DNA of 64,000 nucleotides from a virus (IMGVR_UViG_3300027963_000034:122552-186551); one strand, 5' to 3'; shown: positions 1 through 64,000, counted from the first letter of the stretch. Notes: generated by a model from the letters alone, not told the origin. Numbers and translations are program-made.

Positions 1-595
1 TTGTAGCTGCAAAAGATGCAGATAATGTTTCATTACCTAAGAAATCAGATGCAGAAGCTGAAGCTACAGTTGCTGTAACTGCTGCAGTTACATCATTGAT
101 TGTATATCCGAATCTACCTGCTCCGTAAAGACCACCTTCAGTAGCTTGAGTAGAACCCAATTTGTTACCTGCTGGAGATAAGTTATCTTTACCGAAAGTA
201 CCACCATTACCGAACATAGAAGAACCAGAAGCTGGTCTGTTTGCGTCGTTTTGAGTACCATATTTGAAATCCATGTAGAAAATAAGACCAGAAGGTAAGT
301 TCATTGGTTGAACTGAAACGAATTCTTTAGCTGCGATAGAACCGAAGATTCTTCTTACTAAAGGTAACGCAACACCAGCCCACTCTTCTGAACCAGAAGA
401 TGTACCTGTTCTTGTAGCCTCATCTAATAATTGTTTAGCTTGGTTTTCTAACATTACTGCCATACCATGCTTAGTTGTTTCAGAACCTACTCCTTCAAGT
501 AAGCCTGTTTTTTCCCATTTAGCTTTCAAACCACGAGTTTGTTCAAGCATTACGCTTTGTGGGTTTGCGCCAGTCATTAATTTTTTAATGTCCAT
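1..595 (-). CDS. gp23: Major capsid protein, T4 gp23-like (N-terminal part; continues past window start)
   Basis: Not in the ORF track. Hand translation from ATG at 595 gives MDIKKLMTGANPQSVMLEQTRGLKAKWEKTGLLEG...LENQAKQLLDEA...ALPLVRRIFGSIAAKEFVSVQPMNLPSGLIFYMDFKYG, which has the gp23 hallmarks. It follows the scaffold gene. Confidence 0.95.
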   Translation of the reverse strand, partial: MDIKKLMTGANPQSVMLEQTRGLKAKWEKTGLLEGVGSETTKHGMAVMLENQAKQLLDEATRTGTSSGSEEWAGVALPLVRRIFGSIAAKEFVSVQPMNLPSGLIFYMDFKYGTQNDANRPASGSSMFGNGGTFGKDNLSPAGNKLGSTQATEGGLYGAGRFGYTINDVTAAVTATVASASASDFLGNETLSASFAAT

Positions 596-615
596 TTTTT
601 TGTTTTTTAATATTT

Positions 616-1875
616 TTATTTAATAATACCTGCTAACTTTTGAAATCTATTAGAAATTTGAGTATTTTCTGCAATTACTTGCTTAGATACTGCTGGTTTA
701 GTAGATTTTGTTACTTTACTAGCAATTCCTTCAGAAATAGATTTTTTAGTAGATTTGTTAGATGATGAATATTTGAAATTCTCTGCTAATGTAGAGTATA
801 CCAATTTAACTTCTCTAACTGATTTTGTTCTATCCAAAGTTTCAATCACTTTCACTTTTTGTTCGTTAGTCATGTTGTGAGCTCTGAATAATTTATTAGC
901 GAATAATAACTTAGCGTTTAATAAGTTAACTTCGTTAATTGTTTTTTGTAAGAATTTGATAGTTTTGTAAGCTTCGTTTAATTCAGCGTCTTTTTCGTCA
1001 GCTTTCTTATCTTCTGCATCACCTTTCATATCATCTTCCATTTCACGTAAGATTTCTTCTAAGTCAACAACATCTTTGTCATCTTCTTTAGAATCTTCTT
1101 CCGCTTCATTAGTTACAACAACTTTTGGTGTTTCACCTTTGTCAGTACCAGCTTCAGAACCATCTGCTAAATTTTCAGCAACTGCTGAATCATCACCATA
1201 TGTATCGTCTTCTGCACCTTCTTGGTCATCACCACCTAATTGTGCTTCTAATTCTCTGATGATAGCTTCTAAGTCCATATCATCTTCGTTGTTGTCATCA
1301 CCGAATTGGTCGTCTCCGCCAAATTGGTCATCACCACCTTGTGCAAATGGGTTTTCTTCTTCAGTCTCTTGTCCAAATGGATTTACTTCTGAATCATCAC
1401 CTTGTGCAAAAGGATTTTCTTCTTGAGAATCTTCACCTTCTAATTCTGCCAATCTAGCTTTCAATTCTGCAATTTCTGCATCTTTGTCACTTTCTTGGTC
1501 ATCACCGAAAGGATTTTCTTCTTCAGAAATGTCTGCTACTTTCTTATAGTCAGTACCAGCTTGTTCAGGTTTACCTGAGTCTTTTTTAACACCAACTGAT
1601 AAGTCTGTGTTAGCATCTAATGTTGGTTGTGTTCCTGGGTTTTCTGCATAACCTGCATCAACTTTTGAACCAATACCAGTAGATGTTAATTCTTCGTCTA
1701 CTTTTTCAGCTTCATCATCCTGTGCTTCTGCTTCTGCTCTCATCTTTGCAGATAAGATAGATTGAAGTCTAGGAGTAAAAGCTTCTTCAAGAGCGATTTT
1801 TGCGTTAGCTAATGCAGTTTCTTTAACGGCTTTAGCATCGGCAATAGATTCCTTCAATAATTTTGAATTTGCCAT
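616..1875 (-). CDS. gp22: Prohead core scaffold protein, gp22-like
   Basis: Highly acidic, coiled-coil 419 aa protein directly upstream of the major capsid gene; C-terminal RFQKLAGI typical of T4-like scaffolds. Confidence 0.8.
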   Translation of the reverse strand: MANSKLLKESIADAKAVKETALANAKIALEEAFTPRLQSILSAKMRAEAEAQDDEAEKVDEELTSTGIGSKVDAGYAENPGTQPTLDANTDLSVGVKKDSGKPEQAGTDYKKVADISEEENPFGDDQESDKDAEIAELKARLAELEGEDSQEENPFAQGDDSEVNPFGQETEEENPFAQGGDDQFGGDDQFGDDNNEDDMDLEAIIRELEAQLGGDDQEGAEDDTYGDDSAVAENLADGSEAGTDKGETPKVVVTNEAEEDSKEDDKDVVDLEEILREMEDDMKGDAEDKKADEKDAELNEAYKTIKFLQKTINEVNLLNAKLLFANKLFRAHNMTNEQKVKVIETLDRTKSVREVKLVYSTLAENFKYSSSNKSTKKSISEGIASKVTKSTKPAVSKQVIAENTQISNRFQKLAGIIK

Positions 1876-1881
1876 CTTTTT

Positions 1882-1887
1882 TCCTTA
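1882..1887 (-). promoter_or_regulatory. Shine-Dalgarno-like TAAGGA upstream of scaffold gene
   Basis: Minus strand reads taaggaaaaaagATG, with 6 nt between AGGA and ATG. Confidence 0.55.
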
Positions 1888-2040
1888 AATTTTGTTGTGA
1901 AGTTATTCTTGTAGGGAACTCCAATGTAATTATGTTGATTGTTCGGTCACACCTTATAGAGAAGGGTATTCATTAATCAACTATGTCTTGTAATCTTATA
2001 ATAAAAAATAAGATATTTGATAATATATATGTAAATTTTT

Positions 2041-2060
2041 TAGAAAACTAAAGAAAACTA
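2041..2060. promoter_or_regulatory. Tandem AGAAAACTA boxes (putative operator)
   Basis: tagaaaactaaagaaaacta; 19/20 identical to 42680-42699 upstream of the RHH gene. Confidence 0.6.
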
Positions 2061-2237
2061 CTAAAATAGTTTGTTTTTTCTTATAGTTTCTTCTTTTTGT
2101 AACCTCTTTCTTTTGGAAGGTTTAATAAAATTCTTCCTTTCTCTAAGTTCTTCTATTTGTTTTGTGGACTGAACTCTCTTTTTGTAATCTTTTATTGCCC
2201 ACTCTATATTTCCACCTCTAACACTTACTACTAACAT
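2061..2237 (-). CDS. rpsU: Phage-encoded ribosomal protein bS21 (58 aa)
   Basis: Below the ORF-track length cutoff. Hand translation gives MLVVSVRGGNIEWAIKDYKKRVQSTKQIEELRERKNFIKPSKRKRLQKEETIRKNKLF, matching the bS21 pattern NI..A.K.YK...LR.R..F.KPS..R. Confidence 0.88.
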   Translation of the reverse strand: MLVVSVRGGNIEWAIKDYKKRVQSTKQIEELRERKNFIKPSKRKRLQKEETIRKNKLF

Positions 2238-2241
2238 TCTT

Positions 2242-2613
2242 CTATTGTAAATTAACCAATTTGTATTTTGTTGAGTATAATAAAGTTACAATCGTATCTA
2301 TATCGTTTTGTAACCAACTCATTTGTAATTTTTCGTCTTTTCTTAATTTTGCAACTACTGTAATCAATTTATCAAAATATGCAATTACATTTTTGATATC
2401 ATTATTTGTATCTAAACCACTTACCGGTTGTAATTTAATTAATCCGTATTGTCCTTGATATGCTTCAACTAATCCATCTACTAATCCGCCAATTGCATCA
2501 TAATAGTTTCCTAACGCAACATGTGCTGAAAATGAACCAACACCTTTAACTCCTACATGGAATGAATGTGTTTGTGTTCTACTATGTAATAATAATGATG
2601 CTAATTGTTCCAT
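2242..2613 (-). CDS. Ferritin/Dps-like four-helix protein (DUF5856-like)
   Basis: Helical protein with H..H...S...H.ALG.YYD...D.L.E pattern resembling Dps-type metal ligands. Confidence 0.5.
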   Translation of the reverse strand: MEQLASLLLHSRTQTHSFHVGVKGVGSFSAHVALGNYYDAIGGLVDGLVEAYQGQYGLIKLQPVSGLDTNNDIKNVIAYFDKLITVVAKLRKDEKLQMSWLQNDIDTIVTLLYSTKYKLVNLQ

Positions 2614-2621
2614 TTTATTTA

Positions 2622-3050
2622 TTATTTACAGGTTTTACATTCTTGTAATCCCAATCTTTCTTTCATTTGTTGTTCGGATATTTCTGCTATTTCAAAATAT
2701 CTTCCTAATACATGTCCCATATCTTCATATAATGCATCTAATCTTTGTTGTTGTGATTGCGCTTCAACAGCTTCTTTTTCAAATGCACCTTGTAACTTTT
2801 TAAGTTCGTTCATATTTCTTTTAATAGTAACTCTATCAAACCAGTCACCACCTTCTCTTAAAGTATATTCTTGTGCTGCATCTGCAATACCACCTAACGT
2901 TTCAGCAACTTGTCTGATGTCAGATTTTCTTCCCATTTGCTCTCTATATTGACCATATGTAGAAATGATTTCCAAAAAATGCTTCTTTAATTGAGAAGGC
3001 AATTGTTGAAATTCTTCATTTTCTTTCATTAAATCTCTTAACTTTATCAT
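2622..3050 (-). CDS. Hypothetical head-cluster protein
   Basis: 142 aa helical ORF, tightly packed in the operon; N-terminus MIKLRDLMKE. Confidence 0.6.
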   Translation of the reverse strand: MIKLRDLMKENEEFQQLPSQLKKHFLEIISTYGQYREQMGRKSDIRQVAETLGGIADAAQEYTLREGGDWFDRVTIKRNMNELKKLQGAFEKEAVEAQSQQQRLDALYEDMGHVLGRYFEIAEISEQQMKERLGLQECKTCK

Positions 3051-3053
3051 ATA

Positions 3054-3302
3054 CTATTTCTTTAAAATATCGTTTTTTCTAATCTTTGAAACCGCTTGCA
3101 TTAATTGTTGTTTATCCAATCCTAATGAATCGATAATTTTAGCAATTACTAATTGTTCTTTTTTTCTTGACAAATTGTAATTTCTTATTTGAGCCACTAA
3201 TCTTTCTAAAAATCTATCAACTTGTGCCGGTAAAGCAGTATCCATATCTTCCAAATCTTCTTTTGTAATCTCTTTACCAGGTATTAAATTTACTAATTTC
3301 AT
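3054..3302 (-). CDS. Hypothetical head-cluster protein
   Basis: 82 aa ORF, tightly packed in the operon; N-terminus MKLVNLIPGKE. Confidence 0.6.
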   Translation of the reverse strand: MKLVNLIPGKEITKEDLEDMDTALPAQVDRFLERLVAQIRNYNLSRKKEQLVIAKIIDSLGLDKQQLMQAVSKIRKNDILKK

Positions 3303-3306
3303 TTTA

Positions 3307-3897
3307 TTAATTTAATTCAATTATAATTTCTCTCATTAAATCTTGTGCTTTACACCATTTACCACATTCTTCTGCTATTTGTTTCCATTCTTTTAATTCA
3401 TTCATTGGTGCCATAAATGCCCCATGTGTTGATGGATTAGATACAAAGTCCCAACCCACTAATTCGAAATCTTCCTGAACCATTACAGTCCCATCTCTTA
3501 ATTCTTTTACTGAACCCAATCCTCTAGATGAAATACCCAAACGAATATTATTTTTTAATAATTCTTTTAAGATATTTCCTGATGGTGTTGAAAGAATTTC
3601 CACTACACCACAAACATCATCACCTTCCCAAAAAATTTCTCTAATGTTGTGTGATACATTCTTTAAATTAATAACCGGAGATTCAGGATGGTCTAATTCA
3701 CCCAAAGCTCTACGTTCTTTAATAAGTTGGCCGTATTTTTCACACTCTCTCATTAAAATTTCTTTAGGATATCTTCTACCATTTTGATTTGCAGCACCTG
3801 CTCTTTGAAGAATTCCCTTAACTAAATAAGTTCCATTTTCTTCTTGTTGAAGTTTTGCTTCAAACAAATGCGTTTCTATCAATAATCCTTTACTCAT
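3307..3897 (-). CDS. gp21: Prohead core protease, gp21-like
   Basis: Motifs NQNGRRYP, LGELDHP, GISSRGLGS and DFVSNPSTHGA. Confidence 0.95.
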   Translation of the reverse strand: MSKGLLIETHLFEAKLQQEENGTYLVKGILQRAGAANQNGRRYPKEILMRECEKYGQLIKERRALGELDHPESPVINLKNVSHNIREIFWEGDDVCGVVEILSTPSGNILKELLKNNIRLGISSRGLGSVKELRDGTVMVQEDFELVGWDFVSNPSTHGAFMAPMNELKEWKQIAEECGKWCKAQDLMREIIIELN

Positions 3898-4190
3898 TAT
3901 TTTTTATTTCTTAATGCTGCTAAATCTGAACCTTCAATTTCACCATCACCATCAGTATCAATTTTTTTTTGACCTGCAGTTAATTCTGCCTCATTATATC
4001 CTCTCAATCTTCCTTCTGTTTTTGCTTTTGCAGCTTTATCCACTGCTTGAAAGAATTTTGCTTTTTCATCATCTGACATATCAGGAATAGATTTACCTGT
4101 TCTATCTAACATATGTTTAAATAATTCTTGATAGTCACTTTCTTCTTTAACTACCTGACGAATAAGTTCTTTTAATTCTGATGTTTTCAT
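3897..4190 (-). CDS. Hypothetical protein with C-terminal EF-hand-like loop
   Basis: DTDGDGEIEGSD fits the 12-residue DxDxDG Ca-binding loop. Confidence 0.55.
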   Translation of the reverse strand: MKTSELKELIRQVVKEESDYQELFKHMLDRTGKSIPDMSDDEKAKFFQAVDKAAKAKTEGRLRGYNEAELTAGQKKIDTDGDGEIEGSDLAALRNKK

Positions 4191-4786
4191 TATTCTGAAA
4201 TTTGTCTGATTTTTTGGTCTAATTTTAATAATCTTTCTTGTATACTATAAATATGATTATTTGTTCTTTTCCAATAACTTTTATTATTTACACCACTTTC
4301 ATTCTTAATTTTACCATACCAATTAAGAAATCTTTCCATTTCTCTTAATTGCTTATTGATATTAGATATACCTCTACCAATTTTAGCCTGTGCACTTGCT
4401 TCTTCATTTTTTAATTCTAACCAACGATTTTCATTAACGACAGTATAGCCTGTTAAGTCTGCTTGTTTTTTTCCTTTTTTCTTTTCACTATCTTTACCAC
4501 TAAATGCAAAAGGAGTATTATATCCTTCTACACCACCAGTTGTATTCATTTCATCAATCATTCTTTCTCTAACCATATTACGAATGATTTCTTTAAGTTT
4601 GTTGATACGCTCTTCTTTTTTATCAGGCAATCCATCGTGTGATGTAGATGCAAAATCTTTGGCATCTTTATCACTCATTGAATCTGCCGCTTTACTAACT
4701 TCTGGCGATGGATTTTCCATATCACCCTTTTGAGCGGCATGAACCATACCCATAAATCGTTGTTGTGCTTTTGATACTGATGGCAT
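4190..4786 (-). CDS. Hypothetical head-cluster protein
   Basis: 198 aa, 1-bp overlap with its neighbour; short modules MPSVSKAQQRFMGMV and EMNTTGGVEGYNTPFAF. Confidence 0.6.
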   Translation of the reverse strand: MPSVSKAQQRFMGMVHAAQKGDMENPSPEVSKAADSMSDKDAKDFASTSHDGLPDKKEERINKLKEIIRNMVRERMIDEMNTTGGVEGYNTPFAFSGKDSEKKKGKKQADLTGYTVVNENRWLELKNEEASAQAKIGRGISNINKQLREMERFLNWYGKIKNESGVNNKSYWKRTNNHIYSIQERLLKLDQKIRQISE

Positions 4787-4796
4787 TTGTTTAATT

Positions 4797-5054
4797 TTAT
4801 GATAATATTGAACCGGTTCCTGCAGATACTCTAATTGCCGTTGGATAACATGGATAAATTTGTCCAGGTACTAATTGATTTAAATAAATGTCTCCACCAC
4901 CTTCTAACGATATATTTCCTTGTACTACCGAACCAGATGGAATCATTACACCCCACACTTTTGTATACAATGATGATGTTGATTGGTTTCCTATTTTAGT
5001 CCAAACTGACGATGATGTAAAATAATCTATTTTTGAAATTCTATAATTTGTCAT
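4797..5054 (-). CDS. Small beta-rich putative virion protein
   Basis: 85 aa, beta-strand pattern, several TSS/SGS/TGS tripeptides. Confidence 0.5.
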   Translation of the reverse strand: MTNYRISKIDYFTSSSVWTKIGNQSTSSLYTKVWGVMIPSGSVVQGNISLEGGGDIYLNQLVPGQIYPCYPTAIRVSAGTGSILS

Positions 5055-5057
5055 TTT

Positions 5058-5933
5058 TTATTTTTTTAACGATTGTTTTAATTCATTTAATAACTCATAC
5101 GTCATCATCATTGCTGATAAATGTTGTTCTTTAATCTTTTTAACAGATTTAATTTTTCTAATATTTGAAATTGTTTCTGCTAATTTTATTTTTGTAACTT
5201 TGTCAGTAATTTTAGAACCAACTTCTTTCAATGAATTAACCAAATTAGTTACTTCATTGCTAACGTATTCATTTAATTTACCAGTATTATTTATATTATT
5301 AATATATTCTCTTAATAATCCTTTTTGCTGTTCGGTTAAATTCTTATATTTGTTGTTGAAATTTTCAACTAATATTTTGTAAGATATGGCTCTCAAATCA
5401 TCATCCTGTTTTCTATATTCTTCTAAAACTGCATCTTTTACTTTTACATCTTTATTTTGAATAGAAGAATTTATAATATTTTCTGCAATTGTAAATCTAG
5501 ATGATACGATGTCCGTTGGGTCGTATTGGTCATCGGTAGTTGTAATTTCAAATATTTTATAAATAGATGCTAATGTTTTATAATTTGAAATTGGAGATTT
5601 GATAAACTCATCTAAATTATAAGTTTCTTTAATTTCTTTAATTAAATTATATTTTTCTTTAATAAGTTTTTTCTCATCTAATCTTTTACGAGCTTCGCAT
5701 ATTGTATTAATAAATTGCTCAGCTTTTGATTCCGAGTTATATTTTTCATTAATCAAATATTGATATAATTTTAATTCTTTTGATAATTCTTTTTTTGAAT
5801 TAAAATGTTCTTTTAAAATCTTTTCTGCTACCGATTTGTTTGCAGACATTATTTCCGAAGTAATCTGTCTTACTAATAATTCAAATATAAATCCAGTATT
5901 TTTAAACTTCGAATGCTTTATTTTTTTCATCAA
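5058..5933 (-). CDS. Hypothetical protein downstream of portal
   Basis: 291 aa helical ORF with its own ATATTTATA motif upstream. Confidence 0.65.
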   Translation of the reverse strand: MMKKIKHSKFKNTGFIFELLVRQITSEIMSANKSVAEKILKEHFNSKKELSKELKLYQYLINEKYNSESKAEQFINTICEARKRLDEKKLIKEKYNLIKEIKETYNLDEFIKSPISNYKTLASIYKIFEITTTDDQYDPTDIVSSRFTIAENIINSSIQNKDVKVKDAVLEEYRKQDDDLRAISYKILVENFNNKYKNLTEQQKGLLREYINNINNTGKLNEYVSNEVTNLVNSLKEVGSKITDKVTKIKLAETISNIRKIKSVKKIKEQHLSAMMMTYELLNELKQSLKK

Positions 5934-5951
5934 TTTGTATAATTTGTCAGA

Positions 5952-5959
5952 TATAAATA
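5952..5959 (-). promoter_or_regulatory. Recurrent coding-strand TATTTATA motif (putative late promoter); representative copy
   Basis: Same octamer at 8342, 15754, 47726, 49011, 50989 and 56371, with TATTTATT variants at 42609 and 62932; always 3-25 nt upstream of a minus-strand start. Confidence 0.65.
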
Positions 5960-5977
5960 TATCTTTCTATGAGAATA

Positions 5978-7720
5978 CTACTCTTTATCTAAATTCTCTG
6001 TTAAAATCTTTTTTTTGTTTCCATTCATATCTTTAAATATCTCAAAATATGAATTTTTTCTAGGTTTATATCCTACCGAACCTTCTTTTTGTTTAAGGGT
6101 CTTAATACCTAATGGGTCTCTACCTTCTGGATGGTCATCTTTACCATATCTAACAGGGTCTTTAGGTCTACCAACACCATCTTCTTCTAATTCAGTTTTT
6201 AATCTATCCAATTCTTCTTCAACATTAGTAGGACCATCGGTACCGGTTTCTTTTGCAGGGTCAACGCCTTGAGTTTCAATTGATGTTAAACGGAATGTTT
6301 GTTTAGTATCATCTAATACTTGTAATGTCATTTCATCTTGTTCATCTTTAGCCATTTTCATTACCGCTTCATACATCCATTCTTTAGAGAACATTTTCGT
6401 TTGCTGCATTTGTTGAATTAAAGCTACCTTTGAAGTATATAGTTCAACTTGCTCTTGCTCATAGATTTTAGATGGAATAGTTAATTCTAAAGTAAAATCC
6501 GTCAAACGGTCATCATCTATTCCTTGTGCATATAAATGAATGATTGCTATTTTTGTTAATTCCGATATAACTACTCTTTGTATTCTTTCAATTGTTTTTG
6601 CAAATCTAACATCCATTGCTGCCAATGTAGCTTTACCATTGGTATCTTCTTCATATCCTAAATATGCTTTTGGAATTTGAAGAGCGGCCATTAACTTACC
6701 TTTTAAGTAGTTAATATCATCAATCATATTATACTCCAATCCTTTTAGGGTATCAATAGAAGTACCATTATCACTACCTCTTACTGGCATATAATAATCT
6801 TCTATAAGATTTTGAACATTATATTTTAAATTATATTCACCTGTTTTTTCATCCACAAAAGGAACTTTTTTAGATGAATTGATAATTTTTTGCATGTAGT
6901 TATCCACTTCATTTGGTGGAATATTACCAACATCAATTTTAAAGATTCTTTTTTCAGGAGCTCTCATTACTCTATGAATTAACATAGCATCCTCCATTAA
7001 CATAACTTGTTTCCAAACTCTTCTTGCACCTTCTAGCATTGATTTACCATAAGGTAAGAAGTTAGAATCATTATTTAAACGAAAATGGGCAATCTCATAG
7101 TTCTCATATTCTTTCTTTGCAGTTTGCCCTACTGCGTTATATGGATTTTGATATGGAGCATAAATAAATTTAACTCTTTGTGGATTTTTTGGGTCAAATC
7201 CTTCAATTCTACTCATTTCATATGTAGACATTGGGAGAACATTCACAATACCCAATCCTTCCGCCATTTCTAATTGTAAATAAAAATCACCATACTTAAC
7301 CAAATTTCTTACCCAAGGCCATAAGTTAAATTCAACATTTACAATATCATAAAATAAATTTTCTAATATTTGTTTAATATTATCATCTTCATGATGAATT
7401 TTTAATACATTTCCTTGTTCGTTTCTAGCAGTAGATTCATCTGCGTATATATTTAACGCTGATGATAAAATTGGGTCACTATCCATTGAATCATAATCTC
7501 TAAACAAATCAATTCTAACTTGTTGATATGCCATCGAAGATTCTAACTGACCCGTACCAAAATTGGTTACTCTCATTTTCATAAAACGGTCAACAAGGTT
7601 AGTTGTCATTGATTGATACTCATCAGTATCAACAACTTTAACACCTTTTGTAGTTTTACGAACTATGGTATTTGTTGAAAATAATTTTTGTAACCTACCG
7701 AATATTGTTTTATCTGCCAT
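5978..7720 (-). CDS. gp20: Portal protein, gp20-like
   Basis: MEDAMLIHRVMRAPEKRIFKIDVGNIP, EDYYMPVRG, GTSIDTLKG and DDINYLKGKL...IP motifs. Confidence 0.95.
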   Translation of the reverse strand: MADKTIFGRLQKLFSTNTIVRKTTKGVKVVDTDEYQSMTTNLVDRFMKMRVTNFGTGQLESSMAYQQVRIDLFRDYDSMDSDPILSSALNIYADESTARNEQGNVLKIHHEDDNIKQILENLFYDIVNVEFNLWPWVRNLVKYGDFYLQLEMAEGLGIVNVLPMSTYEMSRIEGFDPKNPQRVKFIYAPYQNPYNAVGQTAKKEYENYEIAHFRLNNDSNFLPYGKSMLEGARRVWKQVMLMEDAMLIHRVMRAPEKRIFKIDVGNIPPNEVDNYMQKIINSSKKVPFVDEKTGEYNLKYNVQNLIEDYYMPVRGSDNGTSIDTLKGLEYNMIDDINYLKGKLMAALQIPKAYLGYEEDTNGKATLAAMDVRFAKTIERIQRVVISELTKIAIIHLYAQGIDDDRLTDFTLELTIPSKIYEQEQVELYTSKVALIQQMQQTKMFSKEWMYEAVMKMAKDEQDEMTLQVLDDTKQTFRLTSIETQGVDPAKETGTDGPTNVEEELDRLKTELEEDGVGRPKDPVRYGKDDHPEGRDPLGIKTLKQKEGSVGYKPRKNSYFEIFKDMNGNKKKILTENLDKE

Positions 7721-7774
7721 TTTTATATAATTCTATTTTTCTAAATATATGGAAAATTTTCCACTTTTCCAAAT

Positions 7775-8323
7775 TTACCATTTTCTACAAGACCAATAAT
7801 TTGCTTTATGTCTAGGTCCTGGACTATCACAATTCATTCTAGCTCTAAATGATTTTCTTGCAGCAGGATTTGATTTTCTAATCTTCATTCCTTTTTGTCC
7901 GAAGTTTACTTTAACAACATTTCCTGCAGGATTCTTTACATATACTTTGAATTTCTTAACATCACCTTGCATTGGTTTGCCCAACTTAACTTCTCTACCT
8001 TGATATTCTGCTTCATGCATACAAGGGCAAGTTGCTTCATTTAAATCTTTAGCGTATGCTCTCATAAAAGAAATAAAATCTCCCATGTCCTCATCTTCTA
8101 CATCATATTCTTCTGGTTCAACTAAACCATAATTAACATCGTCATCACTATTAATATCTTCCGTTGCTTCATCTCCCCAATAACCACCTGGATTATCATT
8201 TTCTTTTACTGGAACACAATTTGGTACTTCTTTACCATTTTTATTCTTTGTTCCAACCATTTCGTATCCTTTCCAACAAGGATTTTCCATTTCTTTCAAT
8301 GGAATTAAGTTTATTAGTCTCAT
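7775..8323 (-). CDS. Hypothetical head-associated protein with Cys motifs
   Basis: PCWKGYEMVG...VPNCVP module, plus a basic C-terminal KVNFGQKG...ARKSFRARMNC...YWSCRKW module. Confidence 0.6.
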   Translation of the reverse strand: MRLINLIPLKEMENPCWKGYEMVGTKNKNGKEVPNCVPVKENDNPGGYWGDEATEDINSDDDVNYGLVEPEEYDVEDEDMGDFISFMRAYAKDLNEATCPCMHEAEYQGREVKLGKPMQGDVKKFKVYVKNPAGNVVKVNFGQKGMKIRKSNPAARKSFRARMNCDSPGPRHKANYWSCRKW

Positions 8324-8356
8324 ATTACAATAGTTTCAACATATAAATATAAAGAA

Positions 8357-9967
8357 TTAACCAATTAACCAAGTTAAGTTTTCTTTTTCACCTCTACCTA
8401 CATTCATTTCATATGGATTATCTTTTAAATGACTATGTGCTGTATATAGTCCAGAATGTTTATTTACATGAGCAGAGTTTAACATACTTTTAGTTAAATC
8501 AATCCCTTCTTGCTTTAAACGAAGTGCTGTATTACGAACCCACAATCCAATTGCTAATGCCATAATTAAATCATCATTATAACTTTTCATAGCTTCGGCT
8601 CTACCACCACTCCAAATAAAAGTAAACATTTCATCTATCAATCTTTGTGAACGAATTAGAATATCTTTATCTGTCATATAGGTGTCCAATGCTGATATAA
8701 TTAATGGTCTAGTTTTTGAAGTCGTACTAAAACCTGCAATCATTTTCTTTTCGTCTCTATAAAATTTATTAGACATTTGTTTTTCAACATCAATATATTT
8801 TAAATCATTACTCATATAGAATAGATTTCCATATCCTCTATCTATAATAGTTTGTATAGTTGACCAACCAACATTTGAATTTTCTACTACTAAAAGTGCG
8901 TTATTCCATTCGGTTGCTACCGCTGTTAAAAAATTACCAAAATCTTTTGTTTCGATTTTACCTCTATATTCGGCAACTTGTGAACTATCTTCAATATCAA
9001 TTACCTGAAATGTAGAATAATCCGAACCATCACCTCTAGCTACGTCGGCAACTACCATATAGTTTCGATTGTAGTTAGGATGTTCCCATTTCCAATAGTT
9101 ACCATCAAATCCAACTTTTTCGACAGGGTCCATCACATATGTATCTTTATACCACATTAGTAATTCAGGGTCAATGACGGTATCACCGGAACCAACAAAG
9201 TCACAATCACATTCTTGTGCCGCTCCTTTAACTCCTAAAATACGAGTTTGTTCATCTCTCCATGCCTGATTTCTTTCTGGATGAACAGTCCAATGAAGAT
9301 TGATACAATTGAAACCATTACTTCCACTTTCCCCTTCTACCCACATTTTATGGAACCAGTTACCCACACCATTTGGAGTAGATAATACAATTGCAGAACC
9401 ACCCGTTGATAATGTAGATTGTGCTGATAACCAAATTTCATCAATATCTCTAATGAACGCCGCCTCATCCACAACTAATAGGGATAGGGCTTCAGAACGT
9501 CCTGCATCTGGAGAAGATGCGATTGCTTTTACTTGTGAACCATTTTTTAATTTAAGAGAAAGTTTATTATCTTCTACCGAACTATTACTACCATCTCTTA
9601 ACCAAATAGGAAGTAAGTCGTGCATAACTCTTACTTTCTCTACCAGATTCTTTGCTACAGTCACTTTTGTTGCAATAACCAATGCGTTAAAATCTTGATT
9701 AAACAACATCTTCCAAAGTATAAATCCCGCAGAAAGAGTTGATAACCCTAACTGACGAGATTTAAGAATAATATTAAAACGATTATCTTTGAAGTCTGTT
9801 AAACAATCTTCCTGGAAATGATAAAGGTGAAAGGGTATTTTTCCTCTCACCGGATGCTGAATTATACAATATTTTTTCATAAAATATATCGGGTCTCCCG
9901 CACATTTACGAAATTCTTCAGCTATTATCTCTTTTAATGACTTTTTAGGTTGCCCTTGAACAGACAT
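8357..9967 (-). CDS. gp17: Terminase large subunit, gp17-like
   Basis: Walker A ILKSRQLGLST, Walker B LLVVDEAAF, STPNG, and nuclease motifs VADVARGDGSD and DDLIMALAI. Confidence 0.95.
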   Translation of the reverse strand: MSVQGQPKKSLKEIIAEEFRKCAGDPIYFMKKYCIIQHPVRGKIPFHLYHFQEDCLTDFKDNRFNIILKSRQLGLSTLSAGFILWKMLFNQDFNALVIATKVTVAKNLVEKVRVMHDLLPIWLRDGSNSSVEDNKLSLKLKNGSQVKAIASSPDAGRSEALSLLVVDEAAFIRDIDEIWLSAQSTLSTGGSAIVLSTPNGVGNWFHKMWVEGESGSNGFNCINLHWTVHPERNQAWRDEQTRILGVKGAAQECDCDFVGSGDTVIDPELLMWYKDTYVMDPVEKVGFDGNYWKWEHPNYNRNYMVVADVARGDGSDYSTFQVIDIEDSSQVAEYRGKIETKDFGNFLTAVATEWNNALLVVENSNVGWSTIQTIIDRGYGNLFYMSNDLKYIDVEKQMSNKFYRDEKKMIAGFSTTSKTRPLIISALDTYMTDKDILIRSQRLIDEMFTFIWSGGRAEAMKSYNDDLIMALAIGLWVRNTALRLKQEGIDLTKSMLNSAHVNKHSGLYTAHSHLKDNPYEMNVGRGEKENLTWLIG

Positions 9968-10614
9968 TATTTTTTAAATTTTATTTTCCAATATACACCA
10001 CCACCGATATATGGAGATAATGTTCCGTTAGTTCCATCGGTTACTCTATTAGAAATACCAACACCCAAATTATAGATTTTATCTTTTTTAGTTTTGATTA
10101 ATAATCCTGCACCTAAATTTGAAACCACATCTGCTTTATTAAATCCACCAGTTAATCCATAATATACTTGAGTTTTAGGTAATTCTTTAACAATTAAAGT
10201 TTCTTTAATTTCTCTTTGCTTTACTTTTGCGTTGAAGGTTCTACCTAAAATTTTGTTTTTTGTAATTGTATCTATAAGAGAAACTTCACCTAAACTATCT
10301 GGTAAATGTAATGTATCTTTGTAGATATATTTTGCTAAATAATCATGTAATAATGCCGCTGTGTCCACATCAACTAGTCTAATTGCCGTATCATGTAGAA
10401 TTACTTCATGTATAATATCTGCTCCTTTTTTAGTTAAAGTTTTTGTTTTTACAACTTCGACAGTGTCTATTTCATGTTTAATAACTTCGTATTTTTTTCC
10501 ATCAATTTTAATGGTTCTTCCTGGCATTTTACCACCTGGATTAAAATACTCTAATAAAATAATTGCAATTAAAACTGCAATTGCAATGTTTTTTAAATTT
10601 AATAATTTTTTCAT
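9967..10614 (-). CDS. Envelope protein with N-terminal TM anchor and C-terminal beta strands (spanin candidate)
   Basis: Hydrophobic segment at residues 10-21; alternating Gly/aromatic strands ending in YIGGGVYWKIKF. Confidence 0.45.
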   Translation of the reverse strand: MKKLLNLKNIAIAVLIAIILLEYFNPGGKMPGRTIKIDGKKYEVIKHEIDTVEVVKTKTLTKKGADIIHEVILHDTAIRLVDVDTAALLHDYLAKYIYKDTLHLPDSLGEVSLIDTITKNKILGRTFNAKVKQREIKETLIVKELPKTQVYYGLTGGFNKADVVSNLGAGLLIKTKKDKIYNLGVGISNRVTDGTNGTLSPYIGGGVYWKIKFKK

Positions 10615-10616
10615 AA

Positions 10617-11285
10617 TTAATTTTTTATCAATTCTGGATGATTTAATTCACGTAACTTATTTTCTAATGCCAACTTACGTTCTATCAATGTTTCAATAGC
10701 ATCGTAAGCACCATCAATATCTTTTTTCACATCTTTTTTAACTTGTTCTATATCCACTTTCCATTCCCACTTTTCTAATTTACCATCTTCGGTAATGGTT
10801 TCAAAATGAGATTTTATACCTGCCAAACTTTCTTCCATTTTAACTTTCATATCTCTAACATATGCTAGTTTATTTAAAGTTATTTTATAATCTTCATAAA
10901 ATGGATATGTTCCATCTTGTTGAAGTTCTCTTTCTTTTTTAGCTAAACAAACAATACATAATCCAGTTCTACGAATTAATTTTTTATCCGCATTGCTGTA
11001 TTTATCTGTTTTACAATCTACTCCATGACATGTGTTCATTTTTTGTAAAAAATCCCTCACATCATCCATTTGAGAAACTGCTATTTTAAAACCTTCTTTC
11101 TGTTCCCATTCCTTTCCATCACTATCCGTCCACCTATCACCTACTTCTCTTTTTGTTTCCGTTTCCTTTTCATAACCAAATACTCTTTGTGTATTATCTT
11201 CTCTACCAAAGACGGTATCTATAATAAGTTTACGAGATTTATGAATATTTTTATTTTTCTCATCAAAACTTTTTCTTTTTGCCAT
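10617..11285 (-). CDS. Hypothetical protein with Zn-finger-like Cys pairs
   Basis: CHGVDC and CIVC pairs; coiled-coil C-terminus. Confidence 0.55.
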   Translation of the reverse strand: MAKRKSFDEKNKNIHKSRKLIIDTVFGREDNTQRVFGYEKETETKREVGDRWTDSDGKEWEQKEGFKIAVSQMDDVRDFLQKMNTCHGVDCKTDKYSNADKKLIRRTGLCIVCLAKKERELQQDGTYPFYEDYKITLNKLAYVRDMKVKMEESLAGIKSHFETITEDGKLEKWEWKVDIEQVKKDVKKDIDGAYDAIETLIERKLALENKLRELNHPELIKN

Positions 11286-11331
11286 ACTACTATGTTTAAA
11301 TAACTAATTGTTTATACTATATATATCAATT

Positions 11332-14300
11332 TTATTCGTAAAAAATACCAAGTATTTGATTTAGAGGTGCAAATGTACCAGTAAGTTTATATGTGTTACC
11401 ATTATAAAAAAATACTAATCCTTCATTTGCAACTATTTTATCAATACCACCCAATTGATTTAATCTATTTAATTCTTGTTTTAATTTTTGTATTTGGGCC
11501 GGACTTCCAGAATCTCTTACCTGACTTGCAACTGATTTTAATTTCTCTTTCATTGAACGAATGGCTTTATCTGGATGAACAGTCAATACACTTCCAACAA
11601 ATTCTAATACATCTGCACCAACTCCTAAAAATATTTCTTCAAATGGTTTGATATTTTCTTTTTGTTGTTTTATAACATTTACTTTATCGTTTTCAACCGC
11701 CCAATCCTGTAATTTAGGATTTGATATTGTATTTAAACGAAATGATTTATCTCCAAACGCCCATCTTCTAACTAATGATTCTTTTGTCATTTTATCAACC
11801 TTTGATGGTGCTTTTGTATCAATAAAATTTTCCCACCAAGTTTGATGATATACTGAAACATTATCACTATCTTTTAAACCAAATTCATTTTGTACTTTAT
11901 TTAATTTTGAAAGATATTTTCCTTTTTTAGATGCCAAATCTGATGATTTTGGTATTTCAGTTACCGGCGGGCCTTGAATTGTATATTTAGATTGAACATC
12001 TGCATTAACTTGTTTAATCATACCAGCTAATGTTCTTGCTGTACCCTGGTCTGCACCAATTGCGTTTCCTTTCTCATCATAACAAGTTGTATTATGAAAT
12101 ATTAATAAAGCTTGTCCGTAAGGAATAACATTTACCGATGTAGGCCAGATTACTTCCAAATTCATAAAACATTTTCCTTCGTTAAATATCTTTTTTCTTT
12201 GAGTTTCCGAAAGAGATTGTATTGCAGCTGATAAATCTCTCATAGCAAAATTATATGCATCAGTTAAACCACCTCTACCTGCAAACTTTGATGCAACATC
12301 TTCGATACCCATTGCATTTGCTCCAGCGTTTGCTAAATTTCCTTTATTTCTAGCTGCGATTAATCTACCACTTTTCCAACTTATTGCCAAAGCCTGTCCA
12401 TCAGTTTTTTCTCTTACTACACCTAAATCTCCTTCTAATGCTTTTGTAATAATATCTTTTAAATCACCAAAAGTTAAATCCATATCATCAAATGGATGGC
12501 TCATATGACCATATGCACCACCTTCCATTAATAAACCTTCTTTAATAAAATCCGTTTCTACATAATCAACATCAGGAAGATTTTTAATTGTATATCTAAT
12601 AGTTCTTTCTTCACCATCTTCATCTCCAAATATCGCATCTGCTGTTGGAAATTCGGTTTGTGTATATCCACCATTTGTATACCAATCTTCTTGTTTGTTT
12701 ATACCATCTTGTCCGTCTAATACTCTTTTTTTACCTTTTGGAACATATCCACCGTCAGGTGAACCATCTTCGGATGTGTTTAAACTAACTTCTTTTAGAT
12801 TTTTTTTTTCAAATAAATCTTCTATACCTAATCTTTTTTCAATTGATGTGATTTCTTCATATCCCATATCCCTTAAACTTCCAACTATTTCATCTCTATT
12901 TGGTTTTTTACTTCCACAAACTACTAAACTAACTTGTTTTTTAATGTTAGGTCCTCCTTTATCAAAATACTTTACAACATTTTTAAAATGGACATCTTTA
13001 CTTCCCATTTCGTATATATTCTGCCCTTTCTTATCCATTCTAAATGTAGTTGCTACTTTACCATTTATTGTTGGCATTCCATGGTCATCTTTTCCAAAAT
13101 CCTTAACAACAACTTTTTTGTTTTTAAATTTTCCCATTAAGACGGTATCTCCCTTATCAACATCTACATTAATATCTTCCACCTTTTGATATCCACCTTT
13201 GCCATCAAAATCAATCGTATCATCATCTGCTTTTATTCCTATATCGAATTTGTGATTATTTGTAAAATCCTTATCCGCCTTACTTACAGGTACGTGATTA
13301 TATGCTGTGTGTGCTTCTTGATAAATTTGTTTATTAACTCTACCATATTCTCTCATTAGAATTCCTGCAACTGCATGTGCTTGATTTTCTATTGGTGAAC
13401 CATCCGCTCCATCTTTATTAACATTTCTAACTAATCCCATTTCATCTTGCTTTCTATGAACCATTTCATGTGCAAGAGTTCTACAAATATCAGCGGTTAA
13501 TCTACCTTCGATTGCTACATATATAGATTTATCATCTGGATTATACCCACCTAAACTTGTTTTTACTTCTGCAAAATCTCTACCTGTAATTAAATTAACT
13601 TTTGGCGTTTCTTTTAATTTTAATCGTTTAGTTGCAAATTCTACAAAATGTTGAATTGAATTTTGTTTAGTTTCTGAAATGTTTTCATTTAATCCTTTTG
13701 TAATATTTTGTAATTTTGAAACTTCTTTTTGTTTTTTATAAGATTCTAATGTTTTTAATAATTGTTGAGGATTTGGTTCAAATGTTTCCATTTTTTTAAC
13801 AACATCTGCAACTAATTTTATAAACATATCACCATGTGCCTTTGTTTCATCCATTTCTTCCATTAATCCCATACCTTTAAGCGCCATATGTCCTAACCCA
13901 GCAACGCCTGCACCAACTTGTGCTTCGACATGTCCCTCACCCGCTGCCAATCCAACTGCTTCTAGTCCGCAATGTTTTGCGAAATCAATCGCTGCATGTG
14001 CTGAAAATCCACCAACGCTTGATACCGAATGAGCTGCACCATGAGTCGCAGCGTGGATAATACCACCAATACCCTTTCCAGCTACTGCTGCTCCACTTGC
14101 TCCTGCAATTGCTGCACCTACTACAACCGATGCCCCTATTACCGCTACATCTTTAAGAGTTGAAATACACGCTTTTCTTTGTCTTTTTTCCTCATGCTCA
14201 CTATATTTGTATTGTCCATCTTTATCTTTAAACCAACCAAATTGTGGTTTACCGGTATACATTGTTGATAATGCCAAAGATTTTAGGCCTCTACCTGTAT

Positions 14301-15750
14301 TTTTTAGTTGGTGGTATTTTTGTTTTACAACTTCATATACTTTTTCTGCTATATTTTTTGGAAGATTTGAAATAAAATCACCAATTTTTTGAGTCCACTC
14401 TTTTCTTGTTTCGGAATGTGGGTTGGTTGTTTCGTGTACTTCATGTTGTTCTTCTTCTGAAAAATCTTTGATTATATCTTCACATTTTCTTTTTGCTTCT
14501 TTAGCTATTTCTGCAGCCTTTTCTTTAATTTTATCTATATTAGATTTTTCAGCATCGGATTTTAATTCACCACCTCCTAATTTTTGTTCAGGTGGGGGGC
14601 CTTGTTCTTGTCCTTTTTCTCCAGGAGCAGATGTTCCAGTTTCCTTATCTATTTTCCCTTGTTGTGTTTGACCTTTTTTTGTTGGTTGGCCAGGTTCAGC
14701 TGGTTTTGCTGCTTGAGTTGCTGCTTTTCCAGGTTGTTCTTTTGGTTTTGGTTCATTTGCCGGTGCATCCGATGGTCCAACTATTTTTGCTGCTTGAATA
14801 TGTGCAGGATGTTCTTTTGGTAATCTTAAAGCATCTCTAGCTTTAATTTTAGTTGATTTTCCTTTTGAATTTGTATATGTTATATCTCTATCTAATGCTT
14901 TATTAGGTGCTTCACCAAAATATTGTTTAGCAAATTCTTCAAACATTTCATTTGTAATATATCTTTCTACTATTTCTGAAATAGGGTCATATGGTTCATT
15001 CTTTTTATGCCAATCTGGTTCATCTGATGGATGCTCCGTTTCATGTCTTGTAGGATGTGGTTCTGGTCTCATTTTTGATGAAGGTTGTGTATTATTTGTT
15101 TCATCTACTGAACCTGTTGGAGCTCCGTTAATATATCCACCTGGTAAATCTAATCCAACTCCTATACCACCTGGAAATCCTTCATTTAATTTTGATGTTA
15201 TCATTTTAAAAATATCTTTATCGAATTTTGGATACGCTTTAAGAAAAAACTTTTTAGCTTTTTCTTTATCATCACTTCCCAATCCTTTTCTAACTTGTGT
15301 CCCACTTATTGGATTTTCTTCTCCAGGTATTGGATATGTGTAACCAATTTCATCATAACCATATCCGGCTTTCCCGTTATATGGTTTAAAATATTTACCA
15401 TTTAATCTATCAGCATCCTTTTCACCTACGGCAGCAATATATTGTGTATCTTTGCCATCAAATTTTTTAAGTAGTTCCATAGGTCTGTATGGATTGCTAA
15501 CTTTTACAAATTTAGTCGATGGTACTCCAAACATTTTAGTTGCAATTTCTTTCTTTTCATTAAATGAAAATGGAGATTTATCCGAAGATGTATCATTCGA
15601 TGTTGCAATATAAACATTACCGGAACCAAATTCAGATACTAAATGTTGATATGCAGCATAGTGTCCTTTATGAAAAGGCTGAAATCTACCCGCATAAACA
15701 ACTATTGTTTTAGTTACTTTTGGTTTGTTTGCTTCATTTATTAAATTCAT
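11332..15750 (-). CDS. 1472-aa multidomain protein: HIGH-family nucleotidyltransferase + zincin + ATP-dependent ligase-like domain
   Basis: YAGRFQPFHKGH and ISGTQVR at the N-terminus; AHEMVH...ENQAH zincin motif; EKTDG, NLEV, EGLVF and YKL at the C-terminus. Confidence 0.7.
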   Translation of the reverse strand: MNLINEANKPKVTKTIVVYAGRFQPFHKGHYAAYQHLVSEFGSGNVYIATSNDTSSDKSPFSFNEKKEIATKMFGVPSTKFVKVSNPYRPMELLKKFDGKDTQYIAAVGEKDADRLNGKYFKPYNGKAGYGYDEIGYTYPIPGEENPISGTQVRKGLGSDDKEKAKKFFLKAYPKFDKDIFKMITSKLNEGFPGGIGVGLDLPGGYINGAPTGSVDETNNTQPSSKMRPEPHPTRHETEHPSDEPDWHKKNEPYDPISEIVERYITNEMFEEFAKQYFGEAPNKALDRDITYTNSKGKSTKIKARDALRLPKEHPAHIQAAKIVGPSDAPANEPKPKEQPGKAATQAAKPAEPGQPTKKGQTQQGKIDKETGTSAPGEKGQEQGPPPEQKLGGGELKSDAEKSNIDKIKEKAAEIAKEAKRKCEDIIKDFSEEEQHEVHETTNPHSETRKEWTQKIGDFISNLPKNIAEKVYEVVKQKYHQLKNTGRGLKSLALSTMYTGKPQFGWFKDKDGQYKYSEHEEKRQRKACISTLKDVAVIGASVVVGAAIAGASGAAVAGKGIGGIIHAATHGAAHSVSSVGGFSAHAAIDFAKHCGLEAVGLAAGEGHVEAQVGAGVAGLGHMALKGMGLMEEMDETKAHGDMFIKLVADVVKKMETFEPNPQQLLKTLESYKKQKEVSKLQNITKGLNENISETKQNSIQHFVEFATKRLKLKETPKVNLITGRDFAEVKTSLGGYNPDDKSIYVAIEGRLTADICRTLAHEMVHRKQDEMGLVRNVNKDGADGSPIENQAHAVAGILMREYGRVNKQIYQEAHTAYNHVPVSKADKDFTNNHKFDIGIKADDDTIDFDGKGGYQKVEDINVDVDKGDTVLMGKFKNKKVVVKDFGKDDHGMPTINGKVATTFRMDKKGQNIYEMGSKDVHFKNVVKYFDKGGPNIKKQVSLVVCGSKKPNRDEIVGSLRDMGYEEITSIEKRLGIEDLFEKKNLKEVSLNTSEDGSPDGGYVPKGKKRVLDGQDGINKQEDWYTNGGYTQTEFPTADAIFGDEDGEERTIRYTIKNLPDVDYVETDFIKEGLLMEGGAYGHMSHPFDDMDLTFGDLKDIITKALEGDLGVVREKTDGQALAISWKSGRLIAARNKGNLANAGANAMGIEDVASKFAGRGGLTDAYNFAMRDLSAAIQSLSETQRKKIFNEGKCFMNLEVIWPTSVNVIPYGQALLIFHNTTCYDEKGNAIGADQGTARTLAGMIKQVNADVQSKYTIQGPPVTEIPKSSDLASKKGKYLSKLNKVQNEFGLKDSDNVSVYHQTWWENFIDTKAPSKVDKMTKESLVRRWAFGDKSFRLNTISNPKLQDWAVENDKVNVIKQQKENIKPFEEIFLGVGADVLEFVGSVLTVHPDKAIRSMKEKLKSVASQVRDSGSPAQIQKLKQELNRLNQLGGIDKIVANEGLVFFYNGNTYKLTGTFAPLNQILGIFYE

Positions 15751-15764
15751 AACTATAAATATCT

Positions 15765-17186
15765 CTAAATCAAAGTATTTTCACCTTGTAACAAAAAGTT
15801 AATCATTTTTGATTGTTCGTGTTGATGCTTTTTTGAAAAAGAAAGAAAATGTTCCTGATTATACAAACAAATTTCTTTAACATTTCTTAAAAATTCATCT
15901 TTTTCATCTTTTGGTTTATTATGAAATTTCATTATTTCATGTATTACTTTATACATTCTATTTGAATCTTTTACTTCCGTATCATAACTTTCATCAATAA
16001 ATCCATCAAATGTTTTAAATCCCAAAGAACGAATATATTCCAATGATTTTGCAGGTCCTAATAATATAAATGGTTGACAATGGCCAATGGGTTTCCATAT
16101 TTTTTCAGAAAGATATCCAGTAGCAAATTCTTTTTCTTCGTGACCATGTGATGTTTGAAAAAATATAGATTCAGTAACAATACTCATATATGAATTTAAA
16201 TATATATCTTTATTTTCAAACCCATATCCAGCTATTTTTGTTAAATCATCAATATCCAAATGATTCGATGTATTTTTTACTAAATCTATAAACGAATCAT
16301 CATCAAACATATATCTATGCTCATCTATAAGTTGTTGTGAATAAAACTTTTTATCCCAAGAAACTAAAAAATTATCTAACCCAGCTCTCCATAAATCATA
16401 CAATACTTTTATTCTATGCGGTTTCCAATGTCTACAAAGAAATAAAAAATCTTTTTTATCTTTACCAATTGAATCTATAAATTCTTCCGGTGTAACTACT
16501 GAATTTTTTGTATTCCCTATTTTTCCAACCTGTGGTTCATCATTATTATTCCAATATGAAAAATCTGGATTTGTTAATGTATTTAAAAATTCTTGAGATT
16601 TTGCTATTAATGCTTGATTATAATCCAATACTTTTATATTTCTTCCTAATTTTTCAATATTCTTTTTTAATTTAAAATCTTGAAAAATAAAATAAACTTT
16701 TTCATCTGGTATTTCATTCTTATCAATAAAGTTAAATATTTTTTCAAAATTTTCTTTATTAACACCTAATCCACCATCTATAAAATAACTTATAACTAAA
16801 TTTCCATCATAATTTTTAATTTCTTCAATTGCAGTTTTAGAAACAAATTCTAATGCCAATTGAGAATGTATTGAGCTTCCGATTCCAAAAAACTTTTCAA
16901 AATTACCAAATGGTTCTACCACATAAAACCATTTTTTTCTTATTCCTTTTTTTTCTCTATCTTTTATTATTTCAAATATAGACTTTCTATTAGTATATTC
17001 TGATAAATAATTACTATTATAAACCGCCCAATCATCTCCCCATCTTTCTCTAAAATACGGACCAGATTGGTCAAATTTAAAATCAGATGCTCTTGCAATT
17101 GAACCTAAAAATTTAGGATTTAAACAATTTGGTTGTTCTCCATTATGTGTTACCACATCATAACCAAATATTAATTGTTCTATCAT
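15765..17186 (-). CDS. Putative glycosyltransferase (GT10/GT-B-like family, paralog 1)
   Basis: SIVTES...YLSEKIWKPIGHCQPFILLG...GFKTF; resembles the GT10 E...Y.TEK motif. Confidence 0.4.
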   Translation of the reverse strand: MIEQLIFGYDVVTHNGEQPNCLNPKFLGSIARASDFKFDQSGPYFRERWGDDWAVYNSNYLSEYTNRKSIFEIIKDREKKGIRKKWFYVVEPFGNFEKFFGIGSSIHSQLALEFVSKTAIEEIKNYDGNLVISYFIDGGLGVNKENFEKIFNFIDKNEIPDEKVYFIFQDFKLKKNIEKLGRNIKVLDYNQALIAKSQEFLNTLTNPDFSYWNNNDEPQVGKIGNTKNSVVTPEEFIDSIGKDKKDFLFLCRHWKPHRIKVLYDLWRAGLDNFLVSWDKKFYSQQLIDEHRYMFDDDSFIDLVKNTSNHLDIDDLTKIAGYGFENKDIYLNSYMSIVTESIFFQTSHGHEEKEFATGYLSEKIWKPIGHCQPFILLGPAKSLEYIRSLGFKTFDGFIDESYDTEVKDSNRMYKVIHEIMKFHNKPKDEKDEFLRNVKEICLYNQEHFLSFSKKHQHEQSKMINFLLQGENTLI

Positions 17187-17187
17187 A

Positions 17188-18261
17188 TTATAATAATTTA
17201 TTTTTTAAAGTATATTTTGATAAAAATTCAGAAAGAATTTCTTTTACAAATTTTTTATTTAATCTAGATGAAACATGTCCTAAATACCATCTATTATCCA
17301 TTTCATATTTTATTTCTTCTAATGTTTTATCATGATGTTCCATAAATAAAATATCCGCATATACTGATTTATTCATATCTAATGGTCTATTTGGATATGT
17401 TTTTAAATTAGAAACATCCCAATTTCGAATCGCCCATTCAATTATACCACCATGTTTTGTAATACCATCTTCTTTATAAAACCAATGATTTGACCAATCT
17501 ATCATATCTATTAAATTTTTAACATATGGTGTATCTGAATAGTCATATAAATTATCCAATTCCCAAGTATTTGGTATAAATTTTTTATCCAATACTGATT
17601 CTGAAAATTTATCTTTATCAGTTTCTCTATAATTTGGAAATCCCATTCCCCAATCTTTTGTGTAACTTTTAGAAAAATTATTTTGAATATCAAAAGTTTT
17701 ATATTCTATACCTTTTAATTTTAAATAATTTTGAAGTTTTAACATTGCTTCAAAATGATATATTAAACAATTATCATTTGATAGAATGTATTTTATAAAA
17801 TATGGTAAAAATTCTTTTATTTTGTTATCAACATGTCCAACACCATATCCTCCGGTTAAAAACCAATATCCATATTGACCATTGTATTCTTTTTCTTCAA
17901 TCCAATCCGATATATGTGCCAATCCTTTTAAATCTATACCAAATTCATCTATTTTTTCATTTGATATAAAAAAAGCTTGTCTTGAAAAATTTGACCATTG
18001 GGCTATCACAGAAATATCTTCTGCTAATACTCCTTTTTTTAATAACTTTTCTACTCCGTATATTATTGAATTTGCTATTGTGTGATTATCATTTGTTGCA
18101 CTTCCATAATTTAAAACATTTACATTATATAAATTTTCAATCCAATGTGGCCATCTCCACATTTCTATAAAATCATTTTGAAAATCAGAACAAGTACCTT
18201 CGGTATTGCATCTATATTCTTGACGTGTGAATGAACATCCACTTGTTATTAAATATTTCAT
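17188..18261 (-). CDS. SGNH/GDSL-like esterase or acyltransferase (paralog 1)
   Basis: N-terminal ITSGCSFT, NYG...N block and C-terminal GHVS. Confidence 0.55.
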   Translation of the reverse strand: MKYLITSGCSFTRQEYRCNTEGTCSDFQNDFIEMWRWPHWIENLYNVNVLNYGSATNDNHTIANSIIYGVEKLLKKGVLAEDISVIAQWSNFSRQAFFISNEKIDEFGIDLKGLAHISDWIEEKEYNGQYGYWFLTGGYGVGHVDNKIKEFLPYFIKYILSNDNCLIYHFEAMLKLQNYLKLKGIEYKTFDIQNNFSKSYTKDWGMGFPNYRETDKDKFSESVLDKKFIPNTWELDNLYDYSDTPYVKNLIDMIDWSNHWFYKEDGITKHGGIIEWAIRNWDVSNLKTYPNRPLDMNKSVYADILFMEHHDKTLEEIKYEMDNRWYLGHVSSRLNKKFVKEILSEFLSKYTLKNKLL

Positions 18262-18264
18262 TTA

Positions 18265-19437
18265 TTAAGCAGTTTCGTATATTTTTTTTATTGAATTTGG
18301 ATATATTTCATTTGTCAATATATTGAAATTATCTTTTGAATAATTATTATAATCTTCTTTAAATTGTTTTAATTCTCTTTTTGATAAAGACATTACTTTT
18401 TTAGTAAAATTTTTAATGCCATCCATTCTTTCCGAATCATTTGCTATATCATTATATGAATGATTCCAAAAATCATATCTATATTTTAATCCCATATTTT
18501 CTAGCATTGATATAGTGTTAACCTTTGAAATCATAATAAATGGGTGACCCATTAAAGTTGGTTTCATTGTTTTTTCTGAAATATTATTCCAATTTAAAAA
18601 GGTATCTGCTGTACCTCTGGACCTTTCCGTATGGTAAAACCTAGTTTCGGCTACAATATCAAAATAAGAATCTAAATAAGAAACAAAATTATAAGCGTTA
18701 TTTCTTTCTCTATATTTTTCATAATTTTCATAATCATTTAAATGCGGCAATTCTTTTAATATTTTCATATTATTATATTCCTCTCTAAATGCAACAGGTA
18801 TAAAATCATCAAATAAAGTTGGCTCATAATCAGGACCAGTTGATGCCCATATAAAATCTTTTATATAATCATTTTCATATAAAAATTCTAAAAATTGTAG
18901 TTTATGTATTCTAGTATGGCCTGCATAAAACATACCTTTAAATTTCCTTAAAACTTTATTAGAGGCCATTTCAACTTTTTTAAAAGCTAAAATGTTTTGA
19001 GGAATTATACTAGTTGGTTGGATATAATGAAACATCAATTCTTCAAACCATAATTGATTATCTCTATTTTTAATTAAATTTTTAGATATCACATAATTTT
19101 CAACCTTAATCAAATCGCATAATTGGTCTATATGTTTTTGATTAATTTCTTGATTATCATATGTTGAAAAATCAAAAAAAACATTTTTTAATGATATTGA
19201 TTTTATAAACGAATTTAAAAAATCATGCATACCCATTTCTGGAGAATCAAACGATTCAAAAGAAATAAATAAAGATGTATTTAAATCTATTGAGTCTAAA
19301 TTTACTAATTCAAATTTAGTAAATAAATCAAAAGATTTAATAAGCTCATTAAAATTGGATTCAAATGAACCGGGTATTATTTTATATCGTTCTAAACTAT
19401 TTGTTTTTTTTAGATGTACAAAACAAAATTTTTTCAT
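18265..19437 (-). CDS. Putative glycosyltransferase (GT10/GT-B-like family, paralog 2)
   Basis: DIVAETRF...ISEKTMKPTLMGHPFIMI motif shared with paralogs 1 and 3. Confidence 0.4.
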   Translation of the reverse strand: MKKFCFVHLKKTNSLERYKIIPGSFESNFNELIKSFDLFTKFELVNLDSIDLNTSLFISFESFDSPEMGMHDFLNSFIKSISLKNVFFDFSTYDNQEINQKHIDQLCDLIKVENYVISKNLIKNRDNQLWFEELMFHYIQPTSIIPQNILAFKKVEMASNKVLRKFKGMFYAGHTRIHKLQFLEFLYENDYIKDFIWASTGPDYEPTLFDDFIPVAFREEYNNMKILKELPHLNDYENYEKYRERNNAYNFVSYLDSYFDIVAETRFYHTERSRGTADTFLNWNNISEKTMKPTLMGHPFIMISKVNTISMLENMGLKYRYDFWNHSYNDIANDSERMDGIKNFTKKVMSLSKRELKQFKEDYNNYSKDNFNILTNEIYPNSIKKIYETA

Positions 19438-19439
19438 AA

Positions 19440-19577
19440 TTAAAACGATTTATATACAAACGGGTCTCTTTTTTTAAGTTCTTCTAATTTTTTTTTAATC
19501 CTCTTTTTGGTTTTATAATCATCGTATTTCTTAACAAAAAAAGAAATTATAGGGATTTTTTTTAATAATTTTTTCAT
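19440..19577 (-). CDS. Small basic protein (45 aa)
   Basis: Not in the ORF track. Hand translation gives MKKLLKKIPIISFFVKKYDDYKTKKRIKKKLEELKKRDPFVYKSF; it fills the gap between two operon genes almost exactly. Confidence 0.6.
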   Translation of the reverse strand: MKKLLKKIPIISFFVKKYDDYKTKKRIKKKLEELKKRDPFVYKSF

Positions 19578-19582
19578 ATTTT

Positions 19583-20125
19583 TTAATTTTTATAATATAA
19601 TTCAGGATATTCAACTAATAAATGAACACCACCTTCTTTTAATGCATATTTATATGCTAATTCTATATCTTGCCAACTTTTTAAATCGTGAAATTCAATA
19701 TTTTTACAAATTGATTTAAATTCTTCAAAATAATTTCCTTTATGTTGGTGACCTGGGTCTAATGGGGTATCACTACCTTTACCTAATCTAATAATTAAGT
19801 TTAATTTTTTTCCAGTCATTAATTCAAATTTATCAACGTGATTTATTAGTTGATTTGCCGCTGATACTATGAAATCCCATCTAGGATAAAATGTAACAAC
19901 TCTTTTACCAGTTATTGCCAATCCTAAACTCATACCCATTTGAGTTTCTTCCATTACAGGTACTTCAATCATTTTTTCTTTTGGTACTTCTCCCAAAGTT
20001 GTACTCATTGGATTTCCTGCATAAACAATTTGTTGTCCTATAAAAATTGTATCTTCTAATTTTGCTAACTCCGTCATTGCATTTGTTAATGCATCTTTAT
20101 ATGGAGAATATTGTGGTGTGCTCAT
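19583..20125 (-). CDS. TPP-dependent enzyme, E1-beta/transketolase pyrimidine-binding subunit (short form)
   Basis: IEVPVMEETQMGMSLGLAITG...PRWDFIVSAANQLIN; lacks the C-terminal domain III. Confidence 0.8.
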   Translation of the reverse strand: MSTPQYSPYKDALTNAMTELAKLEDTIFIGQQIVYAGNPMSTTLGEVPKEKMIEVPVMEETQMGMSLGLAITGKRVVTFYPRWDFIVSAANQLINHVDKFELMTGKKLNLIIRLGKGSDTPLDPGHQHKGNYFEEFKSICKNIEFHDLKSWQDIELAYKYALKEGGVHLLVEYPELYYKN

Positions 20126-20127
20126 AA

Positions 20128-21246
20128 TTAATTAAATAAGTGATGAAAATTGTGATTTACATATTTTAAATTATGTATTTTTTTTACTTCTGTCATAAAA
20201 TCTCTAAATAAAATATTTGTTGGATTAAATACCTGCAATTCTTCTAAATAGTCTGCGGAAAAGGTTCCCCAATCTACTATCTGTCTATAATTTAAAGTTA
20301 TACCCCATTTAAATTTGGAATCTTTAAATATGTCAGTTATTAGTTCATAAAACATAAACATTTCTTTGTAATTATGTTTGCTAACTACCATTGAACATAC
20401 AAACTCTTCTATTATATGGTCTTGTGTTGCTAAAAATTTTAAATTTTCTATCAACCTATCCCATTGTCCATTCCATCTAGTTTTCTTTTCGTATGTTTCT
20501 TTTGTAGCAGCATCTATACTAATTTCAATTGTTTTTATGTATGGAGTTGCTTTCATTTTTTTCCACAAAGGTTCATCTAATAAATTTCCGTTTGTTATTA
20601 TTTGCAATTGTTCTAATTTTGGATATTTTGTTATATCAAAATTTATTAAATAATCTCTATAAATTTTTGAATAAAATGGGTCACCACTTCCGGTAACCAT
20701 AATTCTTTTTAATCCACTTGCAAAATTATCTTCTATTGATTTTAGTAAATGTAATTTTGATTTATGTTCAGGTGATTCCAAATCATCATTTGGTATTAAA
20801 CTAACTCTACAAGAAGGACATCTTAAATTACAACTCCTATCAAATCCAAAGAGTATCTCTTCTGGAGGTGTTTTGAAATTAATTATATCTTCTTCGGTAT
20901 GTATATTATAAACTTCTCTAAACTCTTCTATTTCTCTAAACAAATATGGTTTTCTCCCTGTGTTTATTAATTCGTTTAGTCTTGGACATATAGTGTGGTT
21001 ACAATATTTGTATGTGCCATCCATAACCGATTTACGAATATTTTGAGCAGGCTCCGATGTCCAATTTCTCATAACATCATCACTTTCATTTACAGGAAAC
21101 CAATTTTCTTTTCCATTTTCGTCTACTCTAATACTTTGAGGTGCCCATGATGGACAGCATATGAATTGAGATGACCATTGTACATCACTATACATAAATG
21201 GCATCTCACACACATATTTTTTTAATATTTCCTCTTTATTATCCAT
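20128..21246 (-). CDS. Radical SAM protein with N-terminal twitch/SPASM-like domain
   Basis: CNLRCPSC, TGSGDPF and ITNG motifs; N-terminal CEMPF...ICCPSW...CNHTIC. Confidence 0.85.
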   Translation of the reverse strand: MDNKEEILKKYVCEMPFMYSDVQWSSQFICCPSWAPQSIRVDENGKENWFPVNESDDVMRNWTSEPAQNIRKSVMDGTYKYCNHTICPRLNELINTGRKPYLFREIEEFREVYNIHTEEDIINFKTPPEEILFGFDRSCNLRCPSCRVSLIPNDDLESPEHKSKLHLLKSIEDNFASGLKRIMVTGSGDPFYSKIYRDYLINFDITKYPKLEQLQIITNGNLLDEPLWKKMKATPYIKTIEISIDAATKETYEKKTRWNGQWDRLIENLKFLATQDHIIEEFVCSMVVSKHNYKEMFMFYELITDIFKDSKFKWGITLNYRQIVDWGTFSADYLEELQVFNPTNILFRDFMTEVKKIHNLKYVNHNFHHLFN

Positions 21247-22238
21247 TATGGTTTTGAGTTTGGATTGAATTCATTTTTATGAGTTTTATACCATTGTAAA
21301 GCGTTTTCTAAACCAGTTTTTAAATCGTATTTTGGTTTCCAACCTAACTTACGCAACTTCTCATTAGAAAGTAATCTAACGGGTATCATTGGAGCTTTGT
21401 TACTTACATACTCAATTGGGTTATTATTATTCTCAACCTCTTTAATGGTGTTTAAAACTTCATTAACACTATATCCACTACCATAACACACATTATAGAT
21501 ATCGTAAGTATCTACATTTTCTGCAACACATATAAACCCACTAACCATATCATCTACATGGATTACATCTCTAACTTCACTACCATCTCCCCATACTGGT
21601 ATTGGATTTAAATTATCTGCTACTTTACGAATATTTGCAGGAGTAACGTGACACTTTTCGTAATCGTATTTATCATTTGGACCAAATGCGTTTGAAGGTC
21701 TAATAATTACACATTGCATTGGATTATGAATATGATTTGATAAAAAATCACAAAGTGTTTCACCATATCTTTTCATATTACCTACCGCTTTATATACCGG
21801 AAATATGTTAGGTGTTTGGCAATTTTCATCCTCATAACAATACTCACTACCCAAATCAGGATAGACAGTATTTGAAGAAATATACATAAATTTACGAACT
21901 TTGTTTTTCCAAGCTTGTTCCATTAGATTTACATTCATTTCCACATTTGCCGTAACGTGTAATAAAGGATTAACTTTGGTATCTAACGCATTTGATGTGT
22001 TTGCTGCACAATGAAAAATTACGTCAACATTTTCTGTAACTTTATTACAAAACTCTGCAGTTTGTAAATCTCCTTTTAAATGTTCTACATTTTCCCAACC
22101 CTTGAAATCTTCTCTTAAACCTCTACCAAAGGTAATTGCACGGATATTAGTATATCCTTGCTCCCATAGGGATTTAATTAATCGTGAACCAATAAATCCA
22201 CTTGCTCCTGTAACTAAAATTTTGTCTGTTTTTTTCAT
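21246..22238 (-). CDS. NAD-dependent epimerase/reductase (extended SDR, GDP-fucose synthase-like)
   Basis: GASGFIG, YKAVGNMKRY (Y...K), RPSNAFGPND and VWGDGSEVRD. Start placed at MKKTDK (22238) to avoid overlap with the upstream gene. Confidence 0.85.
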   Translation of the reverse strand: MKKTDKILVTGASGFIGSRLIKSLWEQGYTNIRAITFGRGLREDFKGWENVEHLKGDLQTAEFCNKVTENVDVIFHCAANTSNALDTKVNPLLHVTANVEMNVNLMEQAWKNKVRKFMYISSNTVYPDLGSEYCYEDENCQTPNIFPVYKAVGNMKRYGETLCDFLSNHIHNPMQCVIIRPSNAFGPNDKYDYEKCHVTPANIRKVADNLNPIPVWGDGSEVRDVIHVDDMVSGFICVAENVDTYDIYNVCYGSGYSVNEVLNTIKEVENNNNPIEYVSNKAPMIPVRLLSNEKLRKLGWKPKYDLKTGLENALQWYKTHKNEFNPNSKP

Positions 22239-22243
22239 ATTTT

Positions 22244-23320
22244 TTATTTGAATATATCCCAATTTAAAACTACATCATTTACAAATTTTCTTGTTAAAAT
22301 GGATGATGTGTGTCCATACCAACTTTTTTCTAAATATTTTTTTTGTCCATCAATATCCAATCCATTCATTTCTCTCCATATAACTTTTGGTAAATTATAA
22401 TTACCATCATCCAAATTGTAATCAAAGTTTCTAATACTCCATTCAATTAGACCTCCAAACGAAGATACGGAATTTTCTTCAAAAAACCAAAAGTATTTTT
22501 CAAAATTAATTCTATCTGAATACATTTTTACATATGGGTTATTTTCTAATATAGTAGGTTGTTTCCACGTATTTTGTATTTTTCTTTGCTCTATCATTTG
22601 TTGATATGGTGTTCCAAATTTAGGATTATCCCAAGTATCGTATGGTGGAGTTCGTGTATCTAATGCATTTTTAGAAAAATTATTATTCATATTAAATGAA
22701 TAAAATTTTGTAACTCCAACTTTTTCTAACCAACTTAATAAACCAACCAAAGAATCAAACCAATCTATATATCGTTCTTCTTTTGACATTACAGCATCTA
22801 AATAGTGAGCAGCAAATTCGTCTACTTTTCCAGGATGTTCGGTTAAATTATATCCACCTGTTAAATAATAATATCCATGTTGATAACAATAATCTTTTTC
22901 ACCAAATTTAATAAAATCATTAGTATGTGGGTGTGAATCATTTTTTTCCAACCATAATTTTGTTAAATCATTTTTTGGGTTTTCAACATATTTTGATGGT
23001 GAAATAAAAAATGAATTTCTAGTCAATGTTGTCCATTGCGCAACAACTATTATATCTTTTGGATTAATTTTCTGATTATAAATTAAATCACTTACTTTAT
23101 AAAATATTGAACGACATATTGTTTTGTTGTCATTTGTAATTGTTCCATAATTATGAAATTCAGCATCTTTACCCAATGTTCTCCATAACCAATGAAACCA
23201 AGTATAATCTTCTTTTACATCATTTTTCCATCTATCTTCTTTTTCTGGTAAAGATATATTAACTCTATAATTGTGAGTAAATGAACAACCAGATGTAACT
23301 ATATGTAATTTATTTTCCAC
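22244..23320 (-). CDS. SGNH/GDSL-like esterase or acyltransferase (paralog 2)
   Basis: VTSGCSFT, NYG..TNDN, IVVAQWT and C-terminal GHTS; clearly paralogous to 17188..18261. Confidence 0.55.
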   Translation of the reverse strand: MENKLHIVTSGCSFTHNYRVNISLPEKEDRWKNDVKEDYTWFHWLWRTLGKDAEFHNYGTITNDNKTICRSIFYKVSDLIYNQKINPKDIIVVAQWTTLTRNSFFISPSKYVENPKNDLTKLWLEKNDSHPHTNDFIKFGEKDYCYQHGYYYLTGGYNLTEHPGKVDEFAAHYLDAVMSKEERYIDWFDSLVGLLSWLEKVGVTKFYSFNMNNNFSKNALDTRTPPYDTWDNPKFGTPYQQMIEQRKIQNTWKQPTILENNPYVKMYSDRINFEKYFWFFEENSVSSFGGLIEWSIRNFDYNLDDGNYNLPKVIWREMNGLDIDGQKKYLEKSWYGHTSSILTRKFVNDVVLNWDIFK

Positions 23321-24266
23321 AATAAAAATTATATGTTTTTTGTAATGCTTCTTTAAATCCTAATTTTGGTAATAGTGATAATGCTTTTTGTTTTGTAGTA
23401 TCCATCTGTCTTCTCATATCACCATTTGGTTTTGTAGTATCCCAATTTATAGATATATCTTTACCACTAATTTTAATCAATTCTTCAATCATAGATTTAA
23501 TAGTAATTTCTTCTCCTGCACCAAAATTTACTGTCGTATGCATTCTCATTTCATATAACTGAATAATGGCATCTGCCACATCTCCAGCATATACAAAATC
23601 TCTAATTGGTGTACCATCACCCCATGCTTCAATTGAATCAATTGCTTCATATATTTTTTTACATTGAGTTGCAATGACCGTACCATTTCCACTAAAATCA
23701 TCATACTCACCAAATATGTTTGCCGGTCTTATTATTGCCCAACGAAGATAATTATGTTGAACTTTATATGCTTCTAATAAAATTTCACCCATTCTCTTAC
23801 TCCAACTTGGAAACCAATCTGCTTCTGACGGTAGGGTTTTCCAAACACTTTCTTCTTCAAATTTTTCTGCAGGTGCATATACACCAACCGAACTTACAAA
23901 TACTAACCAAATGTTATTTTTTGCACATTGATTAATAATCTCAGTATTAATTTTAAATGAAGGATATAAAAAATCAACTGGATTATTTTTTGCTCTTAAT
24001 GGAGAGCCTTTAATACCAAATGTATTAAATACGGCATCAGGTGTTTCATAAAAGAAAAGATTTTTAACATTATCTTCTATTGTTAAATCCATTTGATAAA
24101 ATGTAAAATTATCCGACTTTGGTAAGTTTTCTGAATATTTTAAATCGACACCGATTACATTATATCCTTTTTCTAAGGATTTTTTTACTAAATGGATTCC
24201 TACTAATCCACTACATCCAGTTATAATAACTTTCTTCCTTCTATTTGCATTTGTCTCTTTACCCAT
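23310..24266 (-). CDS. NAD-dependent epimerase/reductase (GDP-fucose synthase-like)
   Basis: GCSGLVG, WSKRMGE, RPANIFG and WGDGTPIRDF. Confidence 0.85.
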   Translation of the reverse strand: MGKETNANRRKKVIITGCSGLVGIHLVKKSLEKGYNVIGVDLKYSENLPKSDNFTFYQMDLTIEDNVKNLFFYETPDAVFNTFGIKGSPLRAKNNPVDFLYPSFKINTEIINQCAKNNIWLVFVSSVGVYAPAEKFEEESVWKTLPSEADWFPSWSKRMGEILLEAYKVQHNYLRWAIIRPANIFGEYDDFSGNGTVIATQCKKIYEAIDSIEAWGDGTPIRDFVYAGDVADAIIQLYEMRMHTTVNFGAGEEITIKSMIEELIKISGKDISINWDTTKPNGDMRRQMDTTKQKALSLLPKLGFKEALQKTYNFYCGK

Positions 24267-25594
24267 TCTTTTTCTATTTTTTCTAAATTATCTTTAAACA
24301 TTATTTTATCTGCAAAAGATATTAAATGTTTTCTATTATGTATTAATTTTTCTTTTATTGAAATATACCAGTTATGTAAATCTTCTAATGGTAAATTAGA
24401 TATTCTTTCTATTTCACTACAAACTTTTAAATATCTTTCTTCATTGTTTTCTATTTCATCATAACTTTCATCAATAAGCCCATCAAAAGTTTCAAATCCC
24501 AATGATTTTAAATATTTTAAATAGCCGTATGCACCAAATACTATAAATGGTTGCAATACTGCCATAGGATTGCATATTTTTTCGGTAAGAAATATATCTT
24601 TTTCAAAATTAGTTTCTGTAACAATGTATATGTAAGAATCTAAATAAATTTCTTTTTTATAGGCTTTTGCAACTTCAAATGATTCTTTATCTTCTGAGTG
24701 TTGGGTATCAACTTCTATTGGTAATTTATTTGAAAATGTTTTTTCTGCTTCTATAATTTCTAAATCAAATTTTTCATTTCCTGTTTTATATAGTGTTTTA
24801 TTTTCCGATTTTTTAAGAAAACTTGCATATATTTTATCCCACATATTTTTACTTTCTAAAAAACAACCAAATGTATATCTAAAAGGCTTTTGAGAATTTC
24901 TATTTAAACATACAAAATGTTTGTTTCTTTTTGTATCAATTTCATCTTCTTTAATAAATGTAGTTTCGTATCCAAGAGTATTATTCGGTTTATATTGTAA
25001 TTCTTTTATTTTTTTAGCAGTTGATATCAAAATACTATCTTCAAATAAAAAAGTATACCCAATATCTTTTATTTCTGGAAGTAATTCAAATAAATTTGAA
25101 GTTCCAACAAAAAATATAAAATGAGAAGGATGTAATCCAATAGATTGTATATCTTTATCAAATTTATTTATAAAATCTAAATCTGAAAATGGTTCATGTG
25201 AATAATTAATTACAAATTTTAATTTTTCCCACTTTGCCATTTGGATAGCTTTAAATGGTATATTTTTTATAAAAGATGTACTATATTTTTTTCCATTTGT
25301 AGAAATTTTATCTTCTTTTATTAAATTTCTGTGGTCACCATAAAGTTCTATTGGATAAAAATAAAATCCCAAAATATCAATATCTCCGTTTAAATAAACA
25401 TAATCTTTTGGATGTTTTATTAAATTGTGATATAATTCCGAATGACAAGTATGCAACTCAAACTCTTGAGTATTGGCATTATAATTATATTCTTCGTTTG
25501 TATGATTATATTTCAAAAAAATTTCTCTATGCCATAAATTTGGATATGGTCGGTTTCTCATATAATCTTCTCTATCAAATGCAAATTTTATCAT
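24221..25594 (-). CDS. Putative glycosyltransferase (GT10/GT-B-like family, paralog 3)
   Basis: YIVTETNF...FLTEKICNPMAVLQPFIVFG...GFETFDGLIDESYD. Confidence 0.4.
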   Translation of the reverse strand: MIKFAFDREDYMRNRPYPNLWHREIFLKYNHTNEEYNYNANTQEFELHTCHSELYHNLIKHPKDYVYLNGDIDILGFYFYPIELYGDHRNLIKEDKISTNGKKYSTSFIKNIPFKAIQMAKWEKLKFVINYSHEPFSDLDFINKFDKDIQSIGLHPSHFIFFVGTSNLFELLPEIKDIGYTFLFEDSILISTAKKIKELQYKPNNTLGYETTFIKEDEIDTKRNKHFVCLNRNSQKPFRYTFGCFLESKNMWDKIYASFLKKSENKTLYKTGNEKFDLEIIEAEKTFSNKLPIEVDTQHSEDKESFEVAKAYKKEIYLDSYIYIVTETNFEKDIFLTEKICNPMAVLQPFIVFGAYGYLKYLKSLGFETFDGLIDESYDEIENNEERYLKVCSEIERISNLPLEDLHNWYISIKEKLIHNRKHLISFADKIMFKDNLEKIEKEWVKRQMQIEGRKLL

Positions 25595-25604
25595 AAAATA
25601 TTTT

Positions 25605-26237
25605 TTAAAAAGCTATCCACTTACCAGTCCCGTAATGTGGGAATTTTGATTTATATGTATAATATATTACATCCGATGGAACTTCTCTTTTTGTATTCCA
25701 AGTTGCTTCGGTTGGTGTATATGTTGATACTCCATTATCTTCTACCACAAATACAATTGGTAAATCAAAGTTTTTCGCATATTTGTGAACTTCATAGAAT
25801 ATACCACTTTCAAACGACATATCACCTAGAAACACAAATACTTTTTCATCACTACCTTTTTGTTTAATCCCCATTGCAACACCTAATGCAATTGATAGAG
25901 TACCTCCTACAATTGCTGATGCGTAAAATTTATCGTCTATATCACATAGTGTTATAGATTTACCATCCAATATAAGTGCTTCCGCGTAATCTGCTGAAAT
26001 ACCCTTTAATAACCAATGGTAATGAGAACGCCACGTACTAAATACCCAGTCATTTTCTGAAACTCGTTTGAATATCTCAACCAATTGTTCTTCGTTTCCA
26101 TTTGATAAGTGTATTGGACCTCTGATTTTTCCTGCTTCCCAATGTTCAACAATTCTTTCTTCAAAACGAATAAGTTTTTCTGGTGTCCATCCAATATCTT
26201 TTCTAACTATTGGATATTGTTCTAAATTTTTAATCAT
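25605..26237 (-). CDS. TPP-dependent enzyme, E1-alpha-like subunit (short form)
   Basis: GPIHLSNGNE, STWRSHYH and the TPP-binding motif GDMSFESG...EDN. Confidence 0.85.
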   Translation of the reverse strand: MIKNLEQYPIVRKDIGWTPEKLIRFEERIVEHWEAGKIRGPIHLSNGNEEQLVEIFKRVSENDWVFSTWRSHYHWLLKGISADYAEALILDGKSITLCDIDDKFYASAIVGGTLSIALGVAMGIKQKGSDEKVFVFLGDMSFESGIFYEVHKYAKNFDLPIVFVVEDNGVSTYTPTEATWNTKREVPSDVIYYTYKSKFPHYGTGKWIAF

Positions 26238-26952
26238 TTGTTATATTTTTATATAAAAGTTCTGCTACATTTTTATGTCCATTTATTGAAAAATGGCCGT
26301 CATTTGAATCAATTTCATCGGAGATTCTTAATTTATTATTTTCTATATAATTTTTTAAATTTTTATGGCCTTGAAAATTAACAATATTAATATCTTCATT
26401 TTCTAATAAAAAATAATCATACAAAATGAAATATGGTTTAAATCCTTTAGATACTAAATAAGAATTTAATAAATATATTTCTTTTTTATCTATTGAACTT
26501 TGAACATTTTCATCAAATATGTTTAATACAAAATTTGAATAATAATCAAATAAAGGTTTAAATTCTTCATTATTGTTGTATGGACTATCGGAATATAAAA
26601 CACTATTTAAATTATATTTAACACCATTCCACCAAATCGTTTTTCTTTGAGGCATGGTCAATTGTATTATTGCAATTTTATTTTTATATTCAGATAAATC
26701 CGTTTCATGTATATAATCGAATGTAGTTTGAAAAATATTTTCATTTGAATTACATGATTCTGATAAATTTATGTAATCACAATTACATTTTGTAGATAAT
26801 ACTTTTGAATATCTCAATTCTTCTCTTATTTCAAAATATTGTGGCTTTCGTTCAATAAGATTGTATCCATATTGATTTAAAATATAGGGGTCTTCCAGGC
26901 CTCCACCTTCGGTAAAACTACATCCATTAAATAAAATAAAATCTGGATTCAT
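26230..26952 (-). CDS. SGNH/GDSL-like esterase or acyltransferase (paralog 3)
   Basis: FNGCSFTEG, NLSESCNSN and C-terminal DGHFSINGH. Confidence 0.6.
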   Translation of the reverse strand: MNPDFILFNGCSFTEGGGLEDPYILNQYGYNLIERKPQYFEIREELRYSKVLSTKCNCDYINLSESCNSNENIFQTTFDYIHETDLSEYKNKIAIIQLTMPQRKTIWWNGVKYNLNSVLYSDSPYNNNEEFKPLFDYYSNFVLNIFDENVQSSIDKKEIYLLNSYLVSKGFKPYFILYDYFLLENEDINIVNFQGHKNLKNYIENNKLRISDEIDSNDGHFSINGHKNVAELLYKNITND

Positions 26953-27497
26953 TATCTATCTCGTTTTTGTAATATTGGTTTATCGGTTGGCCATTCCATT
27001 TGATATTCAGGGTCGTTCCATTTAACCACACCCTGTTCATCAGCATCCACATAACCATCTTTGTAAAATAAATTATAATGAAACATACAATCGGTTAATG
27101 CGTAGTGGCCGTTTGCAAATCCTGGTGGAACTAATACTTGATTTCTATCTTTTTCACTTATAATAAAATTTTCCCACTCACCAAATGTAGGACTATTTTT
27201 TCTCATATCCAAAACAATTAGGTAAATATCTCCAACTGCTGCTTGTACTAATTTCCAAGTCTTATTATCGTAATGCAATCCTCTTAATACACCTTTATAT
27301 GATTTTGAGAATCTACCATGAATACTAATCTCACTTTTATCATAATGAATTTGTGTCATCACAGGATGTTCTTCTGAATGAAAGGTTGTAAATATTTCAC
27401 CTCTATATTCTCTATAAATTGATGGAGTGTATGTTGGCACTTCATACCCAAATTTTTTTGATGGAGTAATTTGAAACTCATCCCATTTATTACTCAT
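26952..27497 (-). CDS. rmlC: dTDP-4-dehydrorhamnose 3,5-epimerase-like cupin
   Basis: EYRGEIF, GVLRGLHY, LDMRKNSPTFGEW, VPPGFANGH and WNDP. Start placed at MSNKW (27497). Confidence 0.85.
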   Translation of the reverse strand: MSNKWDEFQITPSKKFGYEVPTYTPSIYREYRGEIFTTFHSEEHPVMTQIHYDKSEISIHGRFSKSYKGVLRGLHYDNKTWKLVQAAVGDIYLIVLDMRKNSPTFGEWENFIISEKDRNQVLVPPGFANGHYALTDCMFHYNLFYKDGYVDADEQGVVKWNDPEYQMEWPTDKPILQKRDR

Positions 27498-27498
27498 A

Positions 27499-28470
27499 TT
27501 ATGTTTGATTTGCGTATCCCAAAGGAAAGCCATTTCTAAATTCTGAACCCATTTTTGGAACTATCATTTGATATGCCATTATAAGTTCGTTAATACCTCT
27601 ATCTAAATTCCATTGTGGTCCCCAACCCGTTGATTCTAATTTATCGTTTGATACAATGTAGTTCCTCTTGTCCGGGTCCTCATAAAAATCATTATAAGAT
27701 ACTGCAAAATCTTTTACATGGGATTGTATTTTTTCTAATAACTCTTGTTTTGAAAGATTTGCATTACTCAAACCTACATTAAAAATTTCACCTTTATATT
27801 TGTCATAATGTTGAATCATAAAGCAAAAAGTAAATCCTACATCCTGTATGTGTATGAAATTTCTTTTAAATGTTTTTTCAAATACAACAATATATTTGTC
27901 TGTTATTGCCTTATAAACAAAATCGTTTACTAACAAGTCAGTTCTCATTCTTGGTGAAACTCCAAAGACAGTTGCCAATCTAAATACGATTGCATCCGTA
28001 CAATTTCTTAAAAAGTTTTCCGCATCACATTTAGTTTGTCCGTAAACTGATATCGGTGTAAGTGGAGATTCTTCGGTACATTCTAATTGTCCGGTTCCTA
28101 AACCATAACCGCTATTTGTATTTGGATATAAAATCTTTTTACCCTTTCCGTTTGTGAATTTAACTATGTTTACTATTTGTTGAAAGTTTATTTCTTTTGC
28201 AAGTTTTGGGTCTTGTTGGCATGCAGGAAATCCTACAATAGCTGCTAATGGAATGATAATATCCGCCTCATTACAAAGTTTTTCTAATAAAGTTTCATTA
28301 CGAACATCACCATATATAAATTTAAATTTGGACTTTGAGGTATATTGTAATAAGGAAGTTTGATTGAATAATAATTTATCCAAAACAATAACCTCATAAC
28401 TTTGTTCTAATAGTTTTCCAACTAATACTGAACCTAAATATCCTGCTCCACCGGTTATTAGTATTTTCAT
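27499..28470 (-). CDS. NAD-dependent epimerase/dehydratase (extended SDR)
   Basis: GGAGYLG, YGQTK (Y...K), RLATVFGVSPRMR and RNFIHI. Confidence 0.9.
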   Translation of the reverse strand: MKILITGGAGYLGSVLVGKLLEQSYEVIVLDKLLFNQTSLLQYTSKSKFKFIYGDVRNETLLEKLCNEADIIIPLAAIVGFPACQQDPKLAKEINFQQIVNIVKFTNGKGKKILYPNTNSGYGLGTGQLECTEESPLTPISVYGQTKCDAENFLRNCTDAIVFRLATVFGVSPRMRTDLLVNDFVYKAITDKYIVVFEKTFKRNFIHIQDVGFTFCFMIQHYDKYKGEIFNVGLSNANLSKQELLEKIQSHVKDFAVSYNDFYEDPDKRNYIVSNDKLESTGWGPQWNLDRGINELIMAYQMIVPKMGSEFRNGFPLGYANQT

Positions 28471-28471
28471 A

Positions 28472-29236
28472 TTAAAAGAATAAATTTTCTAAATTTGCTT
28501 TTGATAAATAATTTCCATTATGAGATAATTCCCAAACTTTATATCTGTTTTTATTTTTAAAATCTAAGAAAAAAGCCAAATCTTTTCTATGTGGAAAATC
28601 TTTACTCAACACATCTAGTTCTTCTAAAAACGATTCTAAATAATTTTTATAATTTTCCGACAATTCTTTTAATTCTTCGTATGATAATTCTTTTTTTAAT
28701 AAAAAAATCATATCAAATTCACATTCTAAATACATTGCAATAGATGGCACTTCAAAGTTTCCATTACCAAATTGATAAAATCCTCCACCACCCATTTCTC
28801 CAAATTTATATAATTGTTTTTCGTTATGATATTCCTTCGTATCAATGTGTTCACCATTTACATACAATGAAAATGATTTTTTATTTAAATCATCATTTAT
28901 AACAGCAATTTCTATAAATTCATTTGCTTCTTCTCTTGTCAAATTTTTTGTTATCTGAACAAATGTACTATCTTTAAACCAATATGTAAACATCATTGTT
29001 ATAATTTCATTATCATTTTGGTCTATAAATTTAACAAAGGATATACCAGAATGTTTACCACTTCTTGCAAATGCAAATCCTTCTTCATTTGGAATCATCC
29101 TATCCGGAAATATTTTAACTCGCATATACAATGAAAAATCTTCATCCATATATTTGTCAATTTTTCTATCACTAATATCATACCTACTTTCTGGTAAAAT
29201 TATCCAAGGTTCGGCGTATCTTATAAGTAAACTCAT
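28472..29236 (-). CDS. Stand-alone LamG/concanavalin A-like domain protein
   Basis: DFSLYMRVK, FSLYVNG, DLAFFLDF...VWELSHNGN; same scaffold as the inserts in the adjacent GT7 proteins. Confidence 0.55.
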   Translation of the reverse strand: MSLLIRYAEPWIILPESRYDISDRKIDKYMDEDFSLYMRVKIFPDRMIPNEEGFAFARSGKHSGISFVKFIDQNDNEIITMMFTYWFKDSTFVQITKNLTREEANEFIEIAVINDDLNKKSFSLYVNGEHIDTKEYHNEKQLYKFGEMGGGGFYQFGNGNFEVPSIAMYLECEFDMIFLLKKELSYEELKELSENYKNYLESFLEELDVLSKDFPHRKDLAFFLDFKNKNRYKVWELSHNGNYLSKANLENLFF

Positions 29237-29241
29237 TTTAA

Positions 29242-30666
29242 TTATATTTTAATTGTTCCACAAAAATTATAAAATTCTTCTAATTCTGGGAATGTTTTTA
29301 CAAAATTGGTTCCGCGTCTTTTATCATGTTCACTAAAAAATTGATAAAATCCATTTCTATTTTTCATTTGTTGAGTTGGGTCTTGTGGTGCAACCATCCA
29401 ATCATGTATTCTTTTTAATTTTTGAACTTCAATATCAGAAAATCCAATATATTTTGGGTCAAAAATTGGAATAGCGTAGTATGTGATTAGTTTCGTTTGT
29501 TCTAATATTTTTTTAGAAAATTCATATGGTAACACCTGAACCGTCTGGTGTGTTGGGTATCTTAAATATGATGAATCTAAAAATACAGCAGAGTTCCAAT
29601 ATCTATCGTAACTACCATACATATCTTTTAAATTATAAACTTCTTTAATTAGTTTATTATAATTAAATAAACTCAAAGCGTTATAAGTAGACATGAATGT
29701 TATAATAACTCTCGGGCATTGGCTCATAATTTTATTTACATTATCCCAGAATCTATTGAATTCTAAACCATTTCTAATATATTCTGCCTGTTCTCCCCAC
29801 GTATCAACTGATGTAAATATTACCAATTGTTTTACTCTGTTTCCATCTTCAATTTTTTTAATTTTTTCAATTAACTTATTAATCAATGCATCTGGTGCAC
29901 CTAAATTTGAATTAATTGCTAATTTTAATTCTCTATTTGGATTTGGGTTTTCAATAATATAATCCAATACTCCCCATGTATCTTTTGATAACAAAGGTTC
30001 TCCACCAGTTATTCTAAAAGTATTTAGGTCTTTATATAAATCAGGCCACCACTTCCAAAACGCTTCGGTATATGGATTTAATTCAGAATGTTTTAAAGGC
30101 ATCTTATGCTCATCAATCAAATATTGTAAATCATTAAATCTATCAGGCGTTGGATATGCACCATGCTCCTGTATTTCCTCCATCCATTGTGACGAGTATG
30201 CCGGTGAACAATATGAACATTTAAAATTACATGCATTACTAAATGCAACTTCAACATATTTTGGATTATAATCATCTCTCCAATCCAATGCTTTAATTTC
30301 TTGCATATATGGTCTGGACCAATCTTCTGATGATTTAAAAATTCTATCCGAAAATAAGTCCGAATTATCTTCTACTCCCCAACAATAATCACATTCAACT
30401 GGTCTAGAACCATTTAACATTTCTTTTCTACGAAGTTTTTTATATCTTGTATTGTGAAGTGCCGATGGGTTTCGTGCAATCTCTGCTGTTGATATAGCAT
30501 GTGTACGAGGGTGGTGACATGAGTGGTTATGGCCTATTTGTAAAGATAAAGTTACCTGTGTCCATTTTGCTAAACACATTCCAGGTCCAACAGAATCTAA
30601 TTCATTTTTTATACCAACATATAATGGATTCTGTTTTTCCAAATCCATTTTGTATTTTTCTGCCAT
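29242..30666 (-). CDS. Radical SAM protein with N-terminal twitch/SPASM-like domain
   Basis: CNFKCSYC, ITGGEP and INSN; N-terminal CLAKW...SCHHP...CDYC. Confidence 0.85.
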   Translation of the reverse strand: MAEKYKMDLEKQNPLYVGIKNELDSVGPGMCLAKWTQVTLSLQIGHNHSCHHPRTHAISTAEIARNPSALHNTRYKKLRRKEMLNGSRPVECDYCWGVEDNSDLFSDRIFKSSEDWSRPYMQEIKALDWRDDYNPKYVEVAFSNACNFKCSYCSPAYSSQWMEEIQEHGAYPTPDRFNDLQYLIDEHKMPLKHSELNPYTEAFWKWWPDLYKDLNTFRITGGEPLLSKDTWGVLDYIIENPNPNRELKLAINSNLGAPDALINKLIEKIKKIEDGNRVKQLVIFTSVDTWGEQAEYIRNGLEFNRFWDNVNKIMSQCPRVIITFMSTYNALSLFNYNKLIKEVYNLKDMYGSYDRYWNSAVFLDSSYLRYPTHQTVQVLPYEFSKKILEQTKLITYYAIPIFDPKYIGFSDIEVQKLKRIHDWMVAPQDPTQQMKNRNGFYQFFSEHDKRRGTNFVKTFPELEEFYNFCGTIKI

Positions 30667-30667
30667 A

Positions 30668-32128
30668 TTATTTACATTTTACATTTATTAGGAAAGCGTT
30701 ATTGATTCCTAAAATATTTTCTTTATTTAAATATTCATATTTTTCTTCTAAATTACTCATGCCATCATTTTTATAATTTATTTCACCTTGTTGCATTTGT
30801 AAAATATATCTTCTTTCATTTGCAGCTGTTGTTTCACCCTTTGCCCATTTATCTATACCACCAACACTAATTAATCCTTCGGTTTGATGTGGTAAACATA
30901 AAAATTTACCATCTCTTCTATATGGTAAAGATGTTGATGGTATTTTTATTTCTTGCTCAACAAATTCTACATTTTTAGAAAAAGTTTTATGCATTAAATA
31001 TGAATTATCCTTTATAACTTTATTAAAATTTAAATTTAAAATAAAATTTTTATTATTAATATCGTTATTTAATGAATCTAATATTTCTTCCTGTGTCAGA
31101 CATTTATTCCACATTTTAATTTTAGAAACAAATCCTTTGAACCATTTATTAGGATTTCCATTTTCCCAAGACGGAGTATGCCCTATATAAAATGGCTCAG
31201 CTCCATATCTTTTCAAATCATTATCATAATCAATTGGTGACTGTGTGCCTGTGCCATTTCTTGCCTCACTTTCATTTCCATTTAAATAAAGATGCATTTT
31301 TTTATTTTTTACATCAACTGACATAGTTACCCAAGTCCATTCACCTTCATACCTCTTCATCCATTGATATATGTGATTTTTTTTTGAATCCCACATCATA
31401 GCAGTATAAGCTCTACTATTATTAAATGAAATGCCCCAGTCAAATCCAGGCTTTCTAAATATTGGATATTCCACAAATATTCTTTCATTATCACCTATTA
31501 AATAAATTGGTGCCTTTTCTATTTGTTGTTCTGCTTTTACTAATATTGAAATTGTATGATTTTCATTTAAACATCCCCTTAATTGAGATGATGGTAATAA
31601 TTGTGTAACCGAATCAATTCCATTATATTTAGCTACATTTTCAATTTTTGGTTCATCTATATATTTTTTATCAGTATACCCTTCTAATTGACATCTCCAA
31701 AAAAGGTCATCATCTTCCATACCCCAATCCCAATAATCATTTGAATAACCATTGGTTTTTTCTACTTGTTCCTTTGTAAACAATACGGCGCCACCAAAAT
31801 ACTCCTCATATTTGAGGTTATAATCCGATTGTGATATTCTTACTGCCAAATGTTTTGGGTTCTCAGGATTGTAACTATAATCACAGGATTCATCTTCAGG
31901 TACCATATCAATATCGTGCCAAACAATATAATCACACCCATCATCAAATGCAGCTTTAGCAGCAACATTTTTCATTAAACCTCTATTGAATAATTTATCA
32001 TCACATTGGTGTCCTAAATAGATAGCATGTTCGATTCCCCTATCATTCAAAAATTTATGAATGTGAGGAACAAACTGGTTCATATGTTCCTCTCTATTTC
32101 TATATGGTACACAAACTCCTAATTTCAT
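30668..32128 (-). CDS. GT7 (beta-1,4-galactosyltransferase-like) with inserted LamG domain, paralog 1
   Basis: VPYRNR, FNRG, HDID, YFGG and WGMEDDD; LamG block follows, then the GT7 C-terminal CLPH segment. Confidence 0.85.
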   Translation of the reverse strand: MKLGVCVPYRNREEHMNQFVPHIHKFLNDRGIEHAIYLGHQCDDKLFNRGLMKNVAAKAAFDDGCDYIVWHDIDMVPEDESCDYSYNPENPKHLAVRISQSDYNLKYEEYFGGAVLFTKEQVEKTNGYSNDYWDWGMEDDDLFWRCQLEGYTDKKYIDEPKIENVAKYNGIDSVTQLLPSSQLRGCLNENHTISILVKAEQQIEKAPIYLIGDNERIFVEYPIFRKPGFDWGISFNNSRAYTAMMWDSKKNHIYQWMKRYEGEWTWVTMSVDVKNKKMHLYLNGNESEARNGTGTQSPIDYDNDLKRYGAEPFYIGHTPSWENGNPNKWFKGFVSKIKMWNKCLTQEEILDSLNNDINNKNFILNLNFNKVIKDNSYLMHKTFSKNVEFVEQEIKIPSTSLPYRRDGKFLCLPHQTEGLISVGGIDKWAKGETTAANERRYILQMQQGEINYKNDGMSNLEEKYEYLNKENILGINNAFLINVKCK

Positions 32129-33591
32129 TATAATAATACTGATATAAAATGATAATTATCCTTATCTACATTTGTTAATTCTCTATATTTACAGGTACTT
32201 AATCCGTCTTTTTCATTTTCCAAAATATCATTTGCAATATTACTAAAAAATTTTACTTGATTTATTCGTGTTCCCTTTTCTTTCCAAACACCGTCTACAT
32301 ATCCATTCTCTTTATGTGGTACTAATTTGAATAATGATTTTCTTCTTTTAGGAATTATAATTTCTTCTTCTTTTATGTTTTGAATTTCAACTAAATGACA
32401 ATTATTTATAATACCATCATTGCCATTCATAGATAAATCAAATAAAATTTCATTTTTAATTAAATTAAAATCGTAATAACATAATAATTTATCAGCTGAT
32501 TTATATTTTTTGAAATTAGTTGTCAATGGTATTAATGTATTATCATTTAATGTTTGAATTTCTAAATCAGAAAGTATTCCATCATATATTGCAAAATCAG
32601 TTATTGTTCCTTTAAAAAAATTTGGATTTTCTGTTCTTATTGGATTACCACAACCAATATAAAACGATTCTTCGTCTGGATGATTATATATGTTTGACAA
32701 TCTAAATTTTTCAATACCATCTTCTAAATGATGAAATCCAATTTGTTTTTCTTCTACAAATTTTCCATCTTGGTACATTGATATTTTTTTGTTTTTAAAA
32801 TCTAAACAAAAAACAATTGTAGTGTATATGTTTGTAGTAATATCGGTTGTTATGGATTGGGGTTCTAATTTTTCGGACCAGGCTTCTACTTTATATCGTT
32901 TAAATGAATTATAAGTTATATTTAAATCATATCCAGGAATAGAAAATATAGTAAAATCGTCGTATTCTTTATTTGGATTTAATATAATATCATCCGATTT
33001 AAATGAAACGCTAATTGTTTTATTAGTTTTAAAATCAAAAATTTCTTTTAATTTATTACACTCAACAAATGAACTCTTTCCATTAAAATACATTCCTTTT
33101 TTATTAATGATATTTTTTGCAATAGATTTTTTTTCACAACCTATGTTGTATTTTTTACATCTATATAATAAATCATCATCCTCGAATCCCCAGCCCCAAT
33201 ACTCATTGGAGTATCCATTTATTCTTTCAAAATCTTCAACAGGAAACATAGTTACTCCTCCAAAATATTCATCAAATATAATTCTTTTAATATTTGGATT
33301 GAATTCAAAATTGGTAGCCAAATGTACAGGATGATTTGGATATGAATAATCCGCTTTTACGGGTAGCATATCTACGTCATGAAATACAACATAATTGCAT
33401 CCCAATTTTTTAGCATTATCAAAACCAATATTTAATAGTTTTCCTCTATTAAATGGTTTATCATCTGCTTGTTCAACTACTATTAATTCAAAATTAATAT
33501 TTTTTGAATTTAAAAATTCAGTTATTTCTTTTTTGAATAATTTTAATTGAGATTCTCTTTTTTTATATGGAACTATTATTCCTAATTTCAT
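32128..33591 (-). CDS. GT7 with inserted LamG domain, paralog 2
   Basis: VPYKKR, FNRGKLLN, HDVD, YFGG and WGFEDDD; LamG insert, then LVPH. Confidence 0.85.
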   Translation of the reverse strand: MKLGIIVPYKKRESQLKLFKKEITEFLNSKNINFELIVVEQADDKPFNRGKLLNIGFDNAKKLGCNYVVFHDVDMLPVKADYSYPNHPVHLATNFEFNPNIKRIIFDEYFGGVTMFPVEDFERINGYSNEYWGWGFEDDDLLYRCKKYNIGCEKKSIAKNIINKKGMYFNGKSSFVECNKLKEIFDFKTNKTISVSFKSDDIILNPNKEYDDFTIFSIPGYDLNITYNSFKRYKVEAWSEKLEPQSITTDITTNIYTTIVFCLDFKNKKISMYQDGKFVEEKQIGFHHLEDGIEKFRLSNIYNHPDEESFYIGCGNPIRTENPNFFKGTITDFAIYDGILSDLEIQTLNDNTLIPLTTNFKKYKSADKLLCYYDFNLIKNEILFDLSMNGNDGIINNCHLVEIQNIKEEEIIIPKRRKSLFKLVPHKENGYVDGVWKEKGTRINQVKFFSNIANDILENEKDGLSTCKYRELTNVDKDNYHFISVLL

Positions 33592-33887
33592 TATTTTTCA
33601 GAATCTTTTTTAGGTCTACCTACAATTTCTTTTACTGCTGCAGGTGAAGAAGTGGTTAACGCTTCTAAATTATCTGCAATTGCTTTTGAATTATTATGAA
33701 ACTCATATAGATAATATTGTAATCTATCACTCCAATCTTGTTTTTCAATTTCTTCAAACCAAACTGTCAATGCATCTAAAGAGTTGGATATTTTTTCCAA
33801 TGCTTTAACTTTTCGTTGTTCTAAAAGAAGAGATTCTGATTGAGTAGTTTCTAGTTTTTCTACTGATGTTTTTGTTGTTGTTGCCAT
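33591..33887 (-). CDS. Hypothetical protein
   Basis: 98 aa helical ORF with operon-style 1-bp overlap. Confidence 0.55.
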   Translation of the reverse strand: MATTTKTSVEKLETTQSESLLLEQRKVKALEKISNSLDALTVWFEEIEKQDWSDRLQYYLYEFHNNSKAIADNLEALTTSSPAAVKEIVGRPKKDSEK

Positions 33888-33888
33888 T

Positions 33889-35367
33889 TTATTTTAATTT
33901 TAATATTAATTTTTGTGTATGATTGTTTATATTTTGTTTTGTTTTTAACTTATAATTTATAGAACTTAAACCAAATTTAAAAGAATTTCTTTTTTGTTTA
34001 GTTGTTTCGTAGAAAAATATTTTTTCATTTTCAATCATATCATCATCTTTTTCTTGCCAATAATATTTCTCTAATATACTAAATTTATTTGAATTTTCCA
34101 AAATTTTATATTTTCCAAAATCTTCAGCTGGCATTTTTATTTTATATGAATATTTTTGTTCTTCTTCATTTCCTTGTATAGAATTATCCATTTTAATAAT
34201 TCTAGCATTACTTTTAAATTCTTGAGTATCAACAAAAAATTGACCTACGGATTTATTAAATGGTATATTTAAAACTGGTTCAAATGTTGTTAACGATGCG
34301 TCGTAATTATTACTATACAACATTTCTATTTCAGTTTGAGTCAAATCATAATCAAAAATACATAGATTACTAATTTTTCCTTTAAACCTATTTCGTAACG
34401 ATAACGAACCTATCCATAAATTTTTTCCAGCAAAATCCATTAAATTTTTTGTATTGTCGTAAAATGTTTCATTAACCAATCTTCCATCAAAATACATAGA
34501 TGCGATACCAGTGGATGTACTTAATTTAATTGTAACATTTGTCCATTTATTTTTTAGAATAGAATTATCATTCCATATTTGTATTATTTCACCATCTTCC
34601 GTCCAATGTTGAAAAACTATTGCTTCATTATTTTTAATAAATATTCCAGAATCATATCCTTCTTTACCAACAATGCATCCATCTTCCGATTGGTCATCAT
34701 CAACAAAAATATCAAAAGATATGGTAAACGAATCGGAAAATACATAATCTAATTTTGTATTTGGTTGAATAAATAAACTATTACCATTTTTACAAATAAA
34801 TGAATTTATTTTCTTTTTTATTTCTGAATCAACTTCCACTATGTCAATGAATCTATGATAATCAAAAATATCTTTATTAAAGAATTTTATTATAGGCAAA
34901 TTATCAGGAATTATTTTATTCATTCTATAAAGTAAATCCAAATATTCAAAACCACCACCCCAATAATCATTACTAAATCCATTTATTTTTTCAAAATGTT
35001 CTTTGGATATTTTAAATACACCACCAGTATAATGTGGATATGGTTTGAATTTATGAATATCTAAAATTTTAGATGAGATGTGTGTTGGGTATTGAATGTT
35101 TAAACTAGAGTAATCGCAACCCTCTTGCGGAAGTAAATCTATATCTTGAAATACAAAATATGAATACCCTTCATCTTTTAAAACATCTACGGCAGCATTA
35201 CATAATGCTCCATAATTAAATAATGTTGGAGATTCTTGTTCTACAATGTATATTGTGTAATTTTCAAACTTATCCCCTAAATACCAATCCATGTGTCCTA
35301 AAAACTTATAGAGTTGTTCTTCTCTATTTTGGTAGGGAACTATAATAGCTAACTTTTCTGAAATCAT
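33889..35367 (-). CDS. GT7 with inserted LamG domain, paralog 3 (degenerate acidic motif)
   Basis: VPYQNR, FNYG, QDID and YTGG are present, but WGGGFEYLD replaces WGxEDDD. Confidence 0.8.
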   Translation of the reverse strand: MISEKLAIIVPYQNREEQLYKFLGHMDWYLGDKFENYTIYIVEQESPTLFNYGALCNAAVDVLKDEGYSYFVFQDIDLLPQEGCDYSSLNIQYPTHISSKILDIHKFKPYPHYTGGVFKISKEHFEKINGFSNDYWGGGFEYLDLLYRMNKIIPDNLPIIKFFNKDIFDYHRFIDIVEVDSEIKKKINSFICKNGNSLFIQPNTKLDYVFSDSFTISFDIFVDDDQSEDGCIVGKEGYDSGIFIKNNEAIVFQHWTEDGEIIQIWNDNSILKNKWTNVTIKLSTSTGIASMYFDGRLVNETFYDNTKNLMDFAGKNLWIGSLSLRNRFKGKISNLCIFDYDLTQTEIEMLYSNNYDASLTTFEPVLNIPFNKSVGQFFVDTQEFKSNARIIKMDNSIQGNEEEQKYSYKIKMPAEDFGKYKILENSNKFSILEKYYWQEKDDDMIENEKIFFYETTKQKRNSFKFGLSSINYKLKTKQNINNHTQKLILKLK

Positions 35368-35379
35368 AACCTTTTTATA

Positions 35380-36219
35380 TTATATAGATATTATTTTTTT
35401 GAATAATTTAATCCATTGACCATAATCTTTGAATCCATCATTTTCAATCATAAATTCTTGATTAGTAATATCAATTTGAAAATTATTTCTTCTTATAGCC
35501 TGATACATTTTTAAATATTCGTTTGAAAATGAATAATCCTTTTTGATATCTGCTACTGCTTTAATTCTTTCAACACATGTACTATCCCATTTAAAATGAT
35601 GAACTTGAACATTGTAATAATGATAAGGTGCAATTAATGGGTGATTCCAACCTTGCCATTTCCACGTAGTTTGTCCATCTATTTTTGCATAATGTTGTCC
35701 TGGAGTTATTTCAATATAACCTTTCATTATACAAACTTTATTTGGACATGCTCCAGATAACGGATATCTAAAAAATCCTGCTAATGGAAATTGTTTAAAT
35801 ATATCCACATTATCTTTTATTTCAGGAAAAATCCCATCAATACCAATTCTATCAATAAATCCACCTCTAACCAATTCCCAACCATTTACTTCACAATCTG
35901 CAATTATCTCACTTAAATCATGTGAATAAACATGGAACTCATCATCATCTGAAACTACCCACCAATCATTAGGATGCGTCATTTTTGTTTCATTATATAG
36001 TTGAGTTACATATTCCCAATTATATTTTTCTTTTACCTCTCTTCTTACTATTTTAGCATTTGGAAAATATGAAACAATTTTTTCTACTGAATCATATGTA
36101 GAAAAATTCTCCCACTCATAAACTACAACATAAATTTCATCAACTAAATCTTTGTAATGATTTAACATATGAGGAAGAGTGTTTGTTCTGCTTCCGGTGA
36201 CTGTAACTAATCTTATCAT
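35380..36219 (-). CDS. GT-A fold glycosyltransferase (GT2-like)
   Basis: N-terminal strand, LPHMLNHY, WWVVSDDDEF (DxD) and VHHFKW. Confidence 0.75.
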   Translation of the reverse strand: MIRLVTVTGSRTNTLPHMLNHYKDLVDEIYVVVYEWENFSTYDSVEKIVSYFPNAKIVRREVKEKYNWEYVTQLYNETKMTHPNDWWVVSDDDEFHVYSHDLSEIIADCEVNGWELVRGGFIDRIGIDGIFPEIKDNVDIFKQFPLAGFFRYPLSGACPNKVCIMKGYIEITPGQHYAKIDGQTTWKWQGWNHPLIAPYHYYNVQVHHFKWDSTCVERIKAVADIKKDYSFSNEYLKMYQAIRRNNFQIDITNQEFMIENDGFKDYGQWIKLFKKIISI

Positions 36220-36971
36220 TTTTTTCTTATCAATGTTAATCCAGTTGAAGCTGGTTTGTTTTTTACGATACCAAAATTAAATAAATTAAAAGATTCCCAT
36301 TTAGTTGAATCTATTTCTTTTACCAATCTAACTGGTCCACTCCAATCTTCAAAATCTCCTCTATCTTTTACTTCGGATGTAACTATATACTTATCAGCAT
36401 AATTAGGGTCAGTATCGTGAATTGATATAATTCCATTTGGTGAAATTAATTGAGAATATAATTCAAAATCTTCTTTTACATTTTCATATGAATGTCCAGC
36501 ATCAATATGTAAATAATCAATTTTAATATCATTTAACACAAAATAGTTATGAAATGCATTTAAAGTTGTATCATTAATAATTCTAGGACAAAATTGTCTT
36601 CTGAAAAAAGATTCTTCTACAAACCAATCTACTTTTCCACCAATACCATTCATAGCATCTACAATATAAGTAGTTCCTATATCTCCCCAACTATAATTTC
36701 CATCACCTTCAAATATTCCCTGATTATGTAAATCAATTCTAGCTTGTGTCATAATTCTAGGTATAAATCCTCCACCACTTCCTAGGCAAACACACACTTT
36801 TGCTCTCATATACTGAATAATAGAATATATAATTAAACCGTCTCCTAAATGAGTATCAGTTGCACCATGAGACCATCTATATGGAACATTCTTAAGTATC
36901 TCATCACCAACTTCATCTATTTCTCTATTGTTTGTTATATTATGCTTTATGTAACTTGTATCCTGTAACAT
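36216..36971 (-). CDS. Class I SAM-dependent methyltransferase (Methyltransf_24-like)
   Basis: VCLGSGGG, IDYLHIDAGHSYE and GIISIHDT. Confidence 0.85.
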   Translation of the reverse strand: MLQDTSYIKHNITNNREIDEVGDEILKNVPYRWSHGATDTHLGDGLIIYSIIQYMRAKVCVCLGSGGGFIPRIMTQARIDLHNQGIFEGDGNYSWGDIGTTYIVDAMNGIGGKVDWFVEESFFRRQFCPRIINDTTLNAFHNYFVLNDIKIDYLHIDAGHSYENVKEDFELYSQLISPNGIISIHDTDPNYADKYIVTSEVKDRGDFEDWSGPVRLVKEIDSTKWESFNLFNFGIVKNKPASTGLTLIRKK

Positions 36972-36997
36972 TTATTGTTATTTTTAAATTCAATATA

Positions 36998-37978
36998 CTA
37001 AAAAAAATTCAAATTACCAACTTTTTCCACCCATTCTTTTTTATTATTATATTTTTCTAATCCAGCTTTTAATCTATCAAATTGTTTTTTATTTTTTTCA
37101 AATCCATCTTCTAATATTCTAAGATATTGATAATGAAATTGTTTTTTATTAATTGCTCTATATCTGTATTTAATATCTTTCATCCAATTACCATCCAATA
37201 TAGGTAATTTACCATTATCGATTGCATCAAAAATAGCATAACCAAATGGTTCTTTAGTATATGCTCCATGGAATATTTGGAAATTCTTTTCAAAAAATTT
37301 ATTATGAAAACGATAATCAAATTCTATAAACTGGTGTAGACCATTATCTATATTAGAACCTTCTAGCATTCTTTTATAATCATATTTATTTGAAAATACA
37401 AACGAAGGTATTCCATCTAAATAGTGAGCGTTTTTTCTCGTTTCACACCTTGCAGCATAACCGACTCTGTTACCAATCACACCAACAAATGGCTTTTTAT
37501 TTTTCCATTCATAATAATTTGGAATTGTAATTGTTTTTGGATAATAAGTATGTATTGTATCCTTTTCATAGCCAATCCAAACAATATTTTGTGAATTATC
37601 TAAAATATCTTTTTGCCAATGCCAATCCAATCTTGTCATTAAATTTTCATATTCATCATTCAGTCCAACCATATCGGGAATGAAAGCATGGACAAATGTA
37701 AGATATGTTTTGTGTAAATACTTTTGAATAATAGGATTTGGTTTGTAAGCATGATGTAAGAATATAATCTTATCACATTCATCTAATATTTTATCAACTT
37801 CTTTTTCGTTTCCAAAAGTATAGATTGCATCAATTTCTCTAACCAAAGGTCGACCATCAATTATAATTTTGTAATCTTCTTTGACTAATGGTAAAATATT
37901 TTCTATAAAGTTGTTGCACCAAATATCAGCACCACCTATAACATTTTTTCCGTAACCTGTTGTAATAAAAACTATCAT
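36998..37978 (-). CDS. GT-B glycosyltransferase (GT4-like)
   Basis: N-terminal GGADIW; EPFGYAIFDAIDNGKLPI matches E.FG....EA...G.P. Confidence 0.7.
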   Translation of the reverse strand: MIVFITTGYGKNVIGGADIWCNNFIENILPLVKEDYKIIIDGRPLVREIDAIYTFGNEKEVDKILDECDKIIFLHHAYKPNPIIQKYLHKTYLTFVHAFIPDMVGLNDEYENLMTRLDWHWQKDILDNSQNIVWIGYEKDTIHTYYPKTITIPNYYEWKNKKPFVGVIGNRVGYAARCETRKNAHYLDGIPSFVFSNKYDYKRMLEGSNIDNGLHQFIEFDYRFHNKFFEKNFQIFHGAYTKEPFGYAIFDAIDNGKLPILDGNWMKDIKYRYRAINKKQFHYQYLRILEDGFEKNKKQFDRLKAGLEKYNNKKEWVEKVGNLNFF

Positions 37979-37987
37979 AATTTTATT

Positions 37988-38530
37988 TTATCCACATGAA
38001 GGATATTGGCCTGATGAAACATTTATATTTAAATATATGTCAGTAGGTGTTGTTGTTAAAGCATAATGTCCACCGGCAGTTATTCCACAATAAAATGTCC
38101 AGTTAGTTCCACCATTTCCCTGACCAAATGGAACATTAATTATTCCTCCACCAGATTGTGTAAACTGACAACCTATTCTTAATCTTTTTGTAGAAGTTAT
38201 TTCACCTGGGTCTACTAAAATTGTTCCCATATTAACATAATTTGTACCAATAGATTGAGTTGTTAATGTACTAAAATTAAATGCATTATAACTTGTACTA
38301 ATTTGGTATTTAATTGATATTGCATTTGATGAATTTGATAATGTAAATCTATTTCTTGCCCATATTGTGATTGGTATGGCTGCAAATTCAGACATACTAT
38401 CGGGTGCACCCTTACCCGCCGCATTACTTAATGTTCTAAGAGATGTTGAACCAACCGAATATGTAGATGAAACAAAACTTTGTATTTGACTAAATGTTAT
38501 TGGTTGACCCTGTGCTGGTAAAGTTGCCAT
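37988..38530 (-). CDS. Putative tail-fibre-associated virion protein
   Basis: N-terminal LPAQGQPITFSQI...SLRTLS...PDSMSEF module; lies directly after the S74-bearing fibre gene. Confidence 0.5.
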   Translation of the reverse strand: MATLPAQGQPITFSQIQSFVSSTYSVGSTSLRTLSNAAGKGAPDSMSEFAAIPITIWARNRFTLSNSSNAISIKYQISTSYNAFNFSTLTTQSIGTNYVNMGTILVDPGEITSTKRLRIGCQFTQSGGGIINVPFGQGNGGTNWTFYCGITAGGHYALTTTPTDIYLNINVSSGQYPSCG

Positions 38531-38532
38531 AA

Positions 38533-41500
38533 TTATTTATTTTTTAATTCTTGAATTTCTTTTTGTAATTCTTTAATACATTCTACTAATAATGGAACCA
38601 TTTTTTCATATTGAATTGTTAAGTAATTTTCACCTGATTTAGAACCACCCTCCGAATTTATTACATCAAATGGTGCAGCTTTTATAATTTCAGGTAATAT
38701 TGATTGAACTTCTTGTGCAATAAATCCAACTTCTCTTATTTTTGTATTTTTATTTGCTAATTTTTTTGCCTTATCATTCCAATTAAAATATACACCATTT
38801 ATTTTAGATAATTTTTCTAATGGAGAATCTATATTTTTTATATTTGTTTTTAATCTTTTATCCGATGTATTAGCAGTTACATCACCTACAAATGCACCCG
38901 TTGAACTACAATAAAAAGCACCTATACATTGAATAGCATAACCAGAATTTGATGATGCACTATTTTGAATATTTGCACCACCTTGTGAAATTTTTAAAGA
39001 TGAATTACTAGAATCTGGAACCGAATATATACCCAATGCTTCGTAGTTTGGATTACCCACACTATTATATATAACTTGTCTAGCAACGTTTACTCCGGGT
39101 GATAATTCTGTTACTAACAATGTAATATAATTATCTGGTTGGTCACCGGCCGACCAACGACCTCCAACCATTACACCACCATCACCGATATAGGTTGTAT
39201 TTGCTGCACTTGCACCCAAAGTGTATATTCCCTCTGTTCCTATTTTAACATTTGTTGTTCCTAATCCTGTTAAACTAATTTCTCTACCTGCAGAATTTAA
39301 TGTAATCGTTTTACCACTTGCCGTTTTTGAAATAGAATCACTATTAATAGACCAACCACCAATCGACGCGTTAAGAGCAGATAAATCTGCAACACTTATT
39401 TTAGTAGCCGTTACAGCCCCAGCTTGAATATTACCCGCCGTTATTGCATCCGTTGCTATTTTACCTGCAACAATTGCACCGGCCTTAATAGCATCAGCTT
39501 CTACTGCACCTGCATATATTTTTGTTGCAGTAATTGCACCCGCTGCAATCGTATCTGCTGTTATTGCATCCGTAGCTATTTTACCCGCAATAATTGCATT
39601 TGCTGATATTTTTCCCGATGTTACTGCATCCGTTGCTAACTTACCTTCGGTAACCGCATCAGCTGCAATTTTTGCATTGGTAACGGCATTAGCATCTATG
39701 TGTGTGGCTGCAACTGTATCTCTTGTTGCTAATGCACCTAATCCAGTTACATCGGTAGTTGCAGATACACTACTTTTTGTAGCAAGAGAACCTAATCCAG
39801 TTACTACCGAATTTGGAACCGAACTACCAACCGATAAATTTCCTTTAATAGTAAGTGTCGAACCATCCCATAATAATGCATTCCCACCTGCACTTCCTGT
39901 TAAATAAAATAAACCAGTATTATCCATATATGTTTTCCAACGTGCTCCATCATAATATCCCAAATTAGCCTGTCCTAAATATAATCCCGATGTTGAACCT
40001 GGTGTAGGTGTTTTTGTAATTCTTCCTAATGTATTTGTAAATACTTTATCATCTACTGCTGATGCTGATATCGATGCCGAAGCAGCTGCATTAGCTGCAA
40101 ATAATGAACCGGATGTAACTGCACGTGCAGCGGCAGTTGACCCCGATGTTGCTGCATTTGTAGCTGCATTTGACCCTGATGTGACTGCATTACTCGCAAA
40201 TAATGAACCCGAAGTAACTGCATTTGAAACATTTGTTGTAGTTGCCGCATTTCCACCTGTAATATTTATTGCACCATTTATCGTTAATACACCACTTGCC
40301 CACGTCAATGAATCACTCCCCGCTCCACTTAAATAAAAATTACCGTTGTTGGCCATATAAGTTTTCCAATCGGTACCATTGTAATATCCCAAATAAGTTG
40401 AACCTAAATATAATCCCGATGTAGAACCAACCAAAACGGTTGGTGGTTTTGCTATTAATCCCGTTGCTGTTGTAAATGTTGTTGTTGCAACTGAACTTGA
40501 TAATGAATTTTGTGAAGATGCAACAGATGAACTTAATGATGATGTTGCGGAGTTGATAGCTCCACTTACCGCATTTAATGATGAAGATAATGCCGTTGTT
40601 GTTGCAGCATTTCCACCTTGTATATTAATTGAACCATTTATTTGTAATGTTGCAGTAGACGAATCCCATGCTAATAACCCACCTCCAGGAACGGATGATG
40701 TTAAATAAAAATCACCCTGATTATCCATATAAGTTTTCCACCCACTTGTACCACTACCACTAAAATATCCCAAATATTCGCTACCCAAATAAAGTCCAGG
40801 GTCAGATGCAGTGGGTGGTTGATTTAATTTACCATTAGCATCCGTAAAAATAAATTTATCCAAATATTGTGATGCGGAATAAACCTGATATGCCGATTGT
40901 GATGCATTAAATGAAAATGATGAAGATACCGATGCACTTAATGTTGTTAAACTACTACTCAAACTTTGTGATGTAAATAACAAACTACTACTAACTAATG
41001 TTATACTACCACTTGTTAGAGTTAATGAACTTGATACAGAACCACTTAAACTATATATCGAACCACTTATAGAACCACTAACTCTGCCAATTGTACCACT
41101 AACCGATGAACTTACACTGCCAATTGTACCACTAACAGAACCACTTAATATATTTACCGAACTACTTGCAGATGAACTATAAACAGTCATAGTTCCACTA
41201 ATAGAGGATGATACGGCTGCAAGTGCTGCGAGAGATTGTGAAGTTGATGAACTTACTAATAATAAAGTATTATTAACATTGACACCACCAGTGAATGTTG
41301 CAGATTGTGTTACTGCTACTGGAACATAGTTATTATTTACATCATAAAATTCAAATTTAAAATTAAATGTTTCATTACCAATTACCGAAGGCATTGTAGT
41401 AATAAAAGAAACTTCATCCGGAGAAAATGCCGTATCTTGTGATAATTTTAAACTAATATTTCCTAAATGCCATTCTCCTTGTGATTGTGAAAAATATAAA

Positions 41501-42597
41501 CTAGCTGATGGAAAATCCGTAGGTATTTTAAATGGAATGACCGTATCTAATAAATTTTTAGTGGGTTGTATTCCATATAAAGTTCCAATACTACTACTTA
41601 ATGAACCAGAAGCTAAATATATTCCTAAATTGCTTGGTGTAGATGATGAATAAAAAGCATCTAAATTTAATTCATATGTATTTGTGGATTTTATATCCAA
41701 CGAAGATGTATATGTAAAATTGCCACTTCCGGTTAATCTAACACCACTCTCAACTCTACTCGATGTGAGATACGCATTTAATGAACCGGTATTCCAAAAA
41801 CTTTTAAGAGTTTCAGATGTTAATATACCTGTTTGTCCAACAACACTACCAGTTAACCCATATGATGTTAACAATTCTTTTGCTTCAACTAATATATCTT
41901 GTATTAAATCATAATCAGAAATATCTCCTTCTGATGTTCGGAATACTTTTATTCTTTTTACATCTCCTGCAAATGTTTCTAATTTAGAAAGTTTAATATC
42001 AGCAAAAGATTGACTTACTCCTGAATTAACTTTTATATCATTTTCTATTCTATAAATTGGGGATAATATTTCTTTAATAGTTGCAACCGGTCTTTGATAA
42101 AATCTAATTTTTGTAGTATTCGATAAAGATGGATTTACATTTATAGATTTCTGCCACTTAACATTATATTTACCTTCCCAATCAATTGGTACTGAATTTA
42201 CTATCCCGTTACCATCTTCATATTTTGATAACTCGCCTAATATTGTAAGTGTACACGGACCATATGCAGTTTCCGGATAAATGTAAACTGAAACAACTTT
42301 TGAAACACCTTCAAAATATTCGGTTACAATTGTTTCACCATTTATTGATGATGATACTATACCTTCTCCAGGTTCATGATAGATTATATTTCCTGCAGCA
42401 TCTTTTAATTCAATTTGAATTTTAGTATCTGCTAATAATTCTTCTGACCCTGCAATTAAGAATGCATTTTTTCCTCCAGTAAATGAATCTGGTAATTCTG
42501 TTATTTTAAAATATCTACTATTTGGTTCAGTATCCGTTACTAATACGGAATACCTGTCTAAATTTTTAGCGAATAGGGTTTTCTTTATAACGGCCAT
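38533..42597 (-). CDS. Tail fibre/spike with Ser-rich stalk and C-terminal peptidase S74 chaperone
   Basis: TSDKRLKTNIKNI...REVGFIAQEV...LLVECIKEL; repeated fibre modules. Confidence 0.85.
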   Translation of the reverse strand: MAVIKKTLFAKNLDRYSVLVTDTEPNSRYFKITELPDSFTGGKNAFLIAGSEELLADTKIQIELKDAAGNIIYHEPGEGIVSSSINGETIVTEYFEGVSKVVSVYIYPETAYGPCTLTILGELSKYEDGNGIVNSVPIDWEGKYNVKWQKSINVNPSLSNTTKIRFYQRPVATIKEILSPIYRIENDIKVNSGVSQSFADIKLSKLETFAGDVKRIKVFRTSEGDISDYDLIQDILVEAKELLTSYGLTGSVVGQTGILTSETLKSFWNTGSLNAYLTSSRVESGVRLTGSGNFTYTSSLDIKSTNTYELNLDAFYSSSTPSNLGIYLASGSLSSSIGTLYGIQPTKNLLDTVIPFKIPTDFPSASLYFSQSQGEWHLGNISLKLSQDTAFSPDEVSFITTMPSVIGNETFNFKFEFYDVNNNYVPVAVTQSATFTGGVNVNNTLLLVSSSTSQSLAALAAVSSSISGTMTVYSSSASSSVNILSGSVSGTIGSVSSSVSGTIGRVSGSISGSIYSLSGSVSSSLTLTSGSITLVSSSLLFTSQSLSSSLTTLSASVSSSFSFNASQSAYQVYSASQYLDKFIFTDANGKLNQPPTASDPGLYLGSEYLGYFSGSGTSGWKTYMDNQGDFYLTSSVPGGGLLAWDSSTATLQINGSINIQGGNAATTTALSSSLNAVSGAINSATSSLSSSVASSQNSLSSSVATTTFTTATGLIAKPPTVLVGSTSGLYLGSTYLGYYNGTDWKTYMANNGNFYLSGAGSDSLTWASGVLTINGAINITGGNAATTTNVSNAVTSGSLFASNAVTSGSNAATNAATSGSTAAARAVTSGSLFAANAAASASISASAVDDKVFTNTLGRITKTPTPGSTSGLYLGQANLGYYDGARWKTYMDNTGLFYLTGSAGGNALLWDGSTLTIKGNLSVGSSVPNSVVTGLGSLATKSSVSATTDVTGLGALATRDTVAATHIDANAVTNAKIAADAVTEGKLATDAVTSGKISANAIIAGKIATDAITADTIAAGAITATKIYAGAVEADAIKAGAIVAGKIATDAITAGNIQAGAVTATKISVADLSALNASIGGWSINSDSISKTASGKTITLNSAGREISLTGLGTTNVKIGTEGIYTLGASAANTTYIGDGGVMVGGRWSAGDQPDNYITLLVTELSPGVNVARQVIYNSVGNPNYEALGIYSVPDSSNSSLKISQGGANIQNSASSNSGYAIQCIGAFYCSSTGAFVGDVTANTSDKRLKTNIKNIDSPLEKLSKINGVYFNWNDKAKKLANKNTKIREVGFIAQEVQSILPEIIKAAPFDVINSEGGSKSGENYLTIQYEKMVPLLVECIKELQKEIQELKNK

Positions 42598-42639
42598 GAA
42601 ATCTTTTAAATAAATATCTTCAAAAAAAGAATTATTTCA

Positions 42640-42699
42640 TATTTATATAAAGAAAACTAATAAATAATTTATTCTATTATAGAATACTAAAGAAAACTA
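42640..42699 (+). promoter_or_regulatory. Promoter motif TATTTATA followed by three AGAAAACTA-type boxes
   Basis: tatttata at 42640-42647; boxes at 42651, 42681 (agaatacta) and 42691; palindrome attctat-t-atagaat at 42671-42685. Confidence 0.6.
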
Positions 42700-42707
42700 A
42701 ATAAGTT

Positions 42708-42893
42708 ATGAAATATGCTATGTTACAAATCAAAAAAGAAACCCATGAACTTCTCAAAGATTATTGTGAAGAACACGGGTTTAAAATGGGTAGTCTAGTT
42801 GAAAATTTAATCAAGAAACACATTGGTGTCTCAAAACCACAATCTAGTGTGTTGAAGGCTGATAAAGTGACGATTAAAAATCAATCTTACTAA
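42708..42893 (+). CDS. Ribbon-helix-helix (Arc/CopG-like) DNA-binding protein
   Basis: MKYAMLQIKKETHELLKDYCEEHG.KMGSLVENLI fits strand-helix-G-helix; it sits in an otherwise gene-free gap and has its own promoter motif. Confidence 0.75.
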   Translation: MKYAMLQIKKETHELLKDYCEEHGFKMGSLVENLIKKHIGVSKPQSSVLKADKVTIKNQSY

Positions 42894-45800
42894 ATCCATT
42901 TTCTTTTTTTATTTCTATCAATCCATCTACTATATCTCTCATTTGTTCCAAGTGAGAAATCATCCATATAAAATCGAATTGAGTTTTAAGATATTGCATC
43001 ATCATAAATAATGAAGATAAGTTATCTGCATCCAATGTTCCAAATCCTTCATCCACTACTAAAAAGTTTGGACGAGGTAAATTACACACATTGATAAGTG
43101 CAACTCTAATAGCAAGTCCACTAACAAATTTCTCCATACCACTACACATTTCCAATGGCCATTCCTGGTCTTCGTAAACAATTTTTGCATTTATAGATTT
43201 ACCATCCATTTCTAATGTAATACCAAAGTCTACAACCTGCCCTAATATATTATTAATCTCACTTTCAATTACAGGTAATGCTTTTGAAATTAACTCATAT
43301 GGAATACCATCTCTTTTAACTGCATCTAAATAATAGGTGTATAATCGGTTCTTTTCTTCCAATTCCTTAACATCACTCATCTTTTGTTTTATACCCTCTA
43401 TATAGGTCTGTAATGATGAAATAGAACCATTTGTAGTTGCTATTTGTTTACTGATATCTTTAATTTCCGACTCAATTTTATTTTTTTCTACTTCTAATTC
43501 TTTGATTTGTTTTTCTAAATCTTTATTAGATTGAATTGTTTCTTCGTTTTCAAAATATTTTTCAATATCTTCTTCAACTTTATCTAATTGAGTTTGTAAT
43601 AATTCTTCTTTTGTTTCCAAACCTTTTAATTCTGCTTCTGCGGTTTTTAAGATACCTTTGGATTGTCCAAGTTTTAGTTTTAAATCAGTCAATTCATTAT
43701 ATTGTTCCTCAACACCTTCCATCGTATCTATGGTTTGTTGAATACCGGTACAATCAACTAATGCTTCTCTAAGTATTTCTTTCAATTGAGGTAATGCTTC
43801 TTTTACTCTCATTGCATCTTTTACAAAAGTATTATCACAACAAAACTTACAATTAGGGTCATATTTATGATTATCCAAATTTTTAATTGTTTCTTCTGCA
43901 GAACTTACATGCAATTTTGCAATACCATAAACTCTCGTTGCTTCGGTTAATTCCTTTTGTTCTCTTTGATAATTTGAATAAGCCGTTTCAATATCAATAG
44001 TTCCACCAAATGATTTCTTATCTTCTATTGATTGTGAAATTTCTTCAATTTTTCCTTCTAATATTTTAATAAAATTTTCTTTTGTGCCAATTAAAAGTGT
44101 ATTACGATTAATATCTTCATTTAAGCTCTTTCTTTTTTCTTCCAATTTAGGTAAATCTAAATTAGAGTCAATTGGAGTAAGATTTCTACTTAATTCTAAT
44201 ATAATACCATCTAATCCACCTTTGTCACCATTTAATCTGGCTAATTCTTTTTCAAACTCTTTTAATTCACCTTTCTTATCTTTCAACTCATTTGCTTTAT
44301 CTGCAAGTTCGGTTGTAAAGTCGGTTTTCTTAAAATTTTTGATAAGAACTGAAACTTCTTTAATATCTTCAATTGCGGTATCATATAATTTGTCAAATAC
44401 ATTCAATCCCATAAATTGAGCAAGTAAGTCTTTTCTCTCACTTTGTGATTTATCAATGAATATAGAATTATTACCTTGCAACGATAATGTAGTCAATACA
44501 AAATCTTCATACTTACCAACATATTGTTCAATAACTTGGTTTGTATCTCTTCTTTCCGTTCCGTTTAAAGATATTTTTTCATCACCATCAATATACCAAA
44601 AGTTTACATCTACTTTTACATTCTTACCTTTGTTAATGGTTTTTGCAGTTCTTTCAATAAAGTAATCTACTCCGTTGACTTGAAAATTCAAATAACATCT
44701 AAATTCGGTCTTACGATTATTTAGAATATTAGCTGCTTTAAATGCTCTACTACTTTTGTCATAAAGACAAAATGAGATAGCATCAAAGATAGATGATTTA
44801 CCTTGTGCATTTGGTGCAAATAATCCCATCAATCCATTTAACTTTGTAAAATTAATTTTATTATCTTCACCATAACTGAACATATTAGAAAACTCAAATC
44901 TAATTGGTTTCCACATAATGTTTCTTAAAGTATCTTCATGTACAATTCTACTATTTACATCTCTGTTAATCTTTTCTAATTCTGCCAAATCATTCTTGTC
45001 AACAAATGGCATCATTCTCTCCACATACTCATTGATTAAGGAATTTTGATAATTGATGTCGGAAATATCTTCGAAATCTAATTTATTTTGTCTATCTCCT
45101 GTTTTCTTTTTTGCTAATGAATCCGTTCTAATGATTGTAAAATCCTCAACACCATATTTCATTTTGATTTCTGCAATTACCTTTTTGGTATCGGCAGTAT
45201 CGGTGTTTGACAATCTTACTCTCAAACGAGGATGTTTTGGCATATCATTTACAACTGGAACTTTACCATTGTCAATATCCATTGTATAATAACCATAATC
45301 ATTTTGAATATCAATTTCTTCGTAATTCATTGTGTCTAAATCCCATGCTAAAAAACCATGTCTATCTAATGTCTCGCCAAAGTTTTGTTGAATTAATGAA
45401 CCTGCATAAACTACCTTACATCCTTTCGGACTTATCATTTCTTGACGCTTATGAATATCACCTAATAAGGCTAAATCAAAACCATCAAATATATCCGTTG
45501 TAAAATGTCTACTACTTACCACATAACCAATATCAGTTTGTGAATTATCAACAGGGCCGTGGAATAATGCAATCTTTTTATTACCAAATAGTTTATCAGC
45601 AGTAATCCAATTGTCTTTGTTATCTAAAATACTAAATACTGAAAAATCAATACCACCAATTGAATAAACTTGTGTGTCTCTTAAATAATAAAAGTTTTCC
45701 AATTCCAATGCATCAACCAATGGAGTAAGAACATCCATTCTATCCATATTGTTCATATTACAATCGTGATTTCCGGTAATAAGAATTGTAGGACAAGTTT

Positions 45801-46026
45801 TAGCACACTCTTTAAATAACCAACTTATTTCGTTGACCAATTCTGGTGACATTTCTAATTTAGCGTGGGCAATATCGCCTGCCAAATAAATGATTGCATC
45901 TTCAGTTCCTCTTTTACGAATTTCTTCAAACATTTTTTCAAATACTTGTCGATACTCTTTGTGTCTTTTTACATTACGAATATGTACATCTGCAATGTGG
46001 TAAATTGTTTTTAATTTACTACTCAT
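42874..46026 (-). CDS. Fused Mre11/SbcD (gp47) nuclease and Rad50/SbcC (gp46) ATPase
   Basis: Phosphoesterase motifs DVH, GD, GNHD, HG and GDIH; Walker A PNAQGKS, Zn hook CKFC, signature CSGME, Walker B VVDEGFG. Confidence 0.92.
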   Translation of the reverse strand: MSSKLKTIYHIADVHIRNVKRHKEYRQVFEKMFEEIRKRGTEDAIIYLAGDIAHAKLEMSPELVNEISWLFKECAKTCPTILITGNHDCNMNNMDRMDVLTPLVDALELENFYYLRDTQVYSIGGIDFSVFSILDNKDNWITADKLFGNKKIALFHGPVDNSQTDIGYVVSSRHFTTDIFDGFDLALLGDIHKRQEMISPKGCKVVYAGSLIQQNFGETLDRHGFLAWDLDTMNYEEIDIQNDYGYYTMDIDNGKVPVVNDMPKHPRLRVRLSNTDTADTKKVIAEIKMKYGVEDFTIIRTDSLAKKKTGDRQNKLDFEDISDINYQNSLINEYVERMMPFVDKNDLAELEKINRDVNSRIVHEDTLRNIMWKPIRFEFSNMFSYGEDNKINFTKLNGLMGLFAPNAQGKSSIFDAISFCLYDKSSRAFKAANILNNRKTEFRCYLNFQVNGVDYFIERTAKTINKGKNVKVDVNFWYIDGDEKISLNGTERRDTNQVIEQYVGKYEDFVLTTLSLQGNNSIFIDKSQSERKDLLAQFMGLNVFDKLYDTAIEDIKEVSVLIKNFKKTDFTTELADKANELKDKKGELKEFEKELARLNGDKGGLDGIILELSRNLTPIDSNLDLPKLEEKRKSLNEDINRNTLLIGTKENFIKILEGKIEEISQSIEDKKSFGGTIDIETAYSNYQREQKELTEATRVYGIAKLHVSSAEETIKNLDNHKYDPNCKFCCDNTFVKDAMRVKEALPQLKEILREALVDCTGIQQTIDTMEGVEEQYNELTDLKLKLGQSKGILKTAEAELKGLETKEELLQTQLDKVEEDIEKYFENEETIQSNKDLEKQIKELEVEKNKIESEIKDISKQIATTNGSISSLQTYIEGIKQKMSDVKELEEKNRLYTYYLDAVKRDGIPYELISKALPVIESEINNILGQVVDFGITLEMDGKSINAKIVYEDQEWPLEMCSGMEKFVSGLAIRVALINVCNLPRPNFLVVDEGFGTLDADNLSSLFMMMQYLKTQFDFIWMISHLEQMRDIVDGLIEIKKENGFSKIDF

Positions 46027-46964
46027 AGTGAGTTTATTTTGTTTAACAATAATTCTTCGGATGAAAACTCTTTAGTTTTCTTTAGTTCTTCGTAGAATTT
46101 TTCATACCCCATATCGGCGGCATCTTTATCTTTAAGGTACATCATTTTGACATGAATACCATTTTTTCTAAAATATTCGGCTGCTTTAAGTGCCTCATTT
46201 ATTGCATCATTATCTAACGAAATAATAATATCACTTATCCCACTCATAAAGATTTTCTCAACCAATATTCTGGATGGAAACTTTCCTAAAAGTGGAATTG
46301 CATTTCTTTTAATTGTGATTGCATCAAATACACCCTCACAAAGTATAATCGGTTCGTTCCAATTTACTTGAGAATCAAAACATATTACATTTTTACTAAT
46401 TGGAGGATTTTTATATTTCATCTTTTCTTCTGGATAATAAGAACGAGAAACAAAGTAATTTAATGTACCATCGGAATTATAAGATGGTATAATAACTCTC
46501 CTAGAATATAACCCTTCCGTACAATACCCGATATTATATTTTATAATATCTTTTTCCGTAATACCTCTTTCAGTAAGGTAATGGATAGCGTGTTTATATT
46601 CGGGATTAAACCCATTAGGAACCTCATTAAGAGATTTAAATTCTTTTGGTAGGGAAATGAACACCTTTGTATCAGCATCCTCTAATTGCGGGTTATAATT
46701 TGAATCACCATATATCTCTCTAATAATAGATATAGTTTTTCTATTAACATCCAACTTCTTTAATAATGATGTTATTTTTTTACCACCACTATTACACGTC
46801 CAACAATGCCACTTTTGAGTTTCCGTATTAACTTGAAGTTTTTGTTTATGATGATTACAAAATGGACAATAAAACGCCAATTCGTTACCCCTTAAATTGG
46901 AATAACTACCTAACGCATTAGATAGCGTAGATACTACTATATTTTTATCATTTTGCTTCAACAC
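46023..46964 (-). CDS. DNA primase (CHC2 Zn finger + TOPRIM)
   Basis: CPFCNHH...WHCWTC, RVIIP, KYKNPP, LCEGVFDA and LDND; GTG start. Confidence 0.88.
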   Translation of the reverse strand: MLKQNDKNIVVSTLSNALGSYSNLRGNELAFYCPFCNHHKQKLQVNTETQKWHCWTCNSGGKKITSLLKKLDVNRKTISIIREIYGDSNYNPQLEDADTKVFISLPKEFKSLNEVPNGFNPEYKHAIHYLTERGITEKDIIKYNIGYCTEGLYSRRVIIPSYNSDGTLNYFVSRSYYPEEKMKYKNPPISKNVICFDSQVNWNEPIILCEGVFDAITIKRNAIPLLGKFPSRILVEKIFMSGISDIIISLDNDAINEALKAAEYFRKNGIHVKMMYLKDKDAADMGYEKFYEELKKTKEFSSEELLLNKINSL

Positions 46965-46968
46965 ATAT

Positions 46969-47000
46969 CAAATATACAACAAATATTTGATATTACCAAA
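46969..47000 (-). promoter_or_regulatory. Bacteroidota housekeeping-sigma promoter (-33 TTTG, -7 TAnnTTTG)
   Basis: Minus strand: TTTG (47000-46997), 20-nt spacer, TATATTTG (46976-46969), directly before the primase gene. Confidence 0.75.
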
Positions 47001-47003
47001 TTT

Positions 47004-47420
47004 TTATGGTTCTAAAAACCATTCAATTGGAATAATTTTATCTGCGTATTTATATCCATTCTTTTCACACCAATCACCATAGGTTGTTTTGGATTTTTTA
47101 CTGATTTTGTTCTTTGAATTGGAAAATACGAAACGAATGTCTAAATGTGGATTGTGTTCTTTGACCAATAGATGTTTTTTCCTATCGGCCGCCACAAACC
47201 TACCTTTCGTTTCCACTCTAATACCATTCGGTAATTTGAAATCAGGACTATATGTGTGAGTGGATGCAGGAATTATGTATGGAACTTTTTCAGTTTCATA
47301 TTCTACTTTAATTCCATGAGATTCTATTTGTTGAGATATGGTTTCTTCTAAACCAGACTTAAATCCATATTTTTTAGCAACCCATTTTGGATTACTCGTT
47401 TTTGTAACTTTTTTAGCCAT
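47004..47420 (-). CDS. T7 endonuclease I-like Holliday junction resolvase
   Basis: FKSGLEE, YSPDF, VETKGRF..ADRKKH and LDIRFVF. Confidence 0.9.
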   Translation of the reverse strand: MAKKVTKTSNPKWVAKKYGFKSGLEETISQQIESHGIKVEYETEKVPYIIPASTHTYSPDFKLPNGIRVETKGRFVAADRKKHLLVKEHNPHLDIRFVFSNSKNKISKKSKTTYGDWCEKNGYKYADKIIPIEWFLEP

Positions 47421-47429
47421 TAAGTTTTT

Positions 47430-47708
47430 TTATTTGTCCTTTTTAACTGCTAATGAGTATTTTTTTACATCATTATAACCTGCCCATCTGTTTCCACCTA
47501 AATCTCCTAATTGATATTTAGTTTTACCTTTTTTCTTTTCTAAAGCAGCTATAGCATCAGAATCAATATCACCTTGTGGATTTCTTTCCTCTTTTGAATA
47601 TGGAGTTATATCTCTTTTTTGGGCTTCCCATGCTTTAGCATCTGGATTACCTTTTGCAAATGAATTGTTTTTACTATCTTCGTATAAATCTAAAATACTT
47701 TTTGCCAT
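47430..47708 (-). CDS. Hypothetical protein
   Basis: 92 aa ORF preceded by the late-type motif. Confidence 0.6.
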   Translation of the reverse strand: MAKSILDLYEDSKNNSFAKGNPDAKAWEAQKRDITPYSKEERNPQGDIDSDAIAALEKKKGKTKYQLGDLGGNRWAGYNDVKKYSLAVKKDK

Positions 47709-47738
47709 TGTTTTTTGTTTTTGTATATAAATATAAGA

Positions 47739-49004
47739 TTATGTATCAAATCGTACAATAAAGTTTACAGGTAAATCAGGATATGATTTTATTGGTTGCG
47801 GTAATTTAGCTACTGCTACTAAATCACAATTATCATCATATAATCCGATTGTTGTAATAAATGGTGCAAGGAATGAACCAGTGGAATCCAATGATGAACT
47901 ATAATCATACTGTTCAAATCCACCCGATATTGCAGTGTTATATCTAGAACCTATACTATAATCTATTGTATTTCCGTTTTCTAATGTTGTTTTTTTCTTA
48001 ATGTATTTAACACCAGGGTATGTAGTTGTTCTATGTATCTTACCATCGGAGCCAGTTACATATCCAGTTTCTCTACCCACTTCCACTACTGCTGTTGGAT
48101 TTGTTGAAACATTGAATTCATCTTCATTTGCAATTAGAAGATATTCATGTTCATATATAGTTTCAGTTGATTTGAATGTTAAATTCCAATCATTTTGTAA
48201 CTTTTCTGCAGAATCTCTTGTTAATACTATTAATCCTTGACTATAAAATACATTACCAATTTTAATACCTTGTGATTCTTTTGGTAAAAATGGAATATTT
48301 TCTGCAATTGCAATACCTGTGTTAATATCTAAGCTAATTAATTCTATGGTTGGTTGTAACTCTCCATTATATATAATATCCAACGTTTGAGCTTCTATAT
48401 CAAATTGACCAACCATTAATGTTTCAAATGATGCACTATAAATATGTTCAGCTAAATCGGTAAAATTAAATATTTTATTTTCTATATCAATTCTAGAAAC
48501 ATAAATTGTATCTCTGTAATCTTGTAAATTACCAAATGAATCATCCGTATATGCAAATTCAGAATCTAAATTTGTATTATCAGTTAAAATAACCGAACCT
48601 TTTTTAATTCCCTCACCAACATATATTTGTGGAATTGATATTACTTTTGCAGAACCACTTAAAAACCTTTCTTTTGTTAGTTCAACATCATTGTATACAT
48701 TTGTTTTAGCACCCAATCTTGTAAATGGATTATCTTCTTGTCCATTATAAAATTGAGCTCTTAGTTGTCCATATACTGACTTTGGATAATACTTATAAAT
48801 ATTACCGGTGGGATAGTCGGATGATGAATATGACATAGTTGCATATTCAGTATCCGGTATATTAAAATCTGCATCATATAACGTAACTCTTTCATTTATT
48901 TCTAAAGATGAAGAAGCTGGAAATGATGTATCATCAAATGTCCATTCTTTATATGCCTTAAACGGCCTTACACTAATATCTGACTTTGGTATTCTTTTTA
49001 ACAT
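47739..49004 (-). CDS. Putative baseplate/tail structural protein
   Basis: C-terminal ITTIGLYDD..DLVAVAKL..PIK domain, shared with the upstream gene. Confidence 0.6.
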   Translation of the reverse strand: MLKRIPKSDISVRPFKAYKEWTFDDTSFPASSSLEINERVTLYDADFNIPDTEYATMSYSSSDYPTGNIYKYYPKSVYGQLRAQFYNGQEDNPFTRLGAKTNVYNDVELTKERFLSGSAKVISIPQIYVGEGIKKGSVILTDNTNLDSEFAYTDDSFGNLQDYRDTIYVSRIDIENKIFNFTDLAEHIYSASFETLMVGQFDIEAQTLDIIYNGELQPTIELISLDINTGIAIAENIPFLPKESQGIKIGNVFYSQGLIVLTRDSAEKLQNDWNLTFKSTETIYEHEYLLIANEDEFNVSTNPTAVVEVGRETGYVTGSDGKIHRTTTYPGVKYIKKKTTLENGNTIDYSIGSRYNTAISGGFEQYDYSSSLDSTGSFLAPFITTIGLYDDNCDLVAVAKLPQPIKSYPDLPVNFIVRFDT

Positions 49005-49022
49005 ATCGTATATAAATATTCC

Positions 49023-49053
49023 AAAACTAAAAACCCACCAAATTAAGGTGGGT
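49023..49053 (-). terminator. Rho-independent terminator
   Basis: 7-bp stem ACCCACC/GGTGGGT with a 7-nt loop, followed on the minus strand by TTTTTAGTTTT. Confidence 0.8.
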
Positions 49054-49079
49054 CAATAGTTTTTATTTTTATTCTCCGA

Positions 49080-50336
49080 TTAGAAGTCTAATTTAACTTT
49101 AATTGCTATTTCTTTATCAAATGATTTTTCAATTGGTTTAGAAGTTTTTGCAACTGCTAATAATTCATTTGAATCATCATATAATCCCACCGTCGTAATA
49201 TACACTTTAGGGTCTTTTTCAAAAGTTGATTGAACAAATGCACCAACTGAACCAGTTACGAATGTTGGATTATTTGAAAAATTAAATTCTCTATTGTTTG
49301 CTCTTACAAAGTAATGAGATGTGGAAACGTTTTCAGTTCTTCTTACTTGAAAGTCAGAACCACTTGCTAAAGCCTTTAATACCGCTGCTCCACCTAAATT
49401 ACCATAACTAGCTAATTGATATACACCTGCTGCAGTTGTTCCAGATGCTGCTTGCAAAGAAGAACTTACTGAACCAGTTAATGCTGATGGGTTTAATAAA
49501 ATAATTCCCATATCAGGATAGAATAAACCATATCCTTGTTTAGTTACATTATCGGTATATTGTTTAATTGATGCGGTTAAAGCCGAACCAATATTTAATG
49601 AACCACTAACTAAATTATAAACTCTACCCGCTGTTGTTACATTTTCATCAGTTCCACCACTATCATCAATTAAAGTTACCAATCCAATTGAACCTGATAA
49701 TTTAATTTGAATATTTCCTGGGTCTAATCTTTCTTTGTATCTAGCTCTATTGATATTAATTGCGTAAAACGAAGTTAAATCAAATGTGCTATTTGCACTA
49801 GCAGTTGGACCGCTTAAGACTGTGAAGTACGGGTCACCTGCATCTAATAATACATTCTTATATTGGTTATAAGTAGCCAATGTAGGTAATGTTGAATTAT
49901 CATCATCAGTTAAAGTAGGTGCACCATATCCATTTACGTCTCCATATGCAATTGAGAATTGAACCTCCGATGCGTCAGAAGATGTTACTCCATTATAAAC
50001 ATCTAAATAGTATTTACCACTTGTAGATGCTTTTTGGATAGATGATGTAAATGTCATTTGAACTGCTAATGAACCAGTATCACCACTCCATATTCCAGAA
50101 GTTACGATTTCAGTTCTATTAGTTACTTTATCAATAGTTCCAAATTTCTTATAAATACCATTTGTAATGGTAGTTGAATCTGCACTAATTTGCTCACCTT
50201 GTCCTAAAAATTGGTTTACAATGCTTACTAATTCGTTTGTATCGACAGGAGTTCCCGCGGTGTTAGCTGCACCTGCTAAGTATGTTGATATATTACTTGC
50301 CAAAAGGGCTCCTCTATTGTCTCTTATTACTGCCAT
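49080..50336 (-). CDS. Putative baseplate/tail structural protein
   Basis: Ser/Thr/Gly-rich; C-terminal YITTVGLYDD..ELLAVAK..PIEK domain. Confidence 0.6.
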   Translation of the reverse strand: MAVIRDNRGALLASNISTYLAGAANTAGTPVDTNELVSIVNQFLGQGEQISADSTTITNGIYKKFGTIDKVTNRTEIVTSGIWSGDTGSLAVQMTFTSSIQKASTSGKYYLDVYNGVTSSDASEVQFSIAYGDVNGYGAPTLTDDDNSTLPTLATYNQYKNVLLDAGDPYFTVLSGPTASANSTFDLTSFYAININRARYKERLDPGNIQIKLSGSIGLVTLIDDSGGTDENVTTAGRVYNLVSGSLNIGSALTASIKQYTDNVTKQGYGLFYPDMGIILLNPSALTGSVSSSLQAASGTTAAGVYQLASYGNLGGAAVLKALASGSDFQVRRTENVSTSHYFVRANNREFNFSNNPTFVTGSVGAFVQSTFEKDPKVYITTVGLYDDSNELLAVAKTSKPIEKSFDKEIAIKVKLDF

Positions 50337-50343
50337 ATTTTAT

Positions 50344-50967
50344 TTATTGTACATAGTTTACTGTCACAGGAATTGTTTGAGAACCACCCGTTTCATTACC
50401 ATAGACTGTGATTGTAGTTCTAATAGTCGAAGTTAAAGATGGGTTTGGAATAAACTTAAATGTTAATCCTTTAGAAATTGCTGCAGTTGCAGATACATCA
50501 TCACCAATAAATACTGGGACAGTTCCTACATCAGCAGTAACACCTTCACCGATAATATCTCCTGCGTTTTTATTAGAAAGGATAATTGTATATCCCATTC
50601 TTCTATTACCTGCTGGAGATGTAGTTGGTGATAACGCAACCTCACCACTTTTTTGATTTACCGAAATATTTGGAATACCAAATTCAACAACCGGAATACG
50701 AGTTGTGTTTTTTGGTAAAGTTACCAATTTATATTTCATTACTTGTGTTTCATCAGGATTAGCCTCTAAAACTGGCATATTCTTAATTGCTGCATCATAA
50801 TACGCAGAACCAAGTGGATGTGCCGGTTCGTAAAGTGTGTAATCAATCTCATCATCTGCTAATGCAAATTGAGTAATGTTTAATCCCTGTCCTGCCGCTA
50901 ACTTTTCTCTACCTTTTTTGGTAAGAATAGCGTCGACTGTCAATTCGGTATTACTTAAATATCCCAT
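50344..50967 (-). CDS. Putative baseplate/tail structural protein
   Basis: AILTKKGRE.LA.G...ITQFALADDE resembles the P2 gpH/tail-collar N-terminal domain; Ig-like C-terminus. Confidence 0.55.
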   Translation of the reverse strand: MGYLSNTELTVDAILTKKGREKLAAGQGLNITQFALADDEIDYTLYEPAHPLGSAYYDAAIKNMPVLEANPDETQVMKYKLVTLPKNTTRIPVVEFGIPNISVNQKSGEVALSPTTSPAGNRRMGYTIILSNKNAGDIIGEGVTADVGTVPVFIGDDVSATAAISKGLTFKFIPNPSLTSTIRTTITVYGNETGGSQTIPVTVNYVQ

Positions 50968-51015
50968 AGTATTTTATTATTCTTTGTTTATAAATATTAT
51001 ATTTTTAAAATTCCG

Positions 51016-54000
51016 TTATTCAACTTCCAAAATTGGTTCACTTGCATTTCTACCGGTCTTATTTACAGTCAATGTATTAGGATTAGAAGTAAATGTTTCA
51101 ATAGGAAAACTACCATCTAAAGTAGTAGCGGCAGTATTTTTAGAACCATTATAAAAAGAATTTTGTAATCCTCTTGTCAAATCGGAAGTATTTCTATAAT
51201 GTGTTGGTAAATATCCACTAACTGGTTGTATTGCTATAATATTACCTTTAATAGTTGGTGGAGTTGAACCAGAAAATGGTTGTATATTCAATGAGGTTTC
51301 GGTATATACCGATGATGTTAAAATATATCCATCTCTCGGGTCTCCTAACCCATTTATTTTTGTTTTATATTTTACAATATCTCTTCTTTTTTGTTCCGTT
51401 ACTAAATTAACTCTAACTCTTTGTTTTTTAACTGAACCATCTAAATCAAAATAAGTTCTAATAGCAGACCCACTTTCTGCATAAATACCAAATCCAATAT
51501 TTTCATAATCAGTTTGTCCTACAATTATATTTGAATTTATTAAATCAATTTCAGTAAGTATCGTACCATCTCCTAATCCTGCATTTATTTCAACATTATA
51601 TTGATATGATTCTGCATTTGTTATAAAATTATCACCCGCAGTTATTAATGAATCATATTGATTGTTCTCTGCAGAAATTTTATCCAAAGAAGATGAATAT
51701 ATTGTAGCTTCGTATTGATTGTTTTCCGCAATTACATTTTCTGATAAATTACTATCAACGATTGCTTCATATTGGTTTATATTCGATGTAATACTATATT
51801 CATTTTTATAATCAATAGTAGTATCTTGCTGATATTCATCTCCAGATGGTTTCTTTTGTGCAATCTTACTTCTTTCTAAAATATGTGGTTCAATTAATAA
51901 TCCGGTAGTTGCTTTAACTCTCGCCGGTAACATTTTCTTAATATCTTCAAACATTGATTTCTCATATAGTTTGATTAAATTGATATAAGAATATATGTCT
52001 CTATTATCAAATCTTTTGAAATAATATTTTCGTAAAGAATCTAATGATTTATAATTTCCGTTATATTTTTCAGAAGGGTTACCAATATAATCATCTAAAT
52101 TTATTCCACCAAATGATTTAGCAATATCAATGTTTAATTCTTTTGTTGGTGAGAAAAATAATCCCACTCTATTTGAATCGGTTGGAGCTTGGTCAAATGC
52201 CTTTTTGGTTGCTCTACTTTTTATAGATAAATCAACACCACCACTAACATCATTACCATCAAAATCAGTTTGAGATTCAAATCTAACTTTATTTGTTGAA
52301 TATCTTGTAGAACCCATATCTGGTATCTCCAATACAACACTTCTATCTATTGCTTCAAAATTATGTGGATATGTTCCTATATTTGTAAATCCATATGCGG
52401 ATGCCGAATACGATGCCGATGGATTTTCTGAAAATATTAAAGTTCTAGGTAAGATTGGACCACTTTCTAAATCGTTTCTATATAGAGAAGATGAAAAATA
52501 AATATTAGTATCAACATTTATTAATGAAGATGTTAATGCTAAATTTTTAGGATATTCAAAATCCAAACGGAAAAATAAATCATCCGTTGATGATGAAATT
52601 TCATTACCATTAACCATTTCTGGAAATGAAACGTGTTGATAAAATTTATCTTTGGCCAATGGTGCACTCCATAAACGGAATTCATCTATACTACCAACAA
52701 AATTGTTTCCTAAACTAATTAAGGAACCACTATCCCAATAAAAACTTCCAGTAGAAACACTTCTACTAATACTCGTTTCAAATATTGTTCGTTCTTTATC
52801 TGCTTGTCTTAAATTTAATTCAAATGTGTGTTCAGCCGCGCCGCTTGTTCTACTTATTTCTACACCAAAGAATTTACCATTAAATATTGGTAATATTGAT
52901 GATGAAATACAATTAGAGCCGGAATAATTAAATACAACTTTACCATATGATGATGAAATTGAAGATGTAACTTCTAAATTCCAACCACTTCCAGATAAAA
53001 TTCTAGAATTAGATTGTTCCGTTGGTTTTACAAAAAATTCTATTGTGTCCGGTTTTCTATTTCTTTCAGTATTTTTCCATTGAAAATCAAGTCGAGCTCC
53101 ATTGTTTACAACCAAAGCAGTAGTAACATTATCCATTACTAATTTACTTTTACTTGTTTCAGAAACTTCTGGGCCACCAAATTCTAAAATCGAAAGATTT
53201 GATGAAGGGATTCCATAACAACTCATTAAAGCATATATTCCTCTTCTTGTACCTTTATGTTTTAATAAATAAGGTAAGTTATTTGCAATTCTTCTCCAAA
53301 CTTCATATGTTCTTTGTTTCGCAGGACTTGTATTTTTTGTATTTCCATTTGAATCTTTACCAAATACATGCTCCCACAATTTAGAATCAGCTGATAGGTT
53401 TTTAGCATCCCAATTAAATGATTTTAATGAATCAAATAATAATTTATCATTAATTCCATTTTTCGATTTATACCCCATACCTCTACCATTTTCAATAGAT
53501 TTAGTATAGTAATAAATTATATCAAAATGATGAGCTAACATATTCAATAACAAATGGAAACTTTGAGAATTTTCAACATTGTTTATAAATGTTGGAACAT
53601 TGTTCATAATCCAATTAGGATTTTCTAAATCAAAGGTTTCTGCAGCTTCCGATGCTAAAGTATACCAATTTACTACATTGGTATTAGTATGGTTTAATCT
53701 AACTCCATTTGCATGTGGCCAACTTAAAGATGATGATGTATATAAGAATGTTTCAAACCCATCAAATGATTGAATTATTTGATTTTTCTTTATATTATTT
53801 TTTTCTACCTGTTTAGGAGATTCTGGTGAGTTTATAAACGATGCAGTTTGCGAAGCAGATATTGCTGTATCATATGCTTCTATTAATTGAACTTTATAAA
53901 CAAAATTATCTAATCTTTCCTTTGCAGAACTAAAATGTACAAAGTTATCCCAAAGATATCCTTCAATTGGATTTGAACCACTTGCATATTCTATATTTAA

Positions 54001-56358
54001 ATCATCTTGATACGAAAGTGATGAACTTAAATATGTTCTAACTAAATCAGTTGATGATGCGGAACTACTTAATATTAAATTATCTAATGATTCAAAATTA
54101 GTAGAATTACCAACAACAAAATCAACTTCTATATCAAAATTAGGCCCTTTTATTGGAGGACACTTTACCGAATCTTGTTCATTTAATACGACAGTTTCTA
54201 TAAGAGGACTACTCATTAATTTAGTAATCCAAAATGTAGTATTTTCAGTATAATTTGCAGGTAATGGTGAATATAATTTTAAAATTATAGATTTAACTTC
54301 TTTATCAACTATTTCATTTCCTAATTCATCTTTTTTCTTTGATGATAATGTCCAATTATCTTCTTCAAATGATGAAACTAATATTTGTTCATTATTTCCA
54401 AAATTAGAAAGATGTGTTAAATATTTACTTTCTTTTTCAGGTTCGGTTATTTGTATTTGTTCCGCAAATGAATCAAATAATAATTTTGATATTATATCTT
54501 CATCTAAAAATAATTTAGGTAAAATTAATTCAGTATTTGTTTCATAATCATTACCAATTAATTCTTCTGCACCACCTCTATTGTATGGTTTTAATTTTAA
54601 ACGTATACCATCTTTTGGAACCCACGTTGGATATAATTCTCTTAATTTTTTTAAGTTAAATCCAAAATCACCATTAGGAGATTGATTTTTTAATAAATCA
54701 ATATAGCTCTTATCTCCTAATTGCAATGATATATCAACACTGGTTGCTGCAAATGTAGAATAAGATATTTTTAAATCTATATTAAAATCCGAAAAACTAG
54801 GTATTTCAATAGATTGGGGAAATGTAACTTCTACTATTGAAGGATAATCATTTACAGCAGTAAAGTTTACTATTATTTCTTTTCTTTGCCCCGTACCATA
54901 TTGATTACTTACTGCTACTAATATTACCTTTTTAGAACCATATACTTCGGAATAATCTTTTTGAAAATATAGATTTACTGAACCATCTGTGGCTGGTACT
55001 TTTAATGTTTTTTCTGGAGTAATATATACTAATACATAATCAGCCTTATCGGTATTGAATGGAATAGAAACTCCCTTTTCAGTATCGGATTCTTTTACTC
55101 TGACATCAAATTGTGTTTGATAAACATCTATCATTGGTTCCGCTACTGATATTTCTTTTTGAAATAATGCAATAACTACAACTCCACTTGATAACTCTGC
55201 AGATGATACTTCAAAACTTAAATTAGATGGTTTAGCAAATTTTGCATCGTTACTAAAAACTTCATTTAATTTAGAGTAATCAATATTATCTGCGTTTGTT
55301 ATTATAGAACGTTTTCCCCAATATAATTTTGTGAAACTAAGGTCTTGTCCATACGATGGTTTTATAGTTTCGGTATTATCAATTATAGTAAATACAACTT
55401 TGCCATTTTTTATAGAATCTTTTGCAATAGATTTTAATGCACTTCCATCTTCTAATGATATTTGGCCAGTTTGTATAGATGTTCCAACTTCATTTAAAAT
55501 ATCATATTTTAATGAGTATATGTTTCCTAATTCATTTTTAAAATTACTACCAAAAACAATTTCGTATTCAACATTTGGACTTGCAGGTATTTCTGCAGGT
55601 GTTACCTTTATTGCTTCAAATTCAAAAATAAGACTATATGCTCCAGAAACGCCATCAGCGTTTGTTATTATATCTTGTACATAATTTTTTCCGTCCCAAA
55701 CATATTTTTTAATAGCTAAATTTTCTGTATAGTTTTGTTCATTAGCCGTGATTGGTGTTGAAGTTGGTATTCTATTATATTCATAATTGAAATTATAATA
55801 ATTTGGATTATAATTATAATTTAAATTGGAATTATATCCAAAATTAGTATTTCCACCCATACCATTAAACATAGTAGAACCTGCGTTTATATTCATATCA
55901 AACGTCCATGTAAAATTCGGTATAACCAAATTTGGTTCTGCTATGCTTTGTGGATTTTGATATTTTTTAACTATTTCAACTTCGTAATAATTTAAACTTT
56001 TATATCCCTCTGATTTGGATTCATATTTTCTTTTAGAACCAAATACCAAAGATGGAGAATAAACTATTTTATTAGTTGTACCTATACCCTTTGATACATC
56101 TCCTTCGAAAAACTCACTAGCTACATCTTTTGCGTTAACTAATGTAATAGTTAATGGTGTTGATAAAGACTCTTTAACTTCAGATGGTGGCACGAATGTA
56201 GGATTGGTAGGAACCGGTGGAGTATATCCTCCACCACCACCAACGCTGCCAATATTGCCCAATGTTTGATTTTCAAATGGATTGTATACTCCATTTCCAT
56301 CATATGGGTTATTTATTTGATTTCCTCCAAACTCATTTGGGTCGTAAGATACTGCCAT
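51016..56358 (-). CDS. Large baseplate wedge-like protein (gp7/P2 gpI-like segment) with LamG domain
   Basis: LPYLLKHKGTRRGIYALMSCYG; LamG-like IEFFVK...FVGSIDEFRLW...LFFRLDF. Confidence 0.6.
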   Translation of the reverse strand: MAVSYDPNEFGGNQINNPYDGNGVYNPFENQTLGNIGSVGGGGGYTPPVPTNPTFVPPSEVKESLSTPLTITLVNAKDVASEFFEGDVSKGIGTTNKIVYSPSLVFGSKRKYESKSEGYKSLNYYEVEIVKKYQNPQSIAEPNLVIPNFTWTFDMNINAGSTMFNGMGGNTNFGYNSNLNYNYNPNYYNFNYEYNRIPTSTPITANEQNYTENLAIKKYVWDGKNYVQDIITNADGVSGAYSLIFEFEAIKVTPAEIPASPNVEYEIVFGSNFKNELGNIYSLKYDILNEVGTSIQTGQISLEDGSALKSIAKDSIKNGKVVFTIIDNTETIKPSYGQDLSFTKLYWGKRSIITNADNIDYSKLNEVFSNDAKFAKPSNLSFEVSSAELSSGVVVIALFQKEISVAEPMIDVYQTQFDVRVKESDTEKGVSIPFNTDKADYVLVYITPEKTLKVPATDGSVNLYFQKDYSEVYGSKKVILVAVSNQYGTGQRKEIIVNFTAVNDYPSIVEVTFPQSIEIPSFSDFNIDLKISYSTFAATSVDISLQLGDKSYIDLLKNQSPNGDFGFNLKKLRELYPTWVPKDGIRLKLKPYNRGGAEELIGNDYETNTELILPKLFLDEDIISKLLFDSFAEQIQITEPEKESKYLTHLSNFGNNEQILVSSFEEDNWTLSSKKKDELGNEIVDKEVKSIILKLYSPLPANYTENTTFWITKLMSSPLIETVVLNEQDSVKCPPIKGPNFDIEVDFVVGNSTNFESLDNLILSSSASSTDLVRTYLSSSLSYQDDLNIEYASGSNPIEGYLWDNFVHFSSAKERLDNFVYKVQLIEAYDTAISASQTASFINSPESPKQVEKNNIKKNQIIQSFDGFETFLYTSSSLSWPHANGVRLNHTNTNVVNWYTLASEAAETFDLENPNWIMNNVPTFINNVENSQSFHLLLNMLAHHFDIIYYYTKSIENGRGMGYKSKNGINDKLLFDSLKSFNWDAKNLSADSKLWEHVFGKDSNGNTKNTSPAKQRTYEVWRRIANNLPYLLKHKGTRRGIYALMSCYGIPSSNLSILEFGGPEVSETSKSKLVMDNVTTALVVNNGARLDFQWKNTERNRKPDTIEFFVKPTEQSNSRILSGSGWNLEVTSSISSSYGKVVFNYSGSNCISSSILPIFNGKFFGVEISRTSGAAEHTFELNLRQADKERTIFETSISRSVSTGSFYWDSGSLISLGNNFVGSIDEFRLWSAPLAKDKFYQHVSFPEMVNGNEISSSTDDLFFRLDFEYPKNLALTSSLINVDTNIYFSSSLYRNDLESGPILPRTLIFSENPSASYSASAYGFTNIGTYPHNFEAIDRSVVLEIPDMGSTRYSTNKVRFESQTDFDGNDVSGGVDLSIKSRATKKAFDQAPTDSNRVGLFFSPTKELNIDIAKSFGGINLDDYIGNPSEKYNGNYKSLDSLRKYYFKRFDNRDIYSYINLIKLYEKSMFEDIKKMLPARVKATTGLLIEPHILERSKIAQKKPSGDEYQQDTTIDYKNEYSITSNINQYEAIVDSNLSENVIAENNQYEATIYSSSLDKISAENNQYDSLITAGDNFITNAESYQYNVEINAGLGDGTILTEIDLINSNIIVGQTDYENIGFGIYAESGSAIRTYFDLDGSVKKQRVRVNLVTEQKRRDIVKYKTKINGLGDPRDGYILTSSVYTETSLNIQPFSGSTPPTIKGNIIAIQPVSGYLPTHYRNTSDLTRGLQNSFYNGSKNTAATTLDGSFPIETFTSNPNTLTVNKTGRNASEPILEVE

Positions 56359-56380
56359 CTATTAATTTTATATAAATATT

Positions 56381-57676
56381 TTATTGTAAATTTTCTCTTT
56401 GAGTCATATCTCTTTCGATAATATTTTCTCTACCATATCCCAATCCAAAATTGTTTTCAACATAACCGCCTCCTCCTCCACCACCACTAACCGATGGTGT
56501 TGTATATATTGGTTCTGGTATAATAACAGGTATTGGCGTTGGTTCTTCAAATTTTGGAGTCTCTACAAATAGTGGTGGTGGAGCGGGAGTTTCTATTGGC
56601 TCCACATATTCTTTAGGTGGTGGTAGAATATCTAATACCGGTATATCTCTTGTTTTTGTAACAGGTAATTCTACTTTATCTGGTGCATATACATTTCTTC
56701 GTATATCAATTGGTGTTTGAAATGAATTTAAATTATTTTGTATTTGTTTTCTTAATTCAACCACTGCAAATTCTTGAGGAACTTGTTTATAATCAATACC
56801 TCTTCTTTTTAAACTTTTTATATTATATGCTACTGCATTATTTAGTAAAGATTGAACTCCTCCTAATAAAAAATTAAAATCATATTGGTCACAATCAATA
56901 AATCTAATTTCAGATGGTTTTCCAAATGTCGAATCATTTAAATCATAATGTCGGTTATTAACCCAATGTTTAATACTTTCTTTAAAATCATCAAATATTT
57001 TTTTAATAAAAGCATCAAAATTTCGCAATCCAAAATCTTTTCTAATTGTATCTTTAAAATCATTTCCAATTCTATTTACAATTGAATCATTTATTTTAGA
57101 TAAATAAAGTGGTTCCAAAGAATCTAATGCATTTAATATATTCTTTTTGTAATATTTAAAATCTTTATTAAGATTTCCTAAATTATTAAAATCTTTTATG
57201 TTTTTAGTATTAATATTTTCCCATTTAGTTTTAAGTGGTATTATTCTTATCTCTTCTCTTGAAGGTGATATTTCTTGTATCCATACCCTTTCTAATTCAT
57301 TATCAGTACCGACTCTATTTCTTACAAAATTAATATTAACTTTTAAAATACCATTTGTAAAACCTAAATCACTTAAAAGTTTTTCAATATCAATAGCCAA
57401 TTCTTTCTGACCACCTTTATTAGTTACATTATACATGTAATTTTTTATATCACCTGTTTTAATGTATGCTACATTATTTCCTGTTTTTTGTGGTAATAGA
57501 TTGCTATTAATATCGTAAACTGATACTTCCATTACATCATATTTACAATCCCCAAAATCCGTTTCCTCTATTTCATTTTTTGATACAATGAATAAATCTT
57601 CGGCTTGTAGAAATTTTCCTTTATTATCTACATTACCATCGATTTTTTCAAAGTTTGTATATTTTTTAATACTCAT
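56381..57676 (-). CDS. Hypothetical virion-cluster protein
   Basis: 431 aa; IQEISPSREEIRI motif; Pro-rich and poly-Gly C-terminus. Confidence 0.6.
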   Translation of the reverse strand: MSIKKYTNFEKIDGNVDNKGKFLQAEDLFIVSKNEIEETDFGDCKYDVMEVSVYDINSNLLPQKTGNNVAYIKTGDIKNYMYNVTNKGGQKELAIDIEKLLSDLGFTNGILKVNINFVRNRVGTDNELERVWIQEISPSREEIRIIPLKTKWENINTKNIKDFNNLGNLNKDFKYYKKNILNALDSLEPLYLSKINDSIVNRIGNDFKDTIRKDFGLRNFDAFIKKIFDDFKESIKHWVNNRHYDLNDSTFGKPSEIRFIDCDQYDFNFLLGGVQSLLNNAVAYNIKSLKRRGIDYKQVPQEFAVVELRKQIQNNLNSFQTPIDIRRNVYAPDKVELPVTKTRDIPVLDILPPPKEYVEPIETPAPPPLFVETPKFEEPTPIPVIIPEPIYTTPSVSGGGGGGGYVENNFGLGYGRENIIERDMTQRENLQ

Positions 57677-57688
57677 ATATAAAATTTA

Positions 57689-58822
57689 TTAATAAGAATC
57701 TGGATGTAATTTTGAAAATTTCATATCATAAGATTTACTCTTTGTACTCTTATCACTTTTTGTAACTGATACTTTTAATTCACCACCTTTATAATCTGCA
57801 CTATGTGAGTATGATTTATTTTTCTTACTATCAACATTTGCAACTGCCGACTCATCGATTGTAAATTGTATATCTTTACTAGCACCAGGTTCCATTGTAA
57901 ATGAAGATTCGGATACTCTAAACCATCTCAATCCATTGGGATATGTTACATCTATACTTATTGAAATTGAACCTTTATCGTTATTTGTTATAGATAACGA
58001 TTTACCATTTACCCATTTATTTCCTCCCTTTGCATTTACCTTACCAAAAATAGCAGGTTCATTTTGTTCAGTTTTGTCTTGTAATTTTACAATAGCAACA
58101 TCATTAATAACATCCGCTCCAGCTGCCATAGCTTGTGCAGCGGTACCTTGTGTAATAGCCTGTTGTTGTTGTACTGCACCTAATTGAGCTTGCAATCCTT
58201 CAATAATTGAATTCAATGAATCAATTTGTTTTATTAATGCTTCAATTTGAACTTTATATCCAGTATTTTGTGATTGTAATGATGTTCTTAATATAGATTC
58301 TTCTACCGACTTTTGTACAGCCGTTTGAATCTGTTCGGTAAATGTTGCCAAACTATCCGATACCGTCTCTAATTGATTTGAAATCAAATCATCTTTTTGG
58401 GACATTGATAACTTTTCAATATTTACTTTTGTAACTTCGTTTTGTAATCTTTTTATTTCATTAACCGCAGCAGAATATTTTGCAGTTACATCAGCTAATT
58501 TAATGCGTAAATCATCATTTAGAGCAACCTCTTTATCGTATATAGGTCTTGGAACTAAATCTAAATTGGGAGTAGGTATTGATGGTTTTAATTCTTTTAC
58601 CTCAATATCAATTGCCTTTTTTATTTCTTCTTCATCGTATTTATCTTTATTTAATTCCTTAAATACCAAAGAAGATGCTACATTTTTTTCATCTACAATT
58701 GTTATACCATAATCATTTTTGACAATAGCTTGTGAACCAGATGAAATTAATATTTCTTCTAATCTATTTTTTCTTTCTTCTTGTAATTTTTCAGCTATTG
58801 CTTCTATTGATGTTAACGCCAT
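57689..58822 (-). CDS. Coiled-coil + Ig-like virion-cluster protein
   Basis: Heptad region followed by a beta-sandwich pattern. Confidence 0.55.
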   Translation of the reverse strand: MALTSIEAIAEKLQEERKNRLEEILISSGSQAIVKNDYGITIVDEKNVASSLVFKELNKDKYDEEEIKKAIDIEVKELKPSIPTPNLDLVPRPIYDKEVALNDDLRIKLADVTAKYSAAVNEIKRLQNEVTKVNIEKLSMSQKDDLISNQLETVSDSLATFTEQIQTAVQKSVEESILRTSLQSQNTGYKVQIEALIKQIDSLNSIIEGLQAQLGAVQQQQAITQGTAAQAMAAGADVINDVAIVKLQDKTEQNEPAIFGKVNAKGGNKWVNGKSLSITNNDKGSISISIDVTYPNGLRWFRVSESSFTMEPGASKDIQFTIDESAVANVDSKKNKSYSHSADYKGGELKVSVTKSDKSTKSKSYDMKFSKLHPDSY

Positions 58823-58823
58823 A

Positions 58824-59918
58824 TTATTTTATTTGAAATGTATTTTTATCATCAAATATATAATCTATCCCGTCTATTTCAATTTTAGTTTTTATTTTAT
58901 AAACTCTGTCAATTGGCAATGTATTCAAATCCATAACAAAATAATTACTGATAGAATCGCAACTTATTTTAGTATATTCTCCAAACGGGTATACAATTTC
59001 ACCAGTTAAATAATCTTCTAATTGATAATAAGAAGATGTTGGTAAATAATTTATGCTATTGGGAATAAAAGTATTAGAAAAGGATTTTAATGGATATAAA
59101 TCGCCTCCTTTTACTCTAATTTTTATTTTACTATTTGCATCATATTTAGTTTTTAAATTAGTCAAAACTACTTTAAAATTTTCAGAAGGAATAGATGTCA
59201 ATGAACCTGTTATAAACGAAACATCACTCCAAACTAATTCTAATTTTGGTTCATATATTGTATGTGTTTCTTTTGAAAAGAATTTAAGCACACCATAATC
59301 AGTACCATCATTTACGGATGCTGATTCGTGGTGATGTATTATAAATCCATTATTATCCATAGTACCACTAACCCATAATTTAACTATTTTGGTAACATCC
59401 ATTCTAACATCATCCGATTCATAATTAAATGATTGTGATGCAGACCCACTCAAATACCAAACCGCACCCTCTGCATTATTTGAACCCGTTGTTGTATTAC
59501 CGGTTGTTGGATATACTGCAGTACCACCGGTTGTATCATAATCAACCCATTTGGTTTCAGTCAAACCATTTCTATATTTCCAAGTAACACCATCATATGT
59601 TACATTATCAAATTTAGTTCCGGTACCCATTACCCAACTAGAAGATACTGCATTTGCATATATTGTATATTCTACGGGTATTTCTTCGGAGTTTGCCGCC
59701 TTTAAATTTAAAAATACCTTATAACTACCCGTTCCTACATTGCTTGCTATTGATTTAGAAACATCTGTTATTGGAAATTTAATTAAAGTTCTAGCTATAT
59801 CCATAGTAGACCCATAATAAAGTTTACCTACTTCTAATATCTCATCTCTACCGGTATTTTGTTCAGGTTGTTGAAGATATATACTTGCATCGTATGATGC
59901 TGTGAAAAATTTATGCAT
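58824..59918 (-). CDS. DNRLRE-like beta-sandwich virion protein
   Basis: DASIY...NTG.DEILEVG...RTLIKF...PKLELVW pattern. Confidence 0.55.
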   Translation of the reverse strand: MHKFFTASYDASIYLQQPEQNTGRDEILEVGKLYYGSTMDIARTLIKFPITDVSKSIASNVGTGSYKVFLNLKAANSEEIPVEYTIYANAVSSSWVMGTGTKFDNVTYDGVTWKYRNGLTETKWVDYDTTGGTAVYPTTGNTTTGSNNAEGAVWYLSGSASQSFNYESDDVRMDVTKIVKLWVSGTMDNNGFIIHHHESASVNDGTDYGVLKFFSKETHTIYEPKLELVWSDVSFITGSLTSIPSENFKVVLTNLKTKYDANSKIKIRVKGGDLYPLKSFSNTFIPNSINYLPTSSYYQLEDYLTGEIVYPFGEYTKISCDSISNYFVMDLNTLPIDRVYKIKTKIEIDGIDYIFDDKNTFQIK

Positions 59919-61945
59919 TATAAGGCCCTCCCTTTAATATCTTTGTTAGGAAATTTAACTTCAAAAACGCAAGGGTCTAAAGAAGGATATACAATCTTCC
60001 CTTTTGTTGCTTCATCTATATTATATTTGTTTGGAGAATAATTACCATCCCCCGCACATAAGTTTTTAATTTTAACCGATGGTACACTCATAACTCCTTC
60101 TACATTGGCAAGTATCAATTCAATTTCAGAAATATTAATTGGTTTATTAAATGTCCAATTATCTATACTAAAATGGTCTTGTATAAATGTTAAACAATTT
60201 GCTAACACCTCTCTTTTATTATAGTTTGAATAACATATAATTTCAAAATCAACACCAATGTTTACAATAAATCCATCAATCATATTAACCGCGTCAGTTA
60301 ACATTCTATATTCACCTAAATAAGTTTTAAGATTTTGTTTAACGGCTTGATTTAATTGAGTAAGGTTTTTATTATCATCATATCCCAAAACATACATATT
60401 AATAGCAAATGGGTTGTTTACTTCCGAAATAGCAGTTCTTTTATTTGAAAGATATTTAACCAATTCTTTTTGAATTTCAGATTTAGCCATTCCTTTCATA
60501 GAATCTACCAAATTAGTAAATTCGGCAATATTATTAGGACTAGCTAAAATAGATGCAGGGGAATTATTATCAATTTCACCATCCGGACTAACATATACTT
60601 TTGCAACACTACCATATCTTGCTGGCATACTCAAAGCTCTTACAATATAATCTTGTCTTGTTACAGCTCTATTTTGTGAACCAAAAGTGGCCAATGCGTT
60701 TTGTCTAATTTCTTCAATTGATTCACCACCTCTACCACCAACAGCAGGTTCTATATTTTCAACTGCTATTGTTGTTTTTGCCTGATTATAAACTCTTAGA
60801 TTATCATCACTTAATGATAATAAATCTTCTTCATATTCTATATTAATAATACTAACCAAATCTCCAGTATTTACATTTGCTTCAATTCCACCACCTACTA
60901 AATATTTTACTTTTAATGTTGTATTTGTAGGTGCTATACCAAATGTATTTGTTTTCAAAAAATTAGAAGGGTCAATACCTTGATTCAATCTATTAACTGA
61001 ATTAGCCAATCCTAATCCTACATTTTTTGTATTGGGTAATATTTGTTCATCATTCATAGAGGTATCCCCACTTCCAAATTGTAAATCCATAGTGTTATTT
61101 GAATTAACTTTTACACTAAATCTTCTAGGTACTTTTTGTACTTCTAAAATATATGGAACTTCCGATGATTTTGAATTTAAATCAGAATTTGTATTACTTG
61201 AAATATTAGCCTGTTCTACAAATACGCTTTCTTGTGCCAAATAAGGTACTTCATAATATTTGTTATTATTAGAATCGGTAACGGAAACTATTTGTATTAT
61301 ATCACTATCGGATAAAGAAACCGATGGATAATCAACATCACTTCCCATTATAAAAGATGTTTCTACTTGAGTAGCAGATATTGCCTTTACTAATTTACTA
61401 ATAAGATATTGTGTTGGAGCGCCGGTTGAATCTCTTTCATATACATCAATTTCTCTATCAATTGGATTTTCAAAATCAACAGAATCGGTTGTTCTAAATA
61501 TTATATTAGAATTCGATGTTGATTTTATTTCCATTCCATCTTTAATTTTTAAATAAAATCTAGAATCAGGTTCTAAATTACCTCCATTATTTTTTGAAGG
61601 TACTATTTGATAAACCTTTATAGTTGTAGCAGCGGGTGCAGATAACTTTGGTTTATATCCCATAGATTGCGCAATTGATACCACATTTTTTCTTTCGCTA
61701 GCATTTGCTAACATTGATTCTTTTAATTGGGTATCCTGATAAAAAGAAAGAACATCTCCAACATATGAAGCCATATCAATGAATATGTTTCCAGGTGATG
61801 CATCTGAAAAATCCGAATAATTATCCGGAAAATATGTTTTTGCAAAATTAACTAGATTTTCTTTAAATGCGGTAAAATCTTTACCTACATAATTTATTTC
61901 TTTATTATTATTGCCCCAAGTTTTATTTAAAGATTTAATTGCCAT
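59918..61945 (-). CDS. gp6: Baseplate wedge protein, gp6/baseplate J-like
   Basis: DF..FKENL.., YVGDVLSFYQD, GGESIEEIR and QNRAVTRQDY. Confidence 0.9.
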   Translation of the reverse strand: MAIKSLNKTWGNNNKEINYVGKDFTAFKENLVNFAKTYFPDNYSDFSDASPGNIFIDMASYVGDVLSFYQDTQLKESMLANASERKNVVSIAQSMGYKPKLSAPAATTIKVYQIVPSKNNGGNLEPDSRFYLKIKDGMEIKSTSNSNIIFRTTDSVDFENPIDREIDVYERDSTGAPTQYLISKLVKAISATQVETSFIMGSDVDYPSVSLSDSDIIQIVSVTDSNNNKYYEVPYLAQESVFVEQANISSNTNSDLNSKSSEVPYILEVQKVPRRFSVKVNSNNTMDLQFGSGDTSMNDEQILPNTKNVGLGLANSVNRLNQGIDPSNFLKTNTFGIAPTNTTLKVKYLVGGGIEANVNTGDLVSIINIEYEEDLLSLSDDNLRVYNQAKTTIAVENIEPAVGGRGGESIEEIRQNALATFGSQNRAVTRQDYIVRALSMPARYGSVAKVYVSPDGEIDNNSPASILASPNNIAEFTNLVDSMKGMAKSEIQKELVKYLSNKRTAISEVNNPFAINMYVLGYDDNKNLTQLNQAVKQNLKTYLGEYRMLTDAVNMIDGFIVNIGVDFEIICYSNYNKREVLANCLTFIQDHFSIDNWTFNKPINISEIELILANVEGVMSVPSVKIKNLCAGDGNYSPNKYNIDEATKGKIVYPSLDPCVFEVKFPNKDIKGRAL

Positions 61946-61951
61946 TTTATG

Positions 61952-62386
61952 TTATTCTTTTATTGATACTTCTATACTATCTGTTATGTCCGGATTTGAT
62001 TTTAATGAAAAAACTATATTAAAATTAATTATATGGTTATCCATATCGTTTTCAGTAAAATCAAAAACAATTTCATCTATATTAACTTCTGGAATCCAAT
62101 AGTTTACTGCCTGCTCAATTGCCGCTTCTATTTTATTTTCAATTTGTCCTTCAATTATTGGTTCAAATAAAACTTTATGAATATCGCATCCGAATAATGG
62201 ATTCATTATTCTTTCTCCTTTCTTTGTTAATATTAAGTTTTTAATATTTTCTGCATATTGTTTTCTTGTGGAATAATTTTTTTGAAATATTCCATCTTTA
62301 TCTGAATTAGAAAATCCGATACTTAAACCTTTATGTTGGTTTTGTATTAAATCTTTTACGGATATTTTTCCTAATTCTATTGCCAT
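61952..62386 (-). CDS. gp25: Baseplate wedge protein, gp25-like
   Basis: NLILTKKGERIMNPLFGC...FEP...WIPEV. Confidence 0.9.
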   Translation of the reverse strand: MAIELGKISVKDLIQNQHKGLSIGFSNSDKDGIFQKNYSTRKQYAENIKNLILTKKGERIMNPLFGCDIHKVLFEPIIEGQIENKIEAAIEQAVNYWIPEVNIDEIVFDFTENDMDNHIINFNIVFSLKSNPDITDSIEVSIKE

Positions 62387-62907
62387 TATTTAAATCTCTT
62401 TACTAATTCCGAATAATCTCTTGTCAATGCTTTTATTGTTGCATCTTGCAACCCATCCCCAGTGGATTCTAGTTGTTGTGGAATATTTTGAGGTATAGAT
62501 GATACTTCTCTATAATCCATTGTCTCCCAATCTCCCTCCATAGTTTGTTGTGGTTGTAACATATCTAATACACTACCACCACTAACGCCTAATGCAGCTG
62601 TATTTCCTTCTGCTCTATGTGCAGAGGTAAATGGTTGGGTCATATTTAAAATCTCATTTATCATTGGGTCTTTTGAAAATTCTTTTTGTGGTCTTTGAAC
62701 GGGCTGTTCGTATACAGGTTGTTTTCTTTTAACCGGTGTAGAATTAACTTCCGTCATCTCTCTTAACGATGGAGTAGATGTTTTCTTTTGCGAGTTTAAT
62801 GTAACTGCACCAGATTTTATAAGTTTAACAAGTTCTTCTTTTACTTGTAACTTAACTTCGTTTTTAACAACTTCTTTAATTAAAGTTAATAAAATGTCTG
62901 ATTTCAT
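62386..62907 (-). CDS. Hypothetical protein
   Basis: 173 aa; 1-bp overlap with gp25; late-type motif upstream. Confidence 0.6.
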   Translation of the reverse strand: MKSDILLTLIKEVVKNEVKLQVKEELVKLIKSGAVTLNSQKKTSTPSLREMTEVNSTPVKRKQPVYEQPVQRPQKEFSKDPMINEILNMTQPFTSAHRAEGNTAALGVSGGSVLDMLQPQQTMEGDWETMDYREVSSIPQNIPQQLESTGDGLQDATIKALTRDYSELVKRFK

Positions 62908-62956
62908 AATAATTGTTTATATGTTTTTAATAATAAATATTGTATTTAAATTTTAT

Positions 62957-64000
62957 TTAGTTACCTCCACCAAGTATACCAGGTTGTGATATAGGAGTTC
63001 CAGCCGCAGTAGTCGTTGGTGATGCTTCTGATGATTTTGAATCGTTTCCGTATGGAATTGGCGCGCCACCCGCAATGGTAGATGTTAAATCAGTACCAGC
63101 CTTTACACTAATCATCGCTGCTATATCGGTAACAAGTCCGGTACCCTCTCCAACTGCGTAATTTACTGCCATAGGTAATAATTCTTCTGCAATTTCTTTA
63201 GGAGAAAGTTTCCAAGGTAAATCTGATAATGGATTTAAAGGTGGAATTGCGAATGGTTTTGTAAAATACCCAACCCAGGGTGTTATCCAAAATGGAATTG
63301 GTAATCCAGTTACGGATGTTTTATGACGAGTAAAATGCAATCCAGCAACGGATAATAAATGAAAATTTGCATTTATAATAAAATTCATAAGCCAAGTATC
63401 TACATTACCAATTGGAAACATTGGTTGTGTTGGGAAGATTCCAGGAAATACACAAAAACTCATATATGTAGAATCTCCATAAGTTGATAATGCAGGTGGG
63501 AATACGAAAATTGGTGCTTTTGATTTATCCATTTGTCTACCCATCCACCATAATTGTATACCTGCACCTACTTTTTGTAATAAATCTCCATTAGGACTAA
63601 ATTTATTTGCTTCTATTGTAGTTGCCAAATATGCTGCAATTGCTTCATTTAATCCATAATTTATTAAAGCAGCAACATTATCACCTTTTACCGAAAACTT
63701 TTTTCTTGTTCCACCCGGTGGCTTTCTAAATTGAAAATATGAACTAGAAAATCCACCCGCAGCTACATTTAGTAATCCAGGAAACATAACATTCCCACTA
63801 ACTATAACTTGTTCATATTGTTCTAAAAATTCTCTTACCCACTCTTCGGTTTCCAACCAATTTAAAACGTGTTCTGCTCCAGATAAACGTTTAGCTCCTT
63901 CCGTTTCTTTTGATTCGTTTACAATTCCTTCCGCTACTTTTTTTACCTCTCCTTTTAAAGCTTTTTTACCATGTTTTATTATTTCTTTAAAATTTACTGC
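62957..64000 (-). CDS. Hypothetical baseplate-region protein (C-terminal part; open to window end)
   Basis: The track start at 63856 is an in-frame TTG; the frame stays open for 48 more codons (AVNFKEIIKHG...LNW) to base 64000. Confidence 0.65.
   Translation of the reverse strand, partial: AVNFKEIIKHGKKALKGEVKKVAEGIVNESKETEGAKRLSGAEHVLNWLETEEWVREFLEQYEQVIVSGNVMFPGLLNVAAGGFSSSYFQFRKPPGGTRKKFSVKGDNVAALINYGLNEAIAAYLATTIEANKFSPNGDLLQKVGAGIQLWWMGRQMDKSKAPIFVFPPALSTYGDSTYMSFCVFPGIFPTQPMFPIGNVDTWLMNFIINANFHLLSVAGLHFTRHKTSVTGLPIPFWITPWVGYFTKPFAIPPLNPLSDLPWKLSPKEIAEELLPMAVNYAVGEGTGLVTDIAAMISVKAGTDLTSTIAGGAPIPYGNDSKSSEASPTTTAAGTPISQPGILGGGN

Follow-up and report, generated by a model that had tools for sequence, protein, structure and literature searches.

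The window analysed here, a 64-kb stretch of viral DNA, holds a fibre-headed gene block at 15765-42597 that is a real operon. Every ORF in the block lies on the minus strand; 24 of them encode 98 aa or more, and one (19440-19577) encodes 45 aa. A Ser-rich tail fibre comes first, followed by 23-24 close-set ORFs, and the series runs from a copy of ATATTTAT at 42610-42617 down to 15765 (Table 1). The intergene gaps measure -46 to +26 bp; the sole outlier is a 145-bp gap (19438-19582), which is occupied by the 45-aa ORF. A sequence-only reading of this DNA had described a one-strand run of about 24 ORFs from a late-type motif, with gaps of no more than about 26 bp. The run is borne out, the next intergenic copy of ATATTTAT opening the gene that follows, and the gap limit holds for all but that one interval.

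The total count of ATATTTAT is not above chance but its placement is: 9 of the 15 minus-strand copies are intergenic and directly upstream of structural genes, in a window of which <4% is intergenic. Elsewhere, the genes directly downstream of the motif encode baseplate, tail, portal and other structural proteins. Relatives G001 and G002 also carry the motif at this site ahead of the fibre, and G001, G002 and G003 carry it at the corresponding site ahead of the NMNAT-like gene. Terminator-like sites within the cluster occur at chance level only. On one side of the cluster lie tail/baseplate genes and on the other those for terminase, portal and prohead protease; the backbone order is Mre11-Rad50, fibre, cluster, NMNAT-like gene, terminase.

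Table 1. Features of the fibre-headed gene block and its flanking motifs, in descending order of position
Feature	Position	Strand	Remarks
Structural-gene ('late-type') motif ATATTTAT	42610..42617	-	ends 12 nt ahead of fibre ATG
Tail fibre, 1354 aa	38533..42597	-	S74 chaperone and tail-fibre PHROGs matches
Ser-rich protein, 180 aa	37988..38530	-	no family match; slot variable in relatives
GT-B fold glycosyltransferase, GT4-like, 326 aa	36998..37978	-	AF2 model pLDDT 89.5
Class I SAM methyltransferase (Methyltransf_24)	36216..36971	-	42.6 bits, cut-off 26.3
GT2-like (Glyco_tranf_2_4) putative GT-A transferase	35380..36219	-	PF13704 below cut-off
GT7N/GT7C + Laminin_G_3 paralogue	33889..35367	-	acidic motif degenerate, WGGGFEYLD
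Conserved 98-aa protein among GT7 genes	33591..33887	-	no assigned role
GT7N/GT7C + Laminin_G_3 glycosyltransferase	32128..33591	-	DVD, WGFEDDD
GT7N/GT7C + Laminin_G_3 glycosyltransferase	30668..32128	-	DID, WGMEDDD
Twitch-domain radical SAM enzyme (NF033640)	29242..30666	-	353 bits, cut-off 170
254-aa protein, weak LamG-like match	28472..29236	-	19.7 bits, below cut-off
Extended SDR, NDP-sugar epimerase/dehydratase-type	27499..28470	-	above curated cut-off
RmlC-like NDP-4-keto-6-deoxyhexose 3,5-epimerase	26952..27533	-	dTDP_sugar_isom above cut-off
SGNH/GDSL-like protein, GCSFT block	26230..26952	-	lead only
Shortened TPP-dependent E1-alpha-like subunit	25605..26237	-	E1_dh above cut-off
GT-B fold glycosyltransferase, GT10-like, 457 aa	24221..25594	-	ETNF..TEK motif
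Extended SDR, best model GDP-L-fucose synthase type	23310..24266	-	above curated cut-off
SGNH-like / DUF6071 protein	22244..23320	-	DUF6071 20.7 bits, cut-off 27
Extended SDR	21246..22262	-	above curated cut-off
Second radical SAM enzyme, SPASM/twitch-type matches	20128..21246	-	above curated cut-off
Shortened TPP E1-beta-like (pyrimidine-binding) subunit	19583..20125	-	below cut-offs
45-aa ORF	19440..19577	-	occupies only long gap
390-aa paralogue	18265..19437	-	C-terminal domain common to GT10-like proteins
SGNH-like paralogue	17188..18261	-	32% identical to 22244-23320 product
473-aa paralogue, last cluster gene	15765..17186	-	C-terminal domain common to GT10-like proteins
Intergenic ATATTTAT, next copy	15755..15762	-	ends 4 nt ahead of 1472-aa NMNAT-like gene; 3' boundary of unit

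Predicted enzymes of the operon

The predicted products support a soluble operon that builds and transfers glycans. They fall into two predicted modules, one for sugar-nucleotide tailoring (three SDRs, an RmlC-like protein, a split TPP E1-alpha/beta pair, two radical SAM enzymes, a methyltransferase and three SGNH-like proteins) and one of glycosyltransferases. There are up to eight of the latter, several assigned by fold or sub-threshold match: one GT4-like, one GT2-like, three GT7 whose LamG domains are of lectin type, and three GT10-like. Among the families named in the sequence-only reading, the three GT7 enzymes, the methyltransferase, RmlC, the three SDRs (all Epimerase-family, above curated cut-offs), E1-alpha and both radical SAM proteins pass their thresholds; the GT4-like and GT10-like assignments are by fold only, and the GT2-like, SGNH-like and E1-beta matches are sub-threshold.

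All three GT7 (beta4GalT-like) paralogues score above the Pfam cut-offs, and DxD and WGxEDDD are both intact in two of them. Of 16 homologues of the GT2-like protein, 12 match PF13704, and a DDD is invariant; a PDB profile search with the family gave nothing significant. The same search with the SGNH-like family gave no significant match. For its three members the assignment is a lead only, from Atlas, to DUF6071/GDSL; GCSFT, N and GH columns are conserved, where the superfamily is defined by Ser, Asn and His in blocks I, III and V.

The 326-aa GT4-like enzyme, the most widely conserved gene of the cluster, has no Pfam or NCBIfam match; its homologues share an invariant EPFGY..F..G motif. Foldseek matched it best to GlgM, PimA, BshA and WaaG (E 1e-9 to 1e-6) and also to T4 BGT and AGT, the latter being fold-level matches only (TM 0.56-0.60) that rank below the GT4 enzymes. 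An Atlas lead placed it near T4 alpha-glucosyltransferase (AGT) clusters (0.96). We treat it as the candidate initiating transferase. The GT10-like proteins have no Pfam match and an Atlas score of only 0.80. They share the GT-B fold (Z ~10), a common C-terminal domain and an invariant ETNF..TEK motif, which we take to resemble the FucT motif; their VIA Z values of 9.4 to FUT9 and 9.1 to H. pylori FucT are tied with those to other GT-B enzymes. Fold matches of the cluster's GT-B proteins include GtfA, SdgB, Gtf3, a chlorovirus glycosyltransferase and A075L, all generic to GT-B, and these folds are about as close to glycosyltransferases of proteins as to those of lipids, small molecules and DNA.

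We scanned the cluster proteins for hydrophobic segments by the Kyte-Doolittle method with a threshold of 1.6. None exceeded it save one 21-residue stretch inside a TPP-binding fold, and the block encodes no initiating phosphoglycosyl transferase, flippase, polymerase, ligase or other membrane protein. This is consistent with the original observation that signal peptides, flippase and polymerase are missing. The step from there to cytoplasmic protein acceptors is not warranted. The glycosyltransferases of O-antigen and capsule synthesis are mostly peripheral enzymes without transmembrane segments, which work at the cytoplasmic face on acceptors linked to undecaprenyl, so a cluster free of such segments does not imply protein acceptors.

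The Ser-coated fibre and related phages

The fibre consists of a conserved N-terminal domain (~1-450), a Ser-coated coiled-coil stalk (~440-590), Ser/Ala/Thr-rich repeats and a C-terminal S74 intramolecular chaperone (Peptidase_S74, residues 1245-1304, 60 bits); its gene contains 33-bp tandem repeats. The stalk has a hydrophobic period of 3.67 residues and is therefore a hendecad coiled coil. Over 140 residues its surface is nearly all Ser/Gly/Thr, without the usual charged residues. With 44 Ser in residues 463-562, the long Ser-rich stalk described at the head of the cluster is confirmed.

Serine-rich-repeat (SRR) adhesins (GtfA/GtfB) and the autotransporters modified by heptosyltransferases (TibC/Aah) are fibrous adhesins O-glycosylated on Ser in the cytoplasm by an adjacent GT-B enzyme. 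The present locus resembles them in having a GT-B enzyme beside a Ser-rich fibre, and GtfA, SdgB and Gtf3 are among its generic fold matches. However, the stalk is a hendecad coiled coil and not an SRR tract or beta-helix, and the 64-kb window contains no GtfB-like partner, accessory Sec (SecA2/SecY2) or heptose pathway. The analogy with SRR adhesins that had been offered for this operon is thus a loose one.

The phage belongs to an uncultured, widespread freshwater lineage of jumbo phages (198-245 kb, 29% GC) that does not have T4-core synteny. The datasets listed as containing the stretch itself are all freshwater DNA metagenomes, with no RNA dataset among them, and lineage fragments have been binned into Pelagibacterales MAGs. 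The module keeps its order (fibre, GT-B, methyltransferase, GT2-like, GT7s, radical SAM, SDR, RmlC, TPP) in the complete relatives of 198-245 kb, in all 29 loci that contain both flanking markers and, as a module, in hundreds of contigs from IMG/VR. The distal part, about half of the operon, is hypervariable. We also considered identity with the 'moraphages'. HSP70 is reported from all moraphages (PMC12619734) and is lacking from the complete relatives, so the lineage is probably not a moraphage one.

Co-occurrence of the cluster with Ser-rich fibres had been proposed earlier as a check. Fibre and glycosyltransferase are adjacent in 29 of the 29 loci that hold both flanking markers; the extreme Ser stalk is found in about half of the cluster-bearing relatives. 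Relatives conserve the N-terminal domain of the fibre and vary in the remainder. Ser per 100 aa is 0.44 here and 0.31-0.44 in that half; in the other half it is only 0.17-0.22, and the stalk is therefore neither an obligate acceptor nor needed to keep the cluster. A Ser-rich fibre kept without the cluster, which would have spoken against virion glycosylation, was not seen: sister lineages with the fibre and no cluster have at most 0.21 Ser per 100 aa and no extreme Ser stalk. The association of stalk and cluster is essentially that of one lineage, and so is not independent evidence.

The nearest isolates, Microcystis phage Mel-JY01 and Flavobacterium phage immuto, share ~40% baseplate identity. 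In Mel-JY01 and in LR756508, both divergent relatives, the same fibre N-terminal domain adjoins different glycosyltransferases: LR756508 has a GT-B homologue beside the fibre and a GT32-like gene overlapping the fibre start, and the Mel-JY01 counterpart is a 1226-aa GT4 + GT9 fusion with a sub-threshold TibC_1st match. Immuto has neither fibre nor glycosyltransferases at the corresponding locus. Megablast of 30000-50000 and tblastn of the GT7+LamG proteins found no match among deposited phages, and an IMG/VR scan with the LR756508 fibre N-terminus returned nothing. An N_Twi_rSAM homologue occurs in Ralstonia phage RsoM2USA, where its neighbours are all hypothetical proteins; in Bdellovibrio with N_Twi_rSAM, no other cluster gene co-occurs.

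Candidate acceptors

Given that peripheral enzymes can use lipid-linked acceptors, the cluster might instead remodel the host surface. Its enzymes would act on or feed undecaprenyl-linked O-antigen or capsule intermediates at the cytoplasmic face, with export by the host flippase, polymerase and ligase, and would alter the infected cell, for example by blocking superinfection or the re-adsorption of progeny to lysing cells. This is how the 'host recognition cluster' (HRC) of pelagi- and cyanomyophages has been read in print (PMC7029224; PMC12801897). RmlC, SDRs, GT2 and GT4 are families typical of O-antigen loci, the hypervariable distal half has its parallel there, and the binning with Pelagibacterales fits the same picture. 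Nevertheless, we rate host-surface remodelling as less likely than virion glycosylation, of which it is the main rival. The block supplies none of the membrane steps, from phosphoglycosyl transferase to ligase; it is driven with the fibre from a structural-gene motif, a late point for a lytic phage to convert the host surface, and no integrase is visible in the 64-kb window; and the pairing of glycosyltransferase and fibre recurs with unrelated glycosyltransferases in divergent relatives.

DNA hypermodification, in which GT-B enzymes put mono- or oligosaccharides on hydroxylated genome bases as a defence against restriction, is very improbable. The sugar handle on DNA is made either by a thymidylate-synthase homologue (5hmC, 5hmU, 5hoC) or by a C5-methylase with TET/5mYOX. 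Among the three complete cluster-bearing relatives, Tet_JBP (PF12851) and C5 DNA methylase (PF00145) occur in none, a ThyA homologue (PF00303) only in G001 and ThyX (PF02511) only in G002, with neither in G003; DNA glycosylation is unlikely because the known handle-making routes are absent from these genomes. The 326-aa enzyme does lie near the T4 AGT clusters in Atlas and aligns with both T4 enzymes, and clusters for DNA glycans in phages can show much diversity and lie close to structural genes (bioRxiv 10.1101/2023.12.21.572611; PMC13326640). However, those structure matches are generic to the GT-B fold, and eight glycosyltransferases with branched-sugar chemistry go far beyond any known DNA glycan. 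Another cytoplasmic acceptor, be it a free or lipid-anchored oligosaccharide, a glycosylated metabolite, non-virion phage proteins or host proteins, would suit soluble enzymes without a defined acceptor, and the conserved 98-aa protein and a LamG-only protein inside the cluster have no assigned role. We regard it as improbable: so large a phage investment has no precedent, and the conserved post-fibre position and the structural-gene motif would be left unexplained.

The best reading, which we hold tentatively, is a late-expressed, membrane-independent system that would glycosylate the phage's own virion proteins. Mycobacteriophages with glycosylated virions and giant viruses with autonomous glycosylation are precedents for it. 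Host NDP-hexoses would be converted to 6-deoxy, branched, methylated and possibly acylated sugars. The fibre-adjacent GT4-like enzyme may then start a chain on protein hydroxyls, which the remaining transferases would lengthen while LamG domains hold the growing glycan. The most plausible acceptor here would be the 140-residue coiled coil of the fibre; other virion proteins may be acceptors in addition, or in its place. Strains would differ in their glycans through the variable distal half of the operon. The original proposal that the operon decorates virion proteins is thus upheld as to a soluble, fibre-headed glycan operon for which DNA is an unlikely target; the virion acceptor is one that we infer. 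A fuller version is more doubtful, if conceivable: an abundant freshwater/marine lineage possibly infecting Pelagibacterales would run a giant-virus-style factory of ~24 genes (~10% of the genome) that places a strain-variable, branched, methylated oligosaccharide on the Ser-coated stalk, the glycan forming the fibre surface in place of charged side chains and acting in host recognition or virion protection.

Comparison with known glycosylation systems

Other aquatic phages are already known to carry similar islands that combine a fibre with glycosyltransferases. The HRC of pelagimyophages and cyanomyophages is a hypervariable island in the structural region with tail fibres, many glycosyltransferases and deoxy-sugar genes (Zaragoza-Solas et al. 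2020, PMC7029224), and cyanomyovirus S-SCSM2R has a 13-glycosyltransferase island (PMC12801897); the authors read such islands as modifying the host O-chain (PMC7029224; PMC12801897). The present locus is likewise a large, part-hypervariable structural-region island of a big aquatic myovirus, variable and holding a fibre, several glycosyltransferases and sugar-nucleotide enzymes, with deoxy-sugar enzymes that include radical SAM proteins, and in both cases the function is a putative one. In contrast, the HRC lies on a T4-like backbone between the VrlC gene and gp14, which is not the case here; our cluster is a single tight fibre-headed operon with a conserved core, its main family is GT7+LamG rather than GT8, and it has a TPP E1 pair for branched sugars.

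Virion glycosylation has been described in mycobacteriophages Che8, Corndog and Myrna (Freeman et al. 2023, as relayed by PMC12619734 and PMC11256854). Their soluble glycosyltransferases, in some cases accompanied by a methyltransferase, are encoded among the structural genes and in the same orientation, as they are here, and virion proteins are modified in the cytoplasm, as they may be in our phage. Those phages have 1-3 glycosyltransferases that put host sugars on the C-termini of capsid and tail-tube subunits, whereas here there are up to eight, with a ~14-gene de novo sugar-tailoring pathway, and the suspected acceptor is the fibre stalk. Giant viruses (chloroviruses, Mimivirus) have autonomous glycosylation machinery that is similar in having its own soluble glycosyltransferases and sugar-nucleotide pathways (rhamnose-type 6-deoxy sugars, methylation), no membrane machinery and clade-variable clusters; in the cytoplasm it assembles complex glycans of unusual type on virion proteins (PMC9614988). 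Their hosts are eukaryotes and their capsid or fibril glycans are N-linked, and a chlorovirus glycosyltransferase and A075L match our cluster only through the generic GT-B fold.

If the virions are glycosylated, phage surface glycans would matter generally for adsorption, for the stability of particles and their resistance to grazing, and for virome ecology; the cluster would, in addition, offer new enzymes for sugar modification in its GT7+LamG and twitch radical SAM proteins and in the split TPP pair for branched sugars. To our knowledge, large glycosyltransferase islands beside tail fibres are widespread among aquatic phages, and the literature by default takes host LPS or DNA as their target. 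The lineage is an unusually clean test case: it has a single fibre-headed operon that lacks both membrane components and DNA-handle enzymes, its Ser-coated stalk is defined, natural variants number in the hundreds, and Mel-JY01 is a cultured distant relative with a compact glycosyltransferase fusion at the same locus.

Organization and boundaries of the fibre-headed block

The window has a G+C content of ~29% and all its long ORFs are on the minus strand. Within the fibre-headed block, the fibre gene is followed 3' by 23 ORFs of ≥98 aa plus a 45-aa ORF, with spacings of -46 to +26 bp (the 45-aa ORF included). The octamer ATATTTAT is not over-represented in the window by total count; however, intergenic sequence, which makes up <4% of the window, contains 9 of the 15 copies on the minus strand, immediately upstream of structural genes. 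One such copy precedes the fibre and the next precedes the 1472-aa gene, the first past the cluster. The placement is the same in G001, G002 and G003, three complete relatives that carry the cluster, and we regard ATATTTAT as a candidate for a late promoter or an activator site in the lineage. Terminator-like hairpins within the block occur at chance level and are intragenic. The tight same-strand spacing, the placement of ATATTTAT and the chance-level terminators thus bear out the fibre-headed unit described in the sequence-only reading, and because the octamer stands at both the fibre and the 1472-aa gene while internal hairpins are at chance, its boundaries are the natural ones.

Coordinates of the features discussed, in window numbering
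Feature	Position	Strand	Remarks
Baseplate and tail genes	64000-47739	-	baseplate wedge PHROGs
Endonuclease I, primase, Mre11-Rad50-type fusion	47420-42874	-	
Mre11-Rad50 gene	42874-46026	-	
61-aa ORF	42708-42893	+	
Fibre and glycan cluster	42597-15765	-	
Tail fibre	38533-42597	-	
GT-B gene, 326 aa	36998-37978	-	
GT10-like protein, 457 aa	24221-25594	-	
1472-aa protein, first gene past the cluster	11332-15750	-	cytidylyltransferase/NMNAT-like HIGH-motif domain, residues 18-109; own ATATTTAT motif
Large terminase, portal, prohead protease	3' of the 1472-aa gene (minus-strand reading order)	-	
Dps-like protein	2242-2613	-	
Intergenic ATATTTAT copies	5953, 8343, 15755, 42610, 47727, 49012, 50990, 56372, 62933	-	few to ~30 nt upstream of structural genes

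The sole plus-strand ORF in this region encodes 61 aa, starts MKYAMLQIKKETHELLKDYCEEHGF and occupies the 276-bp interval between the Mre11-Rad50 and fibre genes, reading divergently from the promoter region of the fibre. Judging from its size and sequence pattern, it may encode a small ribbon-helix-helix-type regulator. Only the N- and C-terminal parts of the 1472-aa protein are conserved in relatives; the homologue in Flavobacterium phage immuto, a divergent relative, is annotated as a NadR-type NMNAT.

The tail fibre and the glycan enzymes

The fibre matches tail-fibre PHROGs and has an S74 intramolecular chaperone at its C-terminus. Residues 463-562 contain 44 serines, and the DNA carries 33-bp tandem repeats. 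Between residues 440 and 600 the hydrophobicity has a sharp period of 3.67 residues (power 69, against <8 at other periods), which indicates a hendecad coiled coil for the stalk, with Ser, Gly or Thr at almost every exposed position. Among relatives, the first ~450 residues are conserved and the remainder is freely swapped.

Family calls were graded by curated cut-offs, with fold or sub-threshold matches kept apart. Above the cut-offs are three GT7N/GT7C+Laminin_G_3 proteins, a Methyltransf_24 enzyme, an RmlC-like epimerase, three extended SDRs, a TPP E1-alpha piece and two radical SAM proteins, one of them with a strong match to the NF033640 'twitch' family. The 326-aa protein adjoining the fibre has a predicted GT-B fold (pLDDT 89.5), with GT4 enzymes as the best matches to the model, and its E243 is invariant. 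The 457-aa protein also has a GT-B fold (Z ~10), with fucosyltransferases among its tied best matches; its ETNF..TEK motif is invariant and its C-terminal domain is common to two more ORFs. The GT2-like, SGNH-like and E1-beta calls are sub-threshold, yet consistent across homologues. The GT7+LamG family has 1861 homologues, all unnamed metagenomic proteins, and one GT7 paralogue in the cluster has lost the acidic motif. Hydropathy analysis of all cluster proteins gave no signal-peptide-like or transmembrane segment; with no membrane proteins, the block cannot supply export machinery. The block also contains no nucleotidyltransferase.

From these family memberships we infer a pathway that would take up host NDP-hexoses, which the SDRs together with the RmlC-like epimerase would turn into 4-keto-6-deoxy and epimerised intermediates. 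E1-like pairs function in branched-sugar pathways and, by analogy, the split TPP E1 pair may add a two-carbon branch; the radical SAM enzymes, methyltransferase and SGNH-like proteins could tailor the sugars further. The chain would be begun by the GT4-like enzyme and extended by up to seven more GTs, with the growing glycan possibly held by the three lectin-type LamG domains. The genomic context suggests a final step in which the product would decorate virion proteins before assembly, with the Ser-coated stalk as the best candidate.

The cytidylyltransferase-like domain that begins the 1472-aa protein may provide sugar activation for the cluster. Among cellular genomes, homologues of the twitch radical SAM protein (contigs L173-L247; 35-47% identity) come very largely from Bdellovibrionota (Bdellovibrio, Bacteriovoracaceae, Halobacteriovorax), where several genomes have multiple copies; other cluster genes do not co-occur with them on these contigs.

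Islands that join fibre genes to GTs are already known from aquatic myoviruses, and the present arrangement is of this type: pelagi- and cyanomyophages carry a 'host recognition cluster' in which tail fibres likewise occur with many GTs and deoxy-sugar genes (PMC7029224; PMC12801897). The present cluster differs in its phage lineage and in being one compact operon built around a conserved core (29242-37978). Further differences are its scale (22-30 kb, up to 8 GTs and ~14 genes for sugar tailoring), its GT7+LamG proteins, the chemistry of its TPP and radical SAM enzymes, and the hendecad Ser-coated stalk.

Conservation of the cluster and its likely acceptor

The fibre lies between the Mre11-Rad50 and GT-B genes in all 29 loci with both genes. 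Past the GT-B gene the order is methyltransferase, GT2-like, a 98-aa gene, two to three GT7+LamG and the twitch radical SAM. The three complete genomes retain the whole order to the NMNAT-like gene and terminase, with a variable distal half (SGNH-like genes, GT10-like genes, extra inserts). The divergent relative LR756508 (484 kb, uncultured) has the same backbone, with only a GT-B homologue and a GT32-like gene, which overlaps the fibre start, between Mre11-Rad50 and its fibre homologue. In the cultured Microcystis phage Mel-JY01 (PP395634.1), the corresponding locus (L249, 4750-8430) is flanked by the fibre homologue and the NMNAT-like gene and encodes a 1226-aa protein with the annotation 'methyltransferase FkbM'. 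It is a GT4/GT9 fusion (Glycos_transf_1, 50 bits; Glyco_transf_9, 30 bits) that also matches, below threshold, the N-terminal domain of TibC (TibC_1st), a cytoplasmic protein-serine heptosyltransferase. Mel-JY01 is thus a cultured system suited to testing virion glycosylation. Phage immuto has neither fibre nor GTs at this locus. In sister lineages the fibre is followed directly by the NMNAT-like gene, without the cluster, and one complete 252-kb sister genome has no GT-B homologue at all.

The proposed co-occurrence of Ser-rich fibres and cluster holds in part. Fibres with 0.31-0.44 Ser per 100 residues are found in cluster-bearers only, and those of cluster-less sisters have at most 0.21, a contrast that is essentially one lineage against its sisters. 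However, in roughly half of the cluster-bearers the fibres are ordinary, at 0.17-0.22 Ser per 100 residues, and therefore the Ser stalk cannot be the sole reason for cluster retention. Taken together, these comparisons make a modest argument for a link to the fibre.

We consider virion glycosylation the best reading of the cluster, held tentatively and at somewhat less than an even chance. Modification of the host surface is an unlikely alternative that deserves weight. GTs that act on lipid-linked intermediates are usually peripheral, so such action is compatible with the absence of membrane proteins; the sequence-only reading is upheld as to the missing segments, but its step from this absence to cytoplasmic acceptors does not follow. 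The analogous 'host recognition cluster' has also been read, without experiments, as modifying the O-chain (PMC7029224; PMC12801897). Against this, the unit begins at a structural-gene motif, is headed by the fibre, lies between the tail and head modules and has no initiating phosphoglycosyl transferase. An acceptor other than virion protein, host surface or DNA has a slim chance.

Both known routes to DNA glycans need a handle-making enzyme, either a thymidylate-synthase homologue or a C5-methylase with a TET-type oxygenase. Tet_JBP and C5-methylase are absent from the three complete cluster-bearing relatives, and of these only G001 has a ThyA homologue, only G002 has ThyX and G003 has neither. 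DNA is thus a very improbable target, even though the GT-B fold resembles T4 AGT and BGT (as it does many other enzymes) and recent papers describe diverse phage DNA glycans (PMC13326640; bioRxiv 10.1101/2023.12.21.572611). Glycosylation of virion proteins has precedents in mycobacteriophages (as cited in PMC12619734) and giant viruses (PMC9614988).

Lineage and host leads

A DNA-level search of deposited phages gave no close relative; the window baseplate protein is 39-41% identical to its counterparts in Mel-JY01, LR756508 and immuto. Homologues of the Mre11-Rad50 gene occur on >400 IMG/VR contigs and of the GT7+LamG gene on >200, among them complete genomes of 198-245 kb, of which one has terminal repeats, and freshwater metagenomes from several studies contain the stretch. 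The window is therefore part of a widespread, uncultured, jumbo-sized myovirus. Its Mre11-Rad50 gene encodes one 1050-aa polypeptide that joins an Mre11-type phosphoesterase with a Rad50/SbcC-type ATPase bearing a long coiled coil and is conserved at 70-93% identity on >400 viral contigs.

The lineage is represented by two fragments deposited as contigs of Pelagibacterales MAGs (L171, 1-10810; L178, 1-18614), one of marine and the other of lake origin. They have the gene order GT-B/MT/GT2/GT7/rSAM/SDR/RmlC/TPP, as in the cluster, at 27-29% G+C; a third lineage contig was placed in an 'Alphaproteobacteria' bin. The Pelagibacterales-binned contigs provide a host lead towards SAR11/LD12, at odds with the Bacteroidota assignment suggested earlier for the genome. 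A 6-kb contig labelled as part of a giant-virus MAG (IMGVR_UViG_GVMAG-M-3300007547-5_000001; L099) carries a GT7+LamG gene that is 65% identical; the contig probably comes from this phage lineage and was misbinned. The head-gene module also encodes a Dps-like protein of the 'starvation-inducible' family (phrog_858, E 1e-17).
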